This document shows positions 1 to 64,000 of a stretch of DNA of 64,000 bases, in pieces. Under the pieces are notes generated by a model. The model had not been told where the DNA came from and did not search any database. It saw nothing but the letters and a program-made list of their open reading frames with translations. The stretch covers positions 6,014,001 through 6,078,000 of the forward strand of contig OZ024747.1 of the NCBI GenBank assembly GCA_964016885.1, written 5' to 3'. This stretch comes from Eledone cirrhosa. Lineage: Eukaryota. How positions within the stretch are numbered: the first letter of the stretch is position 1; each line of letters opens with the position of its first letter. The position numbers were made by a program, and so were the translations under genes.

Positions 1-414
1 TCTAAATTCAAATTTAATTTCACTTATAGGCTTGGCATTGCAAGGATGTATGCAGCTGTGATTTGAGTTGTCACAGCTGTTCCTTCTTTCTGGTTGTACC
101 ATGGCTAGTTAATCACAAGGACCAACGTATTTCCTTTATGAAATAAAAACAACTTCTTGTGCAAATATTTATCAATTACAATTGTTTGGTACTGGACAGA
201 ATGTGAAGGAGTTTAACGCTATTTTTCTTGATCTTTAGAAAATATTATAAGAACTTAAAGAAATTTTGGAAACAAAATGAGAGGTAAAGTTGTTCTTTTT
301 ATTCTGATTATTTTATTCTGATTATTTTGTATTTGAGGAATCATGTTTGTGAGTTTAGCTAATTCCCTTCGTTAGTTTTGATGCTTACTCACAAGAATTA
401 TCATGAAGGTAGAC

Positions 415-582
415 TTCCAACCCGCCCGTCCCCTCAATCTATCTTATTTCTCATTCTTTCTTCCGATGAAGGACTAGCGTCCGAAACGTTAAGACCCTCT
501 TCCTGGTATATCAAGCGTTAACCCAATATATCCCTTCTATATACTGTACCAATTGTGTTGTTATTTCTGTTTACCTTTTACA
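415..582 (+). repeat. Penelope-like terminal repeat (pLTR) family copy containing a minimal hammerhead-like core
   Basis: Near-identical reverse-strand copies at 24674-24890 and 49462-49680; ends in a (CA)/(TA) microsatellite; contains CCGATGA-aGGACtagcGTCC-GAAACGTT at 463-490. Confidence 0.7.
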
Positions 583-583
583 T

Positions 584-631
<48 letters not shown>

Positions 632-648
632 GGGGGGAGGGAGGGAGG

Positions 649-689
<41 letters not shown>

Positions 690-704
690 GGAGAGAGAGA
701 GAGA

Positions 705-1040
705 TATGGTAAAGACCTCCTTCGTTCACGAATGAGCATGGGATTCTACCTAGAAGTTTACCCTCCTAGACATAATTCCGGGCAAGATTGTTTTATGGAA
801 GACCAGCAGTCGCCCAGTTGCCCCTCTCCATATCACTCATGTTATCCAAGGGAAAGGCAATGGTTGATACAAGTCGACACCAGTTATGTCCCAACTCATT
901 TCTACAGCTGAGTAAACCGGAGCAACATGAAATAAAGTGTCTTGCTCAAGGAAACAACGCATTAGCTGATCCAAGAATTGAACTCACAACCTCACGATTG
1001 CAAGCCCTGTGATCTAACCTCTAAGCCATGCGCCTTCAAA
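705..1040 (-). mobile_element. tRNA-derived SINE, family B (CORE-like body)
   Basis: Minus strand starts with A/B-box-like GCATGGCTTAG..GTGAGTTCAATTC, followed by TCCTTGAGCAAGACACTTTATTTC; related copies at about 9350-9680, 21060-21350, 35688-35930, 37733-37870, 42580-42715, 44940-45075. Confidence 0.75.
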
Positions 1041-1171
1041 CATATATACACGTGTGGGGGGGGGCGTGTGTGTGTGTGTGTGTGTGTGTGTGCAAAATGT
1101 AATAACAAAGCAAACGACACAGAACGATAAAGAGATATATTATTAGTTTCGCGCTTGATAGTAGGAAAGGG

Positions 1172-1207
1172 CTTTAACGTTTCGGACTCTAGTCCTTCAT
1201 CAGAAAA
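1172..1207 (-). ncRNA. Minimal type I hammerhead ribozyme-like motif
   Basis: Minus strand TTTT-CTGATGA-A-GGAC-TAGA-GTCC-GAAAC-GTT-AAAG: conserved core, 4-bp stem II, palindromic AACGTT at stem III. Confidence 0.7.
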
Positions 1208-1389
1208 TAGAATGAGAAATTAAAGAAGAGATATATAGATAGAGGAGAGTGGCAGTGATAGAAACGAAAAACAATTTTTAGAGAAAAAACATGTGTATTC
1301 ATATCGCCATCTCTTGAAAAACTGTTTATTCTGGCATTGTTGTGTGAGGAAACCAGTTGTTCTTGTTTTAATGGAGAACATATCGCCGG

Positions 1390-1665
1390 AAATGTAGGGT
1401 GACAGCGTGGTAGGTGAGGGGAAAGCCGGAAAGGTAGGGTGACTTGGTGGTAGGTGAGGGGGAAGCCGGAAAGGTAGGGTGACTGGGTGGTAGGTGAGGG
1501 GGAAGCCGGAAAGGTAGGGTGACAGCGTGGTAGGTGAGGGGGAAGCCGGAAAGGTAGGGTGACTGGGTGGTAGGTGAGGGGGAAGCCGGAAAGGTAGGGT
1601 GACAGCGTGGTAGGTGAGGGGAAAGCCGAAAAGGTAGGGTGATTGGGTGGTAGGTGAGGGGGAAA
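1390..1665. repeat. 40-bp minisatellite (about 7 copies) amplified from the Penelope ORF
   Basis: Unit GTAGGTGAGGGGGAAGCCGGAAAGGTAGGGTGACAGCGTG; minus strand encodes FPLTYHPxTLPF. Confidence 0.9.
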
Positions 1666-2149
1666 GGAAGGCGGGTGTTGCTGGTAGTGGTGGAGGGAGA
1701 GGGCTGTGGTACGGTCGGCTTCATGGGCGCGGGTGAGGGCAGCTTGAATCAGGTATGGAGGATATCCAAGCTGGATGAAGCGGGAAGCCATGTGATGGGA
1801 CTGAGTCTGGAAATCGTGGTCCGGGCTACAGAGCCGACGAAAATGGAGGAATTGGGAGGAGGGTATAGAGAGTTTGGTGTGGGTGGGGTGGGAGGTGGTG
1901 AAGTCAATGTAGGAGTGGGAATCAGTGGGCTTATAATAGATGGAAGTAGAGCGTGTGTGGTGAGTGTGGTCGATAGAGGGAGAGATGTTGAGGCACTGAA
2001 GAGTTGGAGACAGAGGTGAGTGTAAGATGAAAAGATTGGACAAAAGACAAAGGAGTGGAGCTGTTCACGAGAGAGAGGTGGAGCTGATGTAACGGCCAAA
2101 TAGCTCAGTATCAAGGCCTCAACATAGCCTCAACGAATAAATTGGAGTA

Positions 2150-2380
2150 GTTAGGGCCCACTCTGGTACTCATGGTTACCCCTGGGGCCCACTCTGGTAT
2201 CCATGGCTACCCCTAGGGCCCATTCTGGTACCCATGGCTACCCCATATATACAAACTGATGTCTTATGATAGGAAATTAGCTTGTCGAGCCTTTCCTGGA
2301 CTAAAGTACATTAAGGTACAACTAAGGTACATTAAGGTACACCTGAGGTACATTAAGGTACACCTGAGGTACATTAAGGT
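2150..2380. repeat. Two short tandem repeats (about 32-bp unit x3, then 10/20-bp AAGGTACATT/CACCTG units)
   Basis: GGGCCCACTCTGGTACTCATGGTTACCCCT repeated at 2154-2245; AAGGTACA repeats at 2324-2380. Confidence 0.8.
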
Positions 2381-2694
2381 GCCACGTGCCTGTTAAGATG
2401 AAAGAAAAAAAAGTATTTCATTCGAAATAGTTTTAAAGTAGATGAAGATATGTTGGGTGGAATTTTGTTGACTAAAATGTACTGTATCAGTGATTGAAGA
2501 CACTAGTCTTACCACACTGAGAATCTGCCTGATAATTACGTTAGCTGGAATGCTCAGCCACTTGCACGTTATTATCATGAACAGCCCCTTCCTTTGATTG
2601 AAGAACTGAAACACTCAGTACCGAAATAGACGGAGATCCATTCCAATTCCTTCTTCTTTTCATACTCTCATCATGTCCAATGATTAGTAAATAT

Positions 2695-5600
2695 GCGATG
2701 AACAGTTATGATATAGACGTGTGGCTATGTAAACAATTATGATATAGACGTGTGGCTATGTAAACAATTATGATATAGACGTGTGGCTATGTGAACAGTT
2801 ATCATATAGACGTGTTGCTATGTGAACAGTTATGATATAGACGTGTGGCTATGTGAACAGTTATGATATAGACGTGTTGCTATGTGAACAGTTATGATAT
2901 AGACGTGTGGCTATGTGAACAGTTATGATATAGACGTGTGACTATGTGAACAGTTATGATATAGACGTGTGGCTATGTAAACAGTTATGATATAGACGTG
3001 TGGCTATGTAAACAGTTATGATATAGACGTGTGGCTATGTAAACAATTATGATATAGACGTGTGGCTATGTGAACAGTTATGATATAGACGTGTGGCTAC
3101 GTGAACAGTTATGATATAGAGGTGTTGCTATGTGAACAGTTATGATATAGACGTGTGGCTATGTGAACAGTTATGATATAGACGTGTTGCTATGTGAACA
3201 GTTATGATATAGACGTGTGGCTATGTGAACAGTTATGATATAGACGTGTTGCTATGTGAACAGTTATGATATAGACGTGTGGCTATGTAAACAGTTATGA
3301 TATAGATGTGTGGCTATGTGAACAGTTATGATATAGACGTGTGGCTACGTGAACAGTTATGATATAGGCGTGTTGCTATGTGAACAGTTATGATATAGAC
3401 GTGTGACTACGTGAACAGTTATGATATAGACGTGTGGCTATGTAAACAGTTATGATATAGACGTGTGACTATGTGAACAGTTATGATATAGACGTGTGAC
3501 TACGTGAACAGTTATGATATAAACGTGTGACTACGGGAACAGTTATGATATAGACGTGTTGCTATGTAAACAGTTATGATATAGACGTGTGACTACGTGA
3601 ACAGTTATGATATAGACGTGTTGCTATGTGAACATTTATGATATATACGTGTTGCTATGTGAACAGTTATGATATAGACGTGTGACTATGTGAACAGTTA
3701 TGATATAGACGTGTGACTACGTGAACAGTTATGATATAGACGTGTGGCTAAGTAAACAGTTATGATATAGACGTCTGACTATGTAAACAGTTATGATATA
3801 GACGTGTGGCTATGTAAACAGTTATGATATAGACGTGTGGCTATGTAAACAATTATGATATAGACGTGTGGCTATGTGAACAGTTATGATATAGACGTGT
3901 GGCTACGTGAACAGTTATGATATAGAGGTGTTGCTATGTGAACAGTTATGATATAGACGTGTGGCTATGTGAACAGTTATGATATAGACGTGTTGCTATG
4001 TGAACAGTTATGATATAGACGTGTGGCTATGTGAACAGTTATGATATAGACGTGTTGCTATGTGAACAGTTATGATATAGACGTGTGGCTATGTAAACAG
4101 TTATGATATAGATGTGTGGCTATGTGAACAGTTATGATATAGACGTGTGGCTACGTGAACAGTTATGATATAGGCGTGTTGCTATGTGAACAGTTATGAT
4201 ATAGACGTGTGACTACGTGAACAGTTATGATATAGACGTGTGGCTATGTAAACAGTTATGATATAGACGTGTGACTATGTGAACAGTTATGATATAGACG
4301 TGTGACTACGTGAACAGTTATGATATAAACGTGTGACTACGGGAACAGTTATGATATAGACGTGTTGCTATGTAAACAGTTATGATATAGACGTGTGACT
4401 ACGTGAACAGTTATGATATAGACGTGTTGCTATGTGAACATTTATGATATATACGTGTTGCTATGTGAACAGTTATGATATAGACGTGTGACTATGTGAA
4501 CAGTTATGATATAGACGTGTGACTACGTGAACAGTTATGATATAGACGTGTGGCTAAGTAAACAGTTATGATATAGACGTCTGACTATGTAAACAGTTAT
4601 GATATAGACGTGTGACTACGTGAACAGTTATGATATAGACGTGTGGCTATGTGAACAGTTATGATATAGACGTGTGACTATGTGAACAGTTATGATATAG
4701 ACGTGTTGCTATGTGAACAGTTATGATATAGACGTGTTGCTATGTGAACATTTATGATATAGACGTGTTGCTACGTGTGGCTATGTAAACAGTTATGATA
4801 TAGACGTGTGACTACGTGAACAGTTATGATATAGACGTGTGACTATGTTAATAGTTATGATATAGACGTGTGACTATGTGTGGCTACGTGAACAGTTATG
4901 ATATAGACGTGTTGCTATGTGAACAGTTATGATATAGACGTGTGGATATGTGAACAGTTATGATATAGACGTGTGACTATGTGAACAGTTATGATATAGA
5001 CGTGTGACTACGTGAACAGTTATGATATAGACGTGTGGCTATGTGAACAGTTATGATATAGACGTGTGGCTATGTGAACAGTTATCATATAGACGTGTTG
5101 CTATGTGAACAGTTATTATATAGACGTGTGGCTATGTGAACAGTTATGATATAGACGTGTTGCTATGTGAACAGTTATGATATAGACGTGTGGCTATGTG
5201 AACAGTTATGATATAGACGTGTCACTATGTGAACAGTTATGATATAGACGTGTGACTATGTGAACAGTTATGATATAGACGTGTGGCTATGTAAACAGTT
5301 ATGATATAGACGTGTGGCTATGTAAACAGTTATGATATAGACGTGTGGCTATGTAAACAGTTATGATATAGACGTGTGGCTATGTGAACAGTTATGATAT
5401 AGACGTGTGGCTACGTGAACAGTTATGATATAGAGGTGTTGCTATGTGAACAGTTATGATATAGACGTGTGGCTATGTGAACAGTTATGATATAGACGTG
5501 TGGCTATGTGAACAGTTATGATATAGACGTGTGGCTATGTGAACAGTTATGATATAGACGTGTGGCTATGTGAACAGTTATGATATAGACGTGTGACTAC

Positions 5601-8600
5601 GGGAACAGTTATGATATAGACGTGTGGCTACGTGAACAGTTATGATATAGAGGTGTTGCTATGTGAACAGTTATGATATAGACGTGTGGCTATGTGAACA
5701 GTTATCATATAGACGTGTTGCTATGTGAACAGTTATGATATAGACGTGTGGCTATGTGAACAGTTATTATATAGACGTGTTGCTATGTGAACAGTTATGA
5801 TATAGACGTGTGGCTATGTGAACAGTTATGATATAGACGTGTGACTATGTGAACAGTTATGATATAGACGTGTGACTATGTGAACAGTTATGATATAGAC
5901 GTGTGGCTATGTAAACAGTTATGATATAGACGTGTGGCTATGTAAACAGTTATGATATAGACGTGTGGCTATGTAAACAGTTATGATATAGACGTGCGGC
6001 TATGTGAACAGTTATGATATAGACGTGTGGCTACGTGAACAGTTATGATATAGGGGTGTTGCTATGTGAACAGTTATGATATAGACGTGTGGCTATGTGA
6101 ACAGTTATGATATAGACGTGTTGCTATGTGAACAGTTATGATATAGACGTGTGGCTATGTGAACAGTTATGATATAGACGTGTTGCTATGTGAACAGTTA
6201 TGATATAGACGTGTGGCTATGTAAACAGTTATGATATAGATGTGTGGCTATGTGAACAGTTATGATATAGACGTGTGGCTACGTGAACAGTTATGATATA
6301 GACGTGTTGCTATGTGAACAGTTATGATATAGACGTGTGACTACGTGAACAGTTATGATATAGACGTGTGGCTATGTAAACAGTTATGATATAGACGTGT
6401 GACTATGTGAACAGTTATGATATAGACGTGTGACTACGTGAACAGTTATGATATAAACATGTGACTACGGGAACAGTTATGATATAGACGTGTTGCTATG
6501 TAAACAGTTATGATATAGACGTGTGACTACGTGAACAGTTATGATATAAACGTGTGACTACGTGAACAGTTATGATATAGACGTGTTGCTATGTGAACAT
6601 TTATGATATATACGTGCTGCTATGTGAACAGTTATGATATAGACGTGTGACTATGTGAACAGTTATGATATAGACGTGTGACTACGTGAACAGTTATGAT
6701 ATAGACGTGTGACTAAGTAAACAGTTATGATATAGACGTCTGACTATGTAAACAGTTATGATATAGACGTGTGACTACGTGAACAGTTATGATATAGACG
6801 TGTGGCTATGTGAACAGTTATGATATAGACGTGTGACTATGTGAACAGTTATGATATAGACGTGTGACTACGTGAACAGTTATGATATAGACGTGTTGCT
6901 ATGTGAACAGTTATGATATAGACGTGTTGCTATGTGAACATTTATGATATAGACGTGTTGCTACGTGTGGCTATGTAAACAGTTATGATATAGACGTGTG
7001 ACTACGTGAACAGTTATGATATAGACGTGTGACTATGTTAATAGTTATGATATAGACGTGTGACTATGTGTGGCTACGTGAACAGTTATGATATAGACGT
7101 GTTGCTATGTGAACAGTTATGATATAGACGTGTGGATATGTGAACAGTTATGATATAGACGTGTGACTATGTGAACAGTTATGATATAGACGTGTGACTA
7201 CGTGAACAGTTATGATATAGACGTGTGGCTATGTGAACAGTTATGATATAGACGGGTGGCTATGTGAACAGTTATGATATAGACGTGTGACTACGTGAAC
7301 AGTTATGATATAGACGTGTGGCTATGTGAACAGTTATGATATAGACGTGTGGCTATGTGAACAGTTATGATATAGACGTGTTGCTATGTAAACAGTTATG
7401 ATATAGACGTGTGACTACGGGAACAGTTATGATATAGACGTGTGACTACGTGAACAGTTATGATATAGACGTGTGACTATGTGAACAGTTATGATATAGA
7501 CGTGTGACTATGTGAACAGTTATGATATAGACGTGTGACTATGTGAACAGTTATGATATAGACGTGTGACTACGTGAACAGTTATGATATAGACGTGTGG
7601 ATATGTGAACAGTTATGATATAGACGTGTGACTATGTGAACAGTTATGATATAGACGTGTGACTACGTGAACAGTTATGATATAGACGTGTGGCTATGTG
7701 AACAGTTATGATATAGACGGGTGGCTATGTGAACAGTTATGATATAGACGTGTGACTACGTGAACAGTTATGATATAGACGTGTGGCTATGTGAACAGTT
7801 ATGATATAGACGTGTGGCTATGTGAACAGTTATGATATAGACGTGTTGCTATGTAAACAGTTATGATATAGACGTGTGACTACGGGAACAGTTATGATAT
7901 AGACGTGTGACTACGTGAACAGTTATGATATAGACGTGTGACTATGTGAACAGTTATGATATAGACGTGTGACTATGTGAACAGTTATGATATAGACGTG
8001 TGACTACGTGAACAGTTATGATATAGACGTGTGGCTATGTAAACAGTTATGATATAGACGTGTTGCTACGTGAACAGTTATGATATAGACGTGTGTCTAT
8101 GTAAACAGTTAAGATATAGACATGTGGCTATGTGAACGGTTATGATATAGAGGTGTGGCTATGTGAACAGTTATGATATAGACGTGTTGCTATGTGAACA
8201 GTTATGATATAGACGTGTTGCTATGTGAACAGTTATGATATAGACGTGTGACTATGTAAAGAGTTATGATATAGACGTGTGACTATGTAAACAGTTATGA
8301 TATAGACGTGTGGCTATGTGAACAGTTATGATATAGACGTGTGACTACGTGAACAGTTATGATATAGACGTGTGACTACGTGAACAGTTATGATATAGAC
8401 GTGTGACTACGTGAACAGTTATGATATAGACGTGTGGCTATGTGAACAGTTATGATATAGACGTGTGACTATGTAAACAGTTATGATATAGACGTGTTGC
8501 TATGTGAACAGTTATGATATAGACGTGTGACTATGTGAACAGTTATGATATAGACGTGTGACTACGTGAACAGTTATGATATAGACGTGTGGCTATGTGA

Positions 8601-8922
8601 ACAGTTATGATATAGACGTGTGACTATGTGTTGCTATGTGAACAGTTATGATATAGACGTGTGACTACGTGAACAGTTATGATATAGACGTGTGACTATG
8701 TGAACAGTTATGATATAGACGTGTGACTATGTGAACAGTTATGATATAGACGTGTGACTACGTGAACAGTTATGATATAGACGTGTGACTATGTGAACAG
8801 TTATGATATAGACGTGTGACTATGTGAACAGTTATGATATAGACGTGTGACTACGGGAACAGTTATGATATAGACGTGTGACTACGTGAACAGTTATGAT
8901 ATAGACGTGTGACTACGTGTGA
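2695..8922. repeat. 31-bp tandem satellite, about 200 copies
   Basis: Consensus GTGAACAGTTATGATATAGACGTGTGGCTAT; variation concentrated in the GTG(G/A)/GTTG CTA(T/C)GT(G/A)A part; no unique spacers. Confidence 0.98.
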
Positions 8923-9874
8923 TTAAGCAATGTTTAGAATTCTTGTAATGGTAATTACGGAATTGAATAATTAATTCAAGTTCTTAAGGTGGAAAAAACC
9001 CACCTAATTTGAGATAGTCATTAAAGTAGATCAAAATTGTGATCCAATTGGTAAAAGATTGAGTATGTAATAATGATTTCTAATTTTAAATTAGCATTTT
9101 GTAACAGGTTAAGTGATTATATTATCAAGATTGTGAACAGAGTAATTTAATAGGTTCTTAACTAAACAGAAAGGTAAATATATATATTCAGAGAAGATAA
9201 AATTAGATGCAGTCTTCTTGTGGCTTGTGAAAATCTATTAGAGTGAAATAAACGAGTCCTATCCAGAAATTGAAAGGACTCCGATGGCTAGGACATTATG
9301 TTTTACTGTAAAATGATTTTTCATTCATCAGGAAAGAGTTTTAAAAGAGTAAAGACCTCCTTGGTTCAAGAATAACCATGGGATTTGTGCCTGGTAAGTT
9401 CTCTTCGGAGGCACAAATCTGGGCAATGTGTTTTCTTTTTTTTTTGTGTGGAAAACTAGCAGTCTCTCATCTCCACATCACAGATGATTTCCAGGGGAAA
9501 GACAAAGGTCAATACAGCTTGGCACCAGGAACTTGGTAAATAATTTTTTTTCAGCTGAGCGAACTAGAACAATATGAAATAAATTGTTTTACTGAAGGGT
9601 ACAACACATCACCCCGTCCGGGAATCGAACACACAACCTCACGGTTGTACGCCTAACAATGTAACCACTAAGTCACACGCATTTACAATCGAAAAATTTG
9701 CTGATTTCAACTGCGACAATATTTCTTTGGCCAAGATGTGGCTCAATGGAAGATGTGGCTCAATGGAAACCATACAAGAGTTCCAAACTGATGAGGGGGG
9801 GTGAGAGGACGAGGCGGGGTGTTTATATTTGCTCTTATTAGATATTTGGGGAGAGGAGAGCAACAGATAGTAAG

Positions 9875-10252
9875 TTAGCAATCAGAGGTATTGGGTGAGA
9901 GGAGACGATAGGTAATATGTTAGCAATCAGAAATATTGGGTGAGAGGAGAGCGAGAGATAATATGTTAGCAATCAGAGGTAATAGGTGAGAGGAGAGCGT
10001 GAGATAATATATTAGCAATCAGAGATATTGGGTGAGAGGAGAGCGAGAGATAATATGTTAGCAATCAGAGGTATTGGGTGAGAGGAGAGCGAGAGATAAT
10101 ATGTTAGCAATCAGAGATATTGGGTGAGAAGAGAGCGAGAGATAATATATTAGCAATCAAAGGTATTGGGTGAGAGGAGAGCGAGAGATAATATGTTAGC
10201 AATCAGAGGTAATGGGTGAGAGGAGAGCGTGAGATAATATGTTAGCAATCAA
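9875..10252. repeat. 46-bp minisatellite, about 8 copies
   Basis: Unit TTAGCAATCAGAGGTATTGGGTGAGAGGAGAGCGAGAGATAATATG. Confidence 0.95.
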
Positions 10253-10315
10253 AAGGATTAGACTTCTTGAGCATCGTACACATTATGGTGTATTTTCAAA
10301 GGGTATATATACTTG

Positions 10316-10377
<62 letters not shown>

Positions 10378-10868
10378 TACATACATTATTATATATATAT
10401 ATATATGAAAAAATGGGGAGAAGAATACTGCAGGTTGCACATGGATAACATGTTATAAAATGAGTCCCTCATCAGTGATTTGCCAACGATCATAGATATT
10501 TCATTGCATTAAAAATCATATACCTCACGTTGGTGCAATAATAACTAAATTAAGTTATTAGGACAATTAAAACGCGTAAAGCGAGTGAGACAAGTAAACA
10601 ACAAAGAGGAAAGCTAACCGTAGATAGGAAGGGAACAAGCTACATAGTTATTCTGTTAGCATAAGCTAGGTGAATATATGAGCGCTTAGAAAAAAGACCT
10701 TTCGAGATGAATCCAAATGTAAGAAAGAAGGAAAATGTATTCGTCGCGAACGGGGTGAAGTGAGAAGGGGAGAAACAGTGAGTGAGTGAGTGGAAGTGTG
10801 AGGAAGAGTTAACTGACATGACAGAGGGGGCGAAAGAAAGTAGGAGAAACAGAGAGAACGAGGGAGCA

Positions 10869-10930
<62 letters not shown>

Positions 10931-11075
10931 TCAAGCAGAGACGTTATCTCTGTCTGGTGACCGATCCAGACGTATATTATATTATTATCGGCTGGGATCC
11001 AGAAACTGGATCCAGCACTCTTTTTTCCTTTGCTTTTCCTTCGGAATTACCTAACACACACACACACACACATAA

Positions 11076-11113
<38 letters not shown>

Positions 11114-11120
11114 CTATATC

Positions 11121-11229
<109 letters not shown>

Positions 11230-11999
11230 CATGATCAAGCAATATATAGTTACGCACACAGATGTGTTCGCTTATATAGTTCCAAAAGGTAAAAAGCTAT
11301 TTACATACATGCACGAAATCAAACACAAATGCACACATATAAATATATACATGAATGCGTATACATACCTTTAGATATAGTCACATGGGCACACATGTGT
11401 ATACATACGAATGTCTATATGCTTAGGTGATAGGTTGTCTTTTGTGGTTGCTTACGTTATTGGTTTAAATGGTAGTTATACAGACTAGCGTGCGTGGACG
11501 AGATAGTTGGGTGGTTCTTTGTAAAAGATTTAAGCTAATGATGTTCGTGCTTGAAGTTCTGTTTATAAAGCGGGTAATAGTTATTTGTATCGAACTTTGC
11601 GAAAGAGTAGTTTTGTTTGTGATTTATCAGTTCAACTAACAAGAAACCAGTAGCCAAATCTTTCTTAAACTTATATAAAATTTCCTTAGCTACTCTCGGG
11701 TCCCAGATGATAGGTGGGGTGGAATAAGCGGAAGGGTTAGAAAATCGGTATTTTTTCTAGGTCATCGCCGTTGATTTGTTAAAAAACAGAATTAGTCGTT
11801 TAGATTGCATATTGAGACCCCCAACCCACCCTGTTTATTTTATAACATATGGGATTTCTAATAATATACTTTTTTCGTCATGTATAATGCATAATGTTGT
11901 TGTTGTTTTTTTAATGTATAAAGAAAATTAATTGTCGCAGGAATGCTACCACTTAAAATAAAATTTCGCGCGCACACTTTTAACACAAACGCACTGAAA

Positions 12000-12290
12000 G
12001 TTTCATACTCTACCCAACTCGCCACTTTTGACAAAACACTATCAATTGCCATCTACAAAATACATACATACCATATACAGAACCCAACATTCTGCAACCC
12101 TTAAAACTCTCCCTAAAATATATATATACTGACATAAAGACACCATAAGTAACAACGAAGCTCATCAGAAAACTACTACATAGGACTAACCTCCAACAAC
12201 TTCAATCCACGACAAAACCAACACCTAACCTTATTCAGAACATTATCAACGGATTAGCAAAACTAATAAAATACATGAACCCTTAAAAAA
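12000..12290 (+). pseudogene. Degraded Penelope-like GIY-YIG endonuclease fragment
   Basis: 12171-12203 translates NYYIGLTSNNF (YIG motif); upstream SYST resembles the PLE linker; no continuous ORF. Confidence 0.45.
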
Positions 12291-12496
12291 GTGTTGACGC
12301 CCACTTACTTTATGAAATATGTGAATGTGTATTTATATAATGTGGGTGACGACGACCAATAAAACCGCTACCACCAACACCGACATCACTACCATCACCC
12401 ACCACCACCACCTCCACCTCCAACACCACCACCACCACTCTTTATGATTCAGTTTCGACTTCAGCTTCTTTATTTGACGAAATGTTTTTACTAAAT

Positions 12497-15115
12497 CCCA
12501 CCCCACAACATATCACTTCACACCTCACCCCACCCCACCACACAACATATCACTTCACATCACCACCCCACCCCACCACACAACATATCACTTCACATCA
12601 CCTCACCCACCCCACCACACAACATATCACTTCACATCACCACCCCACCCCACCACACAACATATCACTTCACATCACCACCCCACCACACAACATATCA
12701 CTTCACATCACCTCACTCACCCCACCACACAACATATCACTTCACATCACCACCCCACCACACAACATATCACTTCACACCTCACCCCACCCCACCACAC
12801 AACATATCACTTCACATCACCACCCCACCCCACCACACAACATATCACTTCACATCACCACCCCACCCCACCACACAACATATCACTTCACATCACCACC
12901 CCACCCCACCACACAACATATCACTTCACATCACCACCCCACCCCACCACACAACATATCACTTCACATCACCACCCCACCCCACCACACAACATATCAC
13001 TTCACATCACCACCCCACCCCACCACACAACATATCACTTCACATCACCTCACCCACCCCACCACACAACATATCACTTCACACCTCACCCCACCCCACC
13101 ACACAACATATCACTTCACATCACCACCCCACCCCACCACACAACATATCACTTCACATCACCACCCCACCCCACCACACAACATATCACTTCACATCAC
13201 CACCCCACCACACAACATATCACTTCACATCACCACCCCACCCCACCACACAACATATCACTTCACATCACCTCACTCACCCCACCACACAACATATCAC
13301 TTCACATCACCACCCCACCACACAACATATCACTTCACATCACCACCCCACCCCACCACACAACATATCACTTCACATCACCTCACCCACCCCACCACAC
13401 AACATATCACTTCACACCTCACCCCACCCCACCACACAACATATCACTTCACATCACCACCCCACCCCACCACACAACATATCACTTCACATCACCACCC
13501 CACCCCACCACACAACATATCACTTCACATCACCACCCCACCACACAACATATCACTTCACATCACCACCCCACCCCACCACACAACATATCACTTCACA
13601 TCACCTCACTCACCCCACCACACAACATATCACTTCACATCACCACCCCACCACACAACATATCACTTCACATCACCACCCCACCCCACCACACAACATA
13701 TCACTTCACATCACCTCACCCACCCCACCACACAACATATCACTTCACATCACCACCCCACCCCACCACACAACATATCACTTCACATCACCACCCCACC
13801 CCACCACACAACATATCACTTCACATCACCACCCCACCACACAACATATCACTTCACATCACCACCCCACCCCACCACACAACATATCACTTCACATCAC
13901 CTCACCCACCCCACCACACAACATATCACTTCACACCTCACCCCACCCCACCACACAACATATCACTTCACATCACCACCCCACCCCACCACACAACATA
14001 TCACTTCACATCACCACCCCACCCCACCACATATCACTTCACATCACCACCCCACCCCACCACACAACATATCACTTCACATCACCACCCCACCCCACCA
14101 CACAACATATCACTTCACATCACCTCACTCACCCCACCACACAACATATCACTTCACATCACCACCCCACCCCACCACACAACATATCACTTCACATCAC
14201 CACCCCACCCCACCACACAACATATCACTTCACATCACCTCACTCACCCCACCACACAACATATCACTTCACATCACCACCCCACCACACAACATATCAC
14301 TTCACATCACCACCCCACCCCACCACACAACATATCACTTCACATCACCTCACCCACCCCACCACACAACATATCACTTCACATCACCACCCCACCCCAC
14401 CACACAACATATCACTTCACATCACCACCCCACCACACAACATATCACTTCACATCACCACCCCACCCCACCACACAACATATCACTTCACATCACCACC
14501 CCACCCCACCACACAACATATCACTTCACATCACCTCACCCACCCCACCACACAACATATCACTTCACATCACCACCCCACCCCACCTCACAACATATCA
14601 CTTCACACCTCACCCCATCCCACCCACCCCACAACACTTCACATCACCACCCCACCCCACCTCACAACATATCACTTCACACCCCACCCCACCCCACCCC
14701 ACTTCACATCACCACCCCACCCCACCACACAACATATCACTTCACACCCCACATCACCACACAACATATCACTTCACACCTCACCCCACCCCACCTCACA
14801 ACATATCACTTCACACCCCACCCCACCCCACCTCACAACATATCACTTCACACCTCACCTACCCCGCCCCACCCCACCCCACCCACCCCGCAACATATCA
14901 CCTCACCCCACCCCACCCCACCACACAACATATCACTTCACACCACACCCCACCCCACCACACAACATATCACCACCTCACCCCACCCCACCACACAACA
15001 TATCACCACCTCACCCCACCCCACCACACAACATATCACTTCACCACCCCACCCCACCACACAACACATCACCTCACATCACCACCCTACCACACCTCAC
15101 AAACAACATATCACA
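12497..15115. repeat. C/A-rich minisatellite with variable 34-39 bp unit
   Basis: Core CCACACAACATATCACTTCACATCACC plus a variable number of ACCCC; almost no G on the + strand. Confidence 0.97.
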
Positions 15116-15118
15116 TAT

Positions 15119-17657
15119 TTCATATTGCTCTACCTGAGGTCCTAACTTTACAGGTTGACCCTCACATTGATCTACCTGAGGTCCCACCTTTACAGGTTGA
15201 CCCTCATATTGCTCTACCTGAGGTCCCACCTTTACAGGATTACCCTCATATTGCTCTACCTGAGGTCCTAACTTTACAGGTTGACCCTCACATTGGTCTA
15301 CCTGAGGTCCTAACTTTACAGGTTGACCCTCATATTGCTCTACCTGAGGTCCTAACTTTACAGGTTGACCCTCACATTGGTCTACCTGAGGTCCTAACTT
15401 TACAGGTTGACCCTCACATTGCTCTACCTGTGGTCCTAACTTTACAAGTTGACCCTCATATTGCTCTACCTGAGGTCCTAACTTTACAGGTTGACCTTCA
15501 CATTGGTCTACTTGAGGTCCCACCTTTACAGGATTACCCTCATATTGCTCTACCTGAGGTCCTAACTTTACAGGTTGACCCTCACATTGCTCTACCTGTG
15601 GTCCTAACTTTACAAGTTGACCCTCATATTGCTCTACCTGAGGTCCTAACTTTACAGGTTGACCTTCACATTGATCTACCTGAGGTCCCACCTTTACAGG
15701 TTGACCCTCACATTGCTCTACCTGAGGTCCCACCTTTACAGGATTACCCTCATATTGCTCTACCTGAGGTCCTAACTTTACAGGTTGACCCTCACATTGG
15801 TCTACCTGAGGTCCCACCTTTACAGGTTGACCCTCACATTGCTCTACCTGAGGTCCCACCTTTACAGGATTACCCTCATATTGCTCTACCTGAGGTCCTA
15901 ACTTTACAGGTTGACCCTCACATTGGTCTACCTGAGGTCCCACCTTTACAGGTTGACCCTCACATTGCTCTACCTGAGGTCCCACCTTTACAGGATTACC
16001 CTCATATTGCTCTACCTGAGGTCCTAACTTTACAGGTTGACCCTCACATTGGTCTACCTGAGGTCCCACCTTTACAGGTTGACCCTCACATTGCTCTACC
16101 TGAGGTCCCACCTTTACAGGATTACCCTCATATTGCTCTACCTGAGGTCCTAACTTTACAGGTTGACCCTCACATTGCTCTACCTGAGGTCCTAACTTTA
16201 CAGGATTACCCTCATATTGCTCTACCTGAGGTCCTAACTTTACAGGTTGACCCTCACATTGCTCTACCTGTGGTCCTAACTTTACAAGTTGACCCTCATA
16301 TTGCTCTACCTGAGGTCCTAACTTTACAGGTTGACCTTCACATTGATCTACCTGAGGTCCCACCTTTACAGGTTGACCCTCATATTGTTCTACCTGAGGT
16401 CCCACCTTTACAGGATTACCCTCATATTGCTCTACCTGAGGTCCTAACTTTACAGGTTGACCCTCACATTGGTCTACCTGAGGTCCTAACTTTACAGGTT
16501 GACCCTCACATTGCTCTACCTGTGGTCCTAACTTTACAAGTTGACCCTCATATTGCTCTACCTGAGGTCCCACCTTTACAGGTTGACCCTCATATTGCTC
16601 TACCTGAGGTCCTAACTTTACAGGTTGACCCTCACATTGCTCTACCTGAGGTCCTAACTTTACAAGTTGACCCTCATATTGCTCTACCTGAGGTCCCACC
16701 TTTACAGGTTGACCCTCACATTGCTCTACCTGAGGTCCCACCTTTACAGGATTACCCTCATATTGCTCTACCTGAGGTCCTAACTTTACAGGTTGACCCT
16801 CACATTGCTCTACCTGTGGTCCTAACTTTACAAGTTGACCCTCATATTGCTCTACCTGAGGTCCTAACTTTACAGGTTGACCCTCACATTGGTCTACCTG
16901 AGGTCCTAACTTTACAGGTTGACCCTCACATTGCTCTACCTGAGGTCCTAACTTTACAGGTTGACCCTCATATTGCTCTACCTGAGGTCCTAACTTTACA
17001 GGTTGACCCTCACATTGCTCTACCTGAGGTCCTAACTTTACAGGTTGACCCTCACATTGCTCTACCTGAGGTCCTAACTTTACAGGTTGACCTTCACATT
17101 GCTCTACCTGTGGTCCTAACTTTACAAGTTGACCCTCACATTGGTCTACCTGAGGTCCTAACTTTACAGGTTGACCCTCATATTGCTCTACCTGAGGTCC
17201 TAACTTTACAGGTTGACCCTCACATTGCTCTACCTGTGGTCCTAACTTTACAAGTTGACCCTCACATTGGTCTACCTGAGGTCCTAACTTTACAGGTTGA
17301 CCCTCATATTGCTCTACCTGAGGTCCTAACTTTACAGGTTGACCTTCACATTGGTCTACCTGAGGTCCCACCTTTACAGGTTGACCCTCACATTGCTCTA
17401 CCTGAGGTCCTAACTTTACAGGTTGACCCTCACATTGCTCTACCTGAGGTCCTAACTTTACAGGTTGACCCTCACATTGCTCTACCTGAGGTCCTAACTT
17501 TACAGGTTGACCCTCACATTGCTCTACCTGAGGTCCTAACTTTACAGGTTGACCCTCATATTGCTCTTCCTGAGGTCCCACCTTTACAGGTTGGCCCTCA
17601 TATGGTGTACCTGAGAGCTTACCTTTACAGGCTAACCCCCCGATTGGTCTACCTGAG
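15119..17657. repeat. 42-bp tandem array, about 60 copies
   Basis: Unit CTCACATTGCTCTACCTGAGGTCCTAACTTTACAGGTTGACC; gives 14-aa repeats on both strands. Confidence 0.98.
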
Positions 17658-18421
17658 TTGTCACTACACAGGCTGTTGTATTTAACACATGATATCGTTC
17701 CGATTAAGATATTTGCTAGAAGTTGAAATTTCATTTTGTCGATTACACAGATGGCTTCCATTTCTGTTTTTATAATATTTTCAGCACAGCAAGAATCTTG
17801 TAGTTAAATCATCGATCAGTTTCTCTCTCTCTTTAGCTTCTATGAATAGAAAAGAGAATTGATAAGGTTACGTAACATGCTTTCCAGAATAATTAACTAA
17901 ACTTGGTTAAATACTGCATTTCGTTTATTACTCTCGGGTCTCCAATAATCGACCCCCTCCAAAGCTTATTCATTTTTATTTCACCCCCCACCACACCTAC
18001 CCGTCTAGTCCCCACCCCCCACACCCGCTTATTAAATTTCCGGCGAAATTTTATTTCAAGTGGTACCATTTCTGAGACAATATTTTTTTTTCTTTATACA
18101 TTAAAAAACATTATAATGACAAAAAATGTACATCATAAGAAATGCCACACATTACTAAATAAATAGGTTGGGTTAGGGTCTCAATATGTAAATTAAATCA
18201 CTGTATAGAATTGTTAATCAGATGAGATCTATCGGAGAACTCAATTTCCAATAACTTTGCGTCAGCACCCTGATAAATCAGCTGCTCTTCTCTATATGAG
18301 GCTAACTTATACTTTGTAACAGAAATAATTATCCCGCGTTGATCATACTATATCGTCATTGCTTGATCATTCTTCTCCCAATTACATTTAAATGTTGATT
18401 TGATAATTTCCTATATTCCAG

Positions 18422-18514
18422 GTCTCTTGAGAAGGATTTCCAAGCATAAGCTTTTCGGCCTCATTATTATTACGGTTGTCTTTGGTTTAGGATTTTATAT
18501 CTCGCTAAACACAC
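18422..18514 (+). CDS. Carbohydrate sulfotransferase, exon encoding cytoplasmic tail and signal-anchor TM
   Basis: ttccAG acceptor and GTAAGT donor, 93 bp, phase 1-1; encodes LLRRISKHKLFGLIIITVVFGLGFYISLNT (type II Golgi membrane anchor). Confidence 0.8.
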
Positions 18515-18686
18515 GTAAGTTATTTTGAAATCCACACCCTTATCATTTCCTTTTCTTTCTTTTCCTTCGTCATTTTCCTCACCTCTATCTCCTCTTCTAC
18601 TTCTTTTTTTCTGCATCTCTTCTTTTCATTAAACAATTGTTTCAAATATATCACATCACCACAGGTTTCACATAGACAACACCTGT

Positions 18687-19115
18687 CAGGGGCGGTGGAA
18701 CAAGAGGGGAGCAGGGGGTGGGCTATGCCAGGGCCTATGAGACGGAGGTCCAGTGGTACTTTGTTCCGGGAACCAAGAGCTAAGAAGACCCCACAGCAAC
18801 CATGCAACATCCATTTTGAAAAAAATCTTTGCCTGCTTCGGGCCCCAAAGGGGTCTTGTACCGCCTTGCAAAATTTCTTTTGAAGGCCCTGGCTATGCCC
18901 CCTCCCCCATCCCAATGATTATATTTTTCTCCACAAACTACCAAAACAGACATCTATTAGTATATACGCTACAATTTATGTACATGTTGTTTATCGCACA
19001 TCGAAGTTTTTTATATCTTGGTTGATATTTGATAATAGTTAAACTAATCGCTACAACTAAATTGACCAAATTTACCACACCCCCTCACAATTCAGAAATG
19101 CTTCCACCACCCCTG
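18687..19115. mobile_element. Non-autonomous DNA transposon (MITE)
   Basis: Terminal inverted repeats CAGGGGCGGTGGAA / TTCCACCACCCCTG; target-site duplication not clear. Confidence 0.55.
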
Positions 19116-19338
19116 CCTATAAACCACACAGATAAGGATTTCTAACTTTAACACAAGACCAACAATTTTAGGGACAGGGGAAGTCGATTCTATTGAACTC
19201 AGTACGTGACTGGTACTTTATTTAGACCATGGAAGGATGAAAGGCAAGGTGGAATTTAACGAGATTTAAACTCCGGGAGAAGAATATTGACACGAATACT
19301 TACTTCTAGGAAATAAAAGAGAGAGAGAGAGAGAGAGA

Positions 19339-19375
<37 letters not shown>

Positions 19376-19553
19376 GCTATAGAAAGTGTAGCATCGGTGG
19401 CGGTGCCCCTGCATGGCCTCAGCCCCTTGGCTGGAACGCAAATAAATAAATATAATAAATATATAAACTAGACAGTCGATTTCTTCCAAATGTTACTATA
19501 AAATTGAGGAATTTCACTGAAATCGTTAAATACATGCATCTCATTTGTTGTAG

Positions 19554-19721
19554 GTTTAGAAATTACAAGAAAGTATTTGCTTTCTAATTTAAATGGTTCA
19601 ATGTTTTGGTGGGATTTTGAATCGATAGAAGGAAAGACCAAAAATACGACATTGATGAAGTCAATACGAAAAATAATGACCCCACCAACAAATAAACGAT
19701 TGGAATCTAGAATGAAAACTG
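19554..19721 (+). CDS. Carbohydrate sulfotransferase, stem-region exon
   Basis: ttgtAG/GTAAGT, 168 bp, phase 1-1, open in the frame joining the flanking exons (RLEITRKYLLSNLNGSMFWWDF..RMKT). Confidence 0.75.
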
Positions 19722-21403
19722 GTAAGTTACCTTTTATGGCATCAGATACCTTTTAATTAAATATTGCGTGATTTTAAAAAAAATGTCATGTGTTTGCTGG
19801 TGATTTTTGTCAGAATTCTTTTGGACACGATGTCGTGTTTGATGGAGAGTTATGTCAGAATTCTTTTGGACATGATGTCGTGTACAAAGGAAATGGATCT
19901 CCATCGATTTCGAAGATGAGTGTTTCAGTTGTTCGAGCAACGGAACAGTCTGCTCATGAAATGGACGTGTTAGTGGCTGAGTATTCCACAGAACCGTGTA
20001 ACCTCAATTTAGTTCTCAGGGAGATTCGGCGTGACACCGTATGTGACGACTGCTCCTTTGTATTACTGTTACAGAGTATTCGACGGACTTCCAACCAGTT
20101 TTCGTCGACCCAATTTTACTGATAAGGCATAAGTCGATCCAAAGCTATGGTATCACGCGGGTCGAAACGGAGACCTAATGATTACGAAGCAAACCCTTTG
20201 ACCATTCAGCCATGATAAATCCATTAAATAGGAGTCTAACTCGCTTCAGTTGGAAAGGATCATAAAAATCAACTATAATAATAGTGAATGTGTGTATATT
20301 TATATACACATACAAATTACAGTTAAATGCTGTCAAGGACGCGATGGGCAAAAATGCCTCAGAGGACAGAGATACAATCCACAAGTTGGATTTCTGTTGC
20401 ACGATCCAACATTTTAAAATGGTACTCTCAATTAAATCGTGCGAAACGATTTTGCTGGTTTGATAGCTGATGAAGGTAAAGATGTGTGTGTGTGTAAACT
20501 TGTCTTGTACATCGCCTTTCTTTATATCCTTCTTCCAGTCACTTATGTGTGCCAGTGCGCTTCTCCTTGTCCTCCTTCTCTTTCAATCTTTTCTAGATTT
20601 CATCCACCTTGTGGATTGTTTCTCTGTTGGCCACCGATCACTTCTTCGTCATGCACTGAAAGGGAGATGACTAACAAAGGAAGCTAGTGGTGACAAACTA
20701 TAGAAAACAGTGACCAACGTTCTAAGATTCGGTACACTTCTCTATTCATGTGAAGCGAATTGGCTATAAAATTTTATGTATTATTCTCGCAGATTATGTC
20801 AATATAAACATTATTATTTTTACCCTTTTTAAGTAAAAATAACTTTATTAATATTTTTAAATGGAAAAGGAAGGGAAAGGCAAGGTTTTTTTGTGTTTTT
20901 TTTAAATTATTATTATTATTAATCTTTCAAATGGTGTGTCTTTAAAAATCTTTATTCTCTAGATAGGATTTAAAACAAGTTCAACTTTTGGCAATGTCAC
21001 TGAACTGGGTTACACGTAGTTGAAAATTAACGAAAACACTCATGGATGGTATAAAAAAAAAAGACTGGCACTCCGTCGGTTACGACGACGAATATTCCAA
21101 TTGATACAATCAACGGAACAGCCTGCTCGTGAAATTAACGTGCAAGTGGCTGAGCATTCCACAGACACTTGTATCCTTAAGTAGTTCTCAGGAAGATTCA
21201 GTGTGACATGGCTGGTCCTTCGAATTACAGGTACAACACATTTTCGGCAGCTGAGTGGAATAGAGCAACTTGAAATAAACTGTCATGCTGAAGGACATAA
21301 CGACCTTTCGATTGTGAGCCGAATACGTTAACCACAAAGTCGGCTGCTTCACAGTGAATGCCAGCTATATAACTTCCATGTTCCGTTCATTTCATTTCTA
21401 CAG

Positions 21404-21584
21404 ATGTAAAACCGAACAACATAACCAAAGTGATAGTACTAGCTTACATGCGAAGTGGGTCATCACTAACTGGTAAATTACTGGAACAAGCTCCGAATTC
21501 CATATATTACTTTGAACCTCTCCGTGCCCTTACCTTCGAAAGATTGAAAGGGAAACCTTTAATTGACATAGATAATAAAAACAG
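21404..21584 (+). CDS. Carbohydrate sulfotransferase (CHST1/3-like), 5'-PSB exon
   Basis: ctacAG/GTTTGT; VIVLAYMRSGSSLTGKLL..IYYFEPL is the PAPS 5'-phosphosulfate-binding loop of Gal/GlcNAc-6-O-sulfotransferases. Confidence 0.92.
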
Positions 21585-21668
21585 GTTTGTTCGGATACAA
21601 TATTCATTTTCATTTGATAAAAGGAATAAATAAATAACCAAGGTTTACAATATAATTTAATTGATTTC

Positions 21669-21860
21669 AGGGCGATGAATTGGCAGTATGCGTAGAGGGT
21701 TGGGCGCCATGCTTTCTAGCATAGTTATGTCCCTTTACGGTCTGAGTTCAAATCCTGTCGAGGTTAACTTTGCCTTTCATCCTTATGGGGTCGATAAAAT
21801 AAAGTACCAGTAATGCACTGGGATAATTGGTGGTCTTGTGCCAAAAGTAGAAACAATTAT
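21669..21860 (+). mobile_element. tRNA-derived SINE, family A, with target-site duplication
   Basis: TGGCAGTAT..GAGTTCAAATCC boxes, body CTTTGCCTTTCATCCTTAYGGGGTCGATAAAATAAAGTACCAG; flanked by ATTTAATTGATTT on both sides. Confidence 0.85.
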
Positions 21861-22222
21861 TTAATTGATTTACACGTTTCATTCAAATACAGAAGGAAGT
21901 AATATTTAATTCAACTGTAAAATCATTCAATCGTTAAAATCATTAGATGATATAAAAAAAGATTTTTTTTTTTACCAAACCTTGGTTATTCATTTATTCA
22001 TTTTATATATGCTGTCATTTTTGTAAAATTACTTTGACTGGAAATTTACAAATTAGATTTAACTCTAAACTATCTTTTGCTAATTTTGCTGTGGATAATA
22101 AAATCATATTAGAGGTTTGAATATCTGTCTGCCTTATATAGTTGTAGTATCACTTCATTTGATCTACCTTCTTTTTCCTATATTTTTACCCGTGTGGGAC
22201 ATATTAAAGAAACCTTACTTTC

Positions 22223-22282
<60 letters not shown>

Positions 22283-22347
22283 GTTATTCCGGGTTGAATC
22301 GGAGGTAACCACAGTAAGTAAGGTACTCAATACATTGCAGAGTATAA

Positions 22348-22474
22348 AAGTTTTAATATAGATGAGATTCTACAAGACTAGAACTGTTTCATTCTTTAGA
22401 AATCATCAGGAATCTGATGATTTCTAAAGAATGAAACAGTTCTAGTCCTGTAGAATCTCATCTATATTAAAACT

Positions 22475-22475
<1 letters not shown>
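22348..22475. repeat. Near-perfect palindrome with a hammerhead-like core on each strand
   Basis: Arms of about 60 bp around ..GTTTC-ATTCTTTAGAAA-TCATCAG-GAAT-CTGATGA-TTTCTAAAGAAT-GAAAC.. Confidence 0.9.
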
Positions 22476-22505
<30 letters not shown>

Positions 22506-22999
22506 ATATTAAATAAATGGAAACTAAATTTATAAAACCATATTTATTCTATTATATATATTTCAAGGGTACCAAAAGTTTTGGTACGCTATCATCAGAT
22601 AAAATAGGAAGTGTGTTTTATAAATTTTGACATAACCAAGGATAAAATACCTTAACGGTTCAAGTTATCCATGGATAGTAAAGGGAAGAGAAGAAAAGTC
22701 AGATATTTCAAATTATTAAGATGAGTATGCAAATGAGTTTTATGTAAAAGGGTTGAAAAAAAAAACGTTATTTTAGACGCTATGGAAAATTTAAATAATT
22801 ATAAGTTATTGTATGCGTAGGAAAGAAGAGAAAGGAAGAGGGGCTAGCATTTACGTTAATTTGGGGGAAAAGATTTATTTACCTATATTATGAGTTATAA
22901 TATTGTATATATAATCAATTAGAATTATATGAAGAATTATGGTTGTAAGTATTTTTATCTTATTACATTAGGATAGCTTATATGTATATATTATATATA

Positions 23000-23185
23000 T
23001 GTGGATTGGCAGTATCGGTAGAGGGTCGGACGCCATGCTTTCCAGCATAGTTACGTCCCTTTACGATCTGAGTTCAAATCCCGCCGAGGTTGACTTTGCC
23101 TTTCATCCTTACGGGGTTGATAAAATAAAAGTACCAGTAATGCACTGGGTAATTGCTGGCCTTGTGCCTAAAGTAGAAACAATTA
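23000..23185 (+). mobile_element. SINE family A copy
   Basis: Same sequence as 21669-21860. Confidence 0.85.
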
Positions 23186-23216
23186 TATATATAAATAAAT
23201 TGCGTATGTATTAGTT

Positions 23217-23263
<47 letters not shown>

Positions 23264-23502
23264 GGAAAACGAAGAATCAGTGATGCATCGGAACACAATT
23301 TATTACGTATTACAATTGTTTCTCCGGTGAACAGCTCGAGGTGCGATCTATTTGTGGATCGAACCTGACTCTGGATTCGCAAGTTCCTCAGATACATCTA
23401 GTGATTTCGAGGCAAATTCTCATTTTTAAAAATACGTTTGTTTCTGTCTGTATGTGTGAGTGTTATATATATAACCCCCCCCCCCCCGTGTAAGTGTGAG
23501 TG

Positions 23503-23535
<33 letters not shown>

Positions 23536-23711
23536 CCCCCCTCTCACTCTCAAGAGCGTGAAACTAATAAACCTTTGTTCGTACTGCCTCTCTGTTTTGT
23601 TCCCGTTCCATTTTTCACTATATATATATATATAACGAAGGAAGTGTGGTAAGGAACCAGGTGGACCATAACGCACCAAAGTACTCAATACTTGAGGTAG
23701 TAGAGTGGGTA

Positions 23712-23815
23712 ATAGGAACCAGTAAGACCCCGACAGCTGAGCTCAAGCCGTTTCGACAGCTAATTAGCCGTCGAAACGGCTTGAGCTCAGCTGTCGGGGT
23801 CTTACTGGTTCCTAT
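23712..23815. repeat. Near-perfect palindrome of about 104 bp
   Basis: ATAGGAACCAGTAAGACCCCGACAGCTGAGCTCAAGCCGTTTCGAC-AGCTAATTAGCC-GTCGAAACGGCTTGAGCTCAGCTGTCGGGGTCTTACTGGTTCCTAT. Confidence 0.95.
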
Positions 23816-24001
23816 ATATATATATATATATATATAGTGACGAAACATAAGTCAATTGCATGAACTCATAATCCTTTATTTACTGCTATATATATTTCGA
23901 TGATAGCCATTGAATGGCTATGACCTCATCAAGCAGTTAGTCAGTTCTTAGATATGCCAGCTCTGTGTTTTTGGTGTTGATGGTTTCAGAGCCTTGGGAC
24001 A

Positions 24002-24034
<33 letters not shown>

Positions 24035-24125
24035 GTAGGTCGTATGTGAATCGCGATGATCACGTCTGACCTACCAAATATGTGACGGTAGCTAGTTAAG
24101 CTCTATGCGTATACGCAGAGCAGAA

Positions 24126-24449
24126 ATATTAGTGAAAAAGAACAAAGGAACTATTATGACATTATAACAAGTTTATTGCCGACAGCCGTTTCGTCCGACC
24201 ATATGGTGCGACTTTTCAAGGCATATAAGATGTGATTGTAAGATCATTGTTTACATCAACGTATCACTCAAGGCTAGCAGTTTGAAATTATGGTATACAA
24301 ACTGCTAGCCTTGAGTGATACGTTGATGTAAATAATGATCTTACAATCACATCTTATATGCCTTGAAAAGTCGCACCATATGGTCGGACGAAACGGCTGT
24401 CGGCAATAAACTTGTTATAATGTCATAATAGTTCCTTTGTTCTTTTTCA

Positions 24450-24456
<7 letters not shown>
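24126..24456. repeat. Long inverted repeat, arms about 160 bp with a loop of about 13 nt
   Basis: Arms read as near-exact reverse complements; each holds TTGAAAA-GTCGCACCATATGGTCGGAC-GAAAC. Confidence 0.95.
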
Positions 24457-24481
<25 letters not shown>

Positions 24482-24578
24482 ACACTCACACATACATACA
24501 GAGACAAACGTATTTTTAGAAACGTTGAGCGGATATGAATGATAGTTTAACAAGTTGGGCATATCAGCTCCAAACGAC

Positions 24579-24625
<47 letters not shown>

Positions 24626-24646
24626 CGGGTAAAATTCCCGAGATCC

Positions 24647-24673
<27 letters not shown>

Positions 24674-24677
<4 letters not shown>

Positions 24678-24890
24678 AAAGGTAAACAACAGAAATAACA
24701 ACACAATCGGTACAGTATATGGAAGGAATATATTAGATTAACGCTTGAAATAGCAGGAAGAGGGTCTTAACGTTTCGGAAGCTCGTCCTTCATCAGAAGA
24801 AAGAATGAAAAATAAGATAGATAGAAGGGACGGGTGGGTTTTAATTGGAAAAAATATCTTTAGATAAAAATAGGAGGTCCATTCATGTTG
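24674..24890 (-). repeat. pLTR-like repeat copy with minimal hammerhead motif (24765-24800)
   Basis: Reverse complement of 415-582; core TCTT-CTGATGA-AGGACGAGCTTCC-GAAACGTT-AAGA. Confidence 0.75.
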
Positions 24891-24925
24891 ACACACACAT
24901 ATATATATATATATAGCGAGAGAGA

Positions 24926-24963
<38 letters not shown>

Positions 24964-25898
24964 TCTATATATGTATAGATATAAATATGTAGTATATGAC
25001 CGGTAAGTTTTTTAAAAGCTGGTACAATGCGGTAGAAAATAGGCAGGCCAAATGATGGTAAATGAAACAAAGTAATGTTTTACCCAGTATATTTTGGCAT
25101 ATTTTGGGGCTATTACCCTCTTTTCTTCTGTAACAGTTCCTATATGTTGGAAAATATATGCGCATGCGCGGGGTTGCTATAGTAATCATTCCGCCTCGTG
25201 CCTTTCTTATCTATTTTTTTTTTTTTTTACTTTAATTGGCCGATTGAAAACTCAAATCGTTCGTTTGTCTTATCTAGGAGTTTCAGCTTCATATCTGAAA
25301 AGAGGGTTATAGCTCTGAAATATCATAGACTGAGTAAAATATTACTTTCTTTAGCTTCATTTACCATCATTTACTCCCCTTCGTATTTTCTACCACATTT
25401 AAAAAACTTAGTCATTTACTACATATATCACAATGTTTCGTATTAACTTCTCTCTCTCTCTATAGAGAGAGAGAGAGAGAGAGGGGGGGGGGATAACCGA
25501 GACTGCATCAATGTATATATAAACATGCCAGAAAATAGGAATTTCCCTGTAAATTGAAAGATTTTCGGACCTTGTTAGACTCTCAACAGAAGGCATGTAT
25601 ATCAACCAAACAACCACAAGGAAACACGCATTTGATGGGTTTATATACCCTTTCACTCTTAGTATTATTATAGTGTACTTCTTAATATATATCTTAAGAA
25701 GAGTTAAGTTAACTAATGAAGACATATTTCGTCCTTGGGAGACTTTTCTTGCATTATCAATAACAGGCACCAGAGAAGCCATGTTTCATCTGATTTTCAA
25801 GTAAATTCGGTTTCTTTATTTTTCTTTTTTTTTTCCATATGATTCAAATTTATTTTATTTGTATTAAAATATGTTTGTTTTTCATTTATATTTTGTAG

Positions 25899-26649
25899 AT
25901 ACTTTACATCTAACTTGTCATATCAAAATGGAAAAATACAAATTTTGAAAGCACATCTTAACTGCAATTTTCGTAACACTTTTGTGAACACGTTACAGGA
26001 CAGAGGCCCCGGGGGGTGCAGCACTTGTAACAATTTTTATATTTGTCTTAGTAAAATCAAAAGTAATTTGAAATATAAACAATGCCTGCCCAAATTACGA
26101 AAGGTTTGTAGTTCAGCTAATATCAGGATTGCTAAAGTAATCCGTCTTGAAATGAATTTAGTATCAAATTTACTACAGTCGGATTCAAGCCTGAAGGTTA
26201 TCCATCTTGTTAGAGACCCACGTGGTATTTTGAACTCTCGTTTAAGGCTCGGGAAAGTTAGCCTCTTATCACTTAACGGAAAATCAAAAGTACTCTGTGG
26301 GCAAATATATAAGAATATTATGAAAAGTATTAAACTAAAAGACAATCCAGAATTTAGTGGGAGAATAAAAACGCTTTATTATGAAAATCTTGCTGAAAAT
26401 CCCTTTCTTGTTTCGAAAGACCTGTTCAATTTTCTTCATATTCCATTTACAAAACACGTTGAAAAATGGATACACACAAACATGATGGGAACAAATTCAA
26501 ACAGAGATCCATACGGCGTTGCGCATAAAAATTCCAGTGATCTTGCTCGTAAATGGCGTTTAAGGGTTTCTTATAATTTTACTAAAATTGTGGACGAAAA
26601 TTGTTCTTTTCTGTATAAACTGCTTCCGCAAGGAATCAAAACACCGTAA
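25899..26649 (+). CDS. Carbohydrate sulfotransferase, terminal catalytic exon
   Basis: tttgtAG acceptor matches the phase-2 donor at 21584; IAKVIRL, LKVIHLVRDPRGILNSR (3'-PB motif), YYENLAENP, KWR; stop TAA. Confidence 0.93.
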
Positions 26650-27149
26650 AGATTTTTTTTAAATAAATCATTTCTATTATTATTTCGTTGGTTGTTTATT
26701 CTTCGTGGACTCATTAATGTAAAAAGTCGCCAATCAAGATTCATTTGTTGATAACCGTTGCTTAAATGTACTGGTAATATTGTCATTCATGAATATGTCT
26801 ACCTGTTTTTTATGCAAACATATTTCTGTTTAATAAATCTAGATAATCAGAACATTCAACATATTTTTCTTTGACTATATGTTTACCTAATTAAGGCAGG
26901 ACTCAATAGTGTTGATGTCAATATCCCATCGATCTTAGGGGAAATTTGTTTCAGGGAAACGTAGTATCTCATTACATGCCTTTCAATATTTAAAAGCTAC
27001 AGAGTAACATGTAAAATGCCGGTTGAACAATGAAAAAATATATGAAACACACACCCATCCATGCATGCATTCACACACATACAGGCGCGTACATACACGC
27101 AGATACATACACAATCGAGAAGAAAAAAAAGATTCTACTTGCACCTCCT

Positions 27150-28080
27150 CTCATTTTGACACCCCACCATGAAAACCACAACATCACTGGCAAAAAGGAT
27201 CTGGCAGCTAAAAGAAAATAGACCTGTGACACCACATGGAAAGTGCTTGAAAAGACAACGCGTTACAAAAGCGGAAGCAAGAAATGCTCGCTCTGCGTGA
27301 GAAAAAAGTATCTTACAGGGTTTATACTCATCTGATATATACCTCAACTCAAAGACAGAAGTCTACAGATCTTGCTTGCATCAAAAGGCCCACTTTTTAT
27401 CCAACTGGAAACCCACACCGCAAGGCACCATCTCACCAGACCTCCTGAATTCTCCATGACACTAACCTCCTCTAGAACCCTTCAACGAGCGCACCACAAA
27501 CGCACACAAAATAACGGCTTGTTGAAAGAGACCTTAAGATTACATCATACTACAACCAACGATCACGCTTACGAGCAACCTTCTAATTTTCAGAATTTAA
27601 GTTTGGACAAACATTAATCAGGACACAAGATTTGTGAGTGACTATACATACACACATATATGTGTGTATGTGTGCATATGTATACATGTATCAACGCGCA
27701 CATGTCTGTGGTTTTTAGAATCTTTAATAATTTGTTATATATATATGTGTATAATTATTTGTATTTTTATCTTATATACTTCTACCTTAATTACTTTAGC
27801 TATTTACAAAATAAATGATAAATCAAAAGTTGCCTCCCTCGATCACCCGAGGGGACAAAAAAGCAAAAGCACCTTTAAAAAACTTTAAAAATTAGTCTAT
27901 AAACAGATTTGCCTCCCTTGTTTTAAATATGAAGATCTCCATCGTTTGGAGAGAGAAAAAATCGTCGATGGAAAATGCTTCCCTTTTCATATATCTGTCC
28001 ACGTGCCCGAAGAAGAGGCCAGTTTGAAAGTGCCTCCATCAATATATAGTGGTAGCCATAATTGGACACTGAAACCAATG
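27150..28080 (+). mobile_element. Penelope-like element 3' end (endonuclease C-terminus, 3' region and hammerhead-like end)
   Basis: About 27231-27400 translates TTWKVLEKTTRYKSGSKKCSLCVRKKYL..LNSKTEVYRSCLH, similar to the PLE C-terminal W..L..Y..GSK.C.LC..EK..LNKR.E..C.H; CCGAAGA..GAAAC at about 28007-28075. Confidence 0.6.
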
Positions 28081-28120
28081 GTAGCACATACATGTTAAGT
28101 GTATGAAACTTCGTTTAAAC

Positions 28121-30541
28121 CAGGGGTTCCCAACCTTTTTGTCGTTATCGCCCACTTTTCCACACACAAAAATTCCCATCGCCCACCTGTGCAGTAATTT
28201 TAAGGACGCCAAAATAAAGCATTATTCAGAATGGTTGCTTAAAAAATGAAATATTTATTGAGATGAAATATTGCAAAATGGGGATTCGGAGTTGAAACGT
28301 TATTCAGAAGAGTGAAGTTTTTGATTATTAAATGTTTCTCAATGAAACAAAATTGAAAAATGATACATGTATTAAATGTTCAACAAACTCACCATGTTTA
28401 GTTTTCAGTGTGATCCTTGAGGCTGATGCGACGCAGTTAGTGCAGACACATTTGGTTGCAAACTTGTCAATTTTAATCGCAAGTCTCCTCGTTTGGCTAC
28501 ATCCAGTCCACTTCTGCTTTTAGAAAGTAAAGTACCAACGTGACTGAAACCAGATTCGACCAAGTACAATGTTGGGAAGGCAAGCAAAATTAATTTCAAA
28601 TGCTTCCATAGGTTGGGGTAAGAATTCAATATACTTTGATGATACCACAAGCCTTCTTTGCCATGAAGCCGATATCGCATTGTGGCCTCATTATCATTTT
28701 GCAATTCAATTAGTTCCTCCTGAACGTCGTCCTCGCAATAGACTGCTTGAACTGCAAACAGATTGCTATACCAATTTGGAATATTCAATGTAATAACATC
28801 TTGAAATCGCAATGATTGTAGATAGTCACGATAGATAACGATATCCTCGTCAACCAATTCATCTTTCAAAGAATCCAGTTGTGGAAATTGATGCAATTGA
28901 CGTTTGGAAATGTTTATTTTATACAGGACCAATTTCGAAATGAAGGCGGTGATAAATGATTTACAGTCGACAAGAGTTTTTTGCTTTCCTTGCAACAACT
29001 TAATCAAATCATTAAGTTTAGTGAATATATCGCTCAGAAAAAAAATATCGCACTTTGCAGCAATCAATGAAGCCGACAGAGGAGTACTTTCAAAGAAAGA
29101 TATGATCACATGAAACAGTTCAACAAAGCGAACAACATAGTTGCTCTTTGACAGCCATCGTACTTCGGTATGGTACAAAAGACTAACAAAATCATCATCA
29201 TTATCGAGACACAGTTGACGGAAAATTCGATCAGACAAGGAATTTGGTTTCAGTTTATTCAGTCTTGATAACCAACTGCAGTGCATCATTCATATTTTTT
29301 GCCACTAAATGTTGTCGGTGTATCACACAATGAACTGTTAAAATCTGTTGAGAAATTTCACGCTTTAGGAGAGATGAAAAACCTCTGTATCTCCCAACCA
29401 TGGAAGGGACCCCATCAGACGTACAGGCAATAATTTTGGTCAGTGGGATATGATGTTCAGAAAGGAAACGCTTAAGCATATCGAAAATAGATGTACCTTT
29501 TGAATCAAGCAGCAAGTTCTCTGTGAACAGCATTTCCTCACAAGGTTAAAGGTATCCATTGAAATATCGAACATACACCATCATCAAACATTGGTCATCT
29601 ATAACAGTTGACTCATCCACTTGTATAGAAAATTCAGAACACTGGAGAATTTACATGAGTTGATGTTTGACATCGGTGGCCATTTCATCTATTCGTCGAG
29701 AAATTGTATTGTTACTAAGTGGAATTTTCTTGATAATTGTGTCGGACTTCTCGTGCATTACAGTCGACAGAACTTCTTCAATGACAGGTCGAAGCAATGT
29801 TTCTCCTATAGTGTGAGACTTCCCAGTCTTTGTGACCAGTAATGCAATATTGTACGACGCAATCATACCGTCATTTTCCTATACAGTTGCTTCCCTAAAC
29901 ACCGTGTTCAGTGTTTTCCGCTTTTCGAAAGAGGCCTTAAGTTGCAAAAAATATGACAACGGTTTGTCTTTTTTGTCAGAATGCTTGGAATGAAAATGAT
30001 ATTTCAAGCGTGATGGCTTCATGGCTCAAAGTTTGCTGGCATAGAAGACACATGGGTAATTGACAGTTCTGAGGAGAAGCAATAAATCCATATGATAAAT
30101 AATCAATACTGTACTGGCGACAAGATTTCTTTACCGGAGGCATCAGGGAAGTTAAAATTCGAAAAAAGAATTGAGAGGCGGAATCGGCGAAGGCAGAAAT
30201 TCACGATGCTCGACAACAGCAGTGTTAACACGTTTTACCGTTGGTCTTGCGTCATCACCTGCTTTAGCTTACCGATGCACGCGTCCAATGTGAGCTGTTG
30301 GGCAGCCGTAAACTGCTAGACATGAATCAGTTGAAAACAGATGAATTACAGTCATACAGCTGGATACTACTTCCTTAGTATAGACTAGGGAAGAGCGAAT
30401 CTGAGCTCTGTGATTACAGCATACCGGCCATTATATGATCAATAACATACTTAATTACCGAAAATCCTTTGTCGCCACCAAAATTTTAGATTGCCCACCA
30501 TTTCCTAAAAATTCGTTCATCGCACAGGTTGTGAAACCCTA
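28121..30541 (-). mobile_element. hAT (Buster/Charlie-type) DNA transposon, complete ends, decayed transposase
   Basis: TIRs CAGGGGTTCCCAACCT / AGGTTGTGAAACCCTA; 8-bp TSD GTTTAAAC / GTTTATAC; internal ZBED8/SCAND3-like transposase fragments. Confidence 0.92.
28405..30110 (-). pseudogene. Frameshifted Buster-type transposase
   Basis: Motifs MKPSRLK.HF, K.HTIGETL, IPLSNNTISRRI, TSDGVPSMVG, HCVIHRQHL, HTEVRWLS, FPTLYLVESGFS, RGDLRLKLT, HQPQGSH spread across several frames. Confidence 0.9.
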
Positions 30542-30615
30542 GTTTATACTAAATAAGCTCTCTTGCAACAGCTTGAGCAGTTTTCCTTGATCTTTCATCT
30601 ACGGATTTCTACACT

Positions 30616-30693
<78 letters not shown>

Positions 30694-31088
30694 GACCTGT
30701 TATTTTTATCTAAAGACATTTTTTCCGATGACTTTTTCGTGGCAATATAAATTTTTTCACGCTTTTTAACGCTAAATTATTAATAATATACCGTATTTGC
30801 CAGCCTATTTTACGATATGTTTTGACGTTCATAGGTAATTTTATTTTATGGACCACGTCCAATATTCGCGGTTGCTCAAGGAACGTAGCCCCCGCGAACA
30901 ACTGTATATACGCCTGACTACCCATCTATCTTTCTGAAAGAATTTGTAATTCTTTTTATATATCAGAGTCATCCCCCCTTATGAGATTACATAGAATATT
31001 TCAACCATGAATTCTGTCCCCTAAAGTAACTATGAGTTATTTTCCCTTACGTAGTTCTACATATTTCGCTCTTTCTCATTCTTTAGAT

Positions 31089-31347
31089 CAGGCTTGGACA
31101 ACCTTTTTCGAGAAGCGGGCCGCATTAGATATGGTTCATCATCAGGCAGGCCGCAAGCGCTAATTTAGATTCGTGCCCACATTAAAAAAAAGAGTGGTAA
31201 CTCAGGATCTTTTGATTTGTTTCTTCAGAATTCGTACATGTTGTTTTCCTCGATCGTAAAAAAGATAGAAAGATAAATTACGACTGAAAAGTTGGGGTAA
31301 AATAATCAGAAAGATTTCACTTGGGTGACGTAGGTTGCCCATGACTG
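31089..31347. mobile_element. hAT-type MITE
   Basis: TIRs CAGGCTTGGACAACCT / AGGTTGCCCATGACTG; 8-bp TSD CTTTAGAT / CTTTAGAA. Confidence 0.8.
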
Positions 31348-31708
31348 CTTTAGAACATATTGGAAATTAATCACAACTTATGAAAATATAGTCATAAATG
31401 GGTTAAATGAATAATATAGTCATAAATGGGTTAAATGAATAATTTCTTAAAATTGTAGTTAACACTTGCGGACCAGAGAAGACACAACAACTGGAAGGTT
31501 AAAAAAATATTTTAAAATTTAATATTGAAATTAAATCTAAGTATCAAGGGCGGTGCCCCAGCATGGCCTCAGCCGGATGGCTGGAACAGGTAAAAGAGTA
31601 AGTGATAACCTCATTTCATACTAACAATGTTTTCTGTGCGACTATCACAGACAACAGAATTGAAAAGATATAGAAAACACATGTATTACTTGTTTTAGTA
31701 CAATTGTA

Positions 31709-32042
31709 CACTCTGGGGTCCCAAATAATAGGGCGGTGGGGGGTCGGTAGTTTTTCTAGGTTGGTTCCGTTGATTTGTTTAAAAACCAGAATTAGTTATT
31801 TCGAGACCACAACCCATCCTATTTATTTTATAACAATTCCTATTAATGGACTTTTTTATGTCATGTATAAAGAAAATTAATTGTTACAGGAATGCTACCA
31901 CTTAAAATTTTACCAGAGATAGATTAGCAAAAATTAATAAGAATGAGGGGGGGGGGGGGATAAGAGCGGAGGTTTAGAAAAAGAAAAAATCTGAAAAAAA
32001 AAAGATAAGCGAAGGAGGACGATTATTTGAGACCCAAGAGTA
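31709..32042. mobile_element. MITE with ACTCT(C/G)GGGTC(C/T)CAAATAAT termini
   Basis: Inverted ends at about 31710 and 32022-32042; related copies at about 11691-11960, 17928-18200 and 43765-43950. Confidence 0.7.
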
Positions 32043-32622
32043 GTTGTGGTCGATTTTCAGATTAGACTCTACCCCAGTGCCCTAAAGCAAGTCACTTCAT
32101 TTCACACGAGTCCATCAGTCATGTAGTTAACCTTGCAACTGCTTGGCATGATGAGGATGTGCAGGTCTATACATATATCTATGCTTGCATCAGTTGGATG
32201 AGTCATCTTCAGCATAACCACCTCCTCCTCCTCCTCACAGCATTCTTTACATCATCCTAGGTCTTCCACTACTGCAGCTTCCCTCCACTTCTTGTGTTCA
32301 TTACCTTCTTGACGTTCTATGTTTTCAGATCTAACCACATCTGCCTAGGTGTGTACATTCATAAGAATATACATACACACATATAAGGATGTATGTGTAC
32401 ATATATACACACTTTGATTATAGTTGTTTGGCTCAGAACAGCAGCCTCACGACAAAAAGTGTTCAGCTGTAACCATCCCATCTTTAATCTGAGAATTAAT
32501 TACTCATCCAGTGTATCCTTCCTTTATAACAATAAGGTGTATGTAATTTAAGGGTCATTTGACTATTATTTCTAACAGACTGACTGACAACATAGAGACT
32601 CCTGTTGAGAGCAAAGCTAAAG

Positions 32623-33384
32623 TTATAGTTCAGATTTGTGATCTCTCTCTGATGTGAATAATTTCCAAACTCTCTGATATTCTTCTGCGACTTCCTTGGC
32701 TGTGGGTCGTAGATGTGGTTCATCGTGTTGACACTGGTTGTGCATGTGAAGCAGATGCAACTTCAACACGACGGCATCTGAAGAAAAGCCCAACAAATAA
32801 CTACACACACTTGGTATCTTCCAAATATCAGATTTCTCATCATAAGGTGGCATGTCATCGTCGGAAAATTCCCTCTCTGGATAGGGCCACAACTGCTCAG
32901 GAGCCACAAACTCACCCCCAATTTCTCGATGACCACATTTGATGAACTGGTTCTGTTTGTGGTTCACTTCAGGAAGAGCATCAAGGTCATTGATGACCAA
33001 TCGGAGGTCAGAACGCAGCAAGAACTGACTGAGGGTTTTGTTTAAGTCATTAGAATCACACATTACTCGTGTACCAAGTGGACTGGAGTGCAGATAGGTA
33101 AGGATGTTTACATAATCCATACACAGCTGGTAGCGCAGTTGGATCGTATCGTGTAGCATGTATTCTTTGGATTCAAGGAGGTGAAACAGGTGGTTGGCAG
33201 ACTTGAGTGGATGGAATTCAGTTAGATAATATTTGTCACAATGACCAATCAACTGGATTACATGAGGGTGAGGCTGGAATGCTGTGATCATAGTCAAGCC
33301 ATGTTGAAAATCTAACAGATATTCATTTTCTCCAATAGCTTCATTCATAATAAAGGTGTGGTTCTGCCAATGAGCTTCATACAC
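32623..33384 (-). CDS. POMK: Protein O-mannose kinase (SGK196), last coding exon
   Basis: ctacAG acceptor; LTEFHPLKS, YLHSSPLGTRVMCDSNDLNKTLSQFLL, NDLDALPEV, KCGHRE..GEFVAPEQLWPY, YDEKSDIWKIP are characteristic POMK motifs. Confidence 0.95.
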   Translation of the reverse strand: MYEAHWQNHTFIMNEAIGENEYLLDFQHGLTMITAFQPHPHVIQLIGHCDKYYLTEFHPLKSANHLFHLLESKEYMLHDTIQLRYQLCMDYVNILTYLHSSPLGTRVMCDSNDLNKTLSQFLLRSDLRLVINDLDALPEVNHKQNQFIKCGHREIGGEFVAPEQLWPYPEREFSDDDMPPYDEKSDIWKIPSVCSYLLGFSSDAVVLKLHLLHMHNQCQHDEPHLRPTAKEVAEEYQRVWKLFTSERDHKSEL

Positions 33385-34186
33385 CTGTAGATAGAAAAAA
33401 ACCCAGAAAAATTAATGAAAAATAAATTAAATGAAATTCCATAATTAATTCTATTGAAACATTATTTCAATTTAATTAATGAAGAATTTTGAGGTATTTA
33501 TTAATTATTTAATTACTAAAATAGTAACTTAATGTATGGTTCTTATATAATCATATTTTGGGAAGATTTTAATCTAAATAAAATTGGTAGTTTTGCTTCT
33601 TAGAACCAGAGCCAGATTCGGTCAAGTTGCAATCAAAAGGGTTAAATAGGAACCCTTTAAAATGGGTTTTGTTTCATGGAACCAGAGCTGGGTTGGTTTT
33701 AAAATGGTTAATGATGAATTTTGAAAGAATTACTAAAATTATTATTTCATTACTAAAACAGTATCTTGACATATGATTCTAATATAAAATTATGTTGGAA
33801 GGATATTTAATTTAAATGGGTGTGGTTTATCATGGCACCAGCACTACCACTTTAAATATGTGTGTGTGTATTTGTTTCCATACTAACATGCTCAATTGTT
33901 CTGAAAAATTTAGGCACCAACTTCCACTCCAAAAGAAAGTTTTTTTTGTGGTTATATAATTATCTTCACCCTTATGACAAGTTAGCTGTGAGATTGTTTT
34001 TCAAAAAATCAAAAAAAAAAAACCCAAAACCAATGGGTGACATAAGTAAGATATGTGTGACTTACCTATGAAAGGTTGCTTTAAACCTCAAATCCAGCTG
34101 GCCCCTATAATCCAGAAAGTTTACCTTTCTTGACACATAGTTACTAAGGCTGACTTCAATGAAAAATTTCAGAATATTTCATTTAC

Positions 34187-34459
34187 CATTTTGCTAAGTC
34201 CAGTAGCAATGCTGTGTCCAGTGGTAATCTCAGTATCAAAAACTTCACATGTGAGCCATTGGTGGCAGGATTCCATCCCAATAACTGCAAAATAACCAGC
34301 AGGACAAGTGGGACGACACACTTGCTTGTTAAGTAAGATATCTTGGTAGCAGAGTTGTAAACGAGGAGGTTCCGGTAATATTGTTTGACCATGGCCAGTT
34401 TCTTCTTGTAGAAATAATAGCAGCAATATATACAGACCACTTGTGACAGTAGGGAACAT
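34187..34459 (-). CDS. POMK: POMK first coding exon (hydrophobic N-terminus, CPAGYF..C..WLTC)
   Basis: ATG directly after a ttccAG acceptor; GTAAAT donor, phase 0, joins GLSKM to VYEAHW. Confidence 0.9.
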
Positions 34460-34549
34460 CTGGAAAAACCAAAGAAAATAACATTTGCTGCAATAAGATG
34501 AAGAATTTAAGTCTCCACTGCCACATTCAACAATAAAACTTGTAACAAG

Positions 34550-35012
34550 TATGAGGGTCAGCTGAAAAGTTCATAGGCTGACCAAGATACTCTCACGGAC
34601 TATGACCAAATGAGGTTTATTTTTCAACATAGTCCCCCTTGCGGTCCACACACTTCTTTCTTTGGTGTTGCAACGCTTGGATCATTTGGTGAAGAAGCTT
34701 TTTTCCTGTTGGTGAAAATATCATCAACAGCAGATACGTCATCTCTGTGATACTGGTTCCCAGCCAAGTGTTTTCTCATGTTGGGGAACAGATGATAGTT
34801 AGATGGGGCCAAATCAGGAAAATAGGGAGAGTGATCAACCAGTTCAAAGTCAGTCACACACTGCAGTCATTGAAATCAAGAACTCGTGGGCTAGAGCATT
34901 GTCCTGATGAAACAAGACACTTTTCATCAGTTTTCCTGGGCGTTTGGCCATGACAGCCTTTTGTAACTGCATTATCAGGTTGGCATACTACTCTCCATTG
35001 ATGGTGTGGCTC
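34550..35012 (-). mobile_element. Mariner transposon 3' fragment in POMK intron
   Basis: HSPYFPDLAPSNYHLFPNMRKHLAG (YSPDLAP.D motif); terminus TATGAGGGTCAGCTGAAAAGTTC, similar end repeated at about 40507-40590. Confidence 0.85.
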
Positions 35013-35149
35013 ATTGAGGAAGAATCAACCCAGTATTTGACTGGTAGTTTTTTTATCAACCATGACAGAATGAAAGACAAAGCTCACTGTGACAGGATTT
35101 GAACTCACAGCAGAGCCAGAACGATTCCACCAATTAACTACACTAAGAG

Positions 35150-35660
35150 GCTACTTCTTCCCCCATTTATTCCTTATAGGGTCATGGGGACAAAGTCCTC
35201 AAATACTCCTTCCAGCAGATCCGGCTGAATTCCCAAGTGAGACCAACCAAGTTCATGAATGTTATCCAACAATCTTGCTCAGGGTCTACCGCTGCTTCTC
35301 CTGTCGGTTGGTTTTGCCCGTAAAATCTACCCAGTGATTATTTCCTGAGACATTCTAACGACATGTCCGTAATATCAGAGTTATGATCTCTTAATTCAGA
35401 GAAGTAGAGGCTTTACCTGAAGCGACTCTGATCTCCAAGCTATGCACTTTATCGAGTAACATTACTCCAAAGACCCTTCAGAGGAACCCCATTTTGGCCG
35501 CTTGTATTCGCGATTGTATTCTTTCGGTCATAACACATGATTCAGAATCGACACGAATACCAAATTGAAGATAGCAAGTTTGGCTTTTCCACCTATCTCC
35601 CTTCTTCTGATTACCGAATGCAGAAGCCGGCGTATTACTGCACCAGCTCCTGTAATTCTT
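35150..35660 (-). mobile_element. Degraded RTE-like LINE 3' fragment
   Basis: Minus-strand peptide ..SESCVMTERIQSRIQAAKMGFL typical of RTE ORF2 C-terminus. Confidence 0.6.
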
Positions 35661-36169
35661 GCCTGACACTTAGCATAGACTTTACCGGGGAAACGCATGG
35701 CTTAGTGGTAAGGTTGTTGGACTTACGATCATAATGTCGTGGGTTCGATTCCTGGGCTGGATTGCGTGTTGTGTTCTTGAGCAAAACACTTCATTTCACA
35801 TTGTTCCAGTATACTCAGCTGTAAATGAGTACCAGCAATAGCTGGAGGTTTAACACTGCGATGGCCTGGCGTCCTATCCAGGGGGGAGTTATGTACTCTC
35901 AGTCGCTTCGCGCCATGAAACCGGGATAAGAGTATCTAAACTATAATAAAGGAAGTTTGATTTAATTTATTTTGAAAGAAAGCCAAATTAGATCTATTAC
36001 ATTCCTCATAATTATTGATTCCCCATTCTTAATTACACAACTTTTCTCCACTCTTGCACGTCCTGCAGGCCGTGCGAATTTACCATCTTTACTGCATAAT
36101 TTGTTATGGCCATAAGTTTCTCCGTATTCTGGAGTTTTTACCTTGACTATGAAGAAGTTATTAAATTTA

Positions 36170-36523
36170 AAATACTCACCTTTGCTATTTGTGGGTATCA
36201 CTGTAATATCATCTGAAAATTGTGAAACACAGATAAACATGAAGAGATGCGACAAATAAGGAATCGTTTTAGCTTTAGTTTCGTATTCATTCTTGGATAT
36301 TTTATTTGTTTATTAGTTATGTTGTATATTTGTTCGATGTATAATTAATGAAATATTTATTTATTTTATAATAATTATTTTAAAACAAATATCTAAATGC
36401 AATTTAAAATGAAAAACAGCACAACGGAGTACGGCTGTGGAAGAGAAATTTAGGTAGCTGGCTTTACTTGCTTGGCTTGTTCTTTTACGTCGGCCATTGA
36501 GTTTATTGGAGAAACGCGTAAGT
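36170..36523. promoter_or_regulatory. Putative bidirectional promoter POMK/RPL26 with non-coding first exons
   Basis: Minus-strand donor AG/GTGAGT at about 36180; plus-strand pyrimidine start TTCTTTT at about 36480 followed by GTAAGT donor at 36518; locally more CpG. Confidence 0.65.
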
Positions 36524-38759
36524 ACCTCTCCTATTATCCTTCTCCATCTGTTTTATTTTGATCGATATAAATGTCATCCGACTGTGCAGTTTAATGCATT
36601 ATTTCATGCTCGATACGAATATTTGTTTAGTTCTTTCGTTTTGTTTCTTATTTAACAGTAGAAAATCCTCGTTTATTACGTGACCGACGTCGTAAATTTT
36701 ACGATTTATTAAACAGCCACGTTCTACACGTGTATAATATAATTAAATTTTGTTCTTCTCTCATATAATTATTCATTTTGTTTTCTAAAACTACTACTTA
36801 TATGTGATGATTATTACTATAATATCGTTTTATTTTCATGTGTATTCATTGTAATCGAATGATATCGTTTATAATAAAAGCTAGATTCAACGCCTAGTAA
36901 TTTACACCTAACCTATAGGAAGATTTTTTTTTGTTCTTACGAAAATATCCTAATATGGCAGACAAATTGGCGATTAATTTTACTTTCGAAATTTGTAATG
37001 AATCTTGGTGTTTAACACAACTGGTAATCGTTTTAAGATCATGGATAACTTCCATTTATATGTCGAGATATACGTATATAATGGTCGTTGACTTGAATCC
37101 AAGCAAACCACATTCTTGCAGTTATTAGCTGGTATCAAATCTTAGCTTTATTGTCATGGGGCCTTAGTTAACTATTGCTCCACATCTTTTACCATGTGTA
37201 TATATATATACTCTTTAACATGTTCCGGCTGAGGTCATGCTGGGGCACCGCATGTATATATCAAGATTAATATAGAAATGGCTTTTACGGGATTAGAACT
37301 GTTTCATTCAAAATAAATCGGGAATAAAGAAGCCATTTCTATATTAAACATGATGTTTACACTATTAATGTATTGATTGCCTGTGGTTATCCACGATTGA
37401 ACCCGGGACTCGCGTATGTGCATGATCAGTTTATTGTCGCCGCCCTCTCCACCTAACTTTCCTCAATGTATATCTTGCACAAATATATGGTTTTCAATGT
37501 AGATTACGATTATGGTGGCTCATTTTCACTCAGAAGTTGTCTGATTTTAAAACGGATTACCGTGCACATCTGGTTGTTTGGTTCGATATTCAATTAAAAT
37601 TCTGGGGTTTCTCTTAAATCGGGTCTCTAAATGATTTGTGAACTTTACTATTTGTTTCTCATAATTTATCATTTCGTTCACATGCTTTATAACGCTATAT
37701 CTATATATATATCACACATAAGTATTGTGTAAGGAGCATGGTTTAGTTAGAATGTTGGGCTTGCGATCGTGAGGTGAGTTCGGTTCTCGGACCTTGTGAA
37801 TCGTTGTGTCATTGAGCAAGAAACTTTACTTCACGTTGCTCCGGTTTAGCTGGTGCCAAAGTTGCATGGGGTGGGGTAGGCATGAGTGGTTACCTCCTTC
37901 GAAGAACTTTCATTTTAAAATCGAATGGTCATTTGTGAAGGGGCTCTTTACCCTATAATTCAGTGGAGACGTGAGCATGCTAGAAATAGAAACCAGGTCA
38001 CACTCGTTTTTCCATATTTACACTGAAACACAGTTTATGCAGGTCTTTACAACACAAAGCTTCTTAGATGAAATTATGATGGGAAGTTTTTAAATAAATT
38101 TTGAAATATTTAAATGGGAGTCACTATTATTGAAATATAGTTGATCTACCACGGACCATAGTTCTGTTTGGTCAGTACTCAGGGTAAAACTATAAAATTT
38201 GTACTTTCATTTTATTATACGAAAACATGAAATTTTATGGTTCTCTATGTAGATGTAGTTGATTTCCTACAAGGTTGTGTCCAGTAACAGTTTCCTTTAA
38301 ATGGGGTTCCAATTCACACTTATGTAGATTTAGTTGGCCCCTTGCAATGTATCCCATAAGTTTTTTTAAAGCCGTTAGTTACCAAACCTCTTGAAAGGGT
38401 CTCAAATGGCCAGCAAATGTTTTACGTTCTGCCGTTTGTATTAACTGTATTGTGGATACAGACATGGTTGGCTGTTCCAAGTTCACATTGCAATAATAAG
38501 GTCCTGGGTTCGGTCTGACTGCATCAGTTGTCTTTAGTCAACCTTTGTGGCTGTCATTGTAAGGATTTAGAAAATATCTAAAATCAGATTTGTGAACGTT
38601 TGATGTAATGACCTGAATTCTTAATGAGATTCATATTGCTGTTTGTATCTGGAAACTAATTGCTGGGGGACTGTTATTCAATTTTATATTTATTACCATG
38701 TCCCTTGTTTATTGTGGAGTGTGTGGACCTTGTATTGATTCTACCATAGTGGAGGATCC

Positions 38760-38928
38760 TTTAAACTTTTAGCATTTACATAATGTTGAATCTATGAGAT
38801 TTTAATGTTATTTATTTTGAGTACAGTACCTTAACATCAGTATGAGTACTCAGTTATGGCTCATTTGAACAGAAAGAGGTGAGAAAATTCTGATCAGATA
38901 CGGCCAGTTTAAATGCTAGAGGGTTAAA
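38760..38928. mobile_element. TTAA-flanked piggyBac-like MITE
   Basis: Ends TTAA-(C/A)C(T/C)TTTAGCATTTA ... TAAATGCTA(A/G)AGGG-TTAA; other copies at about 42929-43104, 44219-44383 and 49918-50147. Confidence 0.65.
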
Positions 38929-39233
38929 CCTTTTGTTACCTTATTTCTAATGGTTTAACATCTTGTGGAAAAATTTAGTAATATAATTAACTTTTGTATC
39001 ATAGAACCAAAAGTGATTTGCTATCAAAAGAGCTTTCAACTGATGAAAATGATCTTGAATATTAATTTGAAGTGGGTTGGTACTATAACTTATTAAACAG
39101 GTTTAGGTATAAATATAAATTTTAAAGCAAGTAGTTTTGTATCAGAACCAGGGATGGTTTGGTAACTAATAAACATGACTTCCTCTTGTTAATTTCGGTT
39201 TTTCCTTTCTATGTAGGATATTCTTAAAGCAAG

Positions 39234-39401
39234 ATGAAACTGAACAAACTTGTCTCGTCGTCGCGAAGGAAGAACAGAAAGAGGCACTTCAACGCCCCTT
39301 CTCACATTAGGAGGAAACTTATGACTTCTCCGTTGTCAAAGGAACTTAGACAGAAATACAATGTCCGTAATATGCCTATCAGAAAAGATGATGAAGTTCA
39401 G
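39234..39401 (+). CDS. RPL26: 60S ribosomal protein L26 (uL24), coding exon 1
   Basis: [56 protein letters not shown]; acceptor at 39216, donor GT at 39402. Confidence 0.98.
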
Positions 39402-40336
39402 GTTTGTTGGATTTTTTTATGGGGAATTGGGGGCCTAGGTTTATATTTTTATATAGGGTTGGAAGGGAATATTAGCTGTATCAAGGACATGACACCTTTC
39501 CTTAGTGTTTGTGCATTTGGTTTAGTGCAGGGCATTAAACAAGGGTGGTGATGAGGAGGGACAGTGTCCATGACTATTTCTGAGGACCCCCTCTAAACTC
39601 TTGCAGTGAAGGTTATTCCCAAACTGGGGATCTGGCTTGTGACAGCAGACTTCACTAAATGTACCCAGGGACTAGGTGATCGTGCTATGCCTAGTAGTGG
39701 GTAAAATCTGTCCAACACCTCAGAAAGATATCCCAAGGCACCTTGTCCAATGTTATAATATCTGGCATTCCATTGTCTTTGGGGAAAGTTACTTTGATTA
39801 CATAATCCTAGATATACTGTTTAAAAAAGTGTGGTCATGGTTGGAGCACTTTTGATCATAGACCTGAAGTGAAGACACGTGGCTTACAGTGTGTATTTCT
39901 CATATCCTTGGGTGGCTGTGCTATCATAGACTAGTGATGGGGGTGTAGATCTAAACAGTTATCAGTCATAAAACCAGAGCGATTTATTATCAAATGGGTT
40001 GGTTTTCATCATCACCGTTTGACATATATTTTCCATTTTGACATCTATGAGACAAGTCAGATTAGATTACCATTTCTGGCTGGGTGCCCTTTCTAACACT
40101 AACCACATTACAGTGTGAAGTGGGTGCTTTTTCTCGTGGCACCAAAAGAACCATTTTACAGTGTGGACTGAGTTCTTTTTGTACTTTTCAAAAATGTGTT
40201 AATGTAATGTAGTTTTGTGTGGTACAGGATGTTAATAGAGTTTTATTTTGTCTGCTGTTCCAACTCAGCTACAGTGATGTTATTTATGATACAGCGATGG
40301 TTTTGTTATATTGATGTGGTTTTTGTTATTCCCTAG

Positions 40337-40477
40337 GTGGTACGTGGTCACTATAAAGGACAGCAAGTTGGCAAAGTTGTCCAGTGTTACAGGAAAAAGT
40401 TTGTGATTTGCATTGAGAGAATCCAGCGTGAAAAAGCTAATGGAACATCAGTTCATGTTGGTATTCATCCATCAAAT
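40337..40477 (+). CDS. RPL26: RPL26 coding exon 2
   Basis: [47 protein letters not shown]; ccctAG / GTAAGT. Confidence 0.98.
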
Positions 40478-40819
40478 GTAAGTTGTATAGCTGCTATATA
40501 TATATATACAATGGTCGACTGAAAAGGTCATAGGCTGACCAAGATACTCTCATGGAATGATCAATTTAGGTTTATTTTTCAACATACTCTCTGGAAAGAT
40601 GCAATGCAGTTATTTTATTAAGAGTTGAAATTAATGCATGCAAGATTTCACAACTCTACCATCCCTCCTTCATAGTGGGCATATAAACTTTTCAGTCAAC
40701 CCACATATTTTGTTTAGGCAATTTAAGGTATTTGGTAACTTTATTACTGAAAAGTTTTTCAATACTTTTGAGCATTTAATCAAAGTCTTTATAATTTTTC
40801 AATTATTTCCTTTTTATAA

Positions 40820-41790
40820 TATGAGCATCATCGTTTTTATATGCTTGCATGGGTTGGACAGGTCCTTTCCAGCACAGCATCTCTCTAACTCTCAGTAGTT
40901 TGAGGTTAGCTCTCGCAACCTCTGTCCGGGTCTTGGTCTACCTCTACTGCAGCAGTCTTCCACTGATTTCTTGGCAATTCTTCGCCCAATGGTCATTCAT
41001 GTGCATCACATGTCCATACCAAGTCTTCTCTCTCAACTTATCCAAGCTCTGCCTTTCTCTCATATTTACATTGCATATCGAACAAAGCATAACTGCTTCA
41101 TTTCTCTGCATCACACATAGGCAGCATAGAGTCATCCTTTTGTATGTAGGAAGAAACCTTTTGTTGTCAACAGTGGGAGTAGCTCTTTAAACTTCTTCCA
41201 TTCTAGCTATTATGCTCTCGGAGCATCCTCACCTAAATAGAAGATATCAACTACTTCTATGGATCCTTCTTGTGATTGGAAAATGTTTATATCACTGATA
41301 CTTTTCTCGATTGCCCCTATACATCTTTTACATAGTCTACCTGATGTCCCACTACATCTCTTGTGTACAGTATATAGAGTTTATGCCTACTCCTTTTCTA
41401 CATATTGTGCAGGGCCCACATCCTTGAAGGAATCAGTCCTATCTTTTTTAGTTTTGGCTAAGTTTACTCTGACATTTTGATTCCAAATTCTGTTTCCATG
41501 GTTGGAGCTTATTCTCTAGCTCTTTTATGGATTCAGCTATAAGGTCAGATCATCCACATAGAGAAGTTTGTATGGACATCCACAACCGTTGTGGCCTGGA
41601 GAACTATGATAAAGAGTAGTGGTCTAAGAACTGGTCCCTGATGAATTCCTCACTAAATTCACTTCCTACTCTCATTTTACTGACTGCACATGGCTTGCAC
41701 TGCTCTCACAAACCATTCTTCTATACCTAATTTCCTTAAGGCCCACCAGATAACAGATCGGGTTACTCTATCAGAGCTCTTTTCTAAACC
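40820..41790 (-). mobile_element. Degraded RTE-type LINE in RPL26 intron 3
   Basis: Similar to 55840-57250; minus strand encodes IHQGPVLRPLLFIIV, LLYVDDL and WYGHVMHM remnants. Confidence 0.75.
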
Positions 41791-43394
41791 TATATTTAAT
41801 AGAAAGGTCTTTTTAGTTTCCAAACCGTCTGACTCCATATTTTCCCATGTATCTTGTTTTGTCTTATGTTTATCTTTATGTTGGGTGGAACATTCTTCCC
41901 TGGGGAAAGCCTTAGTATTTATTATAATCCATCTAGCTCATTTTACAAATTAGAAATTAATTTGGCTTGTGTTTGCCTGATTGGTGTGTAGTCAGATTAA
42001 CTCGTTTTCTGAAATGTTGCAAATGGTTAGTTCGCCTCACTCGCTCTTCATTTCTTGAGCCGTGACCAGAGCCACTGAATCCATTCTACCATCCTGGTAC
42101 TCTCCAACCATTGATATCACCTTCCAGGATGATGAGGTCTCTCTTCTACTTTGACCACAAGAGATATGATGAAAATGTTAAATCACACTTTCTTAGTTCT
42201 GGTTATTCAAAAGGTCGGGATGTTTGAGGCTTTTATCAAATAGAAGTTATAGAACTCAACTAGGGCTGGGGATTAAATATACAACTGTGGGACTAAATAT
42301 TAACCATGGCTTCATTAACTTTTTTGTGGAAGATTATATAATGAAATACATTCTATTTGAATTAATTAATGATTTCATTACTATTTTTTTTATATAGAAA
42401 TTCATCATCATTTTACGTCCGCTTTTCCCTGCTTGCAAGGGTGGGACGGTAACTGACTCTGGCTTGATTTCTACAGCTGGATGCCCCAACCTCATTTACA
42501 GTGAGTGCTGGGTGCTTTTTTGCCGTGGCACTTCCACGACCACTTTGCAGTGGAATGATATGGACCAAGTCCCTGTCGTCTCATTTCTACAGCTGAGTAA
42601 ACTGGACCAATGTGAAATAAAGTGTCTTGCTCAAGGAAACAACACATCACCCGGTCTGAGAATTGAACTCATGATCTTTCGATTGCAAGGCCAATACACT
42701 AAGCCATGTGCCTCCATTATTAGAAGATATTTAAATAGGAATCCAATAATATGGGTGCTTTAACCAGACCCAGGTTGGTATTAAAAGGATTGAGGTGGTA
42801 TCTTGCATTAAAAGTATGGTAACAAAAGAATTAATACATTTGGTACAAAACCACATGAACTACTAGTTCTGTAGTGTTGCAAACTGGGAATAGAAGTAGA
42901 AAAGTTGCTGTGTGATCTAAGAAGGAACTTAACTCTTTAGCATTTACATTACTCTATATTTACTTTTGTATTTTCACTGTGATGGCTTTATATCACATAC
43001 TATGGAATCTGAGGTTTTGAGACCAATACCTTAATGTCAATATGAGTAGTCAGTTTGAACCTAAAGAGGTGAGAGAATTCTGGCTGGTTTATATGCTAAA
43101 GGGAGACATGACCAGAAATGACTAACACTGATATCAAGATTGAGTGACCACAATATGTGGATAGTCACTGGTTAAGACTAGCTCGAGGCTTAATCAATGC
43201 AAGCCTAGGACGATGGGTATATTTTATAAACATGATATTTTCATTTCCATAGTGAAGGTGATAGTCCTATCTTTTCTTGATAATACTTGTCACTATGGAT
43301 TTATTTGATGTCTATATTTCTTGTACAATATAATAGCTTCTGATTGTTGTGTTCCTTTCACTTAACTGTATCATATATTCTTTTTTGTATTTAG

Positions 43395-43517
43395 GTTGTC
43401 ATTGTGAAATTAAAGTTGGATAAAGACCGGAAACGAATCTTGGACCGAAGGAGTCGTAACCGTGTTGTTGCCGACAAGGGTAAACATACTGAAGAGTCCA
43501 TCGTGGAAACCTCATAA
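43395..43517 (+). CDS. RPL26: RPL26 last coding exon
   Basis: tttAG acceptor; [40 protein letters not shown]-stop; full protein 143 aa. Confidence 0.97.
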
Positions 43518-43538
43518 GTATTTCCCTGTCTATACAGA

Positions 43539-43544
43539 AATAAA
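43539..43544 (+). terminator. Polyadenylation signal of RPL26
   Basis: AATAAA 22 nt after the stop codon, followed by a GT-rich downstream element. Confidence 0.85.
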
Positions 43545-45944
43545 ATACATGTTTAAATATTTGTCTTGTGTGTTCTGTTTTGGTTTTGAAATTATAGGTA
43601 GTGTCTGGCAACATGCTTTAGTTCAAATGGATCACTTCGATGTTTCCAAATTAGATTCCTCATGGTGTACAATATCTGCTAAAGGTGCATCAGCCAGAAG
43701 AGACTGTTATTGTTCTTTTAATATATATATATATGTTGTGATCAATTATTTCCCTTGCATAATGCCAGGTCTCCAATAATAGCCCACTTATTAAATTTTG
43801 CTGATCTTCAGCAAAATTTAATTTTTAGTGATTGCATTCTTGAGACATTAACAAACATTATACATGACAAAAAAAAGTTCATTATAAAATAAATGGGATG
43901 GGTTGGGGGTCTCAATATGTAAACTAAGCGACTAATTCTGTTTTTTATTTTAATATGAGGGGGAGGTAACCCTGAGCATAATAGCTAGAATAAGGATAGG
44001 ATGGATGAGTGCGAAGCTGCTTGGTAGTGAAACATGGGCAGAGAACATGCATAGATTGGAGAGAAATGAAGTGGAAGAAACTGGGTTTAAGAGGAATACC
44101 TGGGCTGAGGTTCTCAGGTGGAGAGATGCTGTGTTGACAAGGACATATCCAAACACTAGATTAATTCTTTGTTATGGCAATTCAACTGCCTTTCATTAGA
44201 AATTGGTAACAAGAGGGTTAGGCATTTAAACCAGCCAGAATTATCTCCTCTTTCTGTTCAAACTGGCCACTCATAATGATAAGTATTGTTCTCAAAATAA
44301 ATATCAAAATCTAAGATTTGATATGTGAGATAAAGCCTTTACCATGAAAATACAATAGGGTAATGTACATGCTAAAGGGTTAAATGAGAATTAGTTCATG
44401 CTTTATATATATATTACTATCATCACATCTAAACCCATACTAGCGTTGAGAATTGGCAATGAGTAGTGATGTTGGTAGTTCAGTCCTTAGTCCACTTTTT
44501 TTATTGTATTACAAGCTATCACTGAGATGGTATGTTGACCAAGCCATTATAGCTGAAACTAGGAGCAAAATGATGTCTCAACGGAACAGCACATCCTACC
44601 CATCTATAGTGTGGAAAATGGCGATATATATATATACGTTCATACAGGCATATCGATGTATGTTTATAAGTATTATCTACAAGAGTCAGAAATTGAATAA
44701 AAGAAGTAAACTATATATACATACATAGTCATTTTCCACCTGATCTACTTTGAGTGTGTGTATGTATCATCATCACCGTTTTACATCTGTTCTTCCACGC
44801 TAGCATGTGTTAGATGGGTTGTCCTGTTGTGGGCAGTGTCTGGTCGGCTGACCTTGTCTTGCTAATACAAGAACTGATTCTGGCTTAATTTTTACAGCTG
44901 GGTGCTTTTTTGCAGTGGATTGATAGGGACCCCAGTCCTATCATTTCATAAACTGGAGCAATGTGAAATAAAGCGTCTTGCTCAAGGAAACAACACATCG
45001 CCCGGTCCAAGAATTGAACTCACAACCTTTCGATTGCAAGCCCAATGCTCTAACCACTAAGCCATGCACCTTCACCTATGTATATATATATGTACATACA
45101 TAGTCATTTTCCACCTAAGCTACTTAGGACTATCTTGAGTGTGTGTGTGTATATATATATACACATAAAGTCATTTTCCACCTAAGCTACTTAGGACTAT
45201 CTTGAGTGTGTGTGTATGAATGTGTATATATATGCATAGTCATTTTCCACCTGATCTGCTTATGACTATCTTGAGTTTGTGTGTGTGTATATATATAGAG
45301 AGAGAGAGATTTTCCACCTGATCTGCTTATGACTACCTTGACCTATATTGTAGTATTAAAACAATAGTATAAATAAGACGTAAAGCCATTTGTCATATGA
45401 GAACATAAAGGAAGACATAATTCATAATTTGTTTTATTGAGCCATGATTCTGTGATGTAAGCCAACATTGATGTAACAAGGACAGATAATCCCATTTACC
45501 TTAGATAAGAGATGAGAAAATACTATCCTCTCAGACACGGATTAGGGGGGATTAATGTGTTTTATTGAAGTTAAACCATCCGAGTATACATACTTATGCA
45601 CACACACACATATATAAATTGTATATATGTGTGTATATTTCTGTTTGTCTTTTGCATACATACATATATGTGTGTGTGTGTGTATATATATATATGTAAT
45701 GTATAGATATTTAACATATATGTAATGTATAGATCTTTAACATACATATGTGTGTGTGTGTATATATATGTAATGTATAGATCTTTAACATACATATATA
45801 TGTGTGTGTGTGTATATATATATGTTATGTATAGATCTTTAACATACATATGAAGCAATGCTAGACAGTTATTAAAAACTTTATTTGATTATATAAAAGC
45901 AGAATGGAATAATTGTATTTAATATGTTGAGTTTGAATATTGAG

Positions 45945-46175
45945 GATCAGCGGCCAGCTATTGACCCCAAGGTCACGACAACCTCCATATACTTAGTACA
46001 CTTTATAATGGAATTAGTAGGAACAGTGGCCAGCTGTTGACCCCAAGGTCACGACAACCTCCATATACTTAGTACACTTTATAATGGAATTAGTAGGAAC
46101 AGTGGCCAGCTGTTGACCCCAAGGTCATGACAACCACCCTAGTGCTGATACACTTTATAATAGGATTAATAGTAG
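45945..46175. repeat. Tandem repeat of about 77 bp, 3 copies
   Basis: CAGTGGCCAGCTGTTGACCCCAAGGTCACGACAACCTCCATATACTTAGTACACTTTATAATGGAATTAGTAGGAA. Confidence 0.9.
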
Positions 46176-46474
46176 GAAGGTCAGCCAGATGTTCAACCCA
46201 TGCCAAACGAAGGGTTGTGGGGACACTTCAGTTATATCAAGGTCCTGGCATTCACCTTAGTGTTGGTGTCAAAATGTGCCCAGTACATGTTCTATAGTGG
46301 AAGGGCATCCAGCCATAGAAACTATGCCAAAATGGAACATATGAATTAGTTGTGGTAATTTAACTGGTCTAACCTCAATACGATAACCCATGCAAGCATG
46401 GAATATAGACATTAAATCCGAACCTGATGTGATCCTGGATCACTGGTCCAAACCAATCTGATCCCAGATCCAAT

Positions 46475-46705
46475 AAGAGCTAAGTTGAGCTGGACAGAGC
46501 TCAGTTAAGCTAAACCAAACCAAGCCTAGCTCGACAGAGCTAAGTTGAGGCAAACTAAGTTGAGCCAAATCAAGTTAAGCTGGACAGAGCTCAGTTAAGC
46601 TAAACCAAGCTGAGCTGGACAGCTAAACCAAACCAAGCCTAGCTCAACAGAGGTGAGTTGAGCCCAACCCAGCTGAGCTGGGTTGGGCTCAACTAGTTGA
46701 ACTAA
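46475..46705. repeat. Degenerate pentamer repeat (GAGCT/AAGTT/AAACC) ending in a palindrome
   Basis: AGTTGAGCCCAACCCAGC-TGA-GCTGGGTTGGGCTCAACT at about 46656-46694. Confidence 0.7.
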
Positions 46706-47311
46706 GGCAATTAAGACTACCAACTACCTAAACTTAACATAAACAGATCTACTATAATATCAATATTTCTCTAACACACTGTCTTGTAATCTGAGACACT
46801 CCACTGATGCTTACCACATAGAACATGTGGAAGCTTTTCTTTCTGATTCCCCGTCTTGCTAAGCACACAGATATATATATGTGTGTGTGCTAAGAGGTAC
46901 TGCTATAGAAAACAATATAAAAGCCAACCTACATATATATATATAGATATACAAATATAATTTCAGCAAGATCATATTTTGGCTGTGATCAAAAACAAAG
47001 CGAAACGCAATTTTTTAGATATGCGGCAAGCGCTCAATGGACTAAAAGAAGACCAGAGCAATTAACATACATTATAGAGGCCAAACAAACTGAAAACGGT
47101 GGTCATGAAGTTATCAGCCGCCGGAGCCAAAAAAACGAAGCAAGCTAAACAGGTTAAACAAAGAATTTACCTGGACCTCCTGGAAATTGATGGTTTAATC
47201 CAGTGGGAGATTTCTGTGACACCTAAATCAATTATATTGCCTATATATATATATATATATGTATATACGCATGGTATTGGATACATTTTGTCAAGGCAAT
47301 ACTTACTGATG

Positions 47312-47490
47312 TCAGTATCGGTAGAGGGTCGGACGCCATGCTTTCCAGCATAGTTACGTCCCTTTACGATCTGAGTTCAAATCCCGCCGAGGTTGACTTT
47401 GCCTTTCATCCTTACGGGGTCGATAAAATAAAGTACCAGTAATGCACTGGGTAATTTCTGGCCTTGTGCCTAAAGTAGAAACAATTATTA
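47312..47490 (+). mobile_element. SINE family A copy
   Basis: Same body as 23000-23185. Confidence 0.85.
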
Positions 47491-47639
47491 TTATTATGAA
47501 AGATATATATATATATGTGTATGTATGTATGTATCATTGTAATTACTTTCTGTGGTGATGATGATGATGATGGCAACAATAAGAAGGAAGATAGTAAGAG
47601 TAGTTGGAATGGTGTTGAAAGAGTTAAGTGCAGATGATT

Positions 47640-48375
47640 CACACACCACAACCACCAACATCACCATCACCACTACCACCAACACCACCATCACCACCAC
47701 CACAACCACCAACATCACCATCACCACTACCACTACCACCAACACCACCATCACCACCACCACTACCACAATCACCAACATCACCACTACTACTACCACC
47801 AACACCACCATCACCACCACCACTACCACAATCACCAACATCACCACTACTACTACCACCAACACCACTGCTACCACCACCACCACCACAATCACCACCA
47901 TCACCACTACTACTACCACCAACACCACTGCTACCACCACCACCACCACAATCACCACCATCACCACTACTACTACCACCAACACCACTGCTACCACCAC
48001 CACCACCACAATCACCACCATCACCACTACTACTACCACCACCACCACCACCACAATCACCACCATCACCACTACTACTACCACCAACACCACTGCCACC
48101 ACCACCACCATCATCACCACCACCACTACCACAATCACCACCATCACCACTACTACTACCACCAACACCACTGCCACCACCACCACCATCATCACCACCA
48201 CCACTACCACAATCACCACCATCACCACTACTACTACCACCAACACCACTGCCACCACCACCACCACCACCACCACAATCATCACCATCACCACCACAAT
48301 CACCACCATCACCACTACCACCAACACCACTGCCACCACCACCATCACCACCACAATCATCACCATCACCACCTC
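47640..48375. repeat. (ACC/ACT/ATC)n trinucleotide low-complexity array with a higher-order period of about 60 bp
   Basis: Direct reading; yields poly-T, poly-P and poly-V ORFs. Confidence 0.95.
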
Positions 48376-48475
48376 ATTGTATTGTATAGAAGATAAAAGA
48401 AAGAATTCCTAGCAGACATCATCAAAGAGCAAAAGTTAGAAGGAGATGACACCAACAACAACTAACACAGTTACA

Positions 48476-48516
<41 letters not shown>

Positions 48517-48711
48517 GTTTGTGTGTGTGTGTTAGAGCAGAATATTGGTAATTCCACATTTGCAGAATTTGGGACAGTTGCTACGTGATCACATGATCCT
48601 GTCATGTGTCATGGAATATGACTAATGAAGATATTCCAACTGTCTTGGAAAATGGTCTCCAATGTTCTTTGATGTAATAGCAGAGATGACTGTACTGTAT
48701 GGTATGAAGTA

Positions 48712-49100
48712 ATAATTGTTTCTACGTTTGGCACAAGGCCAGCAATTACCCCAGTGTATTACTGGTACTTTATTTTATCGACCCCCGTAAGGATGAAAGG
48801 CAAAGTTAACCTCGGCGGGATTTGAACTCTGACCGTAAAGGGCCGCAACTCTGCTGCAAAGCATAGTGTCCGACCCTCTACCAATACTGCCAATCCACCG
48901 CCATTGTATGAAATAATAATAATAATTGTTTCTAATTTGGGCACAAGGCCAGTAATTTTGGGGGGAGGGGAAAGTCAATTAAATCGGCCCCAGTGCATTA
49001 CTGGTACTTTATTTTATCGACCCCGTAAGGATGAAAGGCAAAGTTAACCTGGCGGGATTTGAACTCAGAATGTAAAGGGCCATAACTCCATGTTGCAAAG
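48712..49100 (-). mobile_element. Two tandem SINE family A copies
   Basis: Reverse complements of the 23000 element at 48712-48905 and 48925-49100. Confidence 0.85.
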
Positions 49101-49461
49101 TTCTTTATTAGCCACACAGGGCTCACATTAAGGAAACATTAAAGACAGTACAGGACAATACAGTGCGGGTTAGTAATAATAATAATAATGTGGAAAGTGA
49201 AATATGTAAGAAGGCTAAACAATATAAAGTGGACGGCAAGATGAAGGTAATGAGAAAGTTACCTGGTAATCTGTCTTTCATCTAATATTTCAGGATTTCT
49301 CTTTGAAAGAGACCAGAACATTTTTTCTTTCTTCTCTGAGAGTTTTTTATACTCTGACGAAGGGAATTTTAAGTCCCAAAATATTAGAAACAATAAAAAA
49401 TAAACAAAGATTATAATAAAGCAAATGACACAGTACAATGAAGAAATATATATATATATAT

Positions 49462-49680
49462 ATGTAAAGGGTAAACAGAAATAACAACACAATCGGTACA
49501 GTATATGGAAGGGATATATTAGGTTAACACTTGAAATAGCAGGAAGAGGGTCTTAACGTTTCGGACGCTAGTCCTTCATCAGAAGAAAGAATGAGATATA
49601 AGATAGATTAAGGAGACAGGCGTGTTGGAAATGGAAAAAATGTCTTTAGATAAAAATAACAGGTCCATTCATGTTGACAT
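49462..49680 (-). repeat. pLTR-like repeat copy with minimal hammerhead motif (49551-49586)
   Basis: Minus strand TCTT-CTGATGA-A-GGAC-TAGC-GTCC-GAAAC-GTT-AAGA; same family as 415-582. Confidence 0.8.
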
Positions 49681-51213
49681 CTCTTGCAAATATATATATA
49701 TTTATATATAAGGAAAAGAATTTGAAAATGCACCTGGAGTCTTTTAAGAATATTTATTTACTTTACCGGTTTCACAGTCCTTATGATTTTCAAAAGTAAA
49801 CCTGAGATGGAGGGTTTGTGATTCTATTGTAATTAAATAGTCAAATTTTAAGAGGAATCTGTCTCAAGTTGCTATTTGCTGTATACAGACCTGGAGAATG
49901 ATGGGCTCCTCTATGATTAACTCTTTAGCATTTAAACCAGCCCTATCCAGCCAGAAATCTCTCTCCTGTTTCTGTTCAAACTGGCTGTAACTGGCCATTT
50001 ATACCTACATTAAGGTATTGTTCTCAAAATAAATAACATCAAAATCTTGTAGATTCAATATTATGTGAGATGATATTATGTAAGATAAAGCCTTTACTGG
50101 GAAAATACAATAGTAAATATAGAGTAATGTAAATGCTAAAGGGTTAAATGCCCAAGACTTGCCATATGTCATGGTAGTACCATTCCAACTCCATCAAGAG
50201 TTATGGACCCGTGTTATTACATAGCATGTGGGTGACAGTTTGGAAATTGGTCCAATATGTTCTTAGGATGTGGTCTAACAAAATCTTGACTAAAAACATC
50301 AAAATGCAGGTGTACAGAACTTGTGTACTAAGCACCCTACCCTAGTGAAACATACTCCACATATTCCACCCAAGAAAGGAGATTAAACAGCTTCTATTTC
50401 TATTGCCTCAGATGTATTTTTACCAATTTTAAACTAGTAAGACCATTAGTCAACAGAGTACTCAATACTAGGGAAAGTAGAGTGTAACTATATTAGAAAG
50501 AGTTGGGGCCCAATAGCTGAGCTTTAGTCACCTTAGCTGTTAAAATGGCTAGAGCTCTGCCATTGGGCCCCAGTTCTCTCTTAAATATATATATATATAA
50601 TGCATTACCGACTGATGCGTTATGTCCTTCAGCAAGACACTTTATTTCACGTTGCTCCTTCTACCTGGAGTTGCGACAGATAGATAGTATTAGCAACTGG
50701 AAAGACCAATGGAAACATTGTTTCCTCGGTCCGATTTGACGAAAGTCGATCGATCCTATATATATAAATATATAAATGTATACATTTATATAAATATATA
50801 TGTAAATATATATACATACATGTTCACAAGAAGCACCTAGCCCATACTAGGTTGTAAATGTGGTTGGCATTAGGAAGGGCACCCAACCGTAGAAACTAAG
50901 GCAGAAACAGTTCTGTATGAGCAAGACATGGTCACCTGACCCAACATGACTCAAATGGGATAACCCGTCTAACTCATACTAGCATGGAAACATGAATGTT
51001 CAATGGTGATGATGATGATATATATATATATATATATATATAAGGGTAGTGTGTGTGTGAGTGCGCGCGCAATAAATAAATAAATAACGTGAGAAAAACG
51101 AATCCGCTACAACGGAATAGTGGTTTGTTGGTTGAGAACTGATAACGGAATAGGAATGTCTGTTGACATGCGCAGCATCAACTGTCGAATCTAACCATAA
51201 TAATAGAGTCAAG

Positions 51214-51470
51214 ATGGCGGAAATTGCGATGTTTGTAGTTCAGACCAAGTCTAAATACAGGTTAACATGTCGTTCGTTGGACTATCTGCTGTGCCTAATA
51301 CTCTGCCATATACTATTACTCGGCTTGGTCGCCTCAAATAGTTCGTCATCGACATGTAGTAGTAAGCGCAGCGACTACAATTGCTATCAAGGCGAGTGTC
51401 GGAACGGTACATGTTACTGTTACATAGGTTGGACTGGCAATTACTGTGACCATTGTTCAGGAAGACAGAA
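51214..51470 (+). CDS. ATRN: Attractin / attractin-like protein, first coding exon
   Basis: AAGATGGCG start context; hydrophobic signal segment then EGF-like C..GEC.NGTCYCYIGWTGNYCDHCSGR; GTAAGT donor, phase 2; no further exon recognised in the window, so ATRN versus ATRNL1 or MEGF8 is not resolved. Confidence 0.75.
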
Positions 51471-52038
51471 GTAAGTGACAACTTACACACACTCATACAT
51501 ACACACACTCATACACACACACACAATCACCGCATTATTTACCTTACCTCATCATATCACATCGCATCACTCTAACTTCGTATTCATCTATTAACGTTCT
51601 CATAAAGCACCTTCCTATTAGTAATAAATATATATAATATATATATTTGATATATATGTATATATCATATATATTTGATATATATGTATATATCATATAT
51701 ATTTGATATATATGTATATATCATCTATATTTGATATATATGTATATATCATATATATTCGATATATATATATTTGATATAGATATATATATAATAAACT
51801 TGATATTTATCTGATATATAAATGCTATATGTATATTTGATATTTATATATTAGATATATATGTATATATTATATATATATTTGATATTATATGCATATA
51901 AATATATATTATATAATGCAGTGTGTTTGTCTATCACTATTTATTGCAGCCTATTAGCTCTCTTTCTCTCTCTATGTATGTATATATATATATCTATATA
52001 TATAGATATATATATATATATGCACACACATACATATA

Positions 52039-52075
<37 letters not shown>

Positions 52076-52551
52076 GTGTCTGTCTGCAAGTATTTCTTCT
52101 CTTATTCTCAATGTATATACGCACACATACAACTATCACACACACAAGTCGTCCCTCTTCTGACTAACACCGTATCTTGTAATAATGGTTCGGTCACCTT
52201 TGGGAAGAATTAATTTTTCCACCTCCTCAATCTCCATCTTCATCCATCTGTCTGTTCTCTCTCTCTCTCTCTCTCTCCCCAAATGACTGCATCAATTAAA
52301 GAACTGAAGTCAAGAATTAGGGATGACATCTGGCATTCTCGCCTTTCCTTTCGTCTTCTACTTATACACATATATACATACATGCATGTGTGTATATATA
52401 TATATATATATACACATATGCATGCATCATGAACTCCATATATCTTGTTTGGTAATCTTGCACTGTAGACAGCTGTGTGGTTTGGTTTTGAGTGAGTGTT
52501 CCATTCCAGGAATTTACCAATATTTTTTCTGATAAACTCTCCATATATATC

Positions 52552-52607
<56 letters not shown>

Positions 52608-52616
52608 TGCATGCAT

Positions 52617-52717
52617 TGTAAGGATTCTTTGCCCTATGGTTAAGCTTTTACCGTGTCGATAGCGACTCATTATCGAAACGGTAGAAGCTTAATCGTAGAG
52701 CAGAGAATCCTATTACA
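52617..52717. repeat. Imperfect palindrome of about 100 bp
   Basis: AGGATTCTTTGCCCTATGGTTAAGCTTTTACCGTGTCGATA..TATCGAAACGGTAGAAGCTTAATCGTAGAGCAGAGAATCCT. Confidence 0.85.
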
Positions 52718-52801
52718 CTCTACTTTCTTTAAGTATAGAGTACTAAGTTGAATAATGGTCTTTATTCGTCTTAACTAGTAACATCTCTCTCTCTCTCTCT
52801 C

Positions 52802-52835
<34 letters not shown>

Positions 52836-53915
52836 CTTGTGTGTGTCTATTGATATATATGTATACGGCCAGTCAATGACAGACCTCGCAGATGCTAAAC
52901 GTCGATATCCCACCCACCGAAACCTCACGTCTGTCTGTCTCCTTATTATTACACACACACACACCACACGCTCTCTCTCTCTCCAAGTTGTGTGACCTAG
53001 AGCAAGCTAGTTGTTGGAATCAACCACACAACACATTACGTAGTTATCAGATACAATGATATAAAGCTCCTTCCCCCACCGTCTCCCTATCCAGTTCCCC
53101 AGGGACACACATCAATCTAAAGATGGAACTTAGCAGCACATGATTCATTAGATGTCGCCTTGGGGAAGGTGAGAGGAATTGAATCTCTCGATGGGACACC
53201 TCTAGGAAACCATCACAGAGGATGACATTTCCAGGAAGAATCGGGTTATATCTTCTTTCGAGATAGACTAACAGGGGCATATAGAAGTGATTGTGTATGT
53301 GTATATTTACTGGTGTGTATGTGTATATTTACTAATGTGTATGTATGTGTATGCTGGGGGCGGGGTGTATTTGTGTGTTTATATATATACTAGCATAGCA
53401 CCCGTTAAAATGGCGATAAAGATTATTTAATTTAATAATTCTTTGATTACAACATGTAAAGATGCTTGATTCCTCAGTTTACCTTGACCTTATCTATCTT
53501 GTCACTCCAGCCATCTCCGTATTTCATTTTACATTTATTAAATCAAGTTCAATCATTTTTTTTCCCCCTCCATATTTTCTAATGTAGTGCATATATGCAC
53601 TCCATTATGATGACTGTTCTGTCTATCCGTCTGCCTACGGGCTGCTATTGGGATTTGTCTTGTTGTTGTCCGAAAAGAGATACATTGATAAATATAGATA
53701 GTTATGGGAACGGCCCATCTCTCCCCAGTCGATGTGGTTCTTTCAATTGACGGAACCCATAACATAAATCAGGTTTAGTGAATTCTAGAACTTATTTCGT
53801 CTTTCAATATAACTTATTTTATTATCCCAACTACTGTGAGTCATGCTACTATCAAATAAGTCTCGGCTAGTTTGTTTCTGTCACTTATATAAGGAAGTAA
53901 ACCAACATATATATA

Positions 53916-54058
53916 ATACATATCACTGAGGGTCGATGAAATATCGTTTCCTAGAGATATATAAAACCCCAAGGAACTTAAACATAAGGAGCCTGTTGCT
54001 TGGGGTTTTATATATCCCTAAGGAACGATATTTTATCGACCCGTCAGTGATATGTATA
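53916..54058. repeat. Inverted repeat, arms about 58 bp
   Basis: ATACATATCACTGAGGGTCGATGAAATATCGTT..AAAACCCCAAG / CTTGGGGTTTT..AACGATATTTTATCGACCCGTCAGTGATATGTAT. Confidence 0.88.
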
Positions 54059-54166
54059 AGATATTCTATATATATATATGTTTACTTCTCTGAATAAAAT
54101 ATTTTAACGATCTCTTTTCATTGAGGTGTTATGCATATTCGTGACGAATTTTAATTGTGTTATGTA

Positions 54167-54207
<41 letters not shown>

Positions 54208-54250
54208 TATAATAAACGACTTTAGTCGTTCCCAATTTATTTTATTATAC

Positions 54251-54286
<36 letters not shown>

Positions 54287-54287
54287 C

Positions 54288-54367
<80 letters not shown>

Positions 54368-55243
54368 TTGTATTGTATTGTTACCGTCTTATTCTGCTTT
54401 TGTTGACATTTCTTATATAAATATGAGTTGTGCTGGTTCTCAAAATTAGGACATTTTCATAAATAGATAACTATAGATAGACAAATAGACAGAGGTAGTT
54501 AGATAAATATGTACACGTTTGGATTTAGACCTTGTGGGGTTCCTAATACACACGCACACACAAAATAGACCCCCCCCCCCTCCCTCCAATTTTACATATC
54601 AAAGTTAGCTTTGTGCAAGTAATTAAGTAATTGGAACTGAAGTCATACATACAGGTATTAAATTCAAAAGTTCTAACCATCCTAAAACTAAAAAATCCAG
54701 CTGAGAGCACAAATAAATAACTATGGCCGTCGCTGGTGGGTCCCCTCTCCACTGTAGGGGGCCTGAGGCAATTGCCCCCTTTACTCCCCATTAAATCCGA
54801 CCCTGAATATATATGTAGGTAGCTAGCTATCTTTCTGTTTATTGACCTCTGTTCATCTCTGTTTAACTACCTACCTATCCATCCCTACAGCTATCTTTCG
54901 ATCTATCGTTTTTAGATTATTGGGATTTGAGCTTTTGTTGTTGTTCATGTCCTATGATAGACACATTGGTAAATATATATAACTATAGATTGTCGGTGAG
55001 GCAGACAAATAGACAAATATGTAGGTACATAGGCAGGTAGAGAGAGAGATATAGACATTGAGAGAGAGAGAGAAACAGGAAGGTTGCAGAATGGGTGTAT
55101 TAATGAGGTAGAGATTCGAACTCTTGCTGGAATCTCTACTTCATTAATAAATCATATATATATATAACGAAGGAAATGTGGTAAGGAACCAAGTGGACCA
55201 TAACGCACCAAAGTACTCAATACTTAGGGTAGTAGAGTGGGTA

Positions 55244-55275
<32 letters not shown>

Positions 55276-55303
55276 ATATATAATATATATATATATATAT
55301 ATA

Positions 55304-57260
55304 ATCATCATCACTGTTTTATGTCAATTTCTCCACGCTAGCATGGTTTAGATGGGTTGTCCTGCTTCTGGGCAATGTTAGGTCAGGTGACTGTCTTACA
55401 TATGCAGAACTGATTTTGGCTTGATTTCTACAGCTGGATGCCCTTCCTAACACCAACCTCATTTACAGTGAGTACTGGGTGCTTTCCGTCGTATCACCAG
55501 CACGACCACTTTACAGTATGGACTCAGTGCTCTCTTTGTGTCATCAACAAGACCACCCCACAGTGTGGGCTGGGTGGTTTCTGTCGTGACAGCCACATGA
55601 ACATTTTACAGTGTGGCCAGGGTACTTTTTGCCATGTCTCTATTACGACCACTTTACAGTGTGGGCTGGGCGCTTCACAGGATATATACTTTGTACTGCC
55701 CTTATGGGAGTTGTATGGGAGGATGGGGTGGTGCACACTGTATATATATGCTTCAGTTTCAGCCTGTGCCCGTGGGGAGTCGGGTCTTCTGTATTATTAT
55801 GTAACACCAGAGACCTTGGTCCTGTGTCATTGCCTTTGAGAGGTGCAATTGGGCAAGGTCAGCTTTTATCACCTCATCTCAGCTTTTCTTGGGTCTCCCC
55901 ACTCTAAGGCTCCCATTGATTTTAAGTACTCTGAACCTGTTTATGCAGCTGTCATCCTTCATACATATCACATGTCCATACCAATGCAGTCTCCTCTCCT
56001 GCACACAGCATTTGTCTCCTCTTGTGCCTAGTTTCTCTCTCAGTTCGTTTATGCTTCGCCGTTCTCGTATATTACTATTACACATCCATTGAAGCATGCA
56101 AGCTTCATTTCTTTCCAATCTATGCAAGTCTTCTTCACCCAACGCCCAGGTCTCACTACCATGCAACATTGCTGTTTTATGCACACGTAAAGTCTGCCTT
56201 TCATTTTGAAGGAAAAGCCTTTTGCAGCTAGCAGTGGCAGTAGCTCCCTGAACTTCTTCCATCCCATTCTTACTCTGGCTTCTGTACTTTCAGAACACCC
56301 ACCTCCACTGCTAAGTTGGTCACCTAGGTAGCAGAAGCTGTCTACTGTTTCTACCAAGCCCTCCCAGAATTTGATAGCGCTTGTTTCCTGTGGTTGTTTG
56401 CTGCTTACTGTCCCGGTGTAGCTGTTACATGTAAAGCCTACATTCTTAGCTAAACTTCCTGAGATCCCATTACATCTCTTGTGTACCCATAGTTTGCATT
56501 TGGAGCAGAGGATGGAATTTCTACCTACACCTTTCCTACACACTGAGCAAGGCCATCTCCCTGAGTGGATCAGGGTTCTGTTTTCTCTTCTACTTATTAG
56601 GACCTTAGTCTTTATCAGGTTGTCTTTAAACCCTTTGTTTTTAGACCCTGTTTCCATGTTTGGAATTTTTTCTCTAGTTACACCATAGATTCCACTATGA
56701 GTGTAAGATCATCCATGTACAAGAGTTCCCTTGGGCTGCCAGTCATAAACTCCACTGTTATAGCCTGTAGTATGATGATAAACAGGAGATGGTTAAGAAC
56801 AGAGCCCTGGTGGATGCCAACCTGTATGCTAAATTCCTCTCTATAGTCATTACTAACCCTAACTTTGCAGACTGCTCTCCTATACATGGTTTGTACAGCC
56901 TTCACAAACGATTCATCTACTCCTAGTTTTCTAAGAGCCCACCAGATTATGGCATGGGGCATTCTGTTGAAAGCTTTTTCCAGATCTACAAACGACACAT
57001 AGAGCAGTCTACTTTTAGCTAGGTACTTTTCCCGCAATTGCCTCGCATGGAAGAGAGCATCAGCGGTGCCTTTGCCTGTCATAAATCCGAACTCTATCTC
57101 GTCTAGATTTACACGGCCCACAATCAGCTGTGTCACAACTCTTTCTGTTACTTTCATGACCTGGTCCATCAGTTTTATACCTCTATAGGTTCCTCTATCC
57201 ACTACATCTCCTTTACCCTTGTAGCAATTGACAATGCTACTACTGCGCCATCTAGTATTA
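55304..57260 (-). mobile_element. RTE-clade LINE, 5'-truncated, with RT, Cys-rich insert and 3' UTR
   Basis: CYKGKGD..YRGIKL, FVDLEKAF, GIHQGSVL..LLF, ELLYMDDL; WPCSVCRKGVGRNSILCSKCKLWVHKRC; RRLHWYGHV; GRPKK; ends in (TGA)n tail near 55304. Confidence 0.92.
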
Positions 57261-57329
57261 CTTGGTTTACAATACGTGGGGTTATGGTGTAACTGCAATA
57301 CATGTGGTTGTATAACAATATCTTTCACG

Positions 57330-57460
57330 CATTTTCAGATAAGAGATCTTGCAAAACAATATAAAAACAAAGCATATGTATATATATATATATATACAGT
57401 GTGTATATATATATATGCTTTGTTTTTGTATTTGTTTTACAAGATCTTATCTGAAAATGG
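57330..57460. repeat. Palindrome centred on a (TA)n tract
   Basis: CATTTTCAGATAAGA(GA)TCTTGCAAAACAA..AAAGCATAT / ATATGCTTTGTTTTTG..AAGATCTTATCTGAAAATG. Confidence 0.85.
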
Positions 57461-58519
57461 AAAGGCCATGCTGCAATTAAGAAAACATACACCTGTTAGT
57501 TTTCACTTCAATTTATTACAAATTTACAGTTGGTTGGTTTAATAACGGATGGTTGTTTATTTGTTTATTGTCAAAACTCTTTCGTCACACATTCTGTGAC
57601 CTCTACAGTGACTAATTTGTTATTTTGTTTCTCTCCTTTGTTCTATCCTTCATCTCTTGTTTATGTGAGCATTCAAAACCCTGTTTTGAATGCCAGATAA
57701 TTCTTAATAACATTAGCTCAAAGTCAGCAATTTTGGTATGAGAAAGTTAATTTCCTAAACTCCATTATTTATCTGGTACTTTATTTTATCGACCCTGGAA
57801 GGATAAAAGGCAAAATTGACCCTCAGTGGGATTTGAACTCGGAACGTAGAAAATTGTAACTAAAAACTGCAGAACATTTTGTAGAAATATGGTAACGAAT
57901 GGGTTAAATATTTGAGATAGATTTCCTTAGAGAAAACTTGCAGGTTTGAGGTGAGTTGCCTCCTATATGTGACAGACTGTACTTTAGCTGAATTACTCCC
58001 TACTATGTTGTAATCAAGAGACTCTAATATCTATAGGGGTACCTCTACATGGTTGTACTACATCCCTAGAAATAGCAGCCAGATATACTTCAAATCAAAC
58101 TGCACACTATCTTCATCTAATATGGTAACTTGACCTGCTAGAAAGCAGACAAATCTCTCTCAAATCAACTACACCAACTTGAATAAACACACACATACAC
58201 ATGCTACTATATTAGATTAATTTCTATGTACAAATCTATACATGCATCTATAAGAATATAATGCGTCATCTGAATAGGATATATATATATAATAGAATAT
58301 ATATATATATTTAATAGAATATATATAAATAGTTCACTAACAATGCATGTACTTCCCTTCTGAAAACATTTTTTCCTGTTTTCTTTATTTTTTTATGCTT
58401 TGCCTTCCCATGTGCTTGGGCTGAAGCCTACATCTAGTATGAACTACTTTCCCCTACCTTGCTCTCCCTTCCTTCCATATATCTCCTATGTCATAACACG
58501 CCACCCTAGATCTATCTCT

Positions 58520-59690
58520 CCAGTCCACAGTGTAAAGTTGTCATGTTGGTGACATGAAAAAAGCACCCAGCCCGCACTGTAAGGTGGTTATGTTGATGAC
58601 ATGATAACAAGCAGCCAATCCACACTGTAAAGTGGCAGTGTTGGTGCTCTGATAAAAAGCACTCGGTCTGCACTGTAAATGTGGTTGGTCTTTAGGAAGG
58701 GCATTCAACCATAGAAACCAAGCCCAAATCAGTCCTGTATGAGCAAGACATGGTTGCCTGATCTGACTTGTCTCACAACAGGACAATGGTAATGATGATG
58801 ATCATCATCATCACCATTTCACATCCATTTTTCCACGTTAGCATGGGTTAGACAAGTTTCCTGTTGTGAGACAAGCCAGATCAGATGACCATGTTTTGCT
58901 CATACAGGACATGATTTTGGCTTGGTTTCTACAGCAGGATGACCTTCCTAATGCCAACCACATTTACAGAGTGGTTGGGTGATTTTTATTGTGACACCTA
59001 CATAACAACTTTACAGAATGGATGGGTCACTTTTGTCGTGTCACCAAAACCACCACCGAGTCTTCTGTATTACTGCATAACACCAGAGATCTCGATCCTG
59101 TGTCATCGTCTTTGAGAGGTGAAATTGTGCAAGGTCTGCTTTTATCACCTCATCCCATGTCTTCTTAGGTCTTCCTACTCCATAGCTTCCATTAACTTTG
59201 AGCACCCTGCACTTTTTTATACAGCTGTCATCCTTCATACACATTACATGTCCAATCCAATGCAATCTTCTCTCCTGCACACTGTATCTGATCCTTCTTA
59301 TGTCCTGTTTCTCTCTCAGTTCACAAACTGTGCAGGTCTCACTACCATGCAACATTGCTGTTCATATACCCGCATTATACAATCTACCCTTCATTTTGAG
59401 GGACAAACCTTTTGTAGCTAGCAGGGGCAGTAACTCCCTGAACTTTTTCATCTCATTCTGGCTACTGTATTTTCAGCACACCCACCTCCACTGCTAATTT
59501 GGTCACCTAGGTAACAGAAACTGTCTACTGCTTCCATGGAACCTTCCAAGAATTTGATAGCCCTTGTTTCCTCTCAGCATTTGTTACTTACCTGTGCAAC
59601 AGCCACATGTAAAACCTATGTTCTTAGCTAACCTACGTGATATCCCACTACATCTCTTGTGCTCCCACAGCTTGCATTTGGGACAGTTAT
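58520..59690 (-). mobile_element. RTE LINE 3' fragment (-, 58801-59690) tail-to-tail with a + strand copy of its 3' UTR (58520-58800)
   Basis: MLHGSET, RRLHWIGHV, GRPKKTWDEV; junction GATGATGATCATCATC at about 58800. Confidence 0.85.
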
Positions 59691-59849
59691 TTGAGGAACT
59701 AAACTATCTTCTCATATTTAGTTACGGCTCTTTGTTCTGGGTTGAAATCCTATTGAGGATTCTTCAAAGATTGATAAAATAACACACCTTTATCCCTCTG
59801 TCTCTCTCTCAATCAGTTTATCTCTGAGGATGTCAGCTGGTCAAAAGAA

Positions 59850-60000
59850 TAATTACTTCTACATTTGGCACAAGGCCAGCAATTACCCAGTGCATTACTG
59901 GTACTTTATTTTATCGACCCCGTAAGGATGAAAGGTAAAGTTAACCTCGGAGGGATTTGAACTCGGATCATAAAGAGCCGTAACTCTATTCTGCAAAGCA
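59850..60000 (-). mobile_element. 5'-truncated SINE family A copy
   Basis: Reverse complement of the family A body; flanked by a long direct repeat. Confidence 0.8.
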
Positions 60001-60184
60001 TATAATACACCTCTATCCCTCTCTCTATCTCTCTCAATCAGTCTCTCTGACGATGTCAGCTGGTCAAAAGAAACCATATTAACATGTGCGAGCTTTATAA
60101 ACTTCAATAATTCCATAGTCACAAACAGGATTAAGTCTGAAGCAGCAGTTTTTGTGAACTGTTTATTAATGGATGTGCTTATTA

Positions 60185-60400
60185 TAGGTGTGAGCTGTAA
60201 CAACAGTATGATAGGACTGGGGCCTCTATCATAAAAACATCCAAGAAACTTTCTATGAGATGCGACCTCATAGGAGGCCAGCTAAAAATTCATAGGTGTG
60301 AGCTGTAACAACATGGTATGACTGGGGCCTCTATCATTAAAACATCCAAGAAACCTCCTATGAGATGCAAGCTCATATGAGAACAGCTAAACCGCCATAG
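60185..60400. repeat. Tandem duplication of about 107 bp
   Basis: ATAGGTGTGAGCTGTAACAACA..GACTGGGGCCTCTATCAT..AAACATCCAAGAAAC occurs twice. Confidence 0.85.
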
Positions 60401-61952
60401 GTAGGAGACTGAAGTGCAAGAAATTTGATAGAATTGCATGAAAAAGACCAGATGTCTATAGACTATAAAATTCCAAAGTGTAACATGCACTTTCAGCAGA
60501 TATAATCAGTAATTGAAATATGTTAGCAGACAATGTACCTGTTGAACCTGCACCAACTGATGTTTACTGGCAGTATTTATATGAGACAATCTGTAAAACA
60601 GCTGTTGCCTTGGCTTCCCCAAACATGCTAAGTATGCCAACTGGTTTCATAAGAATGATGGGAAGATATAACAACTGTTATTTGAGAAATGTAAATATCA
60701 TTAAACTACTCTAAATAGATGAGGAACTACAGCTGTTGAAGAACTGATGGTGGGATCAACCGGAATTCAGACCCTTGATTCCCTTTGAGAGAGGTTTATG
60801 GTCCCTAGAAAGGTGGTAATGCACTGACAGAGTAAGGATATTTCACACCTCCACATTGCAATATGAAGGCTTTTTGTGTTAGTCTGAGAGGTTTACTGTC
60901 CCCAGAGAGGTGGTAAAGCACCAGTAAAGAGTAAGGAGGGTTCACACCTCAACACAGCGGAAAGGGCTATCATGAAGCACTGGCAGGAATATTTTAGGGA
61001 GCTACTAAACTGACTAAACAATTTCTTGTGAGGTTATACAATGTAATCCAACAACTTTGAGAAGATATCAATGTGAATCTACCACCATGTATGGTAACTG
61101 CTACCAATGGGACAAAATTCAGTAAAGTTCCTGATGTTGACAACATTCCTACTGATATCTATAAATATGGTGGAAAGGAATTGTGCTAAATATAGTTGCC
61201 ATTTATAAAGGTGACTGACAGGACTGGGGAAATTATTGAGGAATTTACCTTCTCCCATTTTAGCAGAAATACTTCTCAAATGACTACAAAGAATATCTGA
61301 AAGCCAATATAGATTCTATATAGGAACACCAATGAGATGATTTTCACTTCAAGATAAATTCAGGAAAAGGCTGTCAAACACTGACTCCCACCATTTGTCA
61401 TATTCAAGTTTATAAAGGATTTTGGCTGTGTAGGAATAGAGATCCTGCTTAACCCTCTCATCACCACATTTCTAATTAAATACAATCTATTTTAATTAAT
61501 GAAGAATTTTGAAGGATTTATTAAAGTTATTATTTCATTATTAAGATAGTAACTTAACCCTTTCATGGCCACATTTCAAATGAAATACACTCTATTTTAA
61601 TTCATTAATGAAGAATTTTGAAAGATTTATTGAAATTATTAATCATTTCATTGCTAAGATAGTAATTTAAAGTAAAGTTTTTATATAAAATTATGTTGGA
61701 GGATTTTAATTTAAATTGGAAAACTTTATAATGGGTGGTTTTATTTCATAGAACCAGAGCCAGTTTTGGCTGGCTTGGTAACTAAAGGGTTAAAAGATAT
61801 GGGTGTCCATTACAATTAGTGAAAATAATCAGGTAGTTCTACAGTAATATCTCTTACAATGTCCCCTGGGAATGACATTTTCTTCTTTCCAGTTTCCTAT
61901 AGAGTAAAGCAGGGCCCTATGCTCATTCCTATGTTATTTGCATTATTTCTGA

Positions 61953-62490
61953 GTGGATTGGCAGTATCGGTAGAGGGTTTGACGCCATGCTTTGCAGCAT
62001 AGTTACGGCCCTTTATGGTCTGAGTTCAAATCCTGCCGAGGTTAACTTCGCCTTTCATCCTTATGGGGTCGATAAAATAAAGTACCAGTAATACATTGGG
62101 GGTAATTGCTGGCCTTGTGCCAAAAGTAGACAACAATTATTTCTGAGTGCTGCATTTGAAAACTTAGCAAGTAAATTCACAAAATGTTCATTACTTAATC
62201 AAATACAATGTATTTCATTAGAAATAGGTGTATATATCCATATGTGGTTGACAGCTGAGAGAAAGGAGTACTCAATACCGAAGTAGAGTTTAAACATCCA
62301 TTATTATTTGGCAGTATCGGTAGAGGGTCGAACGCTATGCTTTGCAGCATAGTTACGTCCCTTTACGGACTGAGTTCAAATCCCGCCGAGGTTAACTTTG
62401 CCTTTCATCCTTACGGGGTCGATAAAATAAAGTACCAGTAATATACTGGGTAATTGCTGGCCTTGTGCCAAAAGTAGAAACAATTATTAT
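61953..62490 (+). mobile_element. Two SINE family A copies (61953-62140 with TSD ATTATTTCTGAGTG; 62308-62490)
   Basis: Family A body sequence. Confidence 0.85.
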
Positions 62491-62979
62491 TAAAGCTAAA
62501 AGGTGAGTTTTGCATGTTTAACACAAGGTCATTAGACAAGAACTGACGGCCCTGTAGTAAACAGGTGAAACTCCAGAGTAACAAGACTCACTTTTTAGTC
62601 TTAATAATAATGACTATATATATAATTATGTGTGTATAATGTTGTATGCACACATGGTAGAAAACATGTAAAGTCGTATAGTGTATATGTTTATCATATA
62701 ACCTATGTATATATAGAGATGTATACATAATGTGTATATATTGTTGAGGCGGGATTTTGTGATGGTTTTGAGGGAGGCTGAGACAAGTCTTGTGTAATTT
62801 TGTCTGTCATCTTTTCAGCTGCGCTCTCATCTTTGTCTCCTGGGGAGGGGCTGTTAGGGTGCAGACTGTTGTGTGTGTATCTGAGATGTGGGAGGGAGAC
62901 TTGGTGATACTGAGGGTAGTGGGGATGGCGGCGGTGGTGGTGACAGGGGTGCATGTTTTTCTCGCTTGCTCAGCCCAAC

Positions 62980-63945
62980 TCTACTAGTACTACTACCACC
63001 ACCATTATTACTATTACTACTACCACCACCACCACTACTATTACTACTACCACCACCACCACTACTACTATTACTACCACCACCACCACTACTACTATTA
63101 TTACTACTACCACCACCACTATTACTATTACTACTACCACCACCACTATTACTATTACTACCACCACCACCACTACTACTACTATTAATACTACCACCAC
63201 CACCACTACTACTATTACTACTACTACTACCACCACCACTACTATTACTACTACTACCACCACCACCACCACCACCACCACTACCACTACCACCACCACC
63301 ACTACTATTACTACCACCACCACCACTACTATTACTACTACTACCACCACCACTACTACTACCACCACCACCACTACTACTATTACTACCACCACCACCA
63401 CTACCAGCCCCACTACTATTACTACTACTACCACCACCACTACTATTATTATTACTACTACTACCACTACCACCACCACCACCACTACTACTACCAGCAC
63501 CACCATTACTATTATCACTACTACTACCACCACTACTTCTATTACTACTACTGCCACTACCATTACTACTACTGCCACCACCACCATTACTATTATCACT
63601 ACTACTACCACCACTACTTCTATTACTACTACTGCCACTACCATTACTACTACTGCCACCACCACCATTACTATTATCACTACTACTACCACCACTACTT
63701 CTATTACTACTACTGCCACTACCATTACTACTACTACCAGCACCACCATTACTATTATCACTACTACTACCACCACTACTTCTATTACTACTACTGCCAC
63801 TACCATTACTACTACTGCCACCACCACTATTGCTACTATTTATAAAACCATTTAGCCTACTACTACTACTACTGCCAACACCACTACTACTGCCAACACC
63901 ACTACCACCAATGCTATTGCCACTACCACCACCACTACTACTGTA
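62980..63945. repeat. (ACT/ACC/ATT)n trinucleotide low-complexity array
   Basis: Direct reading; Gly/Ser, Pro/Leu, Thr and Val ORFs arise in all frames. Confidence 0.95.
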
Positions 63946-64000
63946 GCTATGTATGTTCATTCATGTGATTTCTTTCATTGAAACATTGAGTAGTAGTGGG

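What the first reader, a model, noticed from the sequence alone, without database searches (positions are those of the whole stretch)
22280..62295. Recurrent hairpin motif GTACTCAATAC-N(4-9)-GTAGAGT heading otherwise unrelated palindromic modules near (TA)n tracts
Seen: the motif occurs at 23681-23706, 50458-50483, 55213-55238, 62268-62289, on the minus strand at 52717-52743 (GTACTCTATAC variant), and degenerately at 22323-22343 and about 37345-37360. It folds as ACTC-AA-TAC/loop/GTA-GAGT, with conserved stems and a loop that varies in length and sequence. In four cases it is followed almost immediately by a long palindrome (22348, 23712, 50497, 52617) whose arms differ between sites. Inference: a structurally conserved cis-element shared by divergent families of small mobile elements, such as an RT/endonuclease recognition signal or small structured RNA, probably tied to Penelope-like termini. 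I do not recognise it as a described motif.
Basis: partly seen in the sequence, partly recalled or inferred. Interest (0 to 1): 0.8.

Follow-up and report, generated by a model that had tools for sequence, protein, structure and literature searches.

The report
Twin RNA hairpins set Penelope ends
The repeated motif is one of two matching hairpins at the front of Hydra-group Penelope jumping genes, each lying a few bases past one of the two places where inserted copies end, and the pair likely tells the element's reverse transcriptase where to start copying, which would explain the palindrome-plus-tail shape of the insertions.

Summary
The motif is real: 52,856 exact copies genome-wide, 0 for the reversed control. 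Read on the opposite strand, it is a bulged hairpin (H1) in the one-sided 'tail' of Hydra-clade Penelope-like retrotransposons (PLEs). The palindromes are ordinary truncated head-to-head PLE insertions.

New: the elements' 5' region carries a second copy (H2), seen only at tandem junctions. Consensus: RCUC, a variable inner stem-loop, a 2-nt U-led bulge, GAGY. Of 190 copy ends abutting (TA)n, 180 lie 1-9 nt 5' of H1 or the H2 position, although spacing varies 71-172 nt. Head-to-head insertions use one end of each kind in 30 of 31 cases. The hairpin recurs, with compensatory pairs, in 12 of 14 metagenomic Hydra elements and in published coral and sea-cucumber consensi.

Likely mechanism (about 0.6, untested): each hairpin docks a reverse transcriptase and fixes an internal start site, so two primings give palindrome plus tail. 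Against: one family lacks a consensus H2, folding in context is weak, and there is no RNA or binding data. Not found in seven literature searches.

The parts
22323..22343 (-). Hairpin H1 of family B, in the tail (22281-22347) of a truncated head-to-head PLE insertion (palindrome 22343-22480)
   Evidence: family B ORF and tandem junctions
23681..23706 (-). Hairpin H1 of family A, in the 78-nt tail (23635-23712) beside the palindrome 23712-23815
   Evidence: intact tandem elements
24098..24121 (-).
   Evidence: junction and ORF
37361..37382 (+). Degenerate H1 in an old family-B insertion (about 37262-37412)
50458..50483 (-). H1 of family D, followed by an imperfect palindrome (about 50497-50585); no ORF partner identified
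52717..52743 (+). H1 of family E, beside an imperfect palindrome (about 52617-52711); no ORF partner identified
55213..55238 (-). H1 of family A in a tail-only insertion (55167-55243) between (TA)n tracts
62268..62289 (-). H1 of family C, truncated copy; other copies carry a canonical type I hammerhead upstream; no ORF partner in 30 loci

Best explanation
The motif is the first of two bulged hairpins in the 5' region of Hydra-clade Penelope-like retrotransposons, each lying a few bases 3' of one of the two points where genomic copies end, and each likely binds the element's reverse transcriptase on the RNA and fixes an internal start site just 5' of itself. Shown: the two hairpins, their conservation, the end points beside them, and the use of one end of each kind per head-to-head insertion. 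Inferred: a read-through tandem transcript is bound at H1 and H2; the GIY-YIG domain nicks both strands of a (TA)n target; each 3' end pairs with a UA 3-8 nt 5' of a hairpin and primes cDNA. The cDNA started at H2 includes H1 and becomes the arm with the tail; the one started at H1 lacks it. The two truncated cDNAs then join head to head, giving a palindrome with a one-sided tail.
For: Ends: 180 of 190 TA-abutting ends lie 1-9 nt 5' of H1 or the H2 position in 9 families (160 of 168 without family B's second end), while H1-H2 spacing runs 71-172 nt. Contigs of public runs show TA-rich loose ends at the same two family-A places. Pairing: 30 of 31 head-to-head insertions in loci not picked by the motif have one end of each kind, with end types 75:72 overall (P about 1.5e-8). 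Either arm may be longer: tail arm 14, tail-less arm 11 (up to 1.9 kb), equal 7, of 32. Structure: among 37 hairpins, pair 1 is G-C 25, A-U 11, G-U 1; pair 2 is C-G 34, U-A 2, G-C 1; inner stems vary in sequence and loops run 2-102 nt. The hairpin is found in 12 of 14 metagenomic elements against a mean of 0.2 in shuffles. Strand: a common family-A variant turns an H2 C-G pair into U-G on the ORF strand. Biochemistry of a Poseidon-clade PLE shows two internal RT starts that bound the tail, extension of both DNA strands, and a need for RNA 3' of the starts (PMC11167929).
Against: No binding, priming or expression data exist for any Hydra element. Family B, which is abundant and has a sharp second end, has no consensus H2, only a candidate 4-bp hairpin with pair 3 flipped, 7 nt from the end. 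Family L's H2 has an irregular first pair, and neither was recovered by the descriptor. One metagenomic H2 (L286) seems to have a first-pair mismatch and fell under the threshold; L282 and L289 scored under 17. Folding in context is weak: family A z -1.4 with both hairpins in the MFE but only H2's outer three pairs in the centroid; in L283 the outer helices are absent from the MFE. The wobble count is thin: 3 G-U, 0 A-C, 5 other. Of 290 hits, 65 ended away from (TA)n and were not used; 35 read through. Pair changes count families, not events: pair 1 changes about 2-3 times on the tree and pair 2 once (quick tree, read by eye). The descriptor weights were set after I had seen the metagenomic loci. 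Arm asymmetry could arise by later deletion. The Poseidon RNA piece in PMC11167929 Fig. S1 shows no such helix by eye.
Confidence: 0.62

Rival explanations
1. The hairpins work in DNA. The GIY-YIG domain recognises them in single-stranded cDNA or an extruded tandem intermediate and cuts a few bases away, and those cuts set the two ends.
For: Each hairpin can fold on either strand. PMC8557442 section 6 ascribes the tail to endonuclease-mediated resolution. PMC11167929 reports that the D. virilis endonuclease needed the tail for recognition. The fixed offset fits a cut as well as a start.
Against: In the one purified PLE, the tail boundaries are RT start sites on RNA. The ORF strand folds more stably in 25 of 28 hairpins, and the wobbles seen favour it. 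Loops of up to about 100 nt argue against a double-stranded site.
Confidence: 0.17
2. Only H2 sets an RT start. The cDNA folds back and copies itself, and H1 marks where this second strand stops and is joined to the target.
For: It also predicts one end of each kind per insertion. Self-priming at inverted junctions was proposed in PMC3846280. Many centres are nearly symmetric (7 of 32 equal).
Against: A fold-back arm cannot be longer than its template, yet the tail-less arm is longer in 11 of 32, in several cases by 61-1,889 nt. Both strands are extended in vitro in the Poseidon element.
Confidence: 0.1
3. The hairpins serve another RNA role (translation start, packaging or hammerhead folding), and the ends are set only by nearby UA dinucleotides.
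For: H2 lies about 20-80 nt before the start codon in the families inspected. These regions are AT-rich. The outer helix resembles stem III of some Hydra hammerheads.
Against: The ends track the hairpins, not the many other UA sites, across spacings of 71-172 nt. The hairpin persists where the hammerhead core has decayed.
Confidence: 0.08

Closest known systems
Hydra clade of Penelope-like elements (Craig et al. 2021, PMC8557442; sections 6, 11, 15, 20 and supplement File S7 read)
   Same: Single ORF with RT and C-terminal GIY-YIG, RW[KR], DKT and CxCX5C motifs, (TA)n targets, partial tandems, inverted 5'-truncated copy and one-sided tail.
   Different: The sections read do not mention a conserved hairpin pair. 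Tails here are 71-172 nt against the 30-40 bp stated for PLEs. Most families in this genome have a decayed hammerhead core, and several have kilobase 3' regions.
Poseidon element PAc of Anolis (Frangieh et al. 2024, PMC11167929; main text parts 1-2 of 4 and supplements 1 and 3 read)
   Same: Two internal RT start sites bound the tail; both target strands are cut and extended; RNA 3' of the start sites is required.
   Different: Different clade. Starts lie inside the ORF, in an AC-rich stem-loop. No conserved or duplicated binding element was defined, and the RCUC/GAGY helix is not evident in the RNA piece of Fig. S1.
L1 twin priming (recalled, no call)
   Same: The second target strand primes internally on the RNA and yields an inversion.
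   Different: In L1 the second site is opportunistic and the arms do not overlap. Here both sites are fixed beside a conserved hairpin and the arms cover the same sequence.
Telomerase RNA elements bound by TERT beside the template (RNA side recalled; protein likeness)
   Same: A protein-bound helix fixes where copying happens on an internal template. The family A model is closest to TERT (Z 18.4, rmsd 4.3, 296 aligned, model residues 1-409).
   Different: The element lies 3' of the start, occurs twice, sits in the mRNA itself and has no known sequence relation to telomerase RNA.

Membership tests
Hydra-clade PLE | One ORF with RT and C-terminal GIY-YIG endonuclease | tested here: met
   about 700-790 aa ORFs with YRDD and C-terminal Y[IV]G in 9 of 9 aligned families; TERT-like fold
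Hydra-clade PLE | RWK-type and DKT motifs | tested here: met
   RW[KR] and DKT in 9 of 9 rows of alignment A1
Hydra-clade PLE | CxCX5C linker; CxxC and CxH flanking the endonuclease E/N; no CCHH | tested here: met
   CxCX5C in 9 of 9; CxxC and CxH in the 7 rows that reach them; CCHH not seen by eye
Hydra-clade PLE | Insertion into (TA)n; tandem and inverted copies with a one-sided tail | tested here: met
Hydra-clade PLE | Canonical hammerhead core before the 3' end (an accessory feature shared with other PLE clades) | tested here: inconclusive
   Strict core in family B and in 5 of 7 metagenomic elements, absent in 10 of 11 families of this genome tested, including A; canonical in family C by eye. 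Decayed cores sit at the same place.
Hydra-clade PLE | Groups with published Hydra references in an RT tree | not testable with these tools
Hydra-clade PLE (window families C, D, E) | Linked Hydra ORF | tested here: inconclusive
   C: no junction and no linked ORF in 30 loci. D and E: not searched beyond held loci. Assigned by layout only.
Known Rfam RNA family | Match of the hairpin to a covariance model | tested here: not met
   No match over the hairpins in the window or in 9 loci; only microsatellite, palindrome and tRNA hits
Hammerhead ribozyme (the hairpin itself) | CUGANGA and GAAA core around the helix, NUH cleavage triplet | tested here: not met
   The core lies 40-80 nt upstream with its own stem III; 25 of 37 hairpins close with G-C, which gives no NUH triplet
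Non-LTR retrozyme | Short non-coding hammerhead units in tandem | tested here: not met
   Tandem units are 3.5 kb or longer and coding; definition from 10.64898/2026.07.22.740005 part 1

The most novel reading that the evidence does not exclude
Hydra-clade PLEs carry a duplicated RNA docking element, conserved across several animal phyla, that loads two reverse transcriptases on one transcript and programs twin priming from both strands of the target. This would be the cis-acting rule behind the PLE tail and inverted ends, and a portable signal that sets where a telomerase-like RT starts on any RNA.
Probability: 0.5. Interest if true: 0.8.

Novelty: new variant of a known kind. Interest (0 to 1): 0.62.

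Why it matters
How PLEs make head-to-head copies with a one-sided tail is named as open in PMC8557442 (section 15). PMC11167929 found two internal start sites but not the RNA feature that sets them. A short covarying hairpin that occurs twice, once beside each end point, turns this into a direct mutate-and-rescue experiment. It also gives a marker for element boundaries and Hydra-clade membership without an ORF. It may be a minimal signal for directing a telomerase-like RT to a chosen RNA position. The elements themselves, the palindromes and the tail are known.

Tried and rejected
Complex prediction for two copies of residues 1-480 gave no verdict; it is not used either way. The RNA run search listed no RNA holder.

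A double-hairpin pattern search was swamped by a 58-bp satellite. Junction searches for older family B (0 matches) and family C (8 matches, none followed by a Hydra ORF) failed.

MAFFT misaligned the hairpins, so no covariance model or R-scape-type test was built; pair counts come from end-anchored scripts. A hand-picked hairpin table, including the irregular cases, was left out, so those cases rest on reading by eye.

Pfam found no family in families A and B or in four fragments. Rfam found nothing relevant. One Neptune-like tandem PLE in this genome showed no hairpin scoring 16.5 or more near its junction or end (one family only). The careful tree did not finish.

Rejected readings: MITE or DNA transposon (the arms are variable truncations of a coding element); the hairpin as a ribozyme; a double-stranded DNA site (loops 2-102 nt); chance.

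Not-in-print claim: searches found no description. Repbase, Dfam and most subscription papers were not searchable. The bioRxiv supplements, and supplement 2 and the GenBank file of PMC11167929, were not seen.

Full report
Observation. The genome (3.0 Gb; probably an octopus, a recalled resemblance that I did not test) holds 52,856 exact matches and 0 of the reversed control; a short-loop pattern gives 4,319. The seventh copy is at about 37361-37382 on the other strand.

What the modules are. In 30 genomic copies the motif sits in a short stretch between (TA)n and a palindrome of variable length, or runs on into longer sequence. On the reverse strand that sequence includes RT and GIY-YIG coding DNA. 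A protein search found many intact ORFs, and fetched arrays show head-to-tail units of about 3.54 kb with the motif in the 5' region of each ORF. The proteins carry the Hydra-clade motifs of PMC8557442 section 11. Copies end either before or after a 78-nt tail. This is the known PLE layout of an inverted 5'-truncated copy plus a one-sided tail. Window modules at 22281, 23635, 24025, 37262 and 55167 map to families A, B and F, which have ORFs. Families C, D and E have the same layout, but no ORF partner was found.

The new feature. Just past family A's second end point, in sequence seen only at tandem junctions, lies a second hairpin of the same design with its first pair changed from A-U to G-C. 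I then examined ten ORF-bearing families, about 36-70% identical in the protein pairs compared. H1 was recovered in 9 of the 9 with that region held, plus C, D and E. H2 was recovered in 8 of 10; L has an irregular first pair and B only a candidate variant. The consensus on the ORF strand is RCUC, an inner stem of 1-7 pairs, a loop of 2-102 nt, a 2-nt bulge starting with U (37 of 37), then GAGY. Pair counts over 37 hairpins: pair 1 G-C 25, A-U 11, G-U 1; pair 2 C-G 34, U-A 2, G-C 1; pairs 3 and 4 invariant; inner pairs mixed. The descriptor rewards these letters, so the invariance is partly built in, and one of the 37 (second hit in L282) is doubtful. Background at score 17 or more was 3 in 40,370 nt of element bodies on the ORF strand and 10 on the other. 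A window-wide scan gave 31 hits, 7 of them H1 copies. On a quick tree, pair 1 changes about 2-3 times and pair 2 once.

Beyond this genome. Of 17 metagenomic Hydra loci, 14 hold the 5' region. Twelve of the 14 score 17 or more, six of them twice; shuffles give a mean of 0.2 and a maximum of 1, and no antisense region reaches 17. The score was tuned after I had seen these loci. Of six published consensi read by eye, three have clear hairpins (a coral element and two sea-cucumber elements, one with both H1 and H2), two have variants (coral, copepod) and one is doubtful (Octopus bimaculoides). One Neptune-like family lacks it. Rfam has no match.

Link to the ends. Of 290 distinct junction hits in nine families, 190 end at (TA)n, 65 end elsewhere and 35 read through. 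Of the 190, 180 end 1-9 nt 5' of H1 or the H2 position (160 of 168 if family B's second end is dropped), with modes mostly 3-5 nt, while H1-H2 spacing is 71-172 nt. Distances include the TA microhomology, so the true junction may be a few bases further off. Contigs of public runs give the same two family-A ends. Their common variants fall in the loop of H1, and in H2 in the loop plus one C-G to U-G change. Head-to-head insertions carry one end of each kind in 30 of 31 cases in loci chosen without the motif and 12 of 12 in motif-chosen loci. In 32 such insertions the tail arm is longer in 14, the tail-less arm in 11, and 7 are equal.

Mechanism. PMC11167929 showed for a Poseidon element that both target strands are cut and extended, that RT starts at two internal RNA sites that bound the tail, and that RNA 3' of the starts is needed. 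The Hydra hairpins sit 3' of each end, where such a required element would be. I infer that each docks an RT and that both target strands prime, one at each site (0.62). The predicted structure is confident (pLDDT 93) and closest to TERT, N-terminal part included; a shared fold shows no binding. Rivals: DNA-level recognition and cutting (0.17), a single start plus fold-back (0.10), another RNA role (0.08). Against the best reading stand family B's missing consensus H2, weak folding in context (in isolation the outer helix forms in 28 of 28), thin wobble counts and the lack of any experiment.

What was read. PMC8557442: abstract, passages, sections 6, 11, 15, 20, supplement search hits and parts 52-53 of 59. 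PMC11167929: parts 1-2 of 4, supplements 1 and 3. 10.64898/2026.07.22.740005: part 1 of 5. PMC4209133 and PMC3846280: passages. L1 twin priming and telomerase RNA elements are recalled. Searches found no description of the hairpin pair; Repbase, Dfam and closed papers could hold one. An earlier unchecked note of this scan reached a similar reading of a tail hairpin in another genome; it is not independent evidence, and the lines shown do not mention a second hairpin.

Verdict. These are known elements with a known layout, carrying an apparently undescribed, conserved, duplicated RNA element that predicts both insertion ends. New variant of a known kind; interest 0.62.

Noticed in passing
G000:C1:14234976-14243329 and beyond (L089-L117): A 58-bp satellite array built from a family-A H1 hairpin plus a short TA spacer.
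   Followed up: no
window 47030-47059, minus strand: A consensus-like hairpin (score 18.6) about 100 nt from a short TA tract, not assigned to any family held.
   Followed up: partly
window 27088-27426, plus strand: Decayed C-terminal endonuclease fragment of a Hydra-like PLE, 30-33% identical to families A and G.
   Followed up: partly
window 53930-54042: Another palindrome near short TA runs, with no consensus hairpin detected; possibly a stub of a different PLE family.
   Followed up: no
L246:6065-8500, L252:5570-8100, L244:7464-7583: Families B and F have 3' regions of about 2.5 kb; family B's is full of TA/TG simple repeats that travel with it, and family O's H2 loop holds about 100 nt, partly simple repeat.
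   Followed up: no
L061:6240-6270 and equivalent places in families G, J, K, L, M, O: The hammerhead core upstream of H1 is decayed in most young, active-looking families of this genome, although it is said to be universal in the Hydra clade.
   Followed up: partly
L293:900-5900: A Neptune-like PLE in tandem whose 3' copy ends about 80 nt into the ORF at (TA)n.
   Followed up: partly
L083, L069, L269-L272: Chimeric or back-to-back tails joining hairpins of different families, suggesting template switching or recombination at the shared hairpin.
   Followed up: no
window 25843-26649 (+); 32623-34570 (-); 28405-29289 (-); 55879-57334 (-): Host or other coding pieces: a sulfotransferase exon, a FAM69-type kinase exon, a transposase-like ORF (recalled resemblance, no Pfam hit) and a LINE RT fragment.
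   Followed up: partly
window 2699-8919, 12497-15102, 15120-17657: Long satellites of 31, 38 and 42 bp.
   Followed up: no
PMC11167929 Fig. S1: The Poseidon RNA piece seems to hold a twice-repeated short motif near its start sites; a possible analogue of H1/H2, seen by eye in machine-read figure text.
   Followed up: no
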